This document shows, one piece after another, positions 1 to 64,000 of a DNA stretch of 64,000 bases. The DNA is taken from IMG/VR virus record IMGVR_UViG_3300027573_000779, positions 124,001 to 188,000 of that record; one strand, given 5' to 3'. Positions within the stretch are counted from its first letter, which is position 1; each line of letters opens with the position of its first letter. The translations under genes and the position numbers were made by a program. The notes under the pieces are model-generated. The model saw only the letters and a program-made list of their open reading frames with translations. It searched no databases and had not been told where the DNA came from.

Positions 1-2
1 TG

Positions 3-3000
3 CCAAACTTTGCAAAAGCTCCGCAATTTTCTCAACTTCAATTAAAAGAAATTTTGGGCGGCTCAACTGAAGCTAGAAAAGCTGTTTTCCAAGACAGTCA
101 ATTTGTTTTAAAATACGGAAAATCTTCTGGTCACGCTATAAATGAATTTGTTTCAAATAGATTATTTAATGCTTTTGGCGAAAACGTGCCCGAAGCTCAA
201 TTAATTGACACTCCTCAAGGTAAAGCCTTTCTGTCTAAATTCATCCAAAGTCAATCTTTTGGAGAACTGTATGATAAAGGAGATATTAATACAAGACAAA
301 GATTAATTCAAGGAGTTAAACCTTCTTTTGCGGCTCATGCGGCCTTTGCTAATTGGGACGCATTTGGCGATTGGAATCCAGCAGGAGCCAATGTAAGACT
401 AGATTCAAATAATAGACAGTTTTTTGTGGACTTGGGTGGGGCTTTAGCTTATAGAGGTTTGGGCGCACCTAAACCCAATTTTGGTCCAGAAGTGCCCGAA
501 CTGCGTTCTCTTATTGATTATGCATCTAATCCTTATGCTAAAGCCGCTTTTAAATTTCAACCAGAAGAGCTAAAATCTAATGTTGCCGATTTTCTAAAAA
601 GAACTCCGTCAAATTTAAGCGGTTTGTTAGAGTCTTTAAATAGTGAAACCCAAGGGGACCCACATATCACTAAAGCACTAAAACAAATTCCTAATCGTTT
701 AAATTATCTTAGAAACTTTATTAAATCCAAAGGTTCTATCCCAAATTTCGCGTTCTTTTCAGGAATAGCTTCTGTCGCGCAATCACTTACAGGAGCTAAA
801 AAACTTCCAAAACAAAACATTCGTGCTAACATTACTCCCGAAGAAATGGAGGCAATCTATTTTAATTACGCTAAAACCATTTATAATCCTCAAAAAGGAA
901 AAATCCCAGTAGGTTTAAATTATTTTGCGAACAAGGCTTTCAATTCCGCGATGTTTGAACATCAAGGCTCTTATGTTTTTGGTTCTCACGATAACGAGTT
1001 GTTCCTTCCAACTCACTTTGCTCCAAAAAGCTTAAAGGGCGGATTTGCGGCGCAAAAAGCATTAAGTGAATATTCTAATGTAATGTATGCCGTAACTCAG
1101 GAAATGACCCCAATGCTAGAAAGACTTGGGTTCAGTGTGGCTAAATCTGGAGTTAAAGTTCCCTTCAGGGGCGGAACTGCATTAAAAGACTTTTTGGTTT
1201 CTGATAAACTGCGAACCCCAATGTTTCTTACCAATTTCCTTTCTCAAATGAAACAGGGAGCGGGTTCTAAATACGTTAAACAATATTTAACAAGAGAAGA
1301 CCAAGCTAAATTTAGTCATTATTATCCTTATGGTGGGGGAACTCCGGGCGAAGATGAAGCTATTGAATACTTAAGAAACAGAGGAATTACAGCTAATCAG
1401 GGCAAAATTCCTTCGTCTAATGCGTATTTAAAAGCTAAGTTAACGCACGTCCCCAATTTTGCTCTTCTTGACTCTCTTAGGAGTTTAATTGATGTTCAAA
1501 ACAATAAGTTTTTGGGTTCGAAATTACCCAATACACTTGGAGAAATTTACCCTGTTATAAGGGACCAATTTCCTAAAATAGGACCAATCTTAAAGGGAAT
1601 TAACCCTAGATTACTACTAGATGATATTAATGTTGATAGTGGGACATTATATCGAGGTTTTGCTAGAGCTGTGCGCTCAAAAACATATGACGGTCCTTTT
1701 AGAGCATATGACAGTCCTATTAAACCCTCCGAAACCGTCACAGGTGAACTTGACTTTTTATATAACTTTACGCACGCTTTAAATAGAGGCCAACCGTTAA
1801 AATTCCAAAAAGCCTCGCTAGAAGCCCTGTTCCAAATTGGCGCTCAAGCAAAACAAGAAGGGATAACTGATAAAGTAGGTATCAATACAAATAGCGACCC
1901 ATTTTTTAGAAACCTCGGAAACCCGCAACAACATAGAGATTTTGCACGAAACTTTTTAAATTTAGATAAATCAAAACCCAATCAATCCTTTATTCAAAAA
2001 TATGTAAACAAAATTTTTGACAGAAACAATATAGATGCTGATGAAAACCATATTTCAAAAAACATTGATGTAGGAAACAACACATTGCGTTTATATATTG
2101 AAAAAGAAAGAGGTGACATAAGGTTTTCGTCAAATGGAAGTTTTCATTCTTTAACTGGAGCGGGCGCGTTTTCAACCATGAAAGCTTTAACGCCCGCGTT
2201 AAGAATTATGTTGTGGGGCGCAAGCAAACTAAATCCTAACTTAAAATTTAACTTTAAAGGAGTTTATGGAGACGAAAAAACAGCCTATACCCGTCAAAAG
2301 TTATATTTAAGACAATTAAAAAAGGCCGGAATTCCATTTGAAGGAGGAGTTCATGATACAGCCTATTTTAGTTTTCCAAAAGGAAGTAGTTACAAAAATA
2401 AAGGTAATATTCCCAACTTTGCGGACCCTTTAATTGAGGCTGTTAATAGAGAAATTGCCGCTGGTGTTAATCCTAAGCTTATTAAAGTGGGCCGCCACCC
2501 AAATTTGCGCTCAAGTGAAAATCCCCTAGGATTAGGAGTTTATAATAAGCGCGATGAACCTTCAGGTCTTTATCAAGGTATTTCAAGGGCTATTAGAGAA
2601 GGAATGAATCCTAGAACTTATGGAATGAAGTTCAAAGGAAAGCTGCCAAATTTTGCCCCTAAAGGTGCAGGAGCCGAAAGGGTTCTTCAAGAAGCATCAA
2701 TTAACGAAGGAAGCATAAATACTATTATGGCTCGCTTCCGTGAATTGTCTAGCGCTATTGCCAACTCAACAATTCCATTAAGCCAATTAAGTGCCGCCGC
2801 TCAAACCGTTGCAGCTACAATGCAATCACTTTCTAAAGGACTTGGTTTAACTGAAGAACAAACAAAGAGATTTAGTCAATCAATCGGAGACTCACTAAAA
2901 AGAACTGTCAGTGATGAACAAAATAGACGTAAAGCCGCCGCTGAACCTATTTACTCGTCTGTAGATATTTCAGACAGAAAAAGAGTTAATGCTGCCAGAA

Positions 3001-6000
3001 GAGCGGAAGAAAGAGCTAAAAAAAGAGCAGAAGAAGAGGGATATCTTATTAGACAAGCTGAGGCTTCGGAAAACCGAAGAGAACAAAGAAGATTGGGCAA
3101 CAAAGCTGTTATTTATCCAAGTGGAACTACAACAGAAAATACAAGAACAAGATTAACTCAACCTCCCCTTGAATTTCGTCAAAGGACCTTTAATCCTCTA
3201 GAAAGACAAATAGCTAGAGAAGTGGCTGCAAAACCATTTACATTAGCTTTACCTGAAAGAGCTTTAGGTTTTGCTCGTAAATTAGGAGTTTCAGATAGAT
3301 TTTTAACCTCTTCAGAAAACTATAACCTTTTTAGACAAGTTTCAAGACAGGCGGGTCCAGAAGAAAAACAGGCGCTGAAAGGTATTAGAGACCAAAGAAA
3401 CGCAAGTTTCATTAATAAAGCTTTTGCCGTTTCCTTTGCTGCTCCATTAGTCGGAGGAGTAATAACTGAGGCTATTGGACAATCTACCCCTACCCGAAGA
3501 GGGGTTGGAACCGGAGTTCAAACATTAGCTAACGCCGCAAGTTTTGGCGCTATTGGTGCTCAGTTTGGTGGACCTTATGGGGCCGCTGCTGGCGCGGCTG
3601 TGGGTTTAGCATTTGGATTAATTCCCACCTTTAAAGCTTTTAATGATACATTGCCCGATTTAAGTAAGAGGTTGGAAATAGCCACAGAAGGAGCTAATAG
3701 ATTTTCAGAGGGCTTGAATACATTTATTAGCACTGGCGAGAAGTTAAAGTTTTTATACGAGAATCCAACTCCGAATTTAGGACGTGACGTTGCTAGACTT
3801 CAAGCTCAAAGAGCTACATCTTTTACATTGTTACCAATTGATATCCAAAGACGTTTAACGGAAGCCGAAAAGAAAGGCGACACGACAGAAATCGCAAGTA
3901 TTAGCCAAGAAGGACAATTAAGAAATATCCGAGAAGTGAATGGTCTCGCAATTGCAAAAACCTTAGGAACGGCAGTTCAAGAAAAATCTACTGAAGCTAT
4001 GCTTGCGGGTTTAAAAAGCTTTGAAGCGGAAGTTTTAGGTATTACTAACAAACAAGGCGAAACATTCGCTCAATATCTACAAGAAAACAGGGCAGCTTTT
4101 AACCTATTGAAAGGGCAAAACGATGAAAATTCGATAGACAGACTAAACAATGTAATCAAGAACTTTAGTCCAAATCAATATCAAAACATTTTACCAGCGT
4201 TAAATCAAATAGCCGCCGAAGGAACTCCGTTACGTGGACTTTTTGGGAAAAATTCTTTAAAAACCATTACAAATGAAACCTTTGATTTAAACAAGCAGGG
4301 AGCCGAAGCTAGTTTAAGAAACGTTAAAAATGCCAACAGAAATCTAAATTCTTTTGGAGATGCGATTTTTAAAGTTCAAGAAAGACTAATTGATTTTGGA
4401 GGTAGAGTTAATACAGCTACAACTTTATTAGTATCTAATTTAAGGGCCGCTTCAGAACGTTTGGAAATTCTAGCTGAAGGAACACTGGCCCAAAGAGCGC
4501 CATTTATTAGAGAAGAAAATCTCCCGCTAGTTAGAGCGGGACTAAATACGGAAGTTTTACTTGAACAATTTAATAATCAAAGAACAAATATAGCCGCCGC
4601 TAGTCAAAGAGAAATTGCACTATCTATAAGCGATTCCTTAAATAGATTCTTTGAAGGAGCTTTGGATTTAAGCAAGAGTGAAACCGGAGAAGGTAACAAA
4701 ATTATTGATATTCAAAAGCAAACCCAAGACACAACGCGCCAATTGCTTAGAATTGTAGACCAAAACGGACCCGAAGCACTAAACACTAATTTTGATGAAA
4801 TAAGTGATACTTTAAAAACCCAATTACAATCTCTTAATATAGATATTCAAAAAAGCGGATTTGCTTCAAAGTTCCAAAATTTACAACAAGACCTACTTAG
4901 AAACGTTTCTTTTTCGGTTCGCAGAAATAGAACAGAACAAGGAAACCAAGAATCTGTTTTAAGACAAGATATAATTAATAATGCTGTAAACGACTTAATT
5001 AAAGCTCAACAAGAGACCAATTCCAGAGTCCAACAAAGAAATCTATCTTTAGGGGGCGGGATTGAATCAATTTTAAATACAAACTTTCTATCTCAAAGGC
5101 GCGGCTTTGCTTACGAAGAAAACGCGGGAAGAATCCTAGGTAGAAATGATATTATTGGAGCTAACGCTTTAAGACAGGCAGATTTATTAAACTCTTTTAA
5201 TGTCGAAGTTCCTCAAGAGCTTAGAAACCGTATTGGAAGGGGCGCACAGTCAAATCTTCAAAGGGCAGGTATTAGCTTACCTCAAGAAGCTATTGACCAA
5301 ATGATAGAAAATAGGTATCCGCGTGAAGGGACTGACCAAGAAATCCAAAAGGTTATTCTCCAAACTACCAGTTTATACAAAGCTTTAGAAAAGCAATTTA
5401 ATGACCCATTAAAAATTACAAGTCAGGGGATTTCAGAGTTAGTTGCTTTAGCTAAAGGAACGGGTTTAAGAATTACAACCCAAAATACGCCAATTGAAGA
5501 CACTGCTGCGTTTTTCGATAAAAAAACAGAATCTCAAACCGCTCCAACCAAAACGGTCCCAACTCAATTACAAGATGTTGATAGCAGAATAAACACACTA
5601 ACTAAGACGAGTTTAGATATTTTAAACAGGCAAGGAAAACGGACTGATATTATAAACTCAATCCAAAAAGAGCTAAATCAAAGCGAAGATTCTCATCAAG
5701 TTCGTAGTGTTAGTCCGTTTGCTGCTCTTGGTAGAACTAGCGGCCAGTTGACAACGGAACCAACACCAGCTCAAATTACTGCAAAAGCCATACTTTTAGA
5801 AACCAAAAAAGACTTTGATAAAAACCAATTGAGACAAAAAGACTTAGAAAAACAAATCAACGAACTCCGCGAACAAAAAAGAATCTTAGAGTTTCCACAA
5901 GACCCCATCAATCAACTCTTAAATTTCTTTCCTTCACAAAGAGGAAAACTAATTGAAGAAGCCCGAACTCCAATCAATACCGAGGTTCTTGGACCAATCT

Positions 6001-7649
6001 TGCCACCAGAACTAGAACGAGAAAGACTTAAAAATGAAATTCTTGAACTAGCAAAAAGCTTTGGATATTTAACAAACGTTATAACCAAGTTTAGTGGCCG
6101 AATCAACGATATATCAGTTCTTCCTAGAAACAGAAGAGGGGCACAAACTCTTGTTGACACCAGTTTAGGTCAAATTAACGAAAACGAAGAGCCTTTATCA
6201 AGAAGAAGACTGTTTGAAACGGCTGGCGCTGCCGCTGGATTCTGGAATTCAGCCAACGACACTGTTCTAGAATTCCAAAAAACAATAATTGACACTGCTG
6301 AAACTTTTAGAAGTTCATTCAAACAAGCCGCTGGCGACATGATTACAGGCTCTAAGTCTGTGGAAGAAGCTTTTAGGGAAATGGGCCTGAATATTGGTAA
6401 CAGATTCTTGAGTAATGTAGCTGGCAACTCGGTTGACTCACTTTTAGGACTTTTGGGCCAAGCTGGAGGAGGACTTGGCAGCTTCTTTACCACAAAACGG
6501 AACACTGGTGGGCTTATTCAAAAGTTCGCTAAGGGTGGTAGAGTAAAAGGTGGTTCGGGCACTAGAGATGATGTTCCCGCTCTACTAGATGGAGGAGAAT
6601 TTGTAATAACTAAGCGTGCGGCACAAGCTATTGGTTATGAAAAACTTAATAAACTTCAAAAAAGAGCAGAATCAGGCAAATTTAATACTGATGGCGGACC
6701 AAGTGGCGCACCTTCTGAAGTATTAGTGGGTGCTAATTCAGTAAGAATTAATCTCCAAAACGCATTTAAGTATAATGACGCTTACAAGCCAACCAAGGGA
6801 ACTTTGGCTGTTGACCCTAGATTATCTGCCTTTGCGCTGACAGACGATAACAACCCTCAGAATCAAATCAGGGTTGAAAGAGAAGCGGCATTTTATAGTT
6901 ATTTGCAAGCTCGCAAACAATATCATGCGCAAAAAGTTAAAACTTTAAGTGAATACGAGGAACGGCGCAGGGTGCAGGCGGGGATGATTGTTTTCAGTGC
7001 CGCTTTAAGTGGACTTAGCGGCTTTTTAAACTCTAGTGGAAACAGTGGCCAACCTGCATCACATTACAGTGCCTTTGATACCAGTCCTGTAAGTCGCAAT
7101 CCTAGCTTATATCGCTTTGCTTCTGGTGGACCAGTTAGAACACCTAAAGTTCCAGCTTTATTAACTGGGGGCGAGTTTGTGTTCTCTCCTGCCGCAACCA
7201 GAAACATAGGTCTTTCAACCTTGGGTTCGATGAACCAAGTGCGCGGCTATGCCGATGGGGGCTTAGTTTCGCCTTTTGGTAGCGTTACTCAGGTTGGAGA
7301 TAATAGATTAACAGACTATCTCTCCAAGTTAATCATGGTGTCTGAGTCAATCAGAGAAGCTATTGGAGCACAAAAAGGAACGCCGAACGCCAAGCCCCAA
7401 AAGGAAACTTCTCAGGCTATTAATAACAATATCAGTATTTCTATTACTGTTAATAAAGACGGAAGCGTTAAGAGTAATGTCAACAGCGAAAATGGCAAGA
7501 AAAATGATGGAAGCGGCAACAAAGAAGAAAAAGAAACTGAAGAAGAGAAATATAAGAGACTTGCGCGAATGATTGACGGTAAAGTTATGGAAGTCCTAGC
7601 TCGCGAACAAAAACCGGGAGGCGTTCTTTACGACTTGGATTCAAGATAA
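3..7649 (+). CDS. Tape measure protein, 5'-truncated, with N-terminal cargo (effector-like) domains
   Basis: The frame is open from base 3 (PNFAKAPQF...), so the gene starts upstream of the window. It has a long helical Ala/Gln/Leu-rich body, a Gly/Ala hydrophobic stretch (GAIGAQFGGPYGAAAGAAVGLAFG), C-terminal FAxGG...VPALLxGGEFV repeats and a REQKPGGVL end, all typical of siphovirus TMPs. Confidence 0.85.
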   Translation, partial: PNFAKAPQFSQLQLKEILGGSTEARKAVFQDSQFVLKYGKSSGHAINEFVSNRLFNAFGENVPEAQLIDTPQGKAFLSKFIQSQSFGELYDKGDINTRQRLIQGVKPSFAAHAAFANWDAFGDWNPAGANVRLDSNNRQFFVDLGGALAYRGLGAPKPNFGPEVPELRSLIDYASNPYAKAAFKFQPEELKSNVADFLKRTPSNLSGLLESLNSETQGDPHITKALKQIPNRLNYLRNFIKSKGSIPNFAFFSGIASVAQSLTGAKKLPKQNIRANITPEEMEAIYFNYAKTIYNPQKGKIPVGLNYFANKAFNSAMFEHQGSYVFGSHDNELFLPTHFAPKSLKGGFAAQKALSEYSNVMYAVTQEMTPMLERLGFSVAKSGVKVPFRGGTALKDFLVSDKLRTPMFLTNFLSQMKQGAGSKYVKQYLTREDQAKFSHYYPYGGGTPGEDEAIEYLRNRGITANQGKIPSSNAYLKAKLTHVPNFALLDSLRSLIDVQNNKFLGSKLPNTLGEIYPVIRDQFPKIGPILKGINPRLLLDDINVDSGTLYRGFARAVRSKTYDGPFRAYDSPIKPSETVTGELDFLYNFTHALNRGQPLKFQKASLEALFQIGAQAKQEGITDKVGINTNSDPFFRNLGNPQQHRDFARNFLNLDKSKPNQSFIQKYVNKIFDRNNIDADENHISKNIDVGNNTLRLYIEKERGDIRFSSNGSFHSLTGAGAFSTMKALTPALRIMLWGASKLNPNLKFNFKGVYGDEKTAYTRQKLYLRQLKKAGIPFEGGVHDTAYFSFPKGSSYKNKGNIPNFADPLIEAVNREIAAGVNPKLIKVGRHPNLRSSENPLGLGVYNKRDEPSGLYQGISRAIREGMNPRTYGMKFKGKLPNFAPKGAGAERVLQEASINEGSINTIMARFRELSSAIANSTIPLSQLSAAAQTVAATMQSLSKGLGLTEEQTKRFSQSIGDSLKRTVSDEQNRRKAAAEPIYSSVDISDRKRVNAARRAEERAKKRAEEEGYLIRQAEASENRREQRRLGNKAVIYPSGTTTENTRTRLTQPPLEFRQRTFNPLERQIAREVAAKPFTLALPERALGFARKLGVSDRFLTSSENYNLFRQVSRQAGPEEKQALKGIRDQRNASFINKAFAVSFAAPLVGGVITEAIGQSTPTRRGVGTGVQTLANAASFGAIGAQFGGPYGAAAGAAVGLAFGLIPTFKAFNDTLPDLSKRLEIATEGANRFSEGLNTFISTGEKLKFLYENPTPNLGRDVARLQAQRATSFTLLPIDIQRRLTEAEKKGDTTEIASISQEGQLRNIREVNGLAIAKTLGTAVQEKSTEAMLAGLKSFEAEVLGITNKQGETFAQYLQENRAAFNLLKGQNDENSIDRLNNVIKNFSPNQYQNILPALNQIAAEGTPLRGLFGKNSLKTITNETFDLNKQGAEASLRNVKNANRNLNSFGDAIFKVQERLIDFGGRVNTATTLLVSNLRAASERLEILAEGTLAQRAPFIREENLPLVRAGLNTEVLLEQFNNQRTNIAAASQREIALSISDSLNRFFEGALDLSKSETGEGNKIIDIQKQTQDTTRQLLRIVDQNGPEALNTNFDEISDTLKTQLQSLNIDIQKSGFASKFQNLQQDLLRNVSFSVRRNRTEQGNQESVLRQDIINNAVNDLIKAQQETNSRVQQRNLSLGGGIESILNTNFLSQRRGFAYEENAGRILGRNDIIGANALRQADLLNSFNVEVPQELRNRIGRGAQSNLQRAGISLPQEAIDQMIENRYPREGTDQEIQKVILQTTSLYKALEKQFNDPLKITSQGISELVALAKGTGLRITTQNTPIEDTAAFFDKKTESQTAPTKTVPTQLQDVDSRINTLTKTSLDILNRQGKRTDIINSIQKELNQSEDSHQVRSVSPFAALGRTSGQLTTEPTPAQITAKAILLETKKDFDKNQLRQKDLEKQINELREQKRILEFPQDPINQLLNFFPSQRGKLIEEARTPINTEVLGPILPPELERERLKNEILELAKSFGYLTNVITKFSGRINDISVLPRNRRGAQTLVDTSLGQINENEEPLSRRRLFETAGAAAGFWNSANDTVLEFQKTIIDTAETFRSSFKQAAGDMITGSKSVEEAFREMGLNIGNRFLSNVAGNSVDSLLGLLGQAGGGLGSFFTTKRNTGGLIQKFAKGGRVKGGSGTRDDVPALLDGGEFVITKRAAQAIGYEKLNKLQKRAESGKFNTDGGPSGAPSEVLVGANSVRINLQNAFKYNDAYKPTKGTLAVDPRLSAFALTDDNNPQNQIRVEREAAFYSYLQARKQYHAQKVKTLSEYEERRRVQAGMIVFSAALSGLSGFLNSSGNSGQPASHYSAFDTSPVSRNPSLYRFASGGPVRTPKVPALLTGGEFVFSPAATRNIGLSTLGSMNQVRGYADGGLVSPFGSVTQVGDNRLTDYLSKLIMVSESIREAIGAQKGTPNAKPQKETSQAINNNISISITVNKDGSVKSNVNSENGKKNDGSGNKEEKETEEEKYKRLARMIDGKVMEVLAREQKPGGVLYDLDSR

Positions 7650-8482
7650 TCAAGACGTTTCTGAAGTTTAATAATTTCCTGTTCAAGCATATGAACAGCT
7701 TGATTATACACAATATCCATAGTGAAGCTGTTTTTGGCCATTGTGGGCAAGTTTAAAACAGGAGTAAAGTCTCTAGAAATAGAATATTCAGTGTTAAAAA
7801 GGGTTGGGCCAGTATAGGGAATATTCAAATAAAGTTGCCATTTAGAACAACTTATATTGATAACTTTAAGTTCTCGCGGCAAAGGAGTTTCAACAATGAT
7901 TTTATTTACTGACGAATTTACTTGAATAATTCTATTGGTTACAGTAGTATATTCATTTAAATAAATAAATGAAACACCAATTTTAGCATTCTTTCCAGTG
8001 CCGCCGCTTAAAAAACATTCCGTAGATGAAGTCATAACATATCTACCTCTGTTTTTTATATTTATTCTTTTGATTTTGCCCTCTTCAACTCCTATTACAT
8101 TTATTTGCGCCGCAACCCCAATTCCGCCTTCTAAAGTCAGCACGTCACCTACTGAATAACCAGTGCCAGCATCCAAAATTGACACTACTGTATCCAATTC
8201 AAGCTCTTTATAAGAAATCTTTATTACATCTTCTACTTGAAGGTGAGGCGCGACTATTTCATTAATCACAATAGTTTGAAGTCCTTCAATAATGCAATTA
8301 TTAAACATAAAAACACATTCTTCCTTTTTATTTATAAAATAGAATGCGTTTTGACTGTTAATAGTTAAATAAGTTCCATCAACAACTTCTCTTAAATCGT
8401 CGCTGGAAGAAACATAGGCAATATGACTACCGTTCAAGATAGACAAACTGCCTCCTTTGATTTTTTTACGTTGAAGTAACAT
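7628..8482 (-). CDS. Probable virion/tail-associated protein
   Basis: 284 aa, directly downstream of the tail fibre. Contains DAGTGYSVGDVLTLEGG and GGTGKNA motifs of the kind seen in phage structural proteins; C-terminal coiled coil. Confidence 0.45.
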   Translation of the reverse strand: MLLQRKKIKGGSLSILNGSHIAYVSSSDDLREVVDGTYLTINSQNAFYFINKKEECVFMFNNCIIEGLQTIVINEIVAPHLQVEDVIKISYKELELDTVVSILDAGTGYSVGDVLTLEGGIGVAAQINVIGVEEGKIKRINIKNRGRYVMTSSTECFLSGGTGKNAKIGVSFIYLNEYTTVTNRIIQVNSSVNKIIVETPLPRELKVINISCSKWQLYLNIPYTGPTLFNTEYSISRDFTPVLNLPTMAKNSFTMDIVYNQAVHMLEQEIIKLQKRLDYLESKS

Positions 8483-8484
8483 TA

Positions 8485-11274
8485 TTAAGCAGGATAATCA
8501 ACTGGATACATCGGCGTGCAGGTCCATTTAGGAACCTGATGGTCAATAATCATACCCGGAGCCTGAGTTAAACCGTCGCCGGTTGAACCAGTGGTAACAT
8601 AACCGGTGCAAAGATAAAGGTAATAAGTGTTGGTATCAAAAGTAGCACCACCACCGTTATAAGTTGCAGGCGAGCCAGCTTTATCAGGAATTCCAGTGCC
8701 AACGCACATCATTCCGGGGAATCCCGGCCTATAACCGTTATACCAAGAAGGAGTGAAAAGGTTGGGTTGGAACACTAAAGCTCCCTCTCTGAGCCACAAA
8801 CCGCCAGAAAAGAACATGTTAATTGAATTGTCATTTCTTGGCTCTCTAACTCCGGTGCCAAGTCTGGCATCAGTAATTATAGTAGTGCCTGTTCTAGTGG
8901 TACTGATATTACGCCCAAACAGAAAAGCGTTTCCAGCTTGAGAACTGCCTGTGATACCACTTCCATGAATTAACATTCCATCGACATTTAAAAGGAAGCA
9001 TCCAGAACCATTAAGGATAGTGTTTTGTTTTCCTCCACTGATGACATTATTTGCGCCCCCTAGGATATGATTGTGCATACCCCTTAAAATGGTATTGTTT
9101 CTTCCTACAAGCACAGAATGAAGAGTCCCGCTGGCTAAAGCAAAGTGGCCGTTTGGAATTGTGGTATAGCTTGAAGCACCATGAACTTTATTAAGTTGTC
9201 CACCTAAAACAGTAGAAGCATAGCTGCCTCCACTGACATGATTTCCAATACCCACTAAAACAGCAGAAGAGTCACTGTTTTCAACAATGTTTTGGTTGCC
9301 TGCGCCGATAAAATTAAATCCAAGAGACGGATTGCCGGTAATTATGTTTAAATAACCCCCAACAATTGCGCTTGAAGAATTTGCGCTACTTACTTTATTC
9401 TCCTGACCGGCTACAATAGTTGACCAGTCAGCGTGAGCTTCATTAGCTTCCCCGCCTAAAATAGCAGCTTGGTCACCGTTAATATAGTTTCTTAAACCCG
9501 CCGCAATAGTAGAGAATTTGGCGTCTGTTGAAATAAAATTGCGCCCACCACCCCCAATGAATGCCCAAGCACTTCTAACAATACCGCTTTCTCCCGCCGC
9601 AATACCAGCAGACCTAACAGTATCGATTCGATTATTATCTCCACCACCAACAAAACTTCGACTACCACTAATTCTATGGTCTCTACCCCCAACAATCGAA
9701 CTATCCGTAGAGGCAGTTAAGGTAATATAGTTACTAGTGCCTCCCCCAATAAACCCCCTATCTCCTGAAAGCCTATGCGAACTACCACCACCAATAAATG
9801 AGTTATCAGCAACAACCAAATTCGCAGTCCCCGCGCCAACTATTGCATTAAGGCCAATGGCTTTATTAAGTTGTCCACCAATTACAGTAGAAAAACGTCC
9901 AGTTGCAAAGTTTGCAAAACCATTAACAACTGTGGAATAATCTCCACTAGACATATTAGTGTCACCATTAACCACCAAACTAAAGTCACCAAAAGTTTGA
10001 TTATTTTCACCCCCAACAATTACTGCATGTTCGTTAGTTCCTGTTCCAGCCGCGTTGTTTAATCCTCCTATAATAACACCATAAGTAGAAGTGGAGACAT
10101 TGTTTTTGCCGCCTCCTATAAAGGACTCAGTAAGCATTACCCTGTTTAAAGTGCCCCCGACAATCGCGCTACCCGAAGTAGTGTCTGCAATTCTGTTTCG
10201 GACGCCTCCACCAATAAAAGCAAAATCGCCAGTAACACTATTACTATGTCCCCCAACAACAGTGTCGTTTTCTCCTAGAACAGTATTAAGTTTGCCCGCG
10301 CCAATAAAATTAAAATCGCTGCTAGCAGGGTCAATAAAGTTATTGCTTCCAGCTACAATCGCCGAGCCTTCAGAATCCAAAATGACATTAGCATAACCAC
10401 CACCAATAAAGCCAGCTAAAGCAGTTGAAAGAGTGTTTCCAGAACCACCAGCAATAACAGCAAGCCTTGAACTTTCAATAATTCCTGTGGCTCCTGCAAC
10501 TACAGCACTAAAATTAGAAGAACTATCTATTTCATTACCAACTCCACCACCAACGAACCCAAAATCTCCTTCATTTGAATTATCTTGTCCGCCCACAATA
10601 GCTGCACTAGGAGCACCTTTAACCAAGTTTCTAACTCCACCACCAACAAAACCGTAGTGCGAACCAGTCACAGTATTGACCTGCCCGCCGCATATTGTAG
10701 CATAATCCGATACAGCAACGTTACAATTTATTCCAACTAAAATTCCAGCATAAACACAGGCTCCTACAATTTTATTGTTGCTTCCAGCCCCAATTATACC
10801 AACTGAAGCTTCGTCAATCCCATTAAAAGTTCCATTAACAACAGCAGAATTGGCTCCAGAAACCACATTGCTTTGTCCACCACCAACAATTGAACGAATA
10901 GCGCCAATAGCAACAGAATTACTTGCTCCTCCTAAAATAGAAGCATAAGTAGCTGAAGGATTGACTAAATTAGTAGTTGCTTGACCACCAATAATGTTTT
11001 TAAAATAACCGCTACCGTTCGGAAGCATAAAAGAGTTGTTAGCGCCAGTAACAATCACATTCCCAGAAAAGATGTTATTAGCAGAATAGGGTTCTCTTAA
11101 CAATCCGTAATCAACAATAGCGCCGCCTCCACCATAACCAAACAAAGTAGAAAGAGTAGTGTTAAAGTTTAAAACGGTCATTTTGTAAGGAAGTCCGTTA
11201 GAAACGATATATATTAAATCGCTTGCCGTTGCGCTTGTCAAACCTGTTAGTTGTGATACCTTATAGTCAGCCAT
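8485..11274 (-). CDS. Tail fibre/adhesin with GGxxN beta-roll repeats (Hep_Hag/YadA-head-like)
   Basis: 929 aa with dozens of ~15-aa repeats of the form S-x-I-x-GG-x-x-N. The N-terminal ADYKVSQLTGLT...DLIYIV segment resembles a fibre attachment motif. Confidence 0.8.
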   Translation of the reverse strand: MADYKVSQLTGLTSATASDLIYIVSNGLPYKMTVLNFNTTLSTLFGYGGGGAIVDYGLLREPYSANNIFSGNVIVTGANNSFMLPNGSGYFKNIIGGQATTNLVNPSATYASILGGASNSVAIGAIRSIVGGGQSNVVSGANSAVVNGTFNGIDEASVGIIGAGSNNKIVGACVYAGILVGINCNVAVSDYATICGGQVNTVTGSHYGFVGGGVRNLVKGAPSAAIVGGQDNSNEGDFGFVGGGVGNEIDSSSNFSAVVAGATGIIESSRLAVIAGGSGNTLSTALAGFIGGGYANVILDSEGSAIVAGSNNFIDPASSDFNFIGAGKLNTVLGENDTVVGGHSNSVTGDFAFIGGGVRNRIADTTSGSAIVGGTLNRVMLTESFIGGGKNNVSTSTYGVIIGGLNNAAGTGTNEHAVIVGGENNQTFGDFSLVVNGDTNMSSGDYSTVVNGFANFATGRFSTVIGGQLNKAIGLNAIVGAGTANLVVADNSFIGGGSSHRLSGDRGFIGGGTSNYITLTASTDSSIVGGRDHRISGSRSFVGGGDNNRIDTVRSAGIAAGESGIVRSAWAFIGGGGRNFISTDAKFSTIAAGLRNYINGDQAAILGGEANEAHADWSTIVAGQENKVSSANSSSAIVGGYLNIITGNPSLGFNFIGAGNQNIVENSDSSAVLVGIGNHVSGGSYASTVLGGQLNKVHGASSYTTIPNGHFALASGTLHSVLVGRNNTILRGMHNHILGGANNVISGGKQNTILNGSGCFLLNVDGMLIHGSGITGSSQAGNAFLFGRNISTTRTGTTIITDARLGTGVREPRNDNSINMFFSGGLWLREGALVFQPNLFTPSWYNGYRPGFPGMMCVGTGIPDKAGSPATYNGGGATFDTNTYYLYLCTGYVTTGSTGDGLTQAPGMIIDHQVPKWTCTPMYPVDYPA

Positions 11275-11304
11275 AAACCTTATTATTAATTACACTTTTT
11301 TAAG

Positions 11305-12630
11305 TTATGTCTCAGTTAAAATATATCCACCATTCTCAAGAAGAAGATAGCCTTGTTCGTTTCCAGTTAAATTGTCATACTGTAAATAACCAGTACTAGT
11401 TATTACAGGTTGGTCTATTACTCCGCTTATAAACAGTCCCTTTGAAAGGTCTTTGGGGTCAATTTCAGCCTCAAAAGAGAACCTTGTTGATGCTTGCCCA
11501 TTTAGATTAAGCTGAAAAGTCGAATTTGAATATTTAGCGTTTCTAAAGAAATAATAGATTTGAGGAACATTACTCCGATTTTTAACCGTAATATCCACGT
11601 TATAATTCTTATCCTGAATAAATAATCTCTCTAAAGTGCCGGTAAGCAGGTTTTTAGCAACAATATCAAAGCTTAAATTAACCAAAACAGGGAATTGAAT
11701 TACTCTATCAAGGGGAGATTTATAACCTAATTTAGTCAACGGTGTTCTATCAAGGCCCATTGAAATATCATATCCTTGAATTATTAAATCATTAAAATGA
11801 ACGCCAAAATTAGATTCGCCACTGACTGAAACAGTGATATTCCCCGGCAAAAGAACTGTTTCCAAAGCAAGACTTTCGGTTGGTCTAGGAATACAACATT
11901 TTATGCCGGAATAGTTTCTATAAGTCCTAATATCAATGGCAGGAATTGAAATCCCGCTGCCGCTGGTATAGAACATCATATTTTCCCCTATATAACTTAC
12001 AGAAGTTTGAGGAAATTCCCCAACAGCCGCTGAAGTCCGATAAGAAGTCATGTAACAATTACCAAAGCCAAACGCATCAACATCTAGGTAACCCGCTTTT
12101 CCTGTAGTTTGATTGCTTAAATCTTCTCTATCTTTTTTAATAGCTACAAAGAAGTTGCGACAATCCCTATAGTTAAAAGGCCAATAAAGACCTTCTGCGT
12201 CCGTTTTCCACATCTCGTTTGGATGCCTAACAGTAAGACCAGAAAGCAAAGGAACCGAAAAATTAGCCCCAAAAGCGTTATCTCCTCTTGTGTTACTATA
12301 GTAGTTAATATATAAACCCAAACGAAGTTCGTTTAAAACACCAAAATTATGATAATTGAAGTTAAAATTGACTGTGGGGGCTGTAGTAATACTATCTGAA
12401 GCAACTCCAATTTTGCCAATGTTTAAAATTCTAGTTCTATCAGTGTTAATTTGATAGTCAAAAGACGTGACGCGATGAACCGGAAAAACAATGTTGGTAG
12501 CGCCCGAAACCCCTAGTTGAGAGATATCGCTTTCCAGATATCCCAAAGAATTTAAAATATGATATCCAGTAGCGGGAGCCGGTCCTACAAATAAACCAGC
12601 TAAATTATATGTTATCCGGTTCCGATTCAT
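11305..12630 (-). CDS. Probable tail tube/major tail-type protein
   Basis: Beta-rich ~440 aa protein between portal and tail fibre. The N-terminal RNRITYNLAGLFVGP and internal LGYKSPLDRVIQFPV resemble tail-tube-like proteins of large environmental phages (recalled, not searched). ATG at 12630. Confidence 0.5.
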   Translation of the reverse strand: MNRNRITYNLAGLFVGPAPATGYHILNSLGYLESDISQLGVSGATNIVFPVHRVTSFDYQINTDRTRILNIGKIGVASDSITTAPTVNFNFNYHNFGVLNELRLGLYINYYSNTRGDNAFGANFSVPLLSGLTVRHPNEMWKTDAEGLYWPFNYRDCRNFFVAIKKDREDLSNQTTGKAGYLDVDAFGFGNCYMTSYRTSAAVGEFPQTSVSYIGENMMFYTSGSGISIPAIDIRTYRNYSGIKCCIPRPTESLALETVLLPGNITVSVSGESNFGVHFNDLIIQGYDISMGLDRTPLTKLGYKSPLDRVIQFPVLVNLSFDIVAKNLLTGTLERLFIQDKNYNVDITVKNRSNVPQIYYFFRNAKYSNSTFQLNLNGQASTRFSFEAEIDPKDLSKGLFISGVIDQPVITSTGYLQYDNLTGNEQGYLLLENGGYILTET

Positions 12631-14545
12631 CAACTTTGCTGGCTAACAAAATAGCAGCTTGATAATCATCAATTTGATGTTCACAAGCTAAGTCTAGAAT
12701 TTCCTGAACGCGCTCTGGATTGGTATCAACAGGCTTTTCTAAATATTTTGGTATTGAGTCTAACCAATTTTCGGGTTCTTCGTTGGCAACAATAACCTTT
12801 GTTACCTCTTTAATTAATTCTTCTTGTTGGGAAGTGATTTTTTGGCCTTTTAATTTCTTTTCAACAGCCTCCTTAATTTCTTGATTAACCTGATTAGCTA
12901 GACTAAAATTTTCAATAGTTTTAGACATACTGAAGTTCGCGCCAATTGGCTTTACTTTCTTGGTGCTTTGTTTGCGTTTTGTCCCCTTTGGTCTTCCTCC
13001 CGGTCGAGATACGGGAGCGGGTTTCATAATTTCCTTTTGTTTAGCTAGCTCAAGCTGGTCTGCTGGCCCACCAACAATTGGTTGATAATAACCCTTATCT
13101 TTAAGAGGTTTAAAGGCGGCTTGATTTTCTTCCGAAGACTCTCTGTCAGGCAAAATACCAGTCTCAAAAGCTTCAAAGGCTTCTTCGGGTGTTAAAAGTC
13201 CAAGTTCATAAAGTCTAGTATAAATTTTACTATATTCCAAAGAGTCCTTAAGATTGATATCAGCAAAATTGGGTGTAGGATAGTTTTTAAACCCTAGCAT
13301 TTTGGAAATACGTTTAATTTCGGGAACTAGAAATTCACTTAAAAAAGCTTCGCGCCCCTGTTTCAATCTTTCAATCAAAACCTGAACCTTCATGCTGGTA
13401 TTAGCAAACTTTTCGCCATCCCCAAGTAAAACATTGTTTAACCCAGTTCGAATATCTCTATCAATTGATTCGTACTTCTTGGGGTCCAAGAAACTGGCAA
13501 CATCAGGAAAAATATATTGAGCGTTGGTGGTATAATCTGCAATGAGCACACGACCCACCGATTCATTTTGAAACAAAGCTTGCATTTGGCGCATAGCTTC
13601 CATGTTAGTTCCCCCTTTGTCTGGTTCCGCACCCATAGTGATAAGAAGAATAGCTTGTTGAATTGTTCTAGTTGCTGCCATGTCCATTTTGCGCATCTCG
13701 GCTTTCCAGTTAATATCAGCTAAAACCGGAAAACCCATTGGAACAGCCATTGGTTCATAATCTTGTTTCTTATAAAAAACGGCCACTATTTGTTCAGGGG
13801 AAAGCTCAATAACAATTCGTCCCGCGCCCGTTTCAAGTTCTTTTTTTGTTTTGGCAGGAAGACTGTCATAAAAGGCAATCTCCTCTTCTGTTTGGGGCTT
13901 CTTCAGTCTTTGAATTTCATATGGCGTAAGAACCTTTAAAAATTTTGAAGCAAAAAACGAAATGTTCCCACCTGTTTCAATGTCCGCAGGATTTAAGATA
14001 ATATATCTAGCAGGAAGCTTTGAATCTTCTTCAATCGCGCCAAAAACCTGAGTCATCTTGGTTATATCTTCAGACAAAATTTTAGAATCAATCCTGTAGA
14101 TTATCACGTTGCCAGAACGGTAATACTCTCTAAAAAATCTGTCTTGAAGCGACCACTCGCCAATCTTCTTAAGCCAAGCAGCAAAGAAATCCCGCGCCTT
14201 TTTGTTCCCACCTTTAAATCTGAGTTCGCTACTCGAAAACTCAGTCATAAAGTCAATAGTGTTCCGAAAAATAGAAAAGTTATAATAGGTTTTTTGACAA
14301 AGGATAATGGCCTCTCTGGTATTAACGTTTCCCCCAGTGCTGGAATAGAGAAAAGGGTCTAGACCATTATTTATGTTTGTATAGTTGTCTGTTCTTTCAA
14401 TGGTCCCCGCCCTGTTTCTCCTAGTTGGGCTGGAAGTTGTTGAACTTGAGTCACTTGCGTTTATTTGGATACCATAAACATACTCTCTGTCCTTAACCCC
14501 TTCAATAAATGCATCCCCTTTTTCTTTTTCTTTGGTCTTAGCCAT
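12605..14545 (-). CDS. Portal protein
   Basis: 646 aa, immediately downstream of the large terminase. Contains portal-like segments (FFREYYRSGNVIIYR, PMGFPVLADINWKAEMRKMD) and a basic low-complexity C-terminal region. Confidence 0.75.
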   Translation of the reverse strand: MAKTKEKEKGDAFIEGVKDREYVYGIQINASDSSSTTSSPTRRNRAGTIERTDNYTNINNGLDPFLYSSTGGNVNTREAIILCQKTYYNFSIFRNTIDFMTEFSSSELRFKGGNKKARDFFAAWLKKIGEWSLQDRFFREYYRSGNVIIYRIDSKILSEDITKMTQVFGAIEEDSKLPARYIILNPADIETGGNISFFASKFLKVLTPYEIQRLKKPQTEEEIAFYDSLPAKTKKELETGAGRIVIELSPEQIVAVFYKKQDYEPMAVPMGFPVLADINWKAEMRKMDMAATRTIQQAILLITMGAEPDKGGTNMEAMRQMQALFQNESVGRVLIADYTTNAQYIFPDVASFLDPKKYESIDRDIRTGLNNVLLGDGEKFANTSMKVQVLIERLKQGREAFLSEFLVPEIKRISKMLGFKNYPTPNFADINLKDSLEYSKIYTRLYELGLLTPEEAFEAFETGILPDRESSEENQAAFKPLKDKGYYQPIVGGPADQLELAKQKEIMKPAPVSRPGGRPKGTKRKQSTKKVKPIGANFSMSKTIENFSLANQVNQEIKEAVEKKLKGQKITSQQEELIKEVTKVIVANEEPENWLDSIPKYLEKPVDTNPERVQEILDLACEHQIDDYQAAILLASKVDESEPDNI

Positions 14546-14563
14546 ATATCATAAAAAATTACA

Positions 14564-16441
14564 CTATTTTATCACCATGGGCACAAACATTCCCGTTGGG
14601 CGTTCTACCGGTTGCCTCATTATTTCAAAATAAGCTTTAACTCCCCAACAGCCTAATAGTAAAGCTGTATAACTGTCTTTTCTTGGTCTATCGGCGCTAG
14701 TAATCTTTTTTAAATGAACAGGAACATCAAAAGATTGGGTCCCTTTGGCGGTTATTTTAACTTCTATAAGGGCGCACTCATTTTTAGTTTGTTTAATTAA
14801 GTCATCCTGTCTTTCAATTAACTCAAGAATTTGATTCTGCTCAAAATTTTGACCCTCATCGTTTTTAAGATAGGTTATATCTATTTTTTGAGAACAATAA
14901 TGATTTAACGCAGCTTCGTTTGGTTGCACTTGGGAACCAAAAAACACTTTTTTATGGTCTATACAAGTTTGTAAATGAACGTTGGCGTTTCGAATAAAAT
15001 CACTACTAAAAATCTGTGCAAAAGCTATTTTCCCGCCTCCGTTTTTCTTTTTGTTATATTTCAACCTTGCTTCTCGAAGCATTTCTTCATATTCGCGCCC
15101 CTCCAATTCACTTTTAAAATCAAAAAAAGTAACCTCCAACCCATGAGAATGAAACGTTTCGCTTTCTGTAGCGCTATCCAAAAACTGAAATCCAGCATTA
15201 TCAATAATTATCAACACTATGTTAAAATGACTTAAAACATAAAAAAGATATTTAATGTGGTCTTTAAGGTCTCCACCGGCCACTGCATAAGCATGAACCA
15301 AGGTAGAAGTCTCTGTTTCCTCATCCAGTTCCATAATTGCCATAGCAAAATTGTCGCTTGAGGGGCTATTGGAAAAACTTGGGTCAATTGCTAAAACATA
15401 CTTTTTATCAGGGTCACCCGTTATTTTGGTTGTAGGGTAATCGCCATCAGAAATAGTGCTGGCTAGCATTTTTCTAGCTGAATAATAACCCTCAGAATCA
15501 TCAATAAACTTCGCGCCCCATTCACGTAAAAAGGCAGAATTGGAAACCCCTCCGTTTTTGGCGGCTTCAATAATCTCCTGATTAAGCATCGCTTTGGGAA
15601 TAGCTTCGTAACTAAGCTGAGAAACAAAATAAGTTAAAGCACTCTCTTTTGGAGAATAAATTTCTTCAATAAATTGGCAATATTTCTGATAAAGATATTC
15701 AAAAGTATAGCTGGCAGAAGAAAGGAAAATAACTCTAGCTTCGTTAGTAAAAACCGTTCTGTCTTCCTCTTTCATTGCCCCCGCCGCAATAGCTTCATCT
15801 TCTTCTCTCTCAGTTTTTAAACGTTCTTTAAGACCTTTGTGAACAGAAAGAAATGGAGTTAGAACTGTGTCAATAATTTCCTGAGACATTAACAAAAACT
15901 CATCAACGATAAGAACGTTGGCGCGAAAACCCCGGACCTTTTCTCCGTTAAGAGGGATAGCTTTAATTGATGAAACTTGTCCGTCTGGATAAGTGATTCT
16001 CCATTCGTATAAATCGTTCCTTTTAGCCCGATAACCAAACATTTGCCCAAGAATCTTTCCTTGAGGACTATCAACCAGTTTTTCAAGCTCACTAAAAATA
16101 TGTCTAGCCGTCCTAAAGGTAGGACCGGCAATAATAATTTGAGCGCCGGGATTAAAAAGAGGATATAAAAAACAAAAGATAGCCGCCATTGTGCTTTTGG
16201 AACCACCACGAGTCCAAACGCAAAGACTAAAGTTCCTAATCATCCAAGCTTTTAAAGTCATCTCTTGAAAAGCCTCCAAAGCAAAACCGCAAAGAAACTC
16301 AACCGTCCATCCAATATTATAACGCATGAATTTGGCAAAGCTTACCCTAGCCACTCGGTCATCAAGTTCTCCCTGAAGTTCCATTAGTTCTTGATTAACG
16401 TTTTGAAGAGGACGTTTGTATTTTTCTGGACTATAAATCAT
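14564..16441 (-). CDS. terL: Terminase large subunit
   Basis: Walker A TRGGSKS, Walker B LIVDEF, motif III FLSSAS, RNase H-like nuclease YVLAIDPS and C-terminal KDSYTA. Confidence 0.92.
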   Translation of the reverse strand: MIYSPEKYKRPLQNVNQELMELQGELDDRVARVSFAKFMRYNIGWTVEFLCGFALEAFQEMTLKAWMIRNFSLCVWTRGGSKSTMAAIFCFLYPLFNPGAQIIIAGPTFRTARHIFSELEKLVDSPQGKILGQMFGYRAKRNDLYEWRITYPDGQVSSIKAIPLNGEKVRGFRANVLIVDEFLLMSQEIIDTVLTPFLSVHKGLKERLKTEREEDEAIAAGAMKEEDRTVFTNEARVIFLSSASYTFEYLYQKYCQFIEEIYSPKESALTYFVSQLSYEAIPKAMLNQEIIEAAKNGGVSNSAFLREWGAKFIDDSEGYYSARKMLASTISDGDYPTTKITGDPDKKYVLAIDPSFSNSPSSDNFAMAIMELDEETETSTLVHAYAVAGGDLKDHIKYLFYVLSHFNIVLIIIDNAGFQFLDSATESETFHSHGLEVTFFDFKSELEGREYEEMLREARLKYNKKKNGGGKIAFAQIFSSDFIRNANVHLQTCIDHKKVFFGSQVQPNEAALNHYCSQKIDITYLKNDEGQNFEQNQILELIERQDDLIKQTKNECALIEVKITAKGTQSFDVPVHLKKITSADRPRKDSYTALLLGCWGVKAYFEIMRQPVERPTGMFVPMVIK

Positions 16442-17376
16442 GTTAAACTAAAAGTATTAGTGTCATAAAGAAATTGTAAATCATACTTAAAAAACTCACC
16501 TTCAGAGTAAAAAATCTTGGTTATAATTTGTGAGGCCGTCTCCCTATTATTGACAAAAAGAAATTGGACATTATGAAAATCACGTAAGATATGTCTGACG
16601 TTATGAAAGATAAAGTCAGGTTTAACTGACGAAAATTTACATTGTGGTAGTTTATCAAACTGAAACGCCAAACCAAATCCGCACTCAACAATAACAATTA
16701 CTCTAAAACCAGCTATTCTGGCACGCTCAAACTCTTTATGAACTCGCTCAAAATCGCGGCCAAACGAATTAATAAAATCTGTCAAAGACTTCCTTTCAAA
16801 AACCAAATCAATAGGTTTACCATTTACTAAAAACCCATAATCTCCAACGTTTAATGTTCCAATATGAGCTTCACAATCAAACTTAAGAGGCGTTTGCTCT
16901 CTGGAATCTATAACAATATTGGAAAATAAAGGTTTTTGGGGATTAATTAAAGTAAAGGGGTCCGGCTTTTCAAACCTAACCCTTAAGCCTAAATCATAAC
17001 AAAGCCTATAATAGTCTCCAAAAAGCAAATTATACCCAAAAATTGAGGGGCAATAAAGCGTTCGAAGCTCAACTTGAGAAGGAGCATATAATAGCCCCTT
17101 AACTTGAATTCTTGCTTTTAAAAAATTTAATGCATATTCTTTTAAGACATGTTGGGGCTGGCTGGCATACCACTTTTTAAAGTTCTCTCTGGAATTGAAA
17201 TTTTGAGTAAAATACTGTTCGTAACTTTTATATTTAATAAGCTCGCCGGTTAGTAAATCGCGCCTATCAAAATGTTTGTGATAATAATCTTCTATTTTAA
17301 GCTTATGAGAACGAAGATGACGATGCAGGTCTTCATTGGTTTCAAAAGCTGTTTGACATTCCTTACAATTAACCAT
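16438..17376 (-). CDS. C2H2 zinc finger fused to ERCC4 (XPF/Mus81-type) nuclease
   Basis: CKEC...HLRSH finger; VIDSREQ, GDY and ERKSLTD motifs of ERCC4. The true start is probably the ATG at 17376, which overlaps the upstream stop (GATGGTTAA). Confidence 0.8.
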   Translation of the reverse strand: MVNCKECQTAFETNEDLHRHLRSHKLKIEDYYHKHFDRRDLLTGELIKYKSYEQYFTQNFNSRENFKKWYASQPQHVLKEYALNFLKARIQVKGLLYAPSQVELRTLYCPSIFGYNLLFGDYYRLCYDLGLRVRFEKPDPFTLINPQKPLFSNIVIDSREQTPLKFDCEAHIGTLNVGDYGFLVNGKPIDLVFERKSLTDFINSFGRDFERVHKEFERARIAGFRVIVIVECGFGLAFQFDKLPQCKFSSVKPDFIFHNVRHILRDFHNVQFLFVNNRETASQIITKIFYSEGEFFKYDLQFLYDTNTFSLT

Positions 17377-18457
17377 CCAACGCCTCCTCAACAGAAAACC
17401 CAAGAACGCGAGCTTTATACTCGTCCATAGTTTCAATTTCTTGGACACCCTGTTTATATTTAAGCTTCCTCATTTCGGCAGCTTTAATGGTTTTCTTTCT
17501 TGATTCTTCCTGTTTCCAGTCAACAATAACATTTAAAATAGTCGCATTATCTTTAATTTGATTAGATAATCTCTTGCTACGTTCTTCCGTAAGAGCTTTA
17601 AAAAGCCTCTGTTGGCGGGCCACACATTCATTGTATTCTTTTCGGGCAACTCCAATAGCTTCAACTAATGCCATAGAGAGCTTCCCTTTTTCTTCAACTT
17701 CCCTATTTTGTTCCTCTTGAAACATTTTAATAGTTTTTTGTATATTGGATGACTGGACAACCTCAAGACAAAGAATTATATATTGGTCCACATCTTCTTT
17801 TGACAAATCGGGCTTATCATAAGTATAGCTTATAAAAGCACTTTCAAAAAGCTCTCTGTCAACCTGACTTTCCAGAGTGTTTATTAAATGAACCAGTCTA
17901 TAAGTATGCAAATAGTTTATTAAAGAATACGCATTCTTTTTTTGTCTTGGATTTAATTCTTTAAAATTATAATTATCGCCTCTAACATATTTATTAATCC
18001 TAGCAGAAATTCGGTCAAGAGTTGTGGGGGGTCGCCAATCTTCTTGAGGAACCTCTTGCGGGTCCTGATAAGCTTCGGTGGTATTTAAGCTTCTAACATA
18101 ACTTGTGACCGCTTTAGTTTCTGCGTTTCCAACACCCAAAAGATTGTTATTAAACAGAATTCTTGCTATTTCAAAAATCTTAAGAGTTTGATAATTATTT
18201 CTTATATATTCTTTTTGTTCTTCAGTTAATTCTAATTGAGATTTGGTTTCTTCTGGTGCGCCGTTTTTGGTTTTTCGGGACGCCAAAAATGATTTAATGC
18301 TTCTTGAATACTTATTATTGCCATGAGTGTCCACGTTTGGCCCCCAAGCTAACACAACCAGTTCAGCAATAGAAGGAGGGTTGGTTAGTCTAGAGTTCCA
18401 CTCATTTAATATTTTTTCTTTCTGCTCGTCAGTTAATTCAAATCTTGGGTCGTCCAT
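17369..18457 (-). CDS. Conserved hypothetical helical protein (possible small terminase or packaging accessory)
   Basis: 362 aa intact ORF in the sigma-ERCC4-TerL operon with a C-terminal coiled coil. Function inferred from position only. Confidence 0.5.
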   Translation of the reverse strand: MDDPRFELTDEQKEKILNEWNSRLTNPPSIAELVVLAWGPNVDTHGNNKYSRSIKSFLASRKTKNGAPEETKSQLELTEEQKEYIRNNYQTLKIFEIARILFNNNLLGVGNAETKAVTSYVRSLNTTEAYQDPQEVPQEDWRPPTTLDRISARINKYVRGDNYNFKELNPRQKKNAYSLINYLHTYRLVHLINTLESQVDRELFESAFISYTYDKPDLSKEDVDQYIILCLEVVQSSNIQKTIKMFQEEQNREVEEKGKLSMALVEAIGVARKEYNECVARQQRLFKALTEERSKRLSNQIKDNATILNVIVDWKQEESRKKTIKAAEMRKLKYKQGVQEIETMDEYKARVLGFSVEEALDG

Positions 18458-18460
18458 ATA

Positions 18461-19162
18461 TTAAGATACAATATCTATTTCTCCGTTGCGAATTACTTTT
18501 AAAACTCTAATCATAATCTTTTTTTTCATATTTTGAATATGTTTGTAGCCGGGACTTCGATTATGCTCGTTGGTTTTATAACCTAAAAGCCTAGCCACTT
18601 CTTCTTCGTCTAAATGGTCAACATAGAGAGCTTTATAAATCTTCCATTGTTGGGGTTTTAAAACAGACGCCATTTTTTTATGAATGTTAGCACCAGTCCT
18701 TTCAATATCAATACTATCTTCTGATTGGTTGTATACTTCTTGAATATGATGTTCTAAAGGAAGGGGTAGTTTTGTATCAAAAGCGCGTTTTTTTGTTTTT
18801 TCCCATTGGGCGTAAAGAGGACAGTTGCTGCACTGTTTAGTATAAATAGAACATAAATCGTCCCCCTCGGAAGCGGCGCACCTGAGACAAGGACGTGAAT
18901 AGTTGCTATAATGATTGCGAACCAGATTTCTTATTTGACTTGAAATCACCTTGTTTATCCATGGTCCCAATGGGCGACTTGGGTCATATAAACTCCATTT
19001 TTTATAAATATGTATTCTTAAAATTTGGGAAACATCATCAAAATCCATCCAAGTAAGTGCGGTTAAGTTCCATTTGCCACGCCTTTTGTTAATTTCTACA
19101 TTAATTTCTTCTATACAATCCTCAAACTCAAGAGGAACTTTTTTAACTTTCATAAACGCCAA
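18461..19162 (-). CDS. Phage sigma70/ECF-like sigma factor with a Cys-rich insertion
   Basis: Region-2-like MDFDDVSQILRIHIYKKWSLYDPSRPLGPWINKVISSQIRN, a CLRC...C...CSNCP insertion, and a region-4 HTH (LKPQQWKIYKALYVDHLDEEEVARLLG). Confidence 0.75.
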   Translation of the reverse strand: MAFMKVKKVPLEFEDCIEEINVEINKRRGKWNLTALTWMDFDDVSQILRIHIYKKWSLYDPSRPLGPWINKVISSQIRNLVRNHYSNYSRPCLRCAASEGDDLCSIYTKQCSNCPLYAQWEKTKKRAFDTKLPLPLEHHIQEVYNQSEDSIDIERTGANIHKKMASVLKPQQWKIYKALYVDHLDEEEVARLLGYKTNEHNRSPGYKHIQNMKKKIMIRVLKVIRNGEIDIVS

Positions 19163-19612
19163 TTAATCTTGGCTTTTGTTCCTCCGACTAAATGACTGTG
19201 GTTTAATAGCCCCTGCTTCTCTAGAAAACTCTTCTAAAAACTTCTTTTGAGACACTTTGGGGTTTTTTTGTCTTAGTTTTTCAAGAGATTTTATGTCTAC
19301 TGGCCTTCCAGCAGCTAAATCCTTAATAGTGGTTTTTGTGGGTTTGTTATGAATTACTTCTACCTGAATATCGGATAAAGACTGTACGGCTTCTTCGGCG
19401 CTTAAATTGTCATCTTCTTCATCTGTTTCTTCTTCGTAATCGGTCTGAACTGAAGGGGGAGGAGGACGGTTGGGGGGACGTTTAAGCAGGGGGGGTTTGC
19501 TGGCCACATTAGTTATTCCCGCAAAAGGGGTGCCACAAAAAGCACAAAGTCTAGGTTTATCTAATGAATATTCGGTTGCTTTACCGCAACTACTGCAAAA
19601 AGTTCTATTCAT
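19163..19612 (-). CDS. Double zinc-ribbon protein
   Basis: N-terminal FCSSCG...CAFCG followed by Pro-rich and acidic segments. Confidence 0.6.
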   Translation of the reverse strand: MNRTFCSSCGKATEYSLDKPRLCAFCGTPFAGITNVASKPPLLKRPPNRPPPPSVQTDYEEETDEEDDNLSAEEAVQSLSDIQVEVIHNKPTKTTIKDLAAGRPVDIKSLEKLRQKNPKVSQKKFLEEFSREAGAIKPQSFSRRNKSQD

Positions 19613-19700
19613 ACTACCTAATTATACTTACACGTAATATATTTTTCTAATCAAAATATTTTTACAAATCTTGGATTACTAACGGTGTAATCAAAGAAGA

Positions 19701-20708
19701 ATGATACATAAGCCTTGGAAATTAAAAGAAATTGAATATTTAAAAACAAATTACTCAAACACACAAAACGGCATTTTAGCAAAACATTTAAACAGAACCG
19801 TTTCCTCTGTTTATAGTGAAGCTCATATTCTTAAACTTAAAAAAAGCAAAGAATTTAAAAGCTGGCTTATCGGAAAGCGTAATAAAATGACCGGAAGAGA
19901 CCTCAGTCCTAGTTTATTACAAGAAATTGCATTAAAATATAAAAGCAGGGCGGAATTTCAAACTATGGACCCTTCAGCGTATAGCACGGCAAGGCGACTG
20001 AATCTATTAGATAGTATTTGCAAACATATGATTAAAGCCTCATTTAGTATTCCACAATTAATTTTACAAGATATTTTGAATGAAATATTAAAGTCAGAAT
20101 GTTTATATAATTCTAGAAAAATTATTCCTCCTTATGAAATAGATTTGTTTTATCAGGAATTCAATTTGGCCTTCGAATATCACGGTAAACGCTGGCACCT
20201 TAATAATGTGCGAGACGAGAGAAAATTAAAGCTTTTCAATGAAAAGGGGATTAAGGTTTTTTATTTAATAGAAAATAACAGAAATTATGAAGAAGATATT
20301 AAAAATCAACTAATACTTTTGTTGCCACAAATCAATTCACATTGTAATAAAAACATAACCAAAGAACAAATTTCGAACTACGCAATTAAAAATCCTTATA
20401 AAAAAGTTTATAACGAAGAAAAATTAATAAGTGTAGCTAAACAGTATTCCTCCTTTAAAGAGTTTAGAACTAAGGAAAAACCAATTTACGTAAAGCTTAG
20501 TAGAATGCGCCTAATTGACAAAGCAACGAGTCACATGGAGGACAGAAGAAAGGAGCGAAATCTAGAAGAGGTTAAAATGGTTGTTTCTAAATATGAAAAA
20601 CTTATAGACTTGATAAAAAATGATTTGGGTGCCTACGGATGGATTAGAAAACATGGACGTTGGGATTTAGTCTCTCATATTAAAGCGCAAAGACCAGTAA
20701 GCAATTAA
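19701..20708 (+). CDS. Free-standing homing-endonuclease-like protein (DUF559/Vsr-like PD-(D/E)xK domain plus DNA-binding repeats)
   Basis: PYEIDLFYQEFNLAFEYHGKRWH nuclease motif and repeated ALKYKSRAEF / AKQYSSFKEF / VSKYEKLIDL modules. Lies antisense within a - strand block next to phoH. Confidence 0.65.
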   Translation: MIHKPWKLKEIEYLKTNYSNTQNGILAKHLNRTVSSVYSEAHILKLKKSKEFKSWLIGKRNKMTGRDLSPSLLQEIALKYKSRAEFQTMDPSAYSTARRLNLLDSICKHMIKASFSIPQLILQDILNEILKSECLYNSRKIIPPYEIDLFYQEFNLAFEYHGKRWHLNNVRDERKLKLFNEKGIKVFYLIENNRNYEEDIKNQLILLLPQINSHCNKNITKEQISNYAIKNPYKKVYNEEKLISVAKQYSSFKEFRTKEKPIYVKLSRMRLIDKATSHMEDRRKERNLEEVKMVVSKYEKLIDLIKNDLGAYGWIRKHGRWDLVSHIKAQRPVSN

Positions 20709-20722
20709 ATCTTTCTTTGGAT

Positions 20723-21448
20723 TCAGGGACGCATTACTTCTAAAGCTTCTACAAGAAATTTAAGAAAGTCTGAACGAACTATATCCTCTGTTTCAAATTT
20801 AAAACAATAAATTCCATTTTCTTTTGCGAGAGGATAGTTATTAAAGTGATTGTATAAATTGTTAAATCCACCCCTACTTCCATTGTTTAGGTCGGTTTGT
20901 TTAGGGTCAGCCAAAATAAAACATTTGGAAAAGTGACCGAACCGCGTAAGAATAGTAACTATTTCATTGTGTCCAGAATTTTGACACTCATCGTAGATAA
21001 AGCATTTGGCGTTCCAACTCATTCCTCTAGCATAATTAGGAGGATAAGAAAAAACCCTTTTCTCTTTTTCTAATGCTTTGACTTGATGTTTAGGCAGAAG
21101 TTCTTCAAGTTTGTCCGTAAAAGGAAGGTTATAAAAATAAAATTTATCTGAAACCTCTCCGGGTAAAAAACCGATTTTAAAACTAGAACTTTCAACAGCA
21201 GAGCGAATATAAATAAGTTCCGAAACTCGTTTTTGGTCAAGAAGTTTTAATCCGCAATAAACCGCCAAAAGCGTCTTACTTGTCCCTGCTGGACCCGACA
21301 CAAATATAACTTTAGTGTTTTTATCTAACGCAATATCTATAAACTCTTTTTGCTTTTTAGTCCATTTAAATTCGCGTATATCAAGGTTTTCCTTAAGCTT
21401 GTCCCTTTGATAAACATAGAGAGACTCATCCGTTTTCTTTTCTTTCAT
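20723..21448 (-). CDS. phoH: PhoH-like ATPase
   Basis: VIFVSGPAGTSKT, IYDECQN and ADPKQTD motifs. Confidence 0.92.
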   Translation of the reverse strand: MKEKKTDESLYVYQRDKLKENLDIREFKWTKKQKEFIDIALDKNTKVIFVSGPAGTSKTLLAVYCGLKLLDQKRVSELIYIRSAVESSSFKIGFLPGEVSDKFYFYNLPFTDKLEELLPKHQVKALEKEKRVFSYPPNYARGMSWNAKCFIYDECQNSGHNEIVTILTRFGHFSKCFILADPKQTDLNNGSRGGFNNLYNHFNNYPLAKENGIYCFKFETEDIVRSDFLKFLVEALEVMRP

Positions 21449-21475
21449 ATTAAAGAACTACACTATGTATTACAC

Positions 21476-22624
21476 CTACCTAAACAGCATAGTTCCTTTA
21501 TTCTCCTCGTGAAAAGTTTCAAAGTCCAAATTATAAATATCGGCAATAGACATTCCCTCCCGGTCAATATGGTTAACATTCTTGCCTAGTTTTTGCGCCA
21601 ATGTTACTGATTTATCATAAGACAGCTTTTTAAACTCATATTCAACCTTCAAGCGCCCCTTCCGAAGCAGCGCTCTATCAATTGATTCTTTTTTGGCATT
21701 AAAAGTAACTATAATAGAAGTGTTTAAAATTGAACCCACAATGCCATCAGTTAAATTTAAAACGGTGCTGATGAGAGAATTGTTGCTTCCATCACGTTCC
21801 AAAACCGCTTTTTCGGCATCCTCTAAAATCAAAACAACATTGTTATTATCAGTTAATAATCTAATAAAATCAGGCTCAATTAAAGCATTAACCATATTGG
21901 TTGGCACGAATATAAATTTTCGTTGAACACACTTGGTAAGATGTTTAAGATAGCTGGTTTTTCCTGTGCCGGGGTCGCCGTGAAAAATATACAAACCAGA
22001 CCGACTGGTGTTTAGGCGCTCAACAATTGAATTATGAACATCAATAAATCCTTCTGGATAATTTAATTCTAAGTTAGTGTTTAGGTCGTCAAGAGGAAAA
22101 TTACTTACTGCTAAGTTTCCAGAATGTCCCTTAATTAAAAGACTAACTTCGGAGCGGTTTTTAGGAACAATTGGAAAACGTTCATTTAGTTTATTAAAAA
22201 TATCAAAAAAATAAACGTCATCAACGCAAATATCCAAACTATATTCACTCGCTTTCCCATGATTATTAACATTGAGTTTTAACAAACAATTCCCCTTTTT
22301 GTACTTACAAAAAAACACTTCATAAAAAGAACGGTTTTCGTCATCAGTAAAAATAGCCTGCGTTAAATTATCTGATTTGTTTGTATCACAATTAGATATA
22401 GTTTTTTCGCTTCGACTGTTCTTTACAATACTCCATATTTCAAAATCCTCCCCATCTAATATATGTTTAAAAAGCTCTTCGCTTATATCATTAAAAAAGT
22501 AGGTACTTGGTAAAGTTTTATAAAAACATTCAAATAAATAGGGCAAACTAATATCACCTAAACTGGCATTATAATAATCAAAAAACTGAAAACTCTTATC
22601 CAAAGTTACTTTTTTAATTTCCAT
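21476..22624 (-). CDS. AAA+ ATPase (BCS1-like C-terminal domain)
   Basis: HGDPGTGKT, LILEDAE, LNLTDG and IDRALLRKGRL. Confidence 0.85.
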   Translation of the reverse strand: MEIKKVTLDKSFQFFDYYNASLGDISLPYLFECFYKTLPSTYFFNDISEELFKHILDGEDFEIWSIVKNSRSEKTISNCDTNKSDNLTQAIFTDDENRSFYEVFFCKYKKGNCLLKLNVNNHGKASEYSLDICVDDVYFFDIFNKLNERFPIVPKNRSEVSLLIKGHSGNLAVSNFPLDDLNTNLELNYPEGFIDVHNSIVERLNTSRSGLYIFHGDPGTGKTSYLKHLTKCVQRKFIFVPTNMVNALIEPDFIRLLTDNNNVVLILEDAEKAVLERDGSNNSLISTVLNLTDGIVGSILNTSIIVTFNAKKESIDRALLRKGRLKVEYEFKKLSYDKSVTLAQKLGKNVNHIDREGMSIADIYNLDFETFHEENKGTMLFR

Positions 22625-22655
22625 TGTTAATAATCTACTAAAATCTTTAATTTTT

Positions 22656-22667
22656 TGTCAATTGACA
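22656..22667. promoter_or_regulatory. Back-to-back -35 boxes of a divergent promoter pair (TGTCAATTGACA)
   Basis: Perfect palindrome at the strand switch between the AAA gene (-) and the + strand block. TAGATT and TAAAAT boxes lie 18 nt out on each side, each 7 nt from an ATG. Confidence 0.55.
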
Positions 22668-22698
22668 AATGCACCAAACCCTTCATAAAATTAAGAAC

Positions 22699-22980
22699 AT
22701 GGGTAAATGCGCTAAATGTGATAAAAGAGTTGGTTTAAACGAAAGTTTTTTAATTGAGTTCACGGCTGAAACTTCGGTCTGGTATCTCAACAAAAAACAC
22801 TCAAACCGTTTTACGTTTTCAAACATGCTTTGTGCGGTTTGCGCCCAAAGAGAACTGAACAATGAAACTGCTAACCCTAACGGATGCAACGTTTTACGTA
22901 AAAGGGTTACCTGTAATTGTTGCAACGAAGAAATTATGACCACCAACCACAAATGTCCCCAAATCCCGCTTTTTACATGA
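22699..22980 (+). CDS. Cys-rich (zinc-binding) hypothetical protein
   Basis: CAKC, CAVC and CNCC...HKCP. Start taken at the ATG 7 nt after TAAAAT. Confidence 0.6.
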   Translation: MGKCAKCDKRVGLNESFLIEFTAETSVWYLNKKHSNRFTFSNMLCAVCAQRELNNETANPNGCNVLRKRVTCNCCNEEIMTTNHKCPQIPLFT

Positions 22981-23018
22981 TTGACAACCCAAAAAAACAT
23001 AGTATCATAGCTAGAAAG

Positions 23019-23171
23019 GTGCAAACCTTTAATCATATCACTAATCGTTGGGTAACATTCATATACTTGGATAAACGTGAAAAGTTCGACCCAAAGAACT
23101 ATTTGGAACAAAATTTCAAATGGCGCATTATTAAAGAGGTTGTGGAACAGCCTTGGAAAGCTGGCGCTTGA
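23019..23171 (+). CDS. Small hypothetical protein
   Basis: GTG start 10 nt after a TTGACA-16-TATCAT promoter (22981-23008). Confidence 0.5.
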   Translation: MQTFNHITNRWVTFIYLDKREKFDPKNYLEQNFKWRIIKEVVEQPWKAGA

Positions 23172-23343
23172 CCAGCACTTTTTTAATTAATCGTTCCTTA
23201 TGCTTTTGATAAAAAGCTTTTTGTTTTACCTTCATACAACCAATACAGTGATACTGAAGACCATCTTTGGTCCCGGCCTGTTTGCGGAACTCGGTAAGAG
23301 GTTTCTCCCTCCAACATTTTGTGCAAGTTTTAAAGATTTCCAC
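23131..23343 (-). CDS. Small zinc-finger protein of the kind found at the N-terminus of HNH endonucleases
   Basis: KTCTKCWREKPLTEF...DGLQYHCIGC; GTGTAA motif 8 nt upstream of the GTG start. Confidence 0.6.
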   Translation of the reverse strand: MEIFKTCTKCWREKPLTEFRKQAGTKDGLQYHCIGCMKVKQKAFYQKHKERLIKKVLVKRQLSKAVPQPL

Positions 23344-23357
23344 ACTACTCTTTACAC

Positions 23358-25672
23358 ATGATTGCGATTTTTGGCATTTATTGCTTGATTGGCCTGTTAT
23401 ATTCGGTTGTCTCTATTATCTGCCAAAGAAAGAAGCTGTTGATGTATGAAACATCTAAAGTTTTTCTTGTCCTTTCAATAGTTGTTTTTGGAACGTTTTT
23501 GTGGCCAATTGTGGTCTACTGGAAATTTAAAAATTTACAACGTTGATGAAAACAAGAAAGCTTGTAGAACTTGATAATCAAATTAAAGCTTCTATCTTAC
23601 AACAAGCTATGTCACAACAAGCCAATGAAAACTTAGTAAATAAGATTCATACAATTTATAATAATATTTCCCATGACATTTGGACAAATTTAGGCTCTCA
23701 AATATTTTTGTGTGCTTCCTCAACTTTTAAAGAGGACCAGTTAATCAAACAAACAAATGACTATTGAATCCTACTACTTAATCAAGGAAGAAGCGCTTTC
23801 TGCGCTCCAAAACGAAGTAAACAAGTATATTAAAGCGGGTTTTGAGCCGCATGGGTCGCTTGCGATTCGAGTTTTGGGCGCTAACAGTTACTTTTACATC
23901 CAACCAATGATAAAATATAATTCTTTTTGTAAACAAAAAAAGAGCCATGAATTTAGTTAAAATTTATAAAACTATAGTAATAGGTCAAATTTACAAAACG
24001 GCTAATTTACTCAACTGTCAGATTTTTGAACAAACAAAACTAACACTACCTCCTACATTCCCCCCCCTTCCCTTTGAGATTAAACGAGAAATTCGTAATC
24101 AACTTCATGACCAGTTTAAAAAAGAAATTTTTAGATAATTTTTTAGTTGTAATGACTTCAGAAATTAAAATACATAGAGTTGTTCGTGAACAACTTGATG
24201 GCAAATTAGATTGGAAAATAACTCCCATCTTTTCTATGTTTTCGAACAATCGTGAAATAATACAAAAGCAAATAGAAGAGGTGTTGGATGAAGTATTTTA
24301 ATTTAGTATATAGCGAAATGAGAAAAATAGATGACTCGTTTAACGATTCTATTTCAACTCAAAGTTTGCACTATCCACAGTCATGGATTATTTATATAAA
24401 GCTTGACCGCGAAATAATAGCACGTGTCGGAATGCCAATTAAACTATTAATGGAGGAGGCTCTAGATGGACTCTTTACAAGATAAAATAAATAACATAAA
24501 ACAACCAATACTCAACTCTATTGTGCTTCAAGGATATAGATATCCTAAAACCAATTCAGGGACGTATTTATCGCTTTGCGATGAGACAATAAATAATTAT
24601 CGAATCCAAATTGAAGAGCAAATGTTAATTGAAACACAAATGTTTAAATGAACCGTTTAAAAAACCTTAATTTAAAAAACCTTAATATAGTATTTAATAA
24701 GATGACTGAAATAGATGCGTTGCTTGCTAAATCTATTAATTTTACATATTCAACTCGCCCCTCAGAAATTTATCTTGAAATTGACAACGAAACAGCAAGT
24801 ATCAAATTTCCAGTTTGTCAAAATTGTGTTTTTGAAAATGTTTTTATAAATGAATAATCAGTTTACATTAGTTTTCAGCGCCCAAGAGAAGGAGGAGCTT
24901 CTTGAAATCTTTAAAAACCATCCTAAATGGCAAGAAAAAATTAAAAATTCAAGTAATTCTTTCGTGTGGGAAAACATTATAACTTATCAAGGTTGCGCCG
25001 ATAGGGGGTTTTGTTTTAAATGTAATATCTTTCTAGCTGATACATTGTGTTTTTGCGGAGGGGGTTTTTGCCCCAAGTGTGGCGGCTATGTAGCTATGTA
25101 GTCCCGCGCTCTTCTCCTGAGAAACTTGATGGTATTTTTGAAGTCCATTATACCAACAGTAACATAAAACCCATTAAACAAAGGTTTGAAAATGGTCAGT
25201 GGAAGGAAACAATTACTTGATATGAAAAAACGCGATTATGTGGCTATTCATTATGTGACTGCCCACCTTCTTTCTAAAATTACATCGTTTACCGGTTTAA
25301 TAGAAAATAAATGTACCTATAATCCCAAAATAGAAGCTCTTTACTATAAAATAGGAGAAGCCTCAAATCGAGGCGCAGTTTCCAATTTTTGTATGAAGTT
25401 TTTTAGAAATGCTAACATTTTCAATAGAAACAAAAAAACACAGTTGTAAATATGGAGACCGTATGATGGATATTATTAATCCAGACGAAATAGAAGAGCG
25501 GGTTTTTGGAAATATTTTTGGTAAAATATTCAGTCGCATTGAAATGCCAATAATGGAATCAATTGAAAAACAAATTTTATTACCCGTTGAAAACATAAGA
25601 AAGGATATTGAAACGGCAACACTTGAATTTATTGTTAATAATGTGGTTGATAATAGCCCTTTTATAAACTAA
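23358..25672 (+). other. Cluster of about 11 short, overlapping or coupled hypothetical genes
   Basis: Co-oriented 60-90 aa ORFs with ATGA/TGATG-type overlaps (23358, 23543, 23757, 23947, 24288, 24466, 24648, 24850, 25409). No family recognised. Confidence 0.6.
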
Positions 25673-25693
25673 AAAAACAGTGTAATAGCTTTT

Positions 25694-27790
25694 ATGAGTA
25701 AGCTATTACTAGTTTTGTGTTTTTTAACTTTCTTTGGTTTTAATGTAAACGCTCAACAAGCTTGGATAGGCAAGTTTAAAGAGAATGGCGGCAATGGTTT
25801 AGCGGGAGAAATTGTTAATTCGCGTCACTTAAAGCACCTTGATTTGCATAGGTTTGAATTTAAAAACACCGAAGTAGCAGAAAAACTCCTTTCTAGTGGC
25901 CGATTTGAGTTTTTGGAGCCAGATGAAGAAATCTCTATAAGCGCTATACCAAATGACACTTTTATATCTTCTCAGTGGGCAATTACCAACATAGAAGCTG
26001 ACTTAGGATGGGACATTTCAACGGGTTCTGATGAGATTGTTGTAGCTGTTGTAGATACGGGCATTTGGACCCAACACAGCGATTTAACCAATAATCTTTG
26101 GAAAGACCCTCTCTCGGGCGCAAGCGGTTGGACTGCAAGAGGAGGGGTATTAACTGAAGGGGTCACAGATGACCATGGACATGGTACGCATGTCGCGGGA
26201 ATTATTGGCGCAACAGGTAATAACAATAAAGGTGTTGCTGGTTTAAACTGGAAAGTGAAACTTGCGGGGTTTAAGTTTATAGGTTCAAGTGGAACGGGCA
26301 GCAGAGGAGACGCTTTTTTGTGTCTTGATAAGATAATTGAATTAAAGAAACGAGGTATTAACATTAGAGTTGTAAACAACTCATGGGGGAGCACGAGTAA
26401 AGATTATACCTTATCTTTGGCAGCAGCTTTTAAAAAGCTAGAAGAAAACAACATCCTTGCAGTAAATGCCGCAGGTAATGAAAGTCAAAATGGTGACATT
26501 AACAGTTTTATGCCAGCTAACCTTACCAATAATAATGTCATTTCAGTTATGGCTAGCACCCCCTTTAATAAGAAAGCATCTTTCTCCAACTTCGGGTATA
26601 CCAGCGTTGATATTGCTGCTCCGGGTTCTAGTATCTTAAGCACTGTGCCACAAATAAAAGCCGCTTTAGGAACTTCTACAGGTTATAAAATGGCTAGCGG
26701 AACGTCTATGGCCGCTCCTCATGTAGCTGGACTTGCTGCTTTAGTTTTATCTTTAAATCCTTATTTAACAGTTGACCAAGTTAAAGAAGTTATTTTAAAT
26801 AATGCTAGTTATGATTTAATGGATAGTCCCACCAAAAGTCAAACAGGCGGCAAAATCAACGTTAAAAAAACTTTATCGAACCCTCTTGTTTATCGACCAG
26901 AGAAGAACCATAGTCCTGTTTTATTTGTTAAATATCCTACCAATGTTGTAGGGGGGCAAAGAATTACAATTTACGCATCTGCGATTGACCCGGACGGCGA
27001 CCCTGTTAAAATTATTATCTCACCACTTGATACACTTTTTCGAGAAAAAACAAGCACAAACGCTGCCGGAACCAATGTTTCGTTTCTTTCACCTAAATAT
27101 GTGATTGATTATGTTTGTAAAGCGCGAATTATAGCATTAGATAATAACGGTTCGTCCGCTGAACAATATATAAATATCAATATCCTTAAAAATGGTATTT
27201 ATGCGCCAACATTTGGTTTAGAAACTGTTGTTATAAATAATCCTACTAATTCTCTGCATCCTATTGCTCGCGCCTGCTTAACCGAAGGAAGTATTATACC
27301 TCAGAAGTTAACATATGGTTATCTTTTTGGATTAAACGGTGGAGTTCAGGCTAATACTAGTTTTTTTGGAACTTTAACCAATTGTGCCAGCAAAACCGCC
27401 ACATATGCCAACGGCATTTCAAATAAATCAATAGTTGTTTATACTATAGCAGAGACTCCTAAAAAAGAGTTAGTTTATTCTCCTTATACTTATTTTAGAG
27501 TCGGCACAGAAACTAGCTCTACTACTCAAGCGCCCATTATAGACCTTAAACTGAGCGCCCAATCTGGTTACGGCCCTTTGAACATAGCCTTTGATTTTAG
27601 TGGATGTAAAGACCTTTATGGACCTGTAACTTTTATAATCGACAAAGAATCCAATGGCCAGCGCGTTTATATTCCCGAAAAAGGAACGTTGACCTATCCT
27701 AATGTGGGCACTTTCAAGTCAAGATTGACAGTGCAGGGAAAATATTTTAGTGTGTCGGCATGGTTTTACGTAACTGTGTTAACACAATAA
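25694..27790 (+). CDS. Secreted subtilisin-family (S8) serine protease with C-terminal Ig/PKD-like domains
   Basis: Signal peptide MSKLLLVLCFLTFFGFNVNA; Asp in VAVVDTG, His in HGHGTHVAG, oxyanion Asn in AAGN, Ser in GTSMAAPHVAG. Confidence 0.95.
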   Translation: MSKLLLVLCFLTFFGFNVNAQQAWIGKFKENGGNGLAGEIVNSRHLKHLDLHRFEFKNTEVAEKLLSSGRFEFLEPDEEISISAIPNDTFISSQWAITNIEADLGWDISTGSDEIVVAVVDTGIWTQHSDLTNNLWKDPLSGASGWTARGGVLTEGVTDDHGHGTHVAGIIGATGNNNKGVAGLNWKVKLAGFKFIGSSGTGSRGDAFLCLDKIIELKKRGINIRVVNNSWGSTSKDYTLSLAAAFKKLEENNILAVNAAGNESQNGDINSFMPANLTNNNVISVMASTPFNKKASFSNFGYTSVDIAAPGSSILSTVPQIKAALGTSTGYKMASGTSMAAPHVAGLAALVLSLNPYLTVDQVKEVILNNASYDLMDSPTKSQTGGKINVKKTLSNPLVYRPEKNHSPVLFVKYPTNVVGGQRITIYASAIDPDGDPVKIIISPLDTLFREKTSTNAAGTNVSFLSPKYVIDYVCKARIIALDNNGSSAEQYININILKNGIYAPTFGLETVVINNPTNSLHPIARACLTEGSIIPQKLTYGYLFGLNGGVQANTSFFGTLTNCASKTATYANGISNKSIVVYTIAETPKKELVYSPYTYFRVGTETSSTTQAPIIDLKLSAQSGYGPLNIAFDFSGCKDLYGPVTFIIDKESNGQRVYIPEKGTLTYPNVGTFKSRLTVQGKYFSVSAWFYVTVLTQ

Positions 27791-28005
27791 AAAACATATG
27801 AACGTTCACGAAGCTCTTGTGAAATTAAAAGCAGGTGGATATGTAAAATGCCCCAAGGAATATGTTGGACTTTTTAGGTGGTATGCTGGAAAAATAACTT
27901 TTACTTGTCCTGACAATTGCTGTGAATGGGATTACACAGAAGAAGAGTTTTTGGAACGAGAAAAAAATTCAGAGTTCGAGGAGCTTTAAAGAGTAAACTC
28001 CCGCC

Positions 28006-28033
28006 TTGACAAAACAAAAAAACCTGTTATCCT
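28006..28033 (+). promoter_or_regulatory. Early promoter TTGACA-16-TATCCT, 6 nt before ATG
   Basis: Read directly; ATG at 28040. Confidence 0.7.
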
Positions 28034-28039
28034 GTCTTT

Positions 28040-28393
28040 ATGAATAGACGCGGTTTTTTTACGGATTTAGCCTCAGGGTTGATTGTGTCGGCTGCACCGA
28101 CAATTTTCGCGCCTCAACTCATTAAGCCAATCTGGAAGCCTTTCAGGTATATCCGCGCAGGGGAGTATATTCGGGTCAACAGACAAAATGTAATTGAAAT
28201 GGGAGAAATGTTTCATGACCGATTAGCCAATAAACTTATACGTAACCCTCTACCTAACTTGTTTGAAATAAATCAAGTGGCGGGTATGACGTGGTATAAA
28301 CCACGCTTCTATAGTAACACTCCTGTTCTGACTGAATTAGACATTGTCAATTCTATTATATCTGAATATACAATGGTCGAACTACGTGATTAA
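28040..28393 (+). CDS. Hypothetical protein with twin-arginine-like N-terminus
   Basis: MNRRGFFTDLASGLIVSAAP. Confidence 0.5.
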   Translation: MNRRGFFTDLASGLIVSAAPTIFAPQLIKPIWKPFRYIRAGEYIRVNRQNVIEMGEMFHDRLANKLIRNPLPNLFEINQVAGMTWYKPRFYSNTPVLTELDIVNSIISEYTMVELRD

Positions 28394-30318
28394 CATGACT
28401 AAAACTTACCGGCTAAAGTTGGACGACAAATATTTTGACTATTGTTATAGGGGTCAGATGTTTTGTTGCTGTGATTTTATAGAACGAATTTTTGGGTCTT
28501 TGCCCCCTAAGATAACACTCGCCGCTTCAACAACAAAAAAACAGGGCACTAGAATTTATGTCAAAAAACAGATATGCGAAGAGGAGACGTTTTGGTGGTG
28601 GCGGCACGACTGGGAAAGTAAAACAACAATATATACTCTGTCTGGTTGTGTTGAGGAAAAGTTAACCAAGCTGTTTCCGAATGTTAAAGTAGGGGAGCAG
28701 ATTGCTGTTTGGGTGAACGTTACAAAATAATTTATAATGAAAAGCCAACTCGTTTTTAACATCTTAAAAAGGCCATTTCCTAAATTAATGCAAATGAAAA
28801 GAAAGAATTATATTGTTCTTTTTGAAAAAGATAGTTGCGGCACTGTAATACATGCCCCTTTAACCCCTCCAGACTGCCAATCTTATAGTTTAGGATATTA
28901 TGCCGATAATTGGGCTATGGAAGGCTTTGAAGAAATGCCGGAAGGAACTCAGGTTGTAATTTCAATATAAGGAGATGAAAATTTTTGAACTTGCTCTTTC
29001 GGAGTCTAATTATTGGGTATACGCAGAAAGAAATGGAGAAAAAAAGTTACTGCGAGCATTATGCGCAAATTTTGTCTGGCAATTAATTGAAGGAAAACCT
29101 GAAAAGATAAGGGTCACTGTCGATACCCAACCGATTGAAGGGGCAAAAAAGCTTAAAGTTTGGCCAAACTTTTATGGTTGGTGTTGGTCAAATCCCGAGA
29201 TGAATTTTACGATGCAAACTGATACTGCGCCAGTATATACATATGCCTCAGAGGTACTGAATAATATCTTTGGACAACATGTTGGAAAACATAGTGACAA
29301 CAGCTTTGATATTTGGCTCTTGATTGAACCATCATAAATAATGACCCTAGAACAAAAAACTAGAAGTTTATTAAGGCGAGTGCTGCGGCTTGACTGTTTA
29401 TCTTCTGAGATTGATTATGAAGTGCAACTTTACAAGCTCCAAAAAGAAGTTAGAAAACATTTAAAAGAATTGCCAAAGTTACGAAAATGTTTAGGTTGTG
29501 GTTTTGTGCATAACGGCGACTGCGCGACTATATGAAAAACATAAAACTTATAAACATTGTTCAGGCTCTAGATAATGAAGTCGGTATTACTGATAAAGAC
29601 ATGGTTGAAACTATTAAGTTTTTAACTAACGTCCTTGATTCCAAAGATAGTGTTAAAAAGGTCTGGAAGCATGTTAAAGATGCATATGAATATGAGTTTT
29701 GTAAACCATCATGAAACAAACCGCTTTAGATATCTTACTTACAGACCCTGAATTTTTGGCCGCTTTCGGCGCTTTTATTACTGGTATGATAATATATGTT
29801 GCTGTTATGTGGTATAGAGATTGGAGAAGAGAAAGATAAAACTTGTGAAAATTCAAATCGAAAAATCAGAAGGCCATTATAGGGCAGATTGTCTGGATTT
29901 GCCCGGAACTCCTCCTGTAGGATTAGGGGAAACGCCAGAAATGGCCGTCGCCTGCTTATTTTATAGGATGATGTTTGAAAGTCCCGGTGGCCCAAACAGT
30001 TATCAAAGGTATCGTTGGTTTGATTCAATTGAAAAAGGCGAGCCTATTATTGTTAATGACAAGATGTGGAGCTATCCCCCTTCTTATTTAAAAGATTTGA
30101 GATAAAATTATGAGTAAATTGTATCAAATTTATGAACATGATTTGGCTATTCTTGAAAGCGAGCTACCAAGGTTGTTAGAAAGGCCAAACTGCGATGATG
30201 TAATTGTGCGCAAAAGGTGGGAAGCCATAAAAAAGATTATTTGTGACATAAGATGGGATTATGGTCCACCGTTAGAGAGTTTTATTATAGAGGAATAATA
30301 ATTGGTTTGTCCTCATGT

Positions 30319-30458
30319 TTTGAAAACACCTTTTAAAAAAGAGCGTCTGGCCGAAATTTTAACTTAGTAAATGGTTTGAAAACTCCACTTTTTAAAATGA
30401 TGGGTGGGCTTTTATATACAAGAAAGAAAGACAATATTTGAAAAGTCACCTTTTAAAA
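30319..30458. repeat. Three imperfect palindromes TTTGAAAA-(N)CAC(N)-TTTTAAAA in the convergence zone
   Basis: 30319-30338, 30375-30397 and 30437-30458. Confidence 0.8.
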
Positions 30459-30571
30459 TAGGTAGTGGAACGAATTTAACCCCCCCGCGCCCAATTCCGC
30501 CATAAGCCTCCCTTACTTTTTCATTAACACCCCCCCGGTCGAACTTATACTGCCTTTTCGCGTCAAGGCAC

Positions 30572-30599
30572 AAAAAAAGCGAGCTTATTAGGCTCGCTT
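30572..30599 (-). terminator. Rho-independent terminator ending the - strand early array
   Basis: 8-bp stem AAGCGAGC/GCTCGCTT, 7-nt loop, T-tract on the - strand. Confidence 0.85.
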
Positions 30600-31176
30600 G
30601 TAGTGTTTTTAAGCTAAATTAGTTTACTTTTCTGTGGGTGTTTGCTTCCTCATCCCAAACAAACAGGCTCTTGCCAAGTATCGTAATTGACCCATTGACG
30701 CATTAGGAGCTTGTGTGTGTCTTTGCTAATGGTTCCACCGTCAAGTAGGAATTTAATAAACTCTGCAATGGTCATTAAAGGATAATCTACTGGCATGTTG
30801 ACTGCATTGTTATAAGTGGCAACGTAAACGCCTACAATGGCGCTTGCCCTATCGAGGTCAAGATATTGATTATTCATGGTCTAATCCTTTCAGATTAATG
30901 GGTTTACTTGGCTTCTGGAAAGGTCATCCAGAGCTTATGCAAAGCAGTCATAGTATTAGAGAAACCTTGACACACATCGTCAACCAAATAGAACTGTAGC
31001 TTGCCAAGGTCTGTATCTATTTCCATTCCTTCACTGCTAGGTATTTGAGAACAAACCCTAGCGCCAACCGTATTGAATTTCTCCATGAGGGTTTTGACTT
31101 CTCCCCTAAGAGCTTTGATATCGTCTTTTATAGAATTCATGCCACAATCCTACTCTACACCTGCCTAAATGCAAAC

Positions 31177-31204
31177 AAAAAAGGGAGGATTTTTTCTCCT
31201 CCCT
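31177..31204 (-). terminator. Rho-independent terminator
   Basis: AGGGAGGA/TCCTCCCT stem with T-tract on the - strand, just after 31226..32416. Confidence 0.85.
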
Positions 31205-31225
31205 ATATTGCTCTCCTACAATGAC

Positions 31226-32416
31226 TTAGGAATTAATCACTAGTCTACTTACCTTGGTTTGTTTGTTCCCCTTCCATTCTTCATGAGCCTTAACTGTAAA
31301 AGTAGCATTGACCATGGTACCCATAGGCACATTGACGTTTGTTCCACTCTTCCAGATAAGCCTAGAGCCATCATTAGCGCTAAAGGAGTGTATATAGGTG
31401 TAACCGTAAGCAGAATCAAACCCAGTAGACTTTAGGTAGGTTATTGGCTCATTCTTAACCCGTTTACCGACTAGTCCAAAGTAGTTTTGAGTAGCTGCAA
31501 TCCTAGCTCTTTCAATTGAACGCGCATAGAACTCAGGGACAAAGGCCAGAATACCCGTATTTTTCCATTCTACAGCCTCACACTTGCAAACTACTAACAG
31601 ACTATGCTCAAAATCTGTAATGGCCTCAGAGTCTTTGTTTTCTAGGGTCTCAATAACATACTCCTTTGCCTTACTAGCTAGAATAATATCGCAATCCTCT
31701 GGTCTATGGTAGTCAACGCCCAATCTCCAATCTTTTGCAGGGTGCATCCAGTCAGACGCCCTATCCTTAGTAGCAATACCTAGGGTTTCTTGTGCTTTCT
31801 TGCTCCCTATAAACCCAAAAAACCTTATAACGCACGCTGCATAGGCCAGAAAACTCTCTACGTGACACAGTGAACGCCCGCAACCATACCCACCTAAGCC
31901 TTCTGATATTTCGCAAGCTTCTCTAAGTGAGAAGGCTAATTCTGCCATAGCTGCCAATCTTTCGGGACTATTGTGTCCCAAAAAATCACGTAAGCAATTG
32001 CGCCCTACCATCTTACGTGAACCGTCATCATGCAAAACAATAAAGGTTTCTATCCTATATCTAGCTTGCTTGCAATGGTCACAGTGTTGCGCACCCGTTC
32101 TAAACTCTCCTAATTCCGCCTCAATTCCGGGTGCTTTCCTTAGGATGTTTCCTTCCTCTGTATGCTCTACTACAGCCGCAAGCGTCCAACCATTAAACTT
32201 AGGCGCTTCCCCAGAGACTTCTACAAAATGATATCTATCTACTCTGACAACTAGGCCAGAAATATCGTCCTTAATCTGTATGTCCTCCGTTCTGCCCGTC
32301 TCATTAAAGACAATTAAAGGGCAACCCAGTTTGATAGCTTTCTTGTTAAGCTTGGCAATTTGCTCCCTAAGAGAGTAAAGGTTGCCCGAATAGACTCTAT
32401 AAACGTTAGAATTCAT
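31226..32416 (-). CDS. Conserved phage hypothetical protein (central CDHC zinc motif, possible C-terminal OB fold)
   Basis: 396 aa intact ORF; CDHC...GRNCLRDFLG. The family is familiar from phages but I cannot name it. Confidence 0.7.
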   Translation of the reverse strand: MNSNVYRVYSGNLYSLREQIAKLNKKAIKLGCPLIVFNETGRTEDIQIKDDISGLVVRVDRYHFVEVSGEAPKFNGWTLAAVVEHTEEGNILRKAPGIEAELGEFRTGAQHCDHCKQARYRIETFIVLHDDGSRKMVGRNCLRDFLGHNSPERLAAMAELAFSLREACEISEGLGGYGCGRSLCHVESFLAYAACVIRFFGFIGSKKAQETLGIATKDRASDWMHPAKDWRLGVDYHRPEDCDIILASKAKEYVIETLENKDSEAITDFEHSLLVVCKCEAVEWKNTGILAFVPEFYARSIERARIAATQNYFGLVGKRVKNEPITYLKSTGFDSAYGYTYIHSFSANDGSRLIWKSGTNVNVPMGTMVNATFTVKAHEEWKGNKQTKVSRLVINS

Positions 32417-32470
32417 GTTTAAATCCTACTCTAGTCGCCCATGACACACAATATCTTTTTTATCCTTATG

Positions 32471-32632
32471 TCAAACTACTTCTTCCTGTTGTTCTTCCTG
32501 TTGTTCTTCCATCTCTTTCTCACCTAGGCAATCATGACACAACCCGTCAACGTCATTAATGTCAAGTAAGATGTGTATATGAAACACTTGTCCACATTTG
32601 GGACATGTAAAGATATTAGACAAAGAATACAT
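32471..32632 (-). CDS. 53-aa zinc-finger protein (missing from the ORF track)
   Basis: Manual translation: MYSLSNIFTCPKCGQVFHIHILLDINDVDGLCHDCLGEKEMEEQQEEQQEEVV. Confidence 0.6.
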   Translation of the reverse strand: MYSLSNIFTCPKCGQVFHIHILLDINDVDGLCHDCLGEKEMEEQQEEQQEEVV

Positions 32633-32675
32633 GAGAAGTTAGGGTTTAGTCACCTCACCCCTTTTTGATTTTAGG

Positions 32676-33203
32676 CTATTCGCAGGTTATAGCGTGACTT
32701 CGCTCTGTAGCCCATTCTGGCAAATCTCCCTGTTTTTCTGCCATCCTAAAGTAGGAGTAGGCTTGTGCAAGGGGTTTAATGAAGTAAACGCATTCCATGG
32801 CATTCCAGTCCGCCGTTGCTAGTTCTTGTGCCACGATTGGCAGTCCGCCACCCTTGACCCCTTTAAACTTCATTAGCTCCTGTTTGTGTGTGCCGTCGAC
32901 ACACATGCGTAACTCTTGACGTATCCTTAGACCATAAAGAAACTGTTTAGGTGTAGCAGTAACATAGGCTAACCCATTGTTAAGGAATTCAAGCTCGCCG
33001 TCAAAACAGTGAACCGCGTAAAGAGTATTAAAGGCATTAAGTATGCTTTCCTCTGTACCACTGAATAGCACATAGACGCTAGTACCATTCAATTGCTTTT
33101 GAACCTCACAACCACAGATAGTTAATTTATTCATGCTTAAAGAATAATCCCCACAAGACAAGGATGCAAGTTTTTTTTTAATATTTTTTAATATTTTTTT
33201 CAT
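32676..33203 (-). CDS. Hypothetical protein
   Basis: Intact ORF co-oriented with ArdC; the true start may lie downstream of 33203. Confidence 0.55.
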   Translation of the reverse strand: MKKILKNIKKKLASLSCGDYSLSMNKLTICGCEVQKQLNGTSVYVLFSGTEESILNAFNTLYAVHCFDGELEFLNNGLAYVTATPKQFLYGLRIRQELRMCVDGTHKQELMKFKGVKGGGLPIVAQELATADWNAMECVYFIKPLAQAYSYFRMAEKQGDLPEWATERSHAITCE

Positions 33204-34072
33204 GCTGCAACCGCCTCAACATCAAGCTCTTCTGTAGGCTCTTCTGCCTTTGGATTAAGTTTTTCCATGACCCATTCAAACCTTTTTTGCGCTTGTCCAC
33301 TAGCGCCAACAATCAGTTTGCAGTCATCACGCAATTGACTAATCCAGTTATTAAGATAGGCTCCGCTATTTTTGATTGTCTTACTAATGTCTATTCCGCA
33401 GTAGCTAGCAAAAAAGTTTGCACCTATTTCCGCAGTAAGTTCCTCTTTGCTATAAGATTCGTTCCCAAAATTACAGTCAAGAGTGACGCCTACTTCCTTA
33501 CTAAGCCAGTGAGTTAATTCATGGAACAATGTGCAGTAATACTCTTCTACGCTGCCAAATTTCTCCTTTAAGGGCATGTATACAGTATGCTCTGAGGGTC
33601 TGTAGCAAGCCCTATCGCCACTATGGATGACATTAACGCCCGTAGCCAGTACTAGCTTTTCAGCCTCTTCTATTGGCATAAAGTCAAGTCTGTTTTGCGC
33701 TGGCAGCTTGACCTTTACGTTCTCAGTATCTTCCAAGGCAAACACTGTATAATACCTTAAAAGAGGGATTGTCTTTTCCTCTTTGTTACCCGTAGGGCCG
33801 ACTTTTTGCTCTTTAAGCATTTTCCAGAATACTACAGGAATTCCCTTAGCTCCCTTTTTAATACTTCCGCCCGCTGCCCTTGCTTGATTGAAAGTCAAGA
33901 ACCATTCTCCCTTGTCAGCTATAGCGCACATAAGAACATTAACTCCCCTATACGCCTTTTTGCTAATACAGTTACCATACCTAAAGCTACTCCAAGGTTT
34001 GTGCCATGGAACACTCTTATTCTCTTCCATCGCCTTAACTATTCTGTCAGTGATAATTTCATATGTATTCAT
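33200..34072 (-). CDS. ardC: ArdC-family antirestriction/ssDNA-binding protein with zincin-like domain
   Basis: PWHKPW, YRGVN, FLTFNQ, IKKGAKG, HELTH and YSKEELTAE. Start at ATG 34072, 6 nt after TATATT. Confidence 0.9.
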   Translation of the reverse strand: MNTYEIITDRIVKAMEENKSVPWHKPWSSFRYGNCISKKAYRGVNVLMCAIADKGEWFLTFNQARAAGGSIKKGAKGIPVVFWKMLKEQKVGPTGNKEEKTIPLLRYYTVFALEDTENVKVKLPAQNRLDFMPIEEAEKLVLATGVNVIHSGDRACYRPSEHTVYMPLKEKFGSVEEYYCTLFHELTHWLSKEVGVTLDCNFGNESYSKEELTAEIGANFFASYCGIDISKTIKNSGAYLNNWISQLRDDCKLIVGASGQAQKRFEWVMEKLNPKAEEPTEELDVEAVAA

Positions 34073-34125
34073 AGGCTCAATATACATAATCTTTTTTGCG
34101 CCGCAAGCATTATTTTAAAATAAAT

Positions 34126-34161
34126 AAAAAAAACCCCTAAAGCATTGAGCTTCAGGGGTTT
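34126..34161 (-). terminator. Rho-independent terminator
   Basis: AAACCCCT-A-AAGC / GCTT-C-AGGGGTTT stem with T-tract on the - strand. Confidence 0.75.
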
Positions 34162-34195
34162 ATGGTGGGAGGGGGGAAGGAAACTTAGTAGGTTT

Positions 34196-34360
34196 TTAAA
34201 CTCCTATTGTTTTCTCTTTTGCTTCTTTTACCGCTTTTGCATAATTTCTAAGACAAGCGATTTTGCAAAAAGTTTTTCCTTTTAGATGTTCAAACCATCT
34301 TGTCTTGTTTTGAGCTTTAACTAAAGCGTTTGGATTTCCACACCAATCACATTCATTCAT
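34196..34360 (-). CDS. 54-aa TRASH/MYM-like zinc finger (missing from the ORF track)
   Basis: MNECDWCG...TFCKIACL; ATG 6 nt after TTGACA-16-TATTAT. Confidence 0.65.
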   Translation of the reverse strand: MNECDWCGNPNALVKAQNKTRWFEHLKGKTFCKIACLRNYAKAVKEAKEKTIGV

Positions 34361-34390
34361 CACCCCATAATACAAAACCTTTTTGCGTTG

Positions 34391-34939
34391 TCAACTCTTT
34401 AGCTTTAAATAAATTGTATCTCCTTGCAAAGTAACGCTTTGCATGTATTCTGGTAGGATAATAAACTCCCTAAACCTACCTATAGGTAGTTCACTTCGCA
34501 AAGCTCTTTTAGCAATTGTCAAAGGTCTACTATTTACAATCGGGCGTTCGCCCTCTTCTATGACTGTTTTCCTATGCTGTAAACCTGTTACGTTAATTGT
34601 TCTGTTACTGATACAGAATTTTAGGCCGGGAACGATATCAACGTAAGAATCAGGTTTTCTATAGTCAGGATGAAAACGACCTAAAGAATGACTTTTTAAG
34701 CTTTCCTCAAAACTCTCTTTAAGTTGTTGAGCTGCAAGTATTAAGATAGGATGGTTTAGTGCTGGCCTGATTGCGTCAAGAGCTTCTAAAGACTTCCGAA
34801 GTTGATTGTCGTAAGATGCACCATAAATTACAGTATGGCGAGCTAGTTCGCCAGCTTGTTTGCATCTGTATAGAAATGAGACAAACTGAGCTTTACTGGC
34901 AAGCTCCTTTAGGGTGTCGATGACTAATTTTTCGTTCAT
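34391..34939 (-). CDS. Conserved phage hypothetical protein
   Basis: 182 aa intact ORF. Confidence 0.65.
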   Translation of the reverse strand: MNEKLVIDTLKELASKAQFVSFLYRCKQAGELARHTVIYGASYDNQLRKSLEALDAIRPALNHPILILAAQQLKESFEESLKSHSLGRFHPDYRKPDSYVDIVPGLKFCISNRTINVTGLQHRKTVIEEGERPIVNSRPLTIAKRALRSELPIGRFREFIILPEYMQSVTLQGDTIYLKLKS

Positions 34940-35451
34940 CTCCCAATAATAAAGAGTTTTTTTATCTTGTCAAGCTTTTCTCAAAATGCCTTTGCAATAA
35001 GCCACAACGTTTTGAATCAAAAAAGACTATTAAAGCTATAAAGCTCTCAATTAGCCATCGGGGATAGCGCAATTTTAGCCAAAGAAATTTCCAAATCGGC
35101 GCTAATAAGCTTTTCTTATTTTTAATATACTTCGTTGCTGCCCAACGATTTAAAACCGCAATAGGCTTGTATCCCATGGGGTAAAGCCAGATAAAACGTA
35201 ATACTTCTGTCATTATTCCCCATTGTATCAGAAATTTTTACGTTGGCAAGAGGGGGGACCTCCCCAATGGGCTAAACGTAGATTGGATATGGATAATTTT
35301 CTTTTTGCTCTTGAGTTAGAAAGATTTGCATCCAAAGACTGCCAGCTTCAGAGACTTTTATATCTTGTGGAAGCTGCCCTTTGCCTAGCGCCACGAAAAA
35401 GTCTTGTCTTCTAATGAGATAAAGCTTCATATGCTCAAGCGCCGCAGGGCT

Positions 35452-35646
35452 TTATGAATTATAATCCCTTTCACAAGACCGACTACAAAACACCTTTTCT
35501 TGCATCTCGTTCTTGTTTTTATCGTCCCTGTTAATACCATACCTGAATTTAGCAGGTTGGCCGCACCACGCGCACTCACCCTCTGCTTTTTGGCGCACAA
35601 CGTTAAAACGTCCAAAAGGGTCTCTTGAGATTGATACTGTATTCAT
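35452..35646 (-). CDS. Small zinc-finger protein (TRASH-like)
   Basis: CAWCG...VFCSRSC. True start MNTVSISR, 7 nt after TTGCAA-16-TATTAT. Confidence 0.65.
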   Translation of the reverse strand: MNTVSISRDPFGRFNVVRQKAEGECAWCGQPAKFRYGINRDDKNKNEMQEKVFCSRSCERDYNS

Positions 35647-37487
35647 GTTCTCAATAATAGAGAGTCTTTTTATGTTTGCAAGACTAAATTTGAGAGTGCC
35701 CACATTTTGGACATTTGAGCACGTCAACCATTGTAACCTTAGAAGGAAGGAAACTAAGCGTATCTCCGTCTCTTGCGGGTTTACCATCAAGGCGACCTGT
35801 ACCATTGACAAGAGCTTTTACCCTTTTTAAGGGGAACTTTACATCGCCAGCAAATTTTTGTGCCTTGTTTGGTCTTCATGCTTTATGTTACTTTCCGTCA
35901 AATTATACAATATTTATGTGTCAACCGCAAATATCTTGTGGTCTATGAGTTACCTGTTCGCCATTTTTCGCCACAAGAACCACTGTTACCTGATATTCTT
36001 TGCGAGCTTTAAGCTGTTGCGCCGCTTTCTTTTGCGCCGAATAGGAGGTTTCAGCTTCGACTTCAATTTCCTTGCCACGATAAAAAGCTTTATATATATT
36101 CATAAAAGAGATTATACATAGTCTTTTTTATGCTACAAGCCAAACTTTATACTGCTAGGGCTGTATTCGTCTCAATAGGTGGCATACACTGATTAATCAC
36201 TTCTAGCAATTCTGACAATTTATTGTCATCTATGCCAAGAAATTCCCCTATAATACTTCTCATATCCTTATCTGTTAAAGCCACTTGTGCAATTTTAAGG
36301 GTTTCGAGTGCCTCTTCTCTTGTAAATTCTTTTGTGTTCATTGATTATAAAAATAGCGTATAAGGAGAAGAGCCGCAAGTAAAATTAATATGCTCATTTA
36401 TTTATTCCTGTTCCTCTTCTGTGTCTTTTTCTTCCAGTTCATCTTCCAGACGTTCAACAACCTCTGCGAGTGTATCACAACTAGACACAACCCACTCTTG
36501 ACTTGTCGAAATTGCTGGTTCGCAATGCCCTAAAGTCCTATACTTGAATTGCTGGTACTCCTGTTGAGACATTGACCGCCGACAAATTTCCTTAAACTCG
36601 TTTAATCCTTCCTCTAGTTCAGTGGCGAGTTCTGCGAGACGTTCCCAATTAGCTTTTGTAATTTTATTCATTGAGTTTCACTGATTTAATTTTAAATTTT
36701 TCGTCTGTTCCCTCGTACTTTTTGACTAGTTCTGCTAGTTTGGTTTGCGCTGGCGCTAGGTCAAGCCATACACCAAACTCCATACAATGGAGCCAGTCAC
36801 CATCGCCCACGTTATCCACGTTATCATTATAACTAGGACACCACTGCACTATGTAATAAACGCTCTTCATGGTTAAAAGATACAATATCTTTTTTAACTG
36901 TCAATAGCGGTTATTGTCAATCTTTCTAATCGCATTAATCGCTGGTATAATACTTTCTGCACCAAGTTCATATGTAATTGATTCTTCAACAACACACAAA
37001 AGAGTCTTGGCTAGTCTAACAGGATGTTCCCCGTTAGAGGAAAACTTTAGTCTTTCGTCATATGTCAACTTTTTATAAAGCTGTAAAGCTCTCTCTTTTA
37101 AAATTTCGCCTGCTTTAACAGACATTTCTTTAATAGCAGATTCAAATTCAGCACTACTACGGGCAACTTCTTTAGTATTCATAAAGTATAAAAGATACAA
37201 TATCTTTTTTAAAAGTCAACACTCAAGCGCCGTTTACAGTTAATCTGCTAATTTGACTTCGCGCCATACCGTCAAGGCATTCAAAAGCTTTTCCTTGTCT
37301 TTCTATTCTAGTTTTTGCGCCATTGATGATATTAGCTACCTTTTGCGCATTTTCGCGCCCGCCGCAATCCTGAATCAGGTTAAAGTTCCCGTTAGAGAAC
37401 ACCCACTTGCGAAAGCTCCGATTGAAGTTAAATAGTGTTTTATTCATATTCTGAGAATATAGAATCTTTTTAAAACGTCAATACCTT

Positions 37488-37781
37488 TTAATTTTTTAGA
37501 GTATAACCCGCACCTTTTAAAGCTGTTTCGTGGTCATAACCTCCCCTATAAGACCCTTCAAGCTCGCTCCAATTCAAAATTTTTCCTTCAGAATCAGCAG
37601 CAAAGATGTAAGTTTCAGGACCAGTAAACATTGCATCAGCCGCAGAAACTACTACATATTCATGCTCTTTAACTTCCATCCCCCCAATGTCTTCAGCATA
37701 ATCTTTTACTTTAATTGGCGGGTCAAGTTTATACAAAACTTTACCCTTAGAGAGAGGTTTAATTAGGGTTGCGTAATTCAT
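37488..37781 (-). CDS. Conserved phage hypothetical protein
   Basis: YVVVSA...GPETYIFAAD...WSELEGS...DHETALKGAGY pattern recalled from other phages. Confidence 0.65.
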   Translation of the reverse strand: MNYATLIKPLSKGKVLYKLDPPIKVKDYAEDIGGMEVKEHEYVVVSAADAMFTGPETYIFAADSEGKILNWSELEGSYRGGYDHETALKGAGYTLKN

Positions 37782-37870
37782 ATGCTCAGTCGCCGCAAGG
37801 GCTTTTTGATTGTTTTTTAAATTGTTTAACTTTTAAGATTATACAATATCTTTTTAAACCTGCAAGACTT

Positions 37871-38188
37871 TTAAGCACCCGCTAAACTAGCTTTTTCCAG
37901 CCAATTAACTTCTGGTTTGTCCTGAAAATGATAGTCCCGTTCTATATAAAGACCAAACTTTAACTTGATAGACTGTAATTCTTTAAGGCTTATAGTGCCG
38001 AATTCGACACAACCCATTCCTAAGTCCGCATAACCCCAAGCAACATCGTCATCAGGTTCTAGGTAACAAATAAGCCAAGTCGCCGCTCCCATTGGGTTAA
38101 AAAACTTAACAATCGGGCGCATATTATCAGGACTAGCTTCCCTAAGTTTTCTGTGAAGTTCTTTAGTTAAGAATTTTTGTCGTGCCAT
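37871..38188 (-). CDS. DUF2958 family protein
   Basis: PIVKFFNPMGAATWLI, GYADLGMGCVEFGTISLKEL and IERDYHF. Confidence 0.85.
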   Translation of the reverse strand: MARQKFLTKELHRKLREASPDNMRPIVKFFNPMGAATWLICYLEPDDDVAWGYADLGMGCVEFGTISLKELQSIKLKFGLYIERDYHFQDKPEVNWLEKASLAGA

Positions 38189-38657
38189 AGTTTAATTATA
38201 CAATATCTTTTTTGCGCTGCAAGTTAAATCTCAGTATAAGCTACTGAAATTGCAGTATTAAGATTTTTGATTGCATCTTCTCTACTAGTGGTGGGATTTA
38301 CCCTCATATAAAACTGAATTCTGTCTTCTGTAGGAGGATATTTCTTTTGTGCTTTCTTTTCCGCCGCGTTATGGCTTCCAGCCTGAATTATGCCTATTTC
38401 TTCTCCCTTACAATAAACAATATAATTTTTCATAGTTAAATTATACGATATCTTTTTTATCTTACAACCGTAAATTCATCCCACCAAAAGAACTTTTTAT
38501 AGGGAAATCCATCAATATCAAAAGTCGCGCCGTTAAAGTGTGGTCCTGATAGTTCAGAAGGAGTATGAACAGTTAGAATTTCTCCCTTTTTAAAGGTTCT
38601 GCCAGTCGCGCAAACATCCTTTAACATCTCGATTTTATAAGTTTTTAAGTTCATCTC

Positions 38658-38826
38658 TCAAGCACCAAGGGGTTGAACTAACTCCTCATCGTCAAAAAAC
38701 CAGCAAACATAAAGAGAATTTCTGGCATTAGTGCAAAAATCGCGCATTTGGACAAACTCAGTTCTTAATAAACTCTGAGTTCTGCCACTGAAACCGCTCG
38801 CCAATTGCTAAATCCTTAAACCTCAT
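38658..38826 (-). pseudogene. Frameshifted small gene
   Basis: MRFKDLAIGERFQWQNSEFIK continues after a +1 shift as TEFVQMRDF...EELVQPLGA*. Total length is 3n+1; its promoter is intact. Confidence 0.55.
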
Positions 38827-38863
38827 AAGAAAGATTATATATAGTCTTTTTAAAAAGACAAAG

Positions 38864-38889
38864 AAAAAAGCCCCCAAAAGGGGGGCTTT
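38864..38889 (-). terminator. Rho-independent terminator
   Basis: AAAGCCCCC/GGGGGCTTT stem with T-tract on the - strand. Confidence 0.85.
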
Positions 38890-38996
38890 AGCCAATTTAT
38901 TTGATAGACCTATATAACCCTTCAAAAGGGCCGGTTGGCGGCACTATCTTTTTAACGACTTTTAGCTACGCCGTATGAATTAGCCAACCCTATCAC
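38864..38996 (-). ncRNA. Candidate structured small RNA with its own promoter and terminator
   Basis: Promoter TTGCTT-16-TAAGCT at 39003-39030; stems UGAUAG/CUAUCA, GGUUGGC/GCCAACC and GGCCCUU/AAGGGUU; terminator at 38864-38889. Confidence 0.55.
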
Positions 38997-39057
38997 TTGA
39001 AAAGCTTAACAGATTTTTTCCAAAAAGCAACAATAAAGCCCTTCGGCGTCTGAGAAT

Positions 39058-39453
39058 TTAAGCTGCAACGGGTTCTGCCACTTCAGTTACAGGAATATTT
39101 TCTGTAACGTGCTCAGTCGCAGGCTGTTCGGGAGCATTGCTCACTCCTGACTTTTCAGCCGCTCGCGCCACCTTTTTGGCCAGTTTTTCAGCCTCTTTAG
39201 CCGCCTCTTCCTTGTGTTTATTTTCCCAATAAGCCTTTTTCGAAGCTGAGATTTTGTCCCTTCCAGCTTGGCTCATCTTACTTCCCTTGGGTCGCCCCTT
39301 TCGAGTTTGAGAAGGAGAAGGAAGAAGGCTAGGAAGAGTTGAGGGAATATTAATTCCACTCATCAACTGATTGTATTCAGACTGCTTTACCGCAATCTCT
39401 TCCAGCAACTTTGCCGCTCGCAAGTGAGTTTCGGGCGTTAACACTATGTTCAT
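39058..39453 (-). CDS. Small basic DNA-binding-like protein (AT-hook plus MSxAGRxKI motif)
   Basis: N-terminal coiled coil, RKGRPKG, KMSQAGRDKISASKKAYW, and a Lys/Ala-rich tail. Confidence 0.6.
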   Translation of the reverse strand: MNIVLTPETHLRAAKLLEEIAVKQSEYNQLMSGINIPSTLPSLLPSPSQTRKGRPKGSKMSQAGRDKISASKKAYWENKHKEEAAKEAEKLAKKVARAAEKSGVSNAPEQPATEHVTENIPVTEVAEPVAA

Positions 39454-39582
39454 TTTGTTCTTTCTTTCTTTTTAATTGTTTTTAAAATTTTGTCTTTAAC
39501 TGACAACACCCATACGTTAACACTACTTTTTAAACGTGCAAGACTATTTTTTTTCAATAATCAGTCTTAAGCTAATAACTAA

Positions 39583-40350
39583 TTAAGCTTCAACTAGTTG
39601 CGCACTAACTTTTTTCTTATCATAGTGGGCGAAATAGTCCGTTTTATACCCGCCTCTTCCCTTCCTTCTAATTAGCTCCCAAGCTTTAGCCGCTTGAGTG
39701 CCAGAGGGTTGCACGCCATGAAGCAAGACTGCATAATTTTTGTTAGCTTTCCGTGCTAGAGAGTCATCATGGTCAATCTTTAGTCCTAAATCTTTTGCCT
39801 CTTTCTCAGAAAAGACAACTTTAACCGATACAAGCCCATGTTTTTCAATGAGATAGTCAAATTTTCCACCCCTTGAAGCAGTAAGCTTTAGATTATGGGG
39901 TATAGACCCTAATCTATTGACCCAAAATGGTAGAGCTTTGGTGTAGGCATAAAACAGCTTATTGGGGTAGCGCCGAACTACTTCCACCCACGCGTCAAAA
40001 TAGTCCTGACTGAAAAAGTCGCCTGAACCATGTATGCGAATTATGGCATATTTCTTAGAAAAACGTGCAATTTCATTGTCAAGCAACGCGACTATTTGGT
40101 TGATTGACTTTCCTTTTACCAAGTCAAAATTGTTCCATCTGCTATCCCTTGTATTCTGAAAAAGGCTTTCGCCTGAAGCCGCATAACACCTAAATTGAGC
40201 GTCGGGTCCTGTTATAATTGGACCGCCAAATCTAGGAACTTTCGCTAGGCAATCCTTTGCAAAGGGGCAGGACCAACCAGCAGGGAGACTGAATATCTTT
40301 GTTTTATCAATCTTGGCGTTACCGTTAGCAAAAAAGAGTCTGTTATTCAT
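39583..40350 (-). CDS. GP88-like protein (radical-SAM-related phage family)
   Basis: FSLPAGWSCPFAKDC...CYA, RIHGSGDFFSQDYFDAW and FYAYTK. Confidence 0.8.
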   Translation of the reverse strand: MNNRLFFANGNAKIDKTKIFSLPAGWSCPFAKDCLAKVPRFGGPIITGPDAQFRCYAASGESLFQNTRDSRWNNFDLVKGKSINQIVALLDNEIARFSKKYAIIRIHGSGDFFSQDYFDAWVEVVRRYPNKLFYAYTKALPFWVNRLGSIPHNLKLTASRGGKFDYLIEKHGLVSVKVVFSEKEAKDLGLKIDHDDSLARKANKNYAVLLHGVQPSGTQAAKAWELIRRKGRGGYKTDYFAHYDKKKVSAQLVEA

Positions 40351-42138
40351 AAATTGGATTATAAATAATCTTTTTAAAAAAGCAAGCCCCCATTTTTTAG
40401 GTGGGGGCCGGGGGGGCAGGGCTACTTATGGGAGAAGTATTTACATACCAACAGGACTATCAACAGGCACACACTCTCCATAATAATTTAAATTGGGCGT
40501 TTGAAACTCAAGGTATCCAACCTTGTAGCGGTAATGTTCTTTAGGCTGTTCAAGAGGAACGAATTCTAGGTAAGTAATTTCCTCATATCGTTTTGAGGCC
40601 AACTCACAAGCTTGGCACATCAAACCATTTTTGCGCCCTTTATATTTCTTTGTATCTTGCTCGGAATTAAGTATTTGGAACAAAGACGAATATATTAAAG
40701 CGTGTTCAAACTTTTCTTGCGTACTCCAAAAGTAAGCAAGTGTAGGAGTCAACCAATGCAATTCGCCATTGGTGCCTTCGTGGTTGTAGAAAGAGAAGTA
40801 TCTTTCTTGAAGTTCGATAGGATTGCTGTCTTCGATTGCTATTGCAACGTGTAAACCAAAGTTTTGACGATACAACTTTTGCATACGCACTCAAGCGCCG
40901 TGGGGCTTATAAAAAAGAAACAGTTTTCCTGAACTGTAAATTTTAAAAACTCTGGTGCTTGATTTATATACTCATACTATCAAGGATTTTTCCTAAGTCA
41001 ACAGGAATAATGGGGGAACAACCTTATTTTTTTGGACTTTTTTAAGATTTTTTGCTCAATTTTGAGACATTTTAGGGTTTTTTCCTACTCTCAAGCGTCG
41101 ATGAGCTATTTTATAATTTCAGCTAGAGGCCAAGTGGTTTCGTCCATTTCATAATTTTTATCTCCTTTTGAGAACCAGAATGTCCCTACTGAGCTACTGC
41201 AATTAGTAAAGCCGTGTGCGCGACAAGCATCAAAGACCGCCTGAACATCCTTGTCTTTATCCCATTTAAGTTCTGTACGTATTGCTGTGTATATTAATTC
41301 CCATTCTCCAGCACAAGCAACGACTTTAGAATCAATTCGAAACTGATTCATTTTGTGGATTTGATAGGCCGCGACTGCAATAACAATACTATCGGGCATT
41401 TCAACTAGTTCCATAAAGAAAGTTTACAATCTGAGGGGCTTTTAGTTTGATAGAATGATTACTTTTGTGTACCTATCTTTGCACAAGTCATTCGCTTCTT
41501 CACTTGTAAGACTTTCATCAATCTCTTTTCCTTTTACACTGACTGCATTGACAAGTTGAACTATCCTATAACGCTTATCCAACAAGTTTTTTTGCAGCGT
41601 AACAGTGGTTTGTTTGTTATTCATAAACACAAGAATACAATATCTTTTTTAACTCTCAAGAACTTTTTGCGCCGCCTCAGAGCATTATTTTAGCTTTTTC
41701 TTCCATAGTTAAAACCGCCGCGTGAATACTTTTAATGTCTTCAAAGTCAAGGAACACATCTGTTTGATTACCTATAATTGTTACTCTATCTGGCCGCACT
41801 ACAGCAATATTTCCAACATTAATAGGTTCAAAAATAGTATTATCCGCCTCTATCAGTTCATCAAGGGTGACGCTTTGAACTACTTGGCCACAAGAGCACA
41901 GTTCTACAACTTTTGTTTTTCGTCTAACTAGAATAAATTTTGAGGTTCCCACATCTCCTAATACGCGATTGTAACCTATTGAGGACAAACAATTTAGGAG
42001 CGCCGTTAAATGTGATTTACTTTTAATTGTAAGTTGGACCGCATCGTTCATATAGGAGGATTATACAACATCTTTCTATTAAATCAAGGTTTTATGGAGA
42101 AATGTTTCGAACTACTATGCATTGCCAAGTAGCATGTA

Positions 42139-42171
42139 TGTATTTACATTGTATTTACTTTGTATTTACAT
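42139..42171. repeat. Three tandem 11-bp near-palindromic boxes TGTATTTACWT
   Basis: 42139-42149, 42150-42160 and 42161-42171. Confidence 0.85.
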
Positions 42172-42857
42172 CCTTTAACTCTATATTATATTATACCATT
42201 GTCAGTTAACGCCTCAATATACGCCTTGGCATACACTCTATGCCTTAACCTCAACTCTTTAGTGTCTTCATTGGCAAGCTTTATCCTCAGAGAATTAAGC
42301 TTCTGCAAAGAACTTCTAACGCTATCGGTGATAGTAGAATCGTCAATATCGGGCATGACCTTGTGAGAGTGCTGGCTTAAGCTGTCAATAACTTCAGTCA
42401 GCGCCGCAATTATCTCTAAGTTGCTCATAATCAAAGTCTTATCCTTGGAACAGTCCGTCACTATAAGGTTGATAATCCTTTTTGGCCATTATCTCCTTAA
42501 CCCTTTCCTCTGTCACTTCGCGCCAACCAACGGGCAAACATTGATACCATTGACCTTTGAACTTCACAAAGTCGCCAGACGACATAGAACGGACATGTAA
42601 TTTGCAGAAAAGTGTTGATTCACAACCACTTCCAGCGTTGAAAGCCGCAAAAATGTCCTCTAAGCCCAAATTGTCATCCCACACACTGGAAAACTCTACA
42701 GTTTGCGCCGCACCAAAGGAACGGGGATATTTAATTTCAATCATGCACCCATTCTAGCAAGACTTTTTAAAGTTGCAACCCTAAAAGTTTGCCTAAAATG
42801 TAGACACCCAAGAAAAAGAATCAATTAAAGTCAATAAGAACAGCAATTAAGAGCCAC

Positions 42858-43064
42858 TTAAGACCCATTATCAAGGTAACTTATCAAAACATCATTCTGT
42901 GCTTGGTCCTTTACTTGGTCCCAAATTGAGTCATGAATTGGCCAAATTACGTTCCGAACTTGGTTCTCAACTTGGTCTGGAGTCTGGCCTTTAATTTGGC
43001 TTCTCATATGCCACATTTGGCTTCTGACGTGCTGTTGCCAAATTTGAACCTTTAAAGCATCCAT
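42858..43064 (-). CDS. DQVW-type tetrapeptide-repeat mini-protein
   Basis: QIWQQHVRSQMW...DQVENQVRN...DQVKDQ. Confidence 0.65.
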   Translation of the reverse strand: MDALKVQIWQQHVRSQMWHMRSQIKGQTPDQVENQVRNVIWPIHDSIWDQVKDQAQNDVLISYLDNGS

Positions 43065-43069
43065 TCCCT

Positions 43070-43219
43070 TTAATTAATACTATCAATTAGCTTACCAAGA
43101 ACAGAATTTTTATATCCACTCTCCGTTGCATCCATTACGAGACAGACCAACGGAAAAATTGTAATTGTACACACAATCAGCAAAAAAAGGATAATTATTG
43201 CTCTGGCAAAAACTCTCAT
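43070..43219 (-). CDS. 49-aa membrane peptide (missing from the ORF track)
   Basis: MRVFARAIIILFLLIVCTITIFPLVCLVMD...; fills the gap between its neighbours. Confidence 0.5.
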   Translation of the reverse strand: MRVFARAIIILFLLIVCTITIFPLVCLVMDATESGYKNSVLGKLIDSIN

Positions 43220-43955
43220 ATTAATCTTTTGTGTTTATGTTTTCTTCTAAACCCTTAACTATACATTCTGCCCATCGTGCGCCGAACCTCTTGTCATCAA
43301 GCTCCTTATCAATTTCCTTTAGAAAGGACTGAATGTCTCTGCCTAAACCATCAGGGTAGCCGTCGCCATGCCTATAGACAATGGCTCCAGTTGAATCGTC
43401 GCTGTAACAGAAATGAATTGTAGCTCTAGTTGACATATTTGGATTATACGATATCTTTTTAAAACGTCAAGCGCCCGTTAATGGTTCAAACGTCCTATCT
43501 TTAGGCCAACGGGCTAACCTATGGTCGTTAGCGTATTTTAGCCAAGCTTCTGCTTTTTCTTTATCCTTCCAAATATTCAAGGCAATCTGGCGCATTTCTA
43601 GGGCAGTTTGTTCCTCTTGATAATGCCACATATCCCTATCATCTGAGGACTTAATGTCACGCCAAGAAATCATATGCTCAAACGCCGCAGGGCTTTAGCT
43701 TTTCGTTTTTATAGGTTTCGCGCTTAGCCAGAGAGTTTGAACTTTCTTTGATTTGGGAAACAACTTATCTAAAATATTTTCTGCTTCTTTAATGTGATGT
43801 TCAAGCGCCGCCTTTGATTGTTCTTTATACTGGTCACTGGACTGAACGAAACTTTTATATAGCTGGACAATCATATCCAATCTACAGTTAGCGTTCTCAG
43901 TTTCGCGAATAAAATCTAAAGCGTTTGTCTTCATACTCTCAAGTGTCGCAGGGTT

Positions 43956-44108
43956 TTAATTCCAAAATGCAATTCCGTGGCTAAATTCTTCTAAATGAAG
44001 AGGGTTCATTTCAAGGTCATTTAAACCATGTATATCAATGTAGGCGATAGGCAAATCATCTTTAGCGCCGTTTTTCTCCAGCAATTCTTTAAGTTCTTTC
44101 CACGTCAT
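43956..44108 (-). CDS. 50-aa hypothetical protein (missing from the ORF track)
   Basis: MTWKELKELLEKNGAKDDLPIAYIDI...; own promoter upstream and a junction element right after the stop. Confidence 0.6.
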   Translation of the reverse strand: MTWKELKELLEKNGAKDDLPIAYIDIHGLNDLEMNPLHLEEFSHGIAFWN

Positions 44109-45206
44109 AAACAAGAGAATACGATATTTTTTTTATTCCGCAAGCTTTAACTTGGGTTAATAAAAGGATTAAACTTAGACTGAGAGTCAAGATTTCTATC
44201 TAAGATGCTCTGTTGCAACATCTTAATAGCTTCAACGCAATCAGCATCTTTAGGTCCGCGCCCTTTGTTCTTTTTAATGTGATTCCAGATTTTATCTGTA
44301 GCACAACACCAAGGAAGATTTGTATTCCAATCATTGTCTTCTTTTTGGAAGCCAATACCAACTGTGCCAAACTTGGGAAAACATACAATTGCCTGATTCT
44401 TACTAACTTTAACCCGCATCAACCAAAAATCTTCATCCAATGGAGGAGTTATTAAAAGTGTGTTGCCAAAAGGTTTTGGGTCTTGAATTTTGTTTGAATT
44501 AAGTTCAATTGTAAGTTTCATATTCAGATGATACAAAATCTTTTTTAAGAATCAAGCTCTTTTTTAGCTCTTATGTCTATCCCAAATCGACAATAGCCCG
44601 CCCAAGCTGGAATGTTTGAGGCTGAACAGACCTGTAAATTATGCCACTTATGGAATTCTTTGGGCCAATACTTAGGGTCTGCAAGCACTCCTAGCCTAAA
44701 GTGTTCCCGCGCCTCATTAGGAGAATCTGCTAGAATAAAACGCCGCTGGTTCTGATAGCAACCCCACTCGCCTGTAGTCAACAAGTGTTCACTGGTAAAA
44801 GTAACCATCCATCGCTTGTCAGGGGGATACAGCTTGATATCAATTGGGTTTTCATTCATATCCCAATCATATAATATCTTTTTTAACTGTCAACCTTGAA
44901 AATCTTCTCTAGGGGTTACCTTTATCTCAAGAGGAACAACCCAAAAAACCAACAAAAGGTCGCCATTGGGAACCTCTTCGAACCGTCCCACAGTCCAATT
45001 AAAAGATTTGTAATCTGCTAGCTTTTGCATCAAATGAGCGCCGCCATCTAGCGCCCCTTGCGGACTTTTACAGTTTAAGCCATACACATAAAAAGCCCCT
45101 ACTGATAAACCTCTGAAGTATACTGCCGTATATTCTCTGCTTGGAGTAATAATTGTTTTCATTGTTTTTGTATTCTACAACATCTTTTTTAACCCGCAAG
45201 CTTTTC

Positions 45207-45998
45207 TCATAACATGTTTATAGGTTTCAGCGCCCACCCGAATTGTTGGTTAACTTTAGAATAAAGCTCTCTAATCTCTTGTTCTGCTTTCTCAAGTCGT
45301 TCAAAATCAAGTGGATGTGCGTTTTTAACGTGGTCTCTAGCTTGATGATGCCCCGAATATTTACCCTTTAATAAGATTTGAGTATTACAAAATGAACATT
45401 TAAAGTATGTTTTCATCCTTGGCCCTAAAATCTTTTCTATTGACTGCCACCTTGTAAAAGCTTTCCCTATTAGTTTCTTCAGTCTATTGCGCCAATTGGT
45501 TATACGATACCTAGATTGATAGGGTCCGCTCATAAAAGTGCTGCCTTTTAAGAAAGTAAAAGTATCTAAAACCGCGCCGCTACAGAAGCTAATCTCATCT
45601 TTAAACTTAATTTTGTCACCCTTTTTAACCTTTACTGTTGACCGCTTCTTAATGTTCTCCCAACACCTATCGCGCCACTGTTGCGCCCATTCATAAGTTG
45701 TTGGTGTTAAAAGCTTTAGGATTCTTTCAGGACACTCAGATTCACAAGGTCCCATTTCCTCACTCATATCCTTGTAGCCAAAATTATAGTAATCGTGTGG
45801 TTTATAACCCAACAAGCACACAATACCAATAACGCTCTTTCTTGTGCCATCTTCGTTCAGACACTCATAAGCTAGGTAGGCTGTGCGATAACCCTTTACC
45901 GCGCAATCAATCACACACCCCTGTTTGCCATTGAATTCCTTCTCAAAGAATTCTCGAACTGAAACGCCTTGATTTTTGTTTGTAAATGTCCAACCCAT
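45207..45998 (-). CDS. DUF6927-like protein with an appended zinc-finger-like tail
   Basis: MGW..., NFGYKDMSEEMGPCESECPERILKLL; C-terminal CSFC...HVKNAH. Family name recalled from memory. Confidence 0.6.
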   Translation of the reverse strand: MGWTFTNKNQGVSVREFFEKEFNGKQGCVIDCAVKGYRTAYLAYECLNEDGTRKSVIGIVCLLGYKPHDYYNFGYKDMSEEMGPCESECPERILKLLTPTTYEWAQQWRDRCWENIKKRSTVKVKKGDKIKFKDEISFCSGAVLDTFTFLKGSTFMSGPYQSRYRITNWRNRLKKLIGKAFTRWQSIEKILGPRMKTYFKCSFCNTQILLKGKYSGHHQARDHVKNAHPLDFERLEKAEQEIRELYSKVNQQFGWALKPINML

Positions 45999-46554
45999 AT
46001 GCGCTCAAAAGCCGCGAGGCTTAGTAATTTTTTGGTTAACGCCGCAGGGCTTAATTGCCCTTAAAGCTATAGACAAGATACACTATCTTTTTAAACTGTC
46101 AACGCTCTATGAAAGGCTATGCTGTATATGAGCTAAGTATGAGGCTCTTTTAATCTTCTTCTCTGCTAGGTAAGCTGCCTTTCTCTCCCTTTTGTTTGGG
46201 AACAAAGAAAGCATAACGTCTTCGTGATTTGTGGAATTACCTAATGCGTAAAGAAGATTTTCGGTTTCAAATTGGGTTAATTGAAATGTAACTTTCATAT
46301 TGAATGCAAACCTGTTTTCTCAAGCTCTTCAGGACCAAAAGCAACATTTAACATATCAACCGTAACAGAATAGCAACCGTTTTCGGGTATTAGTCTATTT
46401 ACAACCCCACATTGACCTTTCCATGCGCCAGTGAGGATTCTAACCCTGTCGCCAATATTAAAGGATTGCTGTTCTTCTTTTGAGTCTTTATTCATCTGTG
46501 GGGATTATACAAAATCTTTTTAAAATGTCAATGCTCCAAAGCCGCAGGGCTTTT

Positions 46555-46712
46555 TAATATGAATTGAATATCTGTTGTAATTTGGTCCGCAATTGGGTCC
46601 CCAATTTTAACCAACTGTTCGGTCCCAAATGTGATTTTCAACTTGTTCTTGAACTTGGTCCCTAATTTCGTACCTAACTTGGTCTTCAAGTGTATCCCAA
46701 ACTTTCTTCCCT
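46555..46712 (-). pseudogene. Decayed DQVW-type gene
   Basis: VWDTLEDQVRYEIRDQVQEQVENHIWD with no start codon, then a frameshift. Flanked on both sides by junction elements. Confidence 0.55.
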
Positions 46713-47621
46713 ATTTATGCTCAGACGCCGCAAGGCTTAAAGTTTATTGGTATCACCATTACTTCAATTGGTTTAGAATGTTCGCTTGTCCCATAACCCA
46801 TCTTTAGCGCCGCCGCCCTAGATTTAAATAACTGGTGCGTGTTAGGCAAAAGCCATCTCTTTCTAAGTATATGTTGTGCTTTTTTATGGTGATAACTCTC
46901 ACACCAAGAACACCAAGGAATTTTCATATAGCCAGATTATACAAAATCTTTTTTAAGTGTCAATAATTTCCCGCCTATTGATAATCTTTATTCCCGAATG
47001 ATGACAGTGTGGACACTTTTCCTCTGCAACTTCCCCCGTTACTTTAAACTGTGTTCCACAATCACAAGTAAAAGGAGCATGTCTGTTAATATCAGAGAAA
47101 ACATCTACGGGCGCGTCCTGAAGGGTATAAATTCTTAAAAGACAGTCGCCTCCTTTCGATTGAGCTTCTTGTTCTAAGCCGCAACCGGGACAATGAATGA
47201 TAACTGTATCGAAACAACCCATATTAAGAGTATACTAAATCTTTTAAATTGTCAATCGTATTTGTTGAGCATTACGCTCAGGGCACATTTCTTTCTTACA
47301 CTTCATATATACGTCGAGTTCCACACTTAGGACACCAACCGCTTTCGTCAAGGTGACGCGCCTTACAAGTAGGACATATTTCTGTGGGATTTTCAAGCTT
47401 TTGGACAAGACCGCCCACCGAAACAATGCTCTTGTCTTCAATTTCTGCCTTCTTACGCAACCATTCAATTTCCGCGCTCTCCGCACTTTTAGCTGTCAAT
47501 TCCCTTACAATTTGCATAAGTGTTTGAAACGCAATGTTTTTGGTTGTACAAAGTCCATAAGACCTATTAACAAATTGTACTCCGTTGCGTTCAAAAGCTT
47601 CTTTAATTTCTTGTTCGGTCA

Positions 47622-47855
47622 TCACGATTCCTTTGTAACATAAGGCCAGTAGATAATATACTCTAATCCCATATTGTCTTGGCAGTATTGTTTTAGTTTC
47701 CTGTGTTTCTTGGCTAAATCAATCACCAACTGAGGATTGCCTGTTACAATTCCCATACATTGGCGACCAAACATTCCGCGCCCCGAATAATCATAGCGCA
47801 CTTCGCCGCCAACTTCTTCTGAGATTTCTTCAATGATTTTTTTGTTGGTTGTCAT
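47622..47855 (-). CDS. Conserved phage hypothetical protein (YSGRGM family)
   Basis: YDYSGRGMFGRQCMGIV...DNMGLEYIIYWP. True start MTTNKK; the longer N-terminus in the track is a shadow of the upstream repeat gene. Confidence 0.7.
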   Translation of the reverse strand: MTTNKKIIEEISEEVGGEVRYDYSGRGMFGRQCMGIVTGNPQLVIDLAKKHRKLKQYCQDNMGLEYIIYWPYVTKES

Positions 47856-47856
47856 A

Positions 47857-48081
47857 CTAAGTGTTAAAGTTTTTATCGTCTTCGGCTTCTTTCTGAGACT
47901 GGTTCCGAATTTGACTCCCGATTTGTTCCCAAATTTGTTCTCCAATCTGATTCTTGAAGTGTTTCCAAGTATATAGCCAAATATGATTCCCGGTTTGTTC
48001 CAATACTTGGTTATTAATGCTATCAGATACTTGCGATATCTGCTCCCAAACCGGCTCTTTTTTAAAGACAATAATATCCAT
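47857..48081 (-). CDS. DQVW-type tetrapeptide-repeat mini-protein
   Basis: VWEQI...NQIGEQIWEQIGSQIRNQ. Confidence 0.65.
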   Translation of the reverse strand: MDIIVFKKEPVWEQISQVSDSINNQVLEQTGNHIWLYTWKHFKNQIGEQIWEQIGSQIRNQSQKEAEDDKNFNT

Positions 48082-48451
48082 AAACACATCTGCTGCCATT
48101 TCGGGTGCAATCATGATTGTCATAAACAACCCCGTCAATAACAGCAACAAAATGTTTACTAACTTGACAAATTAGCTTACCTTTGGGTAGTTCATTAGCT
48201 CTCAAGTGAACTTTACAGCCTTGACCAATAAACATAGTTGGCACCCAAGTCCAACCCAAACTCTTTAAATAGGCTCTCAATACTGACCTTTTTACCCCTC
48301 CCTGATAGCCCTTTTTTGGCCGCAAAGCGTCATAAATCTCCTGATAAGGTTTACCAGTGACAATCGAAACAGCCCTAACAGAACAGTCACCCGTTTTGCC
48401 TTTGTAACCAGCATCAACTCTTCCTCCGTCTGTCAAAACAACATTGTTCAT
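48062..48451 (-). CDS. Putative papain-like/C39-like peptidase-fold phage protein
   Basis: GDCSVRA (Cys), KHFVAV (His) and VYDNHD (Asp). Start MNNVV 6 nt after TATTAT. Confidence 0.55.
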   Translation of the reverse strand: MNNVVLTDGGRVDAGYKGKTGDCSVRAVSIVTGKPYQEIYDALRPKKGYQGGVKRSVLRAYLKSLGWTWVPTMFIGQGCKVHLRANELPKGKLICQVSKHFVAVIDGVVYDNHDCTRNGSRCVYGYYCL

Positions 48452-48752
48452 GCTGCAATAATACAAAGTCTTTTTTAAAAATCAACCTAAAAATTCATTA
48501 CCGCAAGAGCATTTGTAAGTAACTTTAGAACCATTCTGAACAGTTATATAAGTGGTCCCCGGTGGAGGCCAAGGTCCATCATAATCAAGACTAAAATCCT
48601 TTGGCAAAACCTCTTCGTCATAAGTGATAGGTTCAGATTTAACTATTGCCTCAGGGCCAATTTCCTCTTGGCACTTTGGGCAAACCCTGATACCGTCATC
48701 AACCTCAGGGGGGTCATTCCAATAATCATTCATACTCTCAAGCGCCGAGGGG

Positions 48753-48803
48753 TTAAAAAAATTTAATATTCCGAACTTGGTCCCCAACTTGACCTTCGTT
48801 CAT
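48753..48803 (-). pseudogene. 16-codon remnant of a DQVW-type gene
   Basis: MNEGQVGDQVRNIKFF*, followed directly by a junction element. Confidence 0.5.
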
Positions 48804-50321
48804 AATATCGTTCAAAGTTTAATGTCTGGCCCACCAATACCCTTGATAATTCCGTTTTCAGCATAGGTAACATACAAAACATGTCTCTCTTCCTCTGAAA
48901 TGAGACCCGCATCGCCCAAGGCATCAACGTAACCCGCCAAATAAGGATTTGGAACTTGGTCCGACTCCTCATACATTTGGACCATAGCTTTTTCAATGAG
49001 GGTTATTGCGTGTTCTATGTTCATACTGCAAAGATACAGTATCTTTTTAAACCTGCAAGCCTTTTATTCATCGTTCCAACATTGGCACCTAGGATTGTTA
49101 GACGACCCACAATACTTGCAGTAACTTTCCCACAACCCCAATCTCTCTTCATCCGTTAAACCGGATATAAGAGTTTTGAGATTAGTAAAATTTGGTGGTT
49201 GAATGCTCAGCCAGTGCCCCCAATAGATAGGCACACAGTTCTTTTGCCATTTACTACACCAGCCAATTCTAGGATGGTCTCTATCTGTCCTAAGAATATC
49301 AATAGCCTTTAAAGCCTCATCTTTATAGTTCCGCCAATAACTTTTGGCATAATCCTCTAAAAGTTCAGTCAAATCTTGTTCGTCCTTTGGTGCACAACCA
49401 GTTTGAATAAACAAAACTTCCTTAATATCTACCCTACCCTCGCAAATATCTCTAATACAACAGGATAGAGAGAAACCTATTAAATGGCGTTCCAGTTCCA
49501 TAATTAAAAAAATTTTAAATAATTCGTTTGATTAATTTTAATGAGGGACACAAAGCAATCTTTGACCCGTTTAAAAGCTTAGGTTTGAAAAGCGTCTTTC
49601 GCTCGGTTCCTAACGCTTCCCAATTATTCCATACGTTCAAACAATCATCAACTGTTTTGGGTGCCCAATTTAAATCAGCCTTATGCTCAACTGATAATGT
49701 AAATACTTGTAACGAATCGACTTCCCAAAGCTGCGTATTAGAAGTAATCGTTAAATTGTTGTATCTTTCTTGACCATCCTCTAGGTTATGATAAGCAAAT
49801 AATGGAGTGTTGCGGACCTTAGGAAAAGTTTCTATATTAGGAATATATTCGACCACTCTAAAGTTCATCCCTTCTGTCTTTAAATGTGGAGTCCATGAAT
49901 AAAGCTTTCCTTCAAATTCTTGAACAAGTTTGTAAACTACCATAAAAAAGGCATGATACAATATATTTTTTAAACCGCAAGCATTATTTGTCTACAGAGA
50001 TTGAAAGATAGACAGGATAGTTGATACCAGCTTCGCTATCAGGAAAAAGGTCGCGTAATATTCTCTCTGCGTAAACATATGTCTCTCCACCCTCACCATC
50101 CTTCTTATCGAACCAATTCCAACCTCTAGAATGAGGGGTCACCCAAAGTTTATGGCCTTTTATTCTTTTGGTTGAGACCGTTATTTTGATGTGGCGAGGC
50201 TCTTTACCTAGTAACCTATACACAAAACCCGCACATATCGCCATGTGGTCGTTATGCCAGTAAGCGCCGTCATCTAAGGTAAGAAAAAAAGTCAGTTTAC
50301 TAATCAATTTTCTCATGGGGC

Positions 50322-50528
50322 TTATTTTATTCCTGCTTTTCTGTTTTCTTTCATTAATTCAATACTATTAACTTGTTGACTAAAAGAGGAAAAAGGACTC
50401 CAATTAGTAACTAAATAAAAATCTCGAAGAAAAACCAAACCCTCACTCAAAACATTTAGTTATTCGTCCGACAAACATTCGCCCCTTTCCCAAGAGTTAA
50501 ACAGTGTGGCTACATCTTTTCCGTTCAT
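50322..50528 (-). pseudogene. Small gene with one in-frame TAA
   Basis: MNGKDVATLFNSWERGECLSDE*LNVLSEGLVFLRDF...AGIK*; internal stop at 50460-50462. Confidence 0.5.
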
Positions 50529-51230
50529 AAAACAAATTAAGGCTTAATTTTTTTGATTCTGGAGCTATCCATAGTTGAAAACTCATAACCATGTTTATGC
50601 AATATTGTTGATAGCTTGTCGCAACACCCTTCTATAGTTTCTTTGTCTTCTTTGTTGTTGTCTACGTTCCATAACGCCTTGTGAAGGTTTACAATTGCTC
50701 TTGCCACCCTGCTACAAAGTCTCTTTTTCATGATGTTACCATTTTAAAATATTTTTTTAAAATGTCAACCCTTTCTTTTTTGGTCTAACCTTTAAATATC
50801 GTAGTTAGGATATTCAGGCTGTTTCTTAAAACCATCCATCACTCTATGCAAGTACTCATATGCCCATTTTTCATCTATAGCCTTAGTGTGGTCATGGTCC
50901 CATCCAAATACTTCTTTATAAGTCATTCTGATAGTATGAGATTCCCATTTATCCGCTTCGTTATCCTCTTCTCCCGCACCAAAACCCCAAACATTTTTCT
51001 CTCTTTTGTAACCAAAAATTACCCCATCCCACATCAGATGATAGTGAGAGTCATGTAGCGTGACGCCCACTAACTCTGGATGCAGTCTCCCTACAGCGCA
51101 CCGAACAGTCCAATCCACAGACTTAGAATATCTCTCCGCTTCTTGATTTAGCTTAAAAGCTACCTCAGTCAGAACATGCATCTTGAGAAAATCTTCGTGT
51201 GTCATTTAAGCGCATGATACGATATCTTTT

Positions 51231-51593
51231 TTAAAAGTCCAGTTCTATTTTAGCGTAAAGAACATCGGGAGGAACTTTAAAGAACAAGGTCAGGGCGTTA
51301 CAAAGCCAAAAAATCATCCCCTCAGTTTCCCATTCGTAAAGCGTCCCCGATTCAGGTTGAACTTCTTTGGGACATTTAGTAGCTTTAGCTGTATAGTTAG
51401 GGAAAAACTCGTCCGAGAAAATCAGATTAAAGCCTTTTTTCATGGTAATTTTACCCTTGAGTTTTAACATTCTATCAATTGCTTGTGTTGCTCCTCCTAC
51501 GAAAGCCTCTGCGACCAAACCTAAGGTAGGTTCGTCAAAAACCCAAATTTTGCCTAGCTTATATGGGCGAATTATAAATATTTTATTTTCCAT
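51231..51593 (-). CDS. DUF6717-like protein
   Basis: IRPYKLGKIWVFDEPTLGLVAEAFVGGA and WLCNALTLFFKVPPDVLY. Family name recalled from memory. Confidence 0.7.
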   Translation of the reverse strand: MENKIFIIRPYKLGKIWVFDEPTLGLVAEAFVGGATQAIDRMLKLKGKITMKKGFNLIFSDEFFPNYTAKATKCPKEVQPESGTLYEWETEGMIFWLCNALTLFFKVPPDVLYAKIELDF

Positions 51594-52051
51594 TAAGCTA
51601 GTTGATTGATTACGATAAGCATGTCTGTGTCTTTAAATACTTCTTCAATCATTACCCTGACAATCCTCCAGTTCCCTCCCGCCAAACCGCACCCCATTTT
51701 AAAAGGAATTCCAATAGATTTAATTCCTTTGGCTACAGCGTCGTTTTTCATTTTGTCGAGGGCTTTATAAAGGGCTTCATAATTTAACGCCCGAAGACCC
51801 CCAATTTCAAATTGACCATACAAATTGTAAATATGTTTAATGTAATCGCCTGAAACCTGAGAGACTGAAAAGGTTCCGAGTTTTGTTCTTTTCCCGTAAG
51901 AAGTATTCTTGTCTGTTTCTAACACTTCTGGCCACTGGCGAGCGATAGCAAGAGCTACACCCGCTCCCATGGTGTGAAAACAGTTTGCAACGTGAGCTAT
52001 AGCATCTGTTTTGGAAAAAACAATAGAACGGTTTTGAGTAACGCTATTCAT
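51593..52051 (-). CDS. Macro domain protein (ADP-ribose binding/hydrolase)
   Basis: AHVANCFHTMGAGVALAI, NLYGQ and IPFKMGCGLAGGNW. Start MNSVTQ 8 nt after TAGAAT. Confidence 0.9.
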   Translation of the reverse strand: MNSVTQNRSIVFSKTDAIAHVANCFHTMGAGVALAIARQWPEVLETDKNTSYGKRTKLGTFSVSQVSGDYIKHIYNLYGQFEIGGLRALNYEALYKALDKMKNDAVAKGIKSIGIPFKMGCGLAGGNWRIVRVMIEEVFKDTDMLIVINQLA

Positions 52052-53435
52052 AAAAACGCATTCTACAACATCTTTTTCAAACGTCAACAATAATCCAAAA
52101 CCTCTGTAAAGTCTTGTATTTGCTTGGTGCCGCCCTCTGATTCTTTTATTAGTTTAATATAAGTTTCCTTATTAATAGTCCTTGAAGGCATACTGGCTAG
52201 TTCTAATGTAAAAATGTCGGGAGTTGATTGCGCATAACTTGAATGCCTAAACAAACAACCAGTTAGTAAATTAGTAAACTTGTAATAGCCCTCAATATAG
52301 ACCTTTGCGGTTAGATAGTAATTGTGGGGAGACAACATCTTAAATTGTTCCTTGAAGGTCAAAATAAGTTTTCATCATGCCTTTCTCTGTATCGTTCGCT
52401 TCTTGAATTAGTTTTTTGCGTCTAGCACGCCAAACACTCATTGAAGTTTCAAGTTGTGCGTTATAAGGGACGTATCCACTAGAATAAAACCCACACTCGT
52501 ATCTTTCGAGTCCAATTTTATAACCAATTTTTCGTGCGTCTGGAATCCCTGCCTTGGTAAGCTGGTCTTTAGTCCAAAATCTTTTGCGCTCTTTGTCTAT
52601 ATAAGCCGCTTCCAGTATTTCGCCTGTTTTAGGATAAACAAATTTATTCATAAATGCTCCAAAACACCAGAATACAGCATCTTTTTAAAATGTCAATGCT
52701 CAAGCACCGCAGGGCTTCAGTTCTAATCTAATCCCTTCAATTTTGTTTTTTTCAGTTAAATACCACCCCTCTATTATTAAATCAATATCAATGGTGGTCT
52801 TGGGACCAAAGATAGTCCATTTTTTGTTTTCAGCCTTATCAAACACAAGTAATGTATTACCATAGTTCATAACGTTAGCTTTGTCCCCTTCAATAAAAGG
52901 AGCGTTTTCTATAGTCTGACCTAAATCGTCTTGGATTGTTTTAATTAAGAAAAACATATCAGCCACCACCCACCCTTCGCCCAAATGATTATTTTTTGGG
53001 TCCTTTGGTTTTTGACCTATAGACCAAACAACAATCTTAGAGATGCTTTTTGATTTCATCTGGACAAACTTCTAAAAGATAAATTTTTGTTAGTTTATAA
53101 ATACCTTCAATTAATTGTTCTCTCTGAGCTACAACTTTGTCCACTTCCTGTTTTACTCTTTTGCCTTCTTTTAATGGCAAAGAAGCAAAATATCTAAAAT
53201 GACCGTCATAAGAACGTATATAGGCATAACCTTCTCTCCCTAAAAATTTTGGAACTGCAAACCCAACCCCACAAAGAAAACCCGGAAATTGGTCATATTC
53301 CCAAAAAAACATCCTTTTTTCGTGTTTTTTGCCGTCGCCATTACATTCTATACAACGGTTTTTTTCAATAGTCCCTGTTCCTTTACACTCTTTACACTCT
53401 CTCTTATTACTTAAATTCCTCATATCATAACTCCC

Positions 53436-53684
53436 TCAAAATGAGTTTTTGGTAGTTACAAAAACTTGTTCCATAATTTGGAGTCGAACCTGTTCTTGGG
53501 TTTGTTCCCAACCTCTTTCTAATTGGTCCCAAACTTGGTTTCCAACTTGGTTTCCAATTTGATTGCTAAAGTGATACCTAATTTGATTTAGAATTGTTAA
53601 ATATTTTTTATCCATTTCACAAACAGGTCTAAGACAAAAACCATACCGAATGCTAAAACTAATATTAATATAATGTACATTCAT
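53436..53684 (-). CDS. DQVW-type tetrapeptide-repeat mini-protein
   Basis: NQIGNQVGNQVWDQL...EQVRLQI. Confidence 0.6.
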   Translation of the reverse strand: MNVHYINISFSIRYGFCLRPVCEMDKKYLTILNQIRYHFSNQIGNQVGNQVWDQLERGWEQTQEQVRLQIMEQVFVTTKNSF

Positions 53685-53896
53685 TCAACTAAACTGTTGA
53701 TTTGGTGCTCAATTTGGTAGCCAATTTCTGCCCACATTTGGTTTTGAGTTTGGTCCCAAACTTTGTTTTCTATGGTTTGATGCCCAATTTGCTTAGAAAT
53801 TTGAAGTCTTATTAAGTCCAAAGTATCTGTTAAGACTTGGCACTGAAACCGGTACTGGTCCCTAATTTGGTCTTTTGTTTTAAATCTCTTCAACAC
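53681..53896 (-). CDS. DQVW-type tetrapeptide-repeat mini-protein
   Basis: DQIRDQ...KVWDQTQNQMW. Confidence 0.65.
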   Translation of the reverse strand: MLKRFKTKDQIRDQYRFQCQVLTDTLDLIRLQISKQIGHQTIENKVWDQTQNQMWAEIGYQIEHQINSLVE

Positions 53897-54766
53897 TTAG
53901 ATTGGTTCTTTGATAAGTTTCGTATACATCAATAGGGTCGCTGGCTGTCCAAGGCATTAAAATAAAATTAATTCCAAATGGGTGATACATTTCCATTTTT
54001 TCTTTGTCTGTTGCCTCGTCTAAATAGCCAGCCACATACCAATCCAGCCCTTCAAATGGGTAGGCCCAGTTTTTTCCTTTCTTATCCGGCCTGTGTCCTA
54101 CGACATAAATTCTATCTCTGTCGTTTCGTTTATAACGCGCCCCTTCCCATTGGTCCGAACCAATCTTTACTTTAACTGGTTGCACGTCAAAACACCCACA
54201 TTGTTCTAACCATTCTTTTAAAGTCATATGCTCAAGCGCCGCAGGGCTTAGTTTATTCTAATTCCCACCATTCGGGGTCCACTTCTGCCAAAGCTTTACC
54301 TAAGTCACTAGGAAAAACAACGGCAATATCATAAACGGGATTTTCTTTACCTTCACTATCTGATTCTGTCAAACTCAAACCCCTATGATTCAGAGTTAGG
54401 TTAGAGACTTTCTTAAAAAATGTTTCTAATTTGGCTTTATCGTGTTCTTTCATATGCTCAAGCGCCGCAGGGCTTAGTTTTATTTATAATAAGTCTGAAT
54501 ATAGGCATCTGCCACCTGTTTGAAATAGCTAAAAATTCGCTCTTTTGTTTGTTCTGTTCCGTCGCCGCTCATATTAACAGTTACGCCTCCAATCTTGAGA
54601 GGCTTTACTTTACCATCCCTAAAAAGCCTCAAAAAACGCGAAACTGTCATCAGTTCAACCCACCTACGTTCAGGGGTCTTGATTTCGACCTTGAACTTCT
54701 TCACCTTTGGAAGGAAGTTGGCTACCAACGTAATTGATATCATGAAACGATGATAGCGGGTCTTTT

Positions 54767-54961
54767 TTAAAAATCAAGTCGATTGCTCAAGCCGCTCCTA
54801 AAAATTTCACTTACAATTTGGTCCCAAATTTGCCCCTTAACTTGGTTCCAAGTTTGTCCTCCAATTTGGCTCCCAACTTGTTTCCAAACTTGCTCCCAGA
54901 CTTGGTCCCCAACTTGGCTCCAAACTTGGTCTATAATCCTTTCTTTAATTATTTGGGTCAT
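54767..54961 (-). CDS. DQVW-type tetrapeptide-repeat mini-protein
   Basis: DQVWSQVGDQVWEQVWKQVGSQIGGQTWNQVKGQIWDQI. Confidence 0.75.
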   Translation of the reverse strand: MTQIIKERIIDQVWSQVGDQVWEQVWKQVGSQIGGQTWNQVKGQIWDQIVSEIFRSGLSNRLDF

Positions 54962-54967
54962 AAAGGC

Positions 54968-55192
54968 TTAAATTTGGTCCCAAATTGCGTCCTCAAGTTG
55001 TTTCCGAAGGTTGTCCCAAAGTTGTTCCCTAAGTGGATTCCAAACTTGTATAACCTGCATCCAAATTGGGTCCCAAACCTGTTCATCAAGCTGACTTTTA
55101 ACTTGGTCCCCAACTTGGTCCCAAATAATCTTACGAATCTCAATATCGGTTTGGTACCAATCCTCCGATAATTTGTCTAGCATCATTTTCAT
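54968..55192 (-). CDS. DQVW-type tetrapeptide-repeat mini-protein
   Basis: IWDQVGDQVKSQLDEQVWDPIW. Confidence 0.7.
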   Translation of the reverse strand: MKMMLDKLSEDWYQTDIEIRKIIWDQVGDQVKSQLDEQVWDPIWMQVIQVWNPLREQLWDNLRKQLEDAIWDQI

Positions 55193-55514
55193 TTATTAAA
55201 ACTTTTTTAAAAATCAATCACAAAAAGAAACTAAGGAATTCTTGGTGGCAGTGGTAAAACAATTCCTAATTTAGTAAGGGCTTGTTCATCTGTATTGTTC
55301 AACCCGTTATAAATCACTTTTGTAGCTATATAAAGACACTCGGCTTGTGTCCAATCTGGAAACCTTTTCTCTAAAGAATCACAAAATCTATCCCTTAATT
55401 CTTCAACAGGTATGGGATTAGATTTAGAAACAAATGTAAAAGCAATTTTGAAAACCACGTCTGCTAAAATTTCAGAATTATCACTTAAATCTTTTAAAAT
55501 TTTTGGTGAAATTT

Positions 55515-55730
55515 TCATAACCATATTTGCTCAAGAACTTGGTTCCGAACTTCCATGAAAACGTCATTCCTTATTTGTTCCCTAGATGGGTTTCCAACAT
55601 GCTTCATAACTTGGCTCCCAATCTCAGTTCGGTCCCCAACTTGGTCCATAACGTGGTCCCAAACTTGGTCCATAACGCGGTCCCAAACTTGGTCCACAAC
55701 TTGATACTGAATTTTGGTGACTAAGCTCAA
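55515..55730 (-). CDS. DQVW-type tetrapeptide-repeat mini-protein
   Basis: DQVWDRVMDQVWDHVMDQVGD. Confidence 0.75.
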   Translation of the reverse strand: MSLVTKIQYQVVDQVWDRVMDQVWDHVMDQVGDRTEIGSQVMKHVGNPSREQIRNDVFMEVRNQVLEQIWL

Positions 55731-56027
55731 TCAATCCGCTTTTGTTTCAACTTCTTCAATAGAATATTCAGGTAAAGCTTTATTAATCCGCAGTTTAACG
55801 CGCTCTATAATTGGTTTTACCACATCGGGCGCTCTGGCTACGGTTTTGAGTTTATTAGCTCTACCTATAGCTACCCGTAAACCAAAGTCTCTGTTAAACG
55901 AGTCTCCAGCATCAATATTGGTATAGCTCCAGCCAATATGAACCGTTTTGCGGTCATGGTCTTCTACTCCCGCCACAATGCCGCGCCTTTGATTTGTTTT
56001 GGGGTCTCTGACAAATTGAATAAACAT
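55731..56027 (-). CDS. Conserved phage hypothetical protein
   Basis: HIGWSYTNIDAGDSFNRDFGLRVAIGRA pattern; own promoter. Confidence 0.65.
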   Translation of the reverse strand: MFIQFVRDPKTNQRRGIVAGVEDHDRKTVHIGWSYTNIDAGDSFNRDFGLRVAIGRANKLKTVARAPDVVKPIIERVKLRINKALPEYSIEEVETKAD

Positions 56028-56065
56028 ATCTGTATTTTAAATATTTTTTTTAAAAAAGCAAGCAA

Positions 56066-57061
56066 TTAATAGTCCTGATTTAAAATCTTGACCGACAGTG
56101 ATTTACCAAGAATTGGGGAATATTTGGGCGTTATTGGTCGCAAAACAATCCCCTCTGCCTTGCGCTCTTGTCCTGTAGATGTGAGATAAATAGCCTTGTT
56201 AGCTTCTTCCTGAAGCCGCGCCATGGTCCAAGTATCATCAAATGTAAAAGGTTCACTAACAGGAATAACCACAGGAATTTGCAATTGGTTGCATAACTCA
56301 TTTATTTCCTGCCAGTTATACCATTTGCCAGTATCAAATTCTTTAACATTAAAGACAAACATCTGAAAACTGTTCAGGCCCAATGGGTTACCTTGAATTT
56401 TGCCCCCGCAAGCCTCTGCTTGAATAGCAATGTTTTTACCCAACTCTTTAAGCTTAGAAGTTAGATTATATTGGTCTGCAATCTTCCAAAAGCCGGTCCC
56501 TTCTTTTTGCTCCAGCCGCCGACTGCAAACGCGAACTTCACCGTTTTCATAAATCACAGTCATTGAAGAACCGTCAGCTTTGATAGTTAAATAACAAAGT
56601 TCATTCCTAAACTCTTCTAAAATCTCTGGATAGTTTTGAATGTTTTCTTCGTCTGTAATTGAGATTAAATGAGTAGGAAAAGAACCCTTGGCGTCTCCAT
56701 TAACAGAAGAATCAATAGGTTTGTCGTATTTTAAAATACCTAAAGCTTCCGAAACGTCCGAACCTTCTTCAACCTGATAGTTATAGCTTGGAATGATAGT
56801 TAAAGGGCAAACTAAACCCTGAGAAGGAGAGCCGCGAAACTTGGCGTTCCAGACACGATATTTTTGCCTTTCTAAAAAACTAAAATAAGAATTCGCGCTA
56901 GGAACAATAGAGTCAATACGAATAAACACCACTAAATCGCCGTTTTTATATTCTCCCTTCTTAACCACAACAGGCCATTCTTTAATTTTGGCGACTTCAA
57001 GAGAGTCGGCGTTGAAATGTGGTTGGACGCTATGAATTCGTTCAATTGTGGCTAATTTCAT
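56066..57061 (-). CDS. RNA ligase, DRB0094/Rnl5-like family
   Basis: KLATIERI...GDLVVFIRIDS N-terminal OB-like domain; motifs TIKADGSS, IQAEACG, FVFNV, EGIVLR and SVKILN. Confidence 0.9.
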   Translation of the reverse strand: MKLATIERIHSVQPHFNADSLEVAKIKEWPVVVKKGEYKNGDLVVFIRIDSIVPSANSYFSFLERQKYRVWNAKFRGSPSQGLVCPLTIIPSYNYQVEEGSDVSEALGILKYDKPIDSSVNGDAKGSFPTHLISITDEENIQNYPEILEEFRNELCYLTIKADGSSMTVIYENGEVRVCSRRLEQKEGTGFWKIADQYNLTSKLKELGKNIAIQAEACGGKIQGNPLGLNSFQMFVFNVKEFDTGKWYNWQEINELCNQLQIPVVIPVSEPFTFDDTWTMARLQEEANKAIYLTSTGQERKAEGIVLRPITPKYSPILGKSLSVKILNQDY

Positions 57062-57071
57062 TTTAAAAGGT

Positions 57072-57097
57072 ACCCACTAGCGAACTGGCTAGTGGGT
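57072..57097. terminator. 10-bp hairpin in the RNA ligase leader (terminator-like)
   Basis: ACCCACTAGC/GCTAGTGGGT; long T-run on the + side and a weak one on the - side. Confidence 0.55.
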
Positions 57098-57251
57098 GGT
57101 TTTTTTTACCTTTACTTAACAAGCCTGCAAACCAACAAACAGGTTAATTTGCAGCGTCTTCCCCGAAGACATTTTAATGATATCAAGCCTTTCTAAAAAG
57201 TCAATCTCTCAAGTGCCGAGGGGCTAAGTTTTCGCTAAGTGCGCCGCAAGG

Positions 57252-57503
57252 CTAATCTTTTTGGTGAACTTTAAATGCTAGTATCTTAGTGGGGTTTGGA
57301 CAACGCCAACCGTCAGTAATACACTCATATCCAAGAGTCCTCAGAACTGTTCTAAAAGTATTTGTTTCACTTAATGATAGTTCTACCGCATCGCCCACAT
57401 TCATTGTGTTCGCTAAAGTAATGAGATTCTTTAAGGTTTGTTCTCTTGAACCCCTTCCTTTAGGAATGGGTAAATTTTTATGTATCGTAAAACTTTTAAC
57501 CAT
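57252..57503 (-). CDS. Small putative DNA-binding protein
   Basis: IHKNLPIPKGRG...MNVGDAV pattern common in small phage proteins. Confidence 0.5.
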   Translation of the reverse strand: MVKSFTIHKNLPIPKGRGSREQTLKNLITLANTMNVGDAVELSLSETNTFRTVLRTLGYECITDGWRCPNPTKILAFKVHQKD

Positions 57504-57951
57504 TCGTTTTATGGTAAAGGTAACATTTTACTTGGGATTAGCCTAAATCTATCTTTTTTGTTTTTGCTTTGAATATATCTTTTAATATCATCGTGTCTTC
57601 CATAAATACCCCTTTCAGAGTATTGATAAGGCTCCCATGCACCGTATCCATCCCAATCGGTACAAAACTCAATTACTATCTGAAAAACGGGCGCTTTTAA
57701 GTGAACCCATTTTCCTAGCTTAGAATCATAAACATGTACTCCAGCATTATCATAATATTTTTTGCGCTCTATTTCTTTATAGGTTGTGCCGCCTTTATTG
57801 CCACATTTCGGACAATATTCCCAAGGGTCTTCAATATTTAAAGTAAACTGTTTATGGCAGCTTAAGCATTTAAAACGAGCATAATGGCCATCTCCATGGT
57901 CTTCTTGCCATTTGGGACTAATTTGTAATAAAGTTCTCATACAGGGCTATT

Positions 57952-58176
57952 TTATTTTTGGTCCCAAACTTGGTCCTCAACTTGGTCCCAAACTTGGCCC
58001 TGAACTTGGTCCCAAACTTGGTCCCGAACTTGGTCCCGAACTTGGTCCCGAACTTGGTCCCGAACTTGGTCCCGAACTTGGTCCCAAACTTGGTCCCAAA
58101 CTTGGTCCCAAACTTGGTCCCGAACTTGGTCCCGAACTTGGTCCCAAACTTGGTCCTCAACTTGACCCTCAATCAT
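57952..58176 (-). CDS. DQVW/DQVR protein encoded by a near-perfect 12-bp tandem array
   Basis: About 17 units of GACCAAGTT(T/C)GG; ATG at 58176. Confidence 0.7.
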
Positions 58177-58189
58177 AAAGATTTAGTTT

Positions 58190-58315
58190 TTAATTCCTCA
58201 ACTTGCCAATAAACTTGGTCTTTAATTTGTTACCATTAACTTGGTTCCAAACTTGGTCCCCAACTTGGTTCCGAACTTGGCCCCAAACTTGGCCCCAAAC
58301 TTGGTCCGCGTTCAT
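58190..58315 (-). pseudogene. DQVW-type gene with a frameshifted 3' part
   Basis: MNADQVWGQVWGQVRNQVGDQVWNQVNG, after which the repeat continues in another frame (QIKDQVYWQVEE). Confidence 0.55.
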
Positions 58316-58344
58316 AAAAGAAGGGTAGCCCCGCAAGGCTACCC
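58316..58344 (-). terminator. Rho-independent terminator after the DUF932 gene
   Basis: GGGTAGCC/GGCTACCC stem followed by TTCTTTT on the - strand. Confidence 0.85.
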
Positions 58345-58353
58345 CAAATTAAC

Positions 58354-59358
58354 CTAATTTTTTGGCAAGGTTAAGTCCTGTAGGAGTAAATCAGTAGCCC
58401 TCTGTTTGAGATTAGCTCCAGTACCAAGTAGCGCCGATTCAAACTTTGCTTCCTGTCTATTAGCTCCTTCTTCTGCTCTGGTGCTTCTTTTTTGGTCAAC
58501 AAATTCAGTTATACTGTTTAGGTAATCATACCTTGTCTCGCCTACATTCCCTGTGCCACGCTGAAAAAGTTCTGTTACCTGCTCTCGAATATTCTCAGTT
58601 CTTGAGCTACATTCATAAAGTCCAGTTTCCTTATTCAATTTCCCCGGAAACAAGGTTTCATTGTACCTAACTACCTCTTCTTCATTGCATTTCTGGTCTT
58701 TGAGCATTTTCAAGACTAGCTCCAGCCGCCCAAAATAACCATAAGCAATTCCGAGCGCCCTTTGAACTTCCTCTTTGTGACTCTTAAAACTTTTGGTATG
58801 GCGCATCTTAACCTGATTCTTTGCGCCTTTTAGGGCTGCATTAAGGGTGTTTTGACAGACTACCCGCACCGCTACATTCTGCATCCATACTGAGTGCGTA
58901 CCATCGTGGCTTGAAATCATCAAAATCCACTTGTCCATCTTATCGCTAGGGTCAATATACATGGTTTCTGGCAGCTTGGCCATAATCCAGATTTTGCGCC
59001 CCTCTCTTAAAGACCCCGCAGTCTCATAAACTGCCTGACCTTCAGAAATAACCGAATCAAAAAATTCAAAAGCTTCCTCGTTTTGGACTGGCGTATATCG
59101 ATTACCTACCACTCCCAGTTTAACCCCATTGTCCTCCCTTACAACAGCTTTATAATCTTCAAATTCAGAAAGACCACTCTCTGTCTGAATAAAAATTGGC
59201 TCTTTGCGAACCCTCCAATCCAAATGCGCCAATTGGATTGCTTCTTTGGCTGTAACTGTTCCTTTGACAACGCTTCCCAATGAATGCCAAGGAACTATAT
59301 TATTACCGCTAAAAGTTTCCGCAGTGCCGTCTTCTCTAATTGTTATTTCGTGTGACAT
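58354..59358 (-). CDS. DUF932 (TIGR03299-like) phage/plasmid protein
   Basis: PWHSLG, YTPVQNEEAFEFFD, YETAGSLREGRKIW, SSHDGT, VRVVCQNTL and RHTKS. Confidence 0.92.
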   Translation of the reverse strand: MSHEITIREDGTAETFSGNNIVPWHSLGSVVKGTVTAKEAIQLAHLDWRVRKEPIFIQTESGLSEFEDYKAVVREDNGVKLGVVGNRYTPVQNEEAFEFFDSVISEGQAVYETAGSLREGRKIWIMAKLPETMYIDPSDKMDKWILMISSHDGTHSVWMQNVAVRVVCQNTLNAALKGAKNQVKMRHTKSFKSHKEEVQRALGIAYGYFGRLELVLKMLKDQKCNEEEVVRYNETLFPGKLNKETGLYECSSRTENIREQVTELFQRGTGNVGETRYDYLNSITEFVDQKRSTRAEEGANRQEAKFESALLGTGANLKQRATDLLLQDLTLPKN

Positions 59359-59846
59359 ATTGTTTTACAAGTTTGTTTATCTGTCTACAGCATAACAAAT
59401 CTTTTTAAACCGTCAACAGGTTTCTTTTGAAAGTCTCCCCACTGCTTTTTCAAGTGCAACCATCTTAACCTCAAGTGGTTGCCCAGTCAAAAAAGCAACC
59501 AAAAGAGATTGAGACAAATCTTCTATTATCACATCAGCCTCTTTTGGAGGAGTAGTACGAGTTTGTGTCCTAATTTTAGACAGGCAGTTCTTCATTGTTT
59601 CTTTATAAAAATTACGCTCTCTTCAAGCCCGAAAGCCCAAAGAAAATTATTCCAACCTCTGTGTCCTAGTCCGCGCATTTTCCAGACTATTCTTTTAGTA
59701 TCATGAGCATTTTTGATTAACCAGTCTTGTTTTTGTTCTCTAGACCAGTTAACGTTGTATATTTCATCCACAGGAAAGAATCTTGTGTTGTCAGCTAAAA
59801 AATCTTCAATTTCTGGTAAATTTGGCATTGCTCAAGCGCCGCAAGG

Positions 59847-60035
59847 CTAGTTTATTTTTAGGTCTCTAACTTGGTCCCAAATTTGTCCCACAACTTGGCT
59901 TCTAAATTGGTCCTGTATTTGGCTTTGGCCCCAAATTTGTTTCTTGGTTTCATGCCCAACTTGGTCCCAAATTTCGCTCCAAATTTGGTCCCAAACTTGG
60001 TCCCGAACTTGTCTTTTTATTAAATTACTATTCAT
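59847..60035 (-). CDS. DQVW-type tetrapeptide-repeat mini-protein
   Basis: [20 protein letters not shown]; ends KIN*. Confidence 0.75.
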   Translation of the reverse strand: MNSNLIKRQVRDQVWDQIWSEIWDQVGHETKKQIWGQSQIQDQFRSQVVGQIWDQVRDLKIN

Positions 60036-60328
60036 TCAAATAATCATCGGGATTAACTTCTTCGCCAACATCGTCTTCTTCAGTTAAAGGAGAACCACAA
60101 ATAGCACAAATTTCTTCTAAAAGCGAATAGCTGCTATGCGCTCCGCCATCTCCCTCTTGAACCAATACTTCAACCAGTTTATAGACGCGCCAATTGACTA
60201 ACTCTGCTAATACTGGCAAGTCTTCCTTGGTAGGAGGCCAACAAGAGGCGCAAAGGTCTAAATGTTGGTCGTTAAGTCTTATTCTAGGCATCTCTCAAGC
60301 GCCGAGGGGCTAAGTTTTCGCCGCAGGG

Positions 60329-60535
60329 CTAGTTTATTTTTATGTTCCAAATGTGTTCCACAACTTGGCCTTCTACTTCTTCCCCAACTTCTTCCCAAAC
60401 TTGGCCCCAAACTTGTTCAAAAACCTGTTCCCAAACTTGACCTTCTACTTGGTCCCAAATTTGTTCCCCAATATGGTTATGAACTTGGCTCCTAATTTGG
60501 TCATCAATTTGCTTCCTAATGTTATCTTTCGTCAT
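60329..60535 (-). CDS. DQVW-type tetrapeptide-repeat mini-protein (MTxDxI subfamily)
   Basis: MTKDNI...EQIWDQVEGQVWEQVFEQVWGQVWEEV; ends KIN*. Confidence 0.75.
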   Translation of the reverse strand: MTKDNIRKQIDDQIRSQVHNHIGEQIWDQVEGQVWEQVFEQVWGQVWEEVGEEVEGQVVEHIWNIKIN

Positions 60536-60826
60536 TAACGCGCCGATTTAAATTCTGGTATTTCCATCCAATGCGCCCGAACTGAAGGTAAAGCTATTGT
60601 ACTCGTATAAGTTAAATCATTGTCCGTCATAACAATAATTTTTGTGCCTTGCTGCTCCCATCTTCCAGTAATTTGCTGCCATCCCTCTTTCCGTTTAAGA
60701 GACCAAAGAACGGTGGTTTTTTGTGGAGGTTTCTCTTTCTCGAAATTCTTCCAAATCATAAAAACGATGATAATAAAAGTTTTTAAAATGTCAATGCTCA
60801 AGCGCCGCAGGGCTTAAGCCCTTTTT

Positions 60827-61060
60827 TTAAAACGCCGAGGGGCTAAGCGCCATAGGGGGTTCTGTGTTCCAAGCTTGGTGCCAAATTTGGTTTTCTACTT
60901 GGCTCCCAATCTGTTCCCAAACTTGGTCCCAAATCTGTTCCCAAACTTGGCCCCAAACTTGGCCTTCTATTTGGTTCCAAATTTGGTCCCCAATATGGTG
61001 GTCCCCAATATGGTCCCTAACTTGGTCCATAACTTGGTTCTGAATGTTGTCTCTTGTCAT
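60827..61060 (-). CDS. DQVW-type tetrapeptide-repeat mini-protein (MTxDxI subfamily)
   Basis: MTRDNIQNQVMDQVRD...GQVWEQIWDQVWEQI. Confidence 0.75.
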   Translation of the reverse strand: MTRDNIQNQVMDQVRDHIGDHHIGDQIWNQIEGQVWGQVWEQIWDQVWEQIGSQVENQIWHQAWNTEPPMALSPSAF

Positions 61061-61074
61061 GTTCTTAAGGAGGG

Positions 61075-61284
61075 CTAGGTTTCACTAAAACATTTATTTG
61101 AAATTTGTATCATAACTTCATGCCGTAATTGGTTCCAGTGTTCCTGACCTTGGTAAACTTGGTCCCCAACTTGGTTCCAAACTGCTTGGTTCCCAACTAG
61201 GTTTTGAATACTCTTAAAAGTTTGCCCCAAAACGCCATTATATAACTGATGATGTAACTGATTCTCAATCTTATTTCTAGTCAT
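61075..61284 (-). CDS. DQVW-type tetrapeptide-repeat mini-protein
   Basis: MTRNKIENQ...VWNQVGDQVY. Confidence 0.65.
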   Translation of the reverse strand: MTRNKIENQLHHQLYNGVLGQTFKSIQNLVGNQAVWNQVGDQVYQGQEHWNQLRHEVMIQISNKCFSET

Positions 61285-61486
61285 GTGTCTCTAAAACTTG
61301 GTCCCCAACTTGGGTCCTAACTTGGTTCCGAATTTCTTCTAAAGATGGATGTAAAAAACGTCGCCCCCAAAGTAACGGGTGCGAAGTCGGGTCTTGGATT
61401 TGATTATAAATTTGCTTCAAAATTTGGTCCCAAGTTTGGCCCCAAACTTTTGCGAACACCTGACTCTTAATCTCATCTTTGGTCAT
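61277..61486 (-). CDS. DQVW-type tetrapeptide-repeat mini-protein
   Basis: True start MTKDEIKSQV; GQTWDQI...NQVRTQVGDQV. Confidence 0.65.
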   Translation of the reverse strand: MTKDEIKSQVFAKVWGQTWDQILKQIYNQIQDPTSHPLLWGRRFLHPSLEEIRNQVRTQVGDQVLETHD

Positions 61487-61490
61487 GTTT

Positions 61491-61697
61491 TTAGTAAATT
61501 TTGCTGCACCGAAAAACTTGGTACAAAATTTCATTTTTAATTTCATACCTTATTTGTGGGTCCCAATAATCCTGAATTTGGTTATGAACCTGCTTGCTAA
61601 TTTGGTTGCCAGCTTGGTTGAACAACGGTCTTACAACAAGTTCCGAAGTTTGACCCCGAACAAAAGCATCCTGATTCTCAATCTTATCTTGGGTCAT
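61491..61697 (-). CDS. DQVW-type tetrapeptide-repeat mini-protein
   Basis: MTQDKIENQ...NQISKQVHNQIQDYWDPQI. Confidence 0.6.
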   Translation of the reverse strand: MTQDKIENQDAFVRGQTSELVVRPLFNQAGNQISKQVHNQIQDYWDPQIRYEIKNEILYQVFRCSKIY

Positions 61698-62421
61698 ATT
61701 TTATTAAAAAAGGTAAATACAATTTAATACAAATCTCAGTAGCCACTTTTTCATCAAAACAATATGTAATCGTTCGTTTTTCAAAAGCTTTGTCTAATTC
61801 TTTTTCAGCTTCATCTACTTGTTTGTTTAAATCTTCTTTTTTGTAATTAGCTGGATTAGTTTTAATATCTATTAACCGCGCCGCAAAATCAGGGTTATAT
61901 TTTTTGACATTAACGGGAAAAATCCCGTCAGTAAAAAAATACTTACCAGCCCAAGCAAGCCTAAATAATTGCACCGCATTCTTAAAAGAATAGCCAAACT
62001 CTTCTACCGCCTTGTGCCGCTTTGAACCTAAAAGCCCAGTCCGCTCGCCGTTCATCAATCTTCTTTCCCCAAACATGTAGCCTTTTAAAGATTTATATAA
62101 ATGTTTACTATCAAGCAAAGAAAATTTATGAGTAAGGATTAACGCCCATTCTGGAGAGGGTTTAAAATTCGGCGCTTCATCTGTAAAAAGCAATTCTAAA
62201 GCCTGAGTGTTAGTCTTTCTTAAGCTGGATAAAAAATGTCGAAGCTCAAAAAGAAAAGTATCATCATTTTCTTTTTTAATATCCTGATGGTCGAACCTTT
62301 GGAGACCAATAATCTTTTCGGGTTCTTCGTTTAAAAAACAACCCCTAGCGTCCAAGTCGGACGCTGGAGTATTTAAACCGTAAGCATGACTTCCACCAAG
62401 AGTTGAGTAAATAATCTTCAT
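61684..62421 (-). CDS. Predicted nucleotidyltransferase (PF10127-like, Pol-beta superfamily)
   Basis: GGSHAYGLNTPASDLDARG and NTQALELLF. Confidence 0.9.
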   Translation of the reverse strand: MKIIYSTLGGSHAYGLNTPASDLDARGCFLNEEPEKIIGLQRFDHQDIKKENDDTFLFELRHFLSSLRKTNTQALELLFTDEAPNFKPSPEWALILTHKFSLLDSKHLYKSLKGYMFGERRLMNGERTGLLGSKRHKAVEEFGYSFKNAVQLFRLAWAGKYFFTDGIFPVNVKKYNPDFAARLIDIKTNPANYKKEDLNKQVDEAEKELDKAFEKRTITYCFDEKVATEICIKLYLPFLIKYDPR

Positions 62422-62702
62422 TTTGCTTCAATCTCACAGCACCAAGTTTCAAGAGCATCAAGGTTTTCTCCCTTGTAAATTTCTTCCAGTTTATCGAATT
62501 CGTTCCTCAACGCCGAATGTAAAATGTCCCCAAGTTGACCCCAACCTATATCGTCACAGTCTAAAGAGTGTTTGGCATAAGCGCAAAGACAAGCGTGAAG
62601 CAACCTGTCGTTTCGCCCATTATGTTCATTTAGTTTATGGTAATCGGGCTTTATAAGAGCTTGAATTCCCGTCAATAAATCTTTGTTAATTGGTTCCATA
62701 AA

Positions 62703-63671
62703 TTATTTAGACAACAGCCTAGGATAGGTTTCTTTAATTCTATCTAAAATCAGCCGCCCGTTTTCTGTAATTATACGCCCATTTGCCTTCTCAATTTTCA
62801 TCAAATCGTTCTTTAAGAGATAAATTTCAGCGTCTCTTTGGACCGCTGTCATGGTCTGTCCCGTCTTAGCCGCCAAAGTGGTTAAAGAAACTCCTGTGCC
62901 AGCCTCTAAAATACCCAAAATCTTAACCTCAGAAGGAAGAAGCCCCAAAGGAAGAATAAACAGTTGCGTCTTAATCTCGTTCCATTCCTTCAAAGATAGA
63001 ATCCTTCTGTCGTGACTATCCATATAAAGCTTGATAGACATAGCTATCTGGAAAGACTGCCGCGCATTACCACGAAAACAATCAGAAATATCTTCTAATG
63101 CCTCATCGTGAATTTGATTGGGCGTTATATACTTGAGAAGTATTTTACCAAGTTGCTCCCGAGTATAGCCTTCTAAATCAACTCGTTCCAGCCTGTTAAG
63201 GAAAGCCGCAAAAAGCTTTTGAGGTTCAGATGTGGCAAATATCCATGTAATCTTCCTCAAGTCAAAAACGTAGTCTTTCCCATTAAACAACAACCTATTT
63301 TTATGTTCCTTATTGGGGTTAAGAATAGTCAACAACTCTTCCCTCATCATGTCTTTTGGGAGTTCTGCTGCTTCGTCAAAAAATAAGGTGACTTCGTTTT
63401 CTATTTTTGGCTGCAAAATTTGAGTCATTAACTGAAAGAAACTTTTAACACCCCCACAATTAATTATCGTTAGAGGTTTAATTTTGGTAGGGTTACTGGG
63501 TGTAATCAATTTACTGCTGAAACTTTCCGACAAGACTGTCTTGCCATCGCCCTTTGGACCAGTAAATAGAAGAGGGGGAATTATACCACTTCTATAATAG
63601 TTTTTTAAAAAGAAGCCAAGTTTTAGCTTGGCTCCTTCCTGTCCTATAATGTTATCAAACGAAACACTCAT
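62703..63671 (-). CDS. ruvB: RuvB-like Holliday junction branch-migration ATPase
   Basis: FDNIIGQ, LLFTGPKGDGKT, LFFDEA, FATSE, RGNARQ and a C-terminal winged helix (EIYLLK...GRIIT). Confidence 0.85.
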   Translation of the reverse strand: MSVSFDNIIGQEGAKLKLGFFLKNYYRSGIIPPLLFTGPKGDGKTVLSESFSSKLITPSNPTKIKPLTIINCGGVKSFFQLMTQILQPKIENEVTLFFDEAAELPKDMMREELLTILNPNKEHKNRLLFNGKDYVFDLRKITWIFATSEPQKLFAAFLNRLERVDLEGYTREQLGKILLKYITPNQIHDEALEDISDCFRGNARQSFQIAMSIKLYMDSHDRRILSLKEWNEIKTQLFILPLGLLPSEVKILGILEAGTGVSLTTLAAKTGQTMTAVQRDAEIYLLKNDLMKIEKANGRIITENGRLILDRIKETYPRLLSK

Positions 63672-63680
63672 TCTTTCTTC

Positions 63681-63917
63681 TCATTCTTTCTCGAAATGAA
63701 TCTCTGTAGTTTCCAATGGAATATGCGTTATTAATGTTTCAAGCTTGGCTGTTATTGGGGTGCCTTTAAGTTTGTTCTGGTCTGCCCATTTGCGCCACAC
63801 CGGAATTGGATAGTCGGGCTTAAACAGTTTGTTCAATTCAGACAAAGGCACTTCACAGCAACTCACCGCTCCTGTTTTGCGTCCACTGCCTTCTTTTCTA
63901 GGTTTTTTTTCTATCAT
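63681..63917 (-). CDS. Small hypothetical protein with a basic N-terminus
   Basis: RKEGSGRKTG...VPLSELNKLF. Confidence 0.55.
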   Translation of the reverse strand: MIEKKPRKEGSGRKTGAVSCCEVPLSELNKLFKPDYPIPVWRKWADQNKLKGTPITAKLETLITHIPLETTEIHFEKE

Positions 63918-64000
63918 ACATTAATAAAAACAATTTCTAAAAGCGTTTCTTTCACAATCCCGCTACGCAAATCAGATTGCGGCCAAAACATTGCATCCAT

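What the first reader, a model, noticed from the sequence alone, without database searches (positions are those of the whole stretch)
42858..61697. Expansion of about 17 tetrapeptide-repeat (DQVW) mini-genes
Seen: 40-80 aa ORFs built on [DNEG]-Q-[VI]-[WRG], dispersed in the array and often flanked by the junction element, with a tandem MTxDxI subfamily at 60329-61697. Codons are very uniform (CAA, GTT/ATT, NGG), so the 12-mer GACCAAGTTTGG is also a dispersed DNA repeat that could promote recombination. Intact, frameshifted and vestigial copies coexist, indicating birth-and-death turnover. I have met similar repeats in other phage hypotheticals but know no function. Inference: an acidic, Trp-studded amphipathic helix family acting as diversified decoys or inhibitors of host defence sensors, or selfish passengers of the cassette system.
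Basis: partly seen in the sequence, partly recalled or inferred. Interest (0 to 1): 0.75.

Follow-up and report, generated by a model that had tools for sequence, protein, structure and literature searches.

The report
Phage tetrapeptide-repeat mini-protein family
A 209-kb groundwater phage carries about 22 small genes built from a variable four-residue repeat (x-Gln-Val/Ile-x), the same repeat that forms a long helical stalk inside an uncharacterised phage protein family (DUF6745); here the stalk appears to have been split off and multiplied as separate mini-genes, with function still unknown.

Summary
Seventeen copies lie in window 42858-61697, all on the minus strand, and five more lie beyond the window. 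They are intact, frameshifted or vestigial.

The DQVW frame is the real coding frame. Within this phage, synonymous sites are more uniform than the first bases of the variable codons, and the antisense P-N-L-V frame is open. Relatives settle the question: they keep x-Q-V-x with different codons, and their other frames carry stops.

The repeat is not an orphan. A search of 1.84 billion proteins gave 416 hits. Most of the top hits checked are 350-590 aa phage proteins built as N-domain, (xQVx) array of about 25-67 units, then C-terminal DUF6745.

Stand-alone mini-genes recur in other phages, with 46 in tandem in a 369-kb phage. They co-occur with an array-less DUF6745 gene, often adjacent to it. 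Phages whose DUF6745 carries the array have no mini-genes.

AlphaFold2 predicts helical hairpins for both forms.

Function is untested. My best inference is early-expressed, diversified binding modules that work with the DUF6745 body in host or defence interaction. Mycobacteriophage Tweety gp54 is an analogue, not a homologue.

The parts
42858..43064 (-). Mini-gene, 68 aa, ATG start, 6 degenerate xQ[VI]x units
   Evidence: The exact protein is in the public collection (P0001) and is called by JGI.
46528..46689 (-). Vestigial, frameshifted copy. The ORF reads in the T-K-F/L-G frame, with period-12 cores at 46637-46660. Hairpin elements lie on both sides (46534 and 46720).
   Evidence: Not called by JGI.
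47857..48081 (-). Mini-gene, 74 aa (MDIIVFKKEPVWEQISQV...), 7 Q[VI] units, overlapping the 3' end of the upstream gene
   Evidence: JGI calls a 74-aa gene at exactly these coordinates (L227 4984-5208).
48771..48794 (-). Two-unit remnant of the repeat, directly upstream of a hairpin element and the start of the next gene
   Evidence: (family D10)
53436..53684 (-). Mini-gene, 82 aa. The N-terminal part is non-repeat; 7-8 units lie in the C-terminal half.
   Evidence: JGI 82 aa
53681..53896 (-). Mini-gene, 70-71 aa, GTG or TTG start, 6-7 degenerate units
   Evidence: JGI 70 aa
54767..54961 (-). Mini-gene, 64 aa (MTQIIKERIIDQVWSQVG...), 10 units. Used as the query for the large protein search.
54968..55192 (-). 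Mini-gene, 71-74 aa, 6-8 units
55515..55730 (-). Copy with a TTG start only, 71 aa, 8 units. Not called by JGI and possibly decaying.
57952..58176 (-). Mini-gene, 74 aa, made of 17 near-identical units (DQVW and DQVR alternate through T/C at unit base 10). This is the youngest expansion. One other assembly has a 42-aa version.
58190..58336 (-). Frameshifted copy. Six units in the DQVW frame are followed by three units in the T-K-F-G frame. No ATG at the ORF start.
   Evidence: Not called by JGI.
59847..60035 (-). Mini-gene, 62 aa, 9 units. A hairpin element follows directly (59831-59847).
60329..60535 (-). Mini-gene, 68 aa (MTKDNIRKQI...), 10 units. AlphaFold2 predicts a two-helix hairpin.
60827..61060 (-). 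Mini-gene, 77 aa (MTRDNIQNQV...), 11 units
61075..61284 (-). Mini-gene, 69 aa (MTRNKIENQL...), degenerate units
   Evidence: (P0002)
61277..61546 (-). Mini-gene. JGI aa. An internal MTKDEIKSQV start at 61486 would give 69 aa and fits the subfamily.
61491..61697 (-). Mini-gene, 68 aa (MTQDKIENQ...), degenerate units. Its start overlaps the upstream nucleotidyltransferase gene.
   Evidence: (P0003)

Best explanation
Shown:
- The ORFs are real minus-strand protein-coding genes.
- They form a paralogous family of about 22 small proteins (41-89 aa).
- Each is built from a tetrapeptide unit [D/N/E/S/G]-Q-[V/I]-[W/R/G/E]. Q and V/I are fixed and the two x positions vary freely.
- AlphaFold2 predicts that each folds as a two-helix hairpin.
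- The unit is the same one that forms the central array of phage DUF6745 proteins (N-domain, about 25-67 units, C-terminal DUF6745 domain). There the array is predicted to be a long helical hairpin stalk on a globular body.
- This phage's own DUF6745 gene (just outside the window) has lost the array, and three mini-genes sit directly upstream of it.
- Phages with stand-alone mini-genes carry an array-less DUF6745 gene, often next to or inside the mini-gene cluster. Phages with an array inside DUF6745 have no mini-genes.

Inferred:
- This is the split form of one system. The variable stalk has been separated from the body and amplified by duplication and 12-bp slippage.
- The genes are expressed with the neighbouring small early-type genes from sigma-70-like promoters.
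- The mini-proteins act as a diversified set of binding modules. The conserved Q-V face would pack the hairpin and the variable x1/x4 face (Trp, Arg, Gly, acidic residues) would make contacts.
- They act either in trans with the DUF6745 body or directly on host proteins, most plausibly in host take-over or counter-defence.
For: Repeat real and strand-specific.

Coding frame. Q-V is kept with different codons in other genomes:
- this phage: GAC-CAA-GTT-NGG
- L092: GAT/GCT-CAG-GTC-NGG
- L093: AAT-CAA-GTG-NGG
- L097: TCA-CAA-GTN-NNG
- G012: GMC-CAA-GTC-NNC
. In L097 the in-phase antisense codon of TCA is the stop TGA. The minus strand of that region has about 370 stops per frame, while 46 sense ORFs stay intact, most overlapping the next by 8 nt. 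JGI and ENA annotations call the minus-strand frame.

Link to DUF6745. phmmer gave 416 hits at E<=1e-3 and 90 at E<=1e-10. Of the four long top hits scanned, three match PF20530 above Pfam's cut-off (E 6e-18 to 2e-28) and one matches it only weakly (P0006, 17 bits). x4 is R/G/W-dominated across the 150 listed hits.

Split versus fused:
- There is one array-less DUF6745 gene in this genome.
- DUF6745 is present in 7 of 10 other mini-gene-bearing records. The three negatives are fragments only 4-11% complete.
- The five whose sequence I read have no array. Three more were judged array-less only from their length of 297-307 aa.
- DUF6745 is adjacent to or embedded in the mini-gene cluster in L097, L174 and L103.
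- Five fused records have exactly one array each.
- The nearest DUF6745 relative (45% identity) is fused and has no mini-genes within 10 kb.

Fold. Mini-protein: helices 3-29 and 35-67, pLDDT 78. Fused protein: helices 62-128 and 139-185 between well-modelled N and C domains.

Early-type context. Of 13 strong promoter-like sites, 11 are on the minus strand, and all 13 have a 16-18 nt spacer (16 nt in 12 of them). Neighbours include an RNA ligase, a macro domain, an RlaP nucleotidyltransferase and rIIB.
Against: - There is no expression evidence. No RNA run was listed.
- Inside this genome the unit is open in all six frames, and its synonymous sites are unusually uniform. On this genome alone a DNA-level or antisense reading could not be excluded.
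- A crude per-column pN/pS is about 1 at x1 and x4, so positive selection is not demonstrated.
- Array helices in the fused model have low confidence (pLDDT 46-71). The ESM Atlas model of one mini-protein is poor (pLDDT 0.62).
- A physical interaction between mini-proteins and the DUF6745 body was not modelled or tested.
- DUF6745 has no known function, no solved structural relative and no literature.
- The sampling behind split versus fused was conditioned on finding an array, so base rates are unknown.
Confidence: 0.55

Rival explanations
1. The mini-proteins act as stand-alone inhibitors or decoys, independently of DUF6745. Each paralogue would bind a different host defence or housekeeping protein. 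Some of the acidic copies might act as nucleic-acid mimics.
For: - They are small early-region proteins.
- About half are acidic, with pI 4.0-5.3.
- Trp, Arg and acidic residues occupy the variable positions.
- Most copies in this phage lie 8-27 kb from the DUF6745 gene.
- The functional analogue Tweety gp54 is a counter-defence protein (PMC9262239).
Against: The co-occurrence and adjacency with array-less DUF6745, and the complementary fused form, argue for a shared system. Charge is not uniform, with pI up to 10.45. No target is known.
Confidence: 0.2
2. The copies are functionless or selfish repeat debris. The 12-bp unit would spread by slippage and illegitimate recombination. The ORFs would stay open only because the unit has no stop in any frame, and the products would have no role.
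For: - The unit is open in all six frames here.
- Frameshifted, vestigial and start-less copies exist.
- Synonymous sites are homogenised.
- pN/pS is about 1 at the variable positions.
Against: - Q and V/I are strictly kept.
- N-terminal caps are conserved in frame.
- 46 of 46 tandem copies are intact in L097, where the other frames do carry stops, and they have conserved termini and coupled starts.
- The same architecture recurs in unrelated phages.
Confidence: 0.13
3. The element acts at the nucleic-acid level. The conserved core CCAAGTTnGG would be a DNA site array (protein binding or a recombination hotspot), or an RNA structure, and translation would be incidental.
For: - Third codon positions of the variable codons carry more information than their first positions.
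- D is GAC 52 times and GAT 0 times, against 61% GAT genome-wide.
- Contigs of three samples break in the array or join across copies.
Against: - The DNA core is not conserved between genomes, whereas the peptide is.
- Base 10, which would pair in a CCAAG/UUNGG helix, is the most variable base.
- The longest exact match between different copies is 27 nt.
- The contig joins are what a k=31 assembler does at repeats.
Confidence: 0.07
4. The true reading frame is the in-phase antisense (plus-strand) frame P-N-L-V. In that frame the common variants W/R/G, V/I, D/N and CAA/CAG are all synonymous (CCN, AAY, GTY, YTG).
For: The substitution pattern in this genome fits it. Plus-strand ORFs of up to 117 aa span the arrays, for example 54818-55171.
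Against: - In relatives the antisense reads PDLI, PHLI or contains TGA stops, so it is not conserved.
- GTC is a rare Val codon here, at 10%.
- There are no ATG starts.
- 11 of the 13 strong promoter-like sites and all called neighbouring genes are on the minus strand.
Confidence: 0.02

Closest known systems
Central tetrapeptide array of DUF6745 (PF20530; PHROG 31813) phage proteins
   Same: - The repeat unit and residue preferences are the same: x1 is D/S/N/A/G/E, then Q, then V/L/I, and x4 is R/G/W/E.
- Both show within-array codon homogeneity with variable first and second bases at x1 and x4.
- Both have a predicted helical hairpin.
- Both occur in phage early or accessory regions.
   Different: The mini-proteins have no N-terminal or C-terminal DUF6745 domain and give no PF20530 match. 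They are multi-copy, with about 22 here, instead of one array per genome. The DUF6745 family itself has no known function and no literature.
Mycobacteriophage Tweety gp54 (AA[G/W/Q][S/Y] tetrapeptide repeats; tunable counter-defence against Phrann gp29/gp30)
   Same: - Both have in-frame 12-bp units with two fixed and two variable residues.
- In both, third codon positions are invariant while first and second positions vary, including a G/W alternation.
- In Tweety the repeat number changes and alters function.
- Both are non-structural phage genes.
(PMC2884959, PMC9262239; sequence read.)
   Different: - There is no homology. Tweety gp54 has no Pfam match, and BLASTP aligns only the periodic W/G pattern.
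- The fixed pair is Ala-Ala, not Gln-Val.
- It is a single gene with flanking unique domains, not a multigene family.
Diversity-generating retroelement (DGR) variable regions
   Same: Variation is concentrated at particular codon positions. The codon choices (NNC at x1, NGG at x4) mostly avoid stop codons on mutation.
   Different: No reverse transcriptase is encoded in the genome. There is no template repeat, and the variation is not adenine-specific.
Pentapeptide-repeat proteins (PF00805)
   Same: Both are short-period repeat proteins. Some pentapeptide-repeat proteins act as DNA mimics.
   Different: The period here is 4, not 5. The prediction is alpha-helical, not a beta-helix, and there is no Pfam match.
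Multigene-family expansions ('accordions') of host-interaction genes in large DNA viruses
   Same: Both show tandem or dispersed amplification of a small host-interaction-type gene in accessory regions of large genomes, with turnover. Examples here are about 22 copies in this phage and 46 in L097.
   Different: This is an analogy from general knowledge only. No selective driver has been shown here.

Membership tests
DUF6745 (PF20530) protein family | Match to the about 206-position C-terminal DUF6745 domain above 27 bits | tested here: not met
   None of 10 mini-proteins matches PF20530. The phage's separate 339-aa gene does match, at 52.9 bits.
DUF6745 (PF20530) protein family | Central xQ[V/L/I]x tetrapeptide array.
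   phmmer with mini-protein 54767-54961 hits the arrays of DUF6745 proteins at E down to 4.8e-36.
DUF6745-associated split module (proposed here) | An array-less DUF6745 gene in the same genome as stand-alone array mini-genes | tested here: met
   for this phage. Seven of 10 other mini-gene-bearing records have DUF6745, including all three complete ones, so all four complete genomes counting this phage. Fused records have one array and no mini-genes.
Tweety gp54-like tetrapeptide-repeat counter-defence proteins | Sequence homology of the flanking N- and C-terminal regions and the AA[GWQ][SY] unit | tested here: not met
   no shared domain and a different unit.
Tweety gp54-like tetrapeptide-repeat counter-defence proteins | Repeat-number changes that switch counter-defence activity | not testable with these tools
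   There is only a hint. One assembly has 9 instead of 17 units in the 57952-58176 array, two have 17, and contigs break in the array.
DGR target genes | A cognate reverse transcriptase and template repeat in the genome | tested here: not met
   No PF00078 match in the 208,933-bp genome.
Pentapeptide repeat (PF00805) | Five-residue period and a Pfam match | tested here: not met
   The period is 12 nt, which is 4 residues. No Pfam match.

The most novel reading that the evidence does not exclude
The mini-genes and the DUF6745 body together form an unrecognised phage system. A library of interchangeable, hypervariable helical-hairpin adaptors would retarget one common effector or sensor body to many host proteins, such as defence proteins. 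New specificities would be generated by 12-bp unit shuffling and by mutation at codons chosen so that changes rarely create stops (NNC at x1, NGG at x4). Fused and split architectures would be alternative states of this system.
Probability: 0.15. Interest if true: 0.9.

Novelty: new variant of a known kind. Interest (0 to 1): 0.62.

Why it matters
Variable tetrapeptide-repeat proteins have one studied precedent in phages. In Tweety gp54, repeat number tunes counter-defence.

This work shows a much larger, unrelated class with the same design logic:
- It is found in hundreds of phage proteins (DUF6745).
- It exists in two complementary architectures, fused and split or amplified.
- Stand-alone copies reach 46 per genome in very large phages.

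It gives a concrete handle on a domain of unknown function. The variable hairpin is likely the specificity element and the conserved body the constant part.

It also gives several simple tests: co-expression, pull-downs, defence-library screens and long-read measurement of array length.

Finally, it is a cautionary example. Uniform synonymous sites in a repeat need not mean a DNA-level function.

Tried and rejected
- Pfam and PHROGs scans of the mini-proteins gave nothing significant.
- Megablast of 20 kb against cultured phages found no match.
- The word-indexed protein search with 60827-61060 found no candidates. Exact look-up found only 3 of 10 proteins in the collection, although the genes are called.
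- Loci related through the neighbouring DUF932 gene were at most 38% identical and carried no repeats. No close relative was available for orthologue dN/dS.
- Contigs of three samples were identical outside the array, so there were no population SNPs. They break inside the array, so its length is unresolved.
- No RNA run was listed.
- The antisense P-N-L-V frame and the shifted T-K-F-G frame were considered seriously and rejected on cross-genome evidence.
- A crude Nei-Gojobori pN/pS per repeat column gave about 1 at x1 and x4. It is not informative enough to claim positive selection, so I dropped that claim.
- The DGR mechanism is rejected because no reverse transcriptase is present.
- Tweety gp54 homology is rejected.
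- Fold searches of the fused DUF6745 model found nothing informative: Foldseek on PDB gave nothing at E<=0.001, VIA-align wide gave only generic coiled coils at Z<=5, and AFDB gave only DUF6745 or unnamed proteins.
- A profile-based locus search with alignment A2 failed because no conserved stretch was available.
- A precomputed 'AcrVA2-like' label on the gene upstream of the three mini-genes beside DUF6745 was not reproduced by my Pfam scan. I do not rely on it.

Full report
**Source and setting.** The window is bases 124001-188000 of a 208,933-bp IMG/VR virus record that CheckV rates complete. Near-identical contigs occur in one groundwater and two freshwater-sediment metagenomes. Cultured phages give no megablast match. 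From about window position 30 kb onward, past the end of the window, the genome is a run of more than 100 small minus-strand genes. Of the 13 strongest sigma-70-like promoter matches in 42.5-62 kb, 11 are on the minus strand, and 12 of the 13 have a 16-nt spacer. Recognisable neighbours are an RNA ligase, a macro domain, an RlaP nucleotidyltransferase, DUF932, an AAA protein and rIIB. This looks like an early or accessory region.

- GACCAAGTTTGG with up to 1 mismatch occurs 37 times, all on the minus strand, against 0.33 expected.
- Period-12 arrays are found at each stated place.
- A genome-wide scan finds runs of three or more consecutive xQ[VI]x units almost only on the minus strand between genome 166.9 and 201.5 kb.
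- I count 17 copies in 42858-61697: 13 called as genes by JGI, one uncalled TTG-start ORF, one frameshifted copy and two remnants.
- Five more copies lie beyond the window.
- The MT-x-D-x-I subfamily at 60329-61697 has five members.

- Among 173 in-frame units, Asp is GAC 52 times and GAT never (GAT is 61% genome-wide). Val is GTT in 81 of 89 cases. The fourth codon is NGG: TGG 49, CGG 14, GGG 14, AGG 8.
- In a slightly narrower set of 147 units, the third bases of the two variable codons are 69% C and 71% G, against 15% and 14% genome-wide. The first base of codon 4 is almost random, at 0.11 bits.
- The common variants are all synonymous in the in-phase antisense frame P-N-L-V, which is open.

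Relatives settle it.
- The same x-Q-V-x peptide is written GAT/GCT-CAG-GTC-NGG in L092, AAT-CAA-GTG-NGG in L093, GAT/AGT-CAA-GTC/GTT-NGG in L094, TCA-CAA-GTN-NNG in L097 and GMC-CAA-GTC-NNC in G012.
- The antisense reading changes between genomes (PNLV, PDLI, PHLI), and in L097 it is a TGA stop.
- In L097 each minus-strand frame of the region has about 370 stops, while 46 sense ORFs stay intact.

The conserved object is therefore the peptide in the DQVW frame. The uniform synonymous sites reflect homogenisation of units within each array, together with free or favoured change at the first two bases of the x1 and x4 codons. Pham et al. described the same pattern for Tweety gene 54 (PMC2884959). 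A crude per-column pN/pS is 0 at Q, 0.3-1.1 at V/I and about 1 at x1 and x4. I therefore claim relaxed or diversifying change at x1 and x4, not proven positive selection. No reverse transcriptase is present, so this is not a DGR.

**What the repeat belongs to.**
- phmmer of mini-protein 54767-54961 against 1.84 billion representatives gave 416 hits at E<=1e-3 and 90 at E<=1e-10.
- The top hits are 350-590 aa. Those I read have an N-terminal domain, an array of some 25-67 units and a C-terminal domain. Three of the four long hits scanned match PF20530 (DUF6745) above Pfam's cut-off, at E 6e-18 to 2e-28. The fourth matches it only weakly.
- Across the 150 listed hits, x1 is D/S/N/A/G/E, position 3 is V/L/I, and x4 is dominated by R, G and W.
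- Their contigs look like phage, and the ESM Atlas places DUF6745 mostly in Uroviricota.
- DUF6745 has no paper in the searched library, PHROG 31813 is of unknown function, and fold searches of an AlphaFold2 model find only other DUF6745 or unnamed proteins.

**Stand-alone mini-genes elsewhere.** A codon-neutral DNA pattern of five period-12 CARGT cores hit at least 120 IMG/VR loci. After translation these fall into three groups.
- 17 are DUF6745 proteins with arrays.
- Many are unrelated simple repeats.
- About a dozen loci carry stand-alone mini-genes like those here.

The extreme case is L097, from a 368,758-bp phage. It has 46 tandem mini-genes of 29-198 aa in 12.8 kb, with conserved MNNKLINDQV-type starts and SQLELHE-type ends, most overlapping the next gene by 8 nt. 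L174 has at least eight, L103 and L212 have four, and L100 has three (up to 14 and four at a looser threshold).

**Split versus fused.**
- This genome has one DUF6745 gene (genome 192755-193780, window-equivalent 68755-69780). It keeps only a two-unit vestige (WEQINSQI) where relatives have the array. Three mini-genes lie directly upstream of it.
- All five other mini-gene-bearing records tested first also have one DUF6745 gene, and so do two of five further records. The three negatives are fragments only 4-11% complete.
- The five of these genes whose sequence I read lack arrays. Three more are array-less judging only by their length of 297-307 aa.
- The DUF6745 gene lies inside the mini-gene cluster in L097 (6689-7690) and L174, and immediately before the four mini-genes in L103.
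- Conversely, five records with an array-bearing DUF6745 have exactly one array and nothing else.
- The closest relative of this phage's DUF6745 (45% identity, L231) carries about 18-20 SQV[E/R/W] units in the gene and has no mini-genes within 10 kb.
- No record showed both states. The sampling was conditioned on finding arrays, so the frequency of array-less DUF6745 without mini-genes is unknown.

**Structure.** AlphaFold2 with the 12 paralogues predicts mini-protein 60329-60535 as a two-helix hairpin (helices 3-29 and 35-67, mean pLDDT 78). The ESM Atlas model of another copy is poorer, at pLDDT 0.62. For a fused protein (P0041, 106-sequence alignment) the N and C domains are confident (pLDDT above 90). 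The array forms two long antiparallel helices, 62-128 and 139-185, at pLDDT 46-71. On a helix, Q and V lie on one side and x1 and x4 on the other, so the variable residues would form an exposed face. This last point is geometric inference from the sequence, not read from the models.

**Mechanism.**
- Shown: a protein-coding paralogous family, the identity of the unit with the DUF6745 array, complementary split and fused architectures, predicted helical hairpins, and an early-type context.
- Inferred: the mini-proteins are detached, amplified copies of the variable stalk. They serve as a diversified set of binding modules, either docking on the DUF6745 body or acting on host proteins, probably in host take-over or counter-defence. 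The only experimentally studied analogue is Tweety gp54, where repeat number tunes counter-defence (PMC9262239). It is not homologous.
- Copy-number plasticity of the youngest array (57952-58176) is only hinted at. The gene is 74 aa in two assemblies and 42 aa in one, and short-read contigs break there.

**Rivals.** These are stand-alone inhibitors, functionless repeat debris, a nucleic-acid-level element and the antisense frame. Each is set out in its own section with the evidence for and against.

**Verdict.**
- It is a new variant of a known kind, namely variable tetrapeptide-repeat phage proteins and the catalogued but unstudied DUF6745 family.
- Interest is moderate to high. The biology is unknown but now concretely testable.

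Noticed in passing
window 34079-60794, minus strand (e.g. 46504-46531, 46936-46963, 43443-43470, 44866-44893): A conserved block of about 28-38 nt precedes many small genes. On the minus strand it reads TTGACA, 16 nt, TATAAT.
   Followed up: partly
window 35434-60813 and genome 189053; e.g. 54231-54247, 54457-54473, 59831-59847, 60797-60813: A GCCCTGCGGCGCTTGAG-type small hairpin element occurs 16 times genome-wide, allowing up to 3 mismatches. Fifteen copies are on the minus strand within genome 159-189 kb. It usually ends a few bases before the next ATG (..CTTGAGCATATG). Seven copies lie directly 3' of a tetrapeptide-repeat copy. Its role is unknown; RNA processing, translation or a recombination junction are possibilities.
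   Followed up: partly
window 1-7649 (+), continuing from genome 115240: A single open frame of 5,469 aa (genome 115240-131649) carries many repeats of a G-[KR]-[VI]-P-N-F-A motif. It looks like an exceptionally long tape-measure-type protein.
   Followed up: no
window 57952-58176: The ENA assembly of the same phage (208,805 bp) encodes 42 aa here instead of 74 aa, which is 8 units fewer. A third assembly is 208,883 bp. This could be assembly collapse or real copy-number variation.
   Followed up: partly
window 60818: A 2-nt deletion variant is carried by a contig in all three samples, within the palindrome AGGGCTTAAGCCCT followed by a T-run (60809-60822).
   Followed up: no
L097:4191-17022 (IMGVR_UViG_3300025162_000016, 368,758 bp): There are 46 tandem tetrapeptide-repeat mini-genes, most overlapping the next by 8 nt, with an array-less DUF6745 gene embedded at 6689-7690. 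At x4, Gln is CAG 28 times and CAA 8 times, while the fixed Gln is CAA 694 times and CAG 16 times. The third base of the variable codon is therefore held at G whatever the amino acid.
   Followed up: partly
G012:C1:5027-5415 (record of L108): In this fused DUF6745 array the variable codon is NNC (CAC, CGC, CTC, AGC, ATC, giving H/R/L/S/I) instead of NGG. The rule seems to be a fixed third base with variable first two bases, not a fixed W/R/G set.
   Followed up: no
genome 194393-195400 (L095:6393-7400, minus strand), outside the window: The gene just upstream of the three mini-genes next to DUF6745 carries a precomputed PF26125 'AcrVA2-like' label in the contig table. My own Pfam scan gave no hit at E<=0.001.
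   Followed up: partly
window 54818-55171 (+): A 117-aa plus-strand ORF in the antisense P-N-L-V frame runs across two adjacent minus-strand mini-genes. It is a by-product of a repeat unit that has no stop in any frame, and a trap for gene callers.
   Followed up: yes
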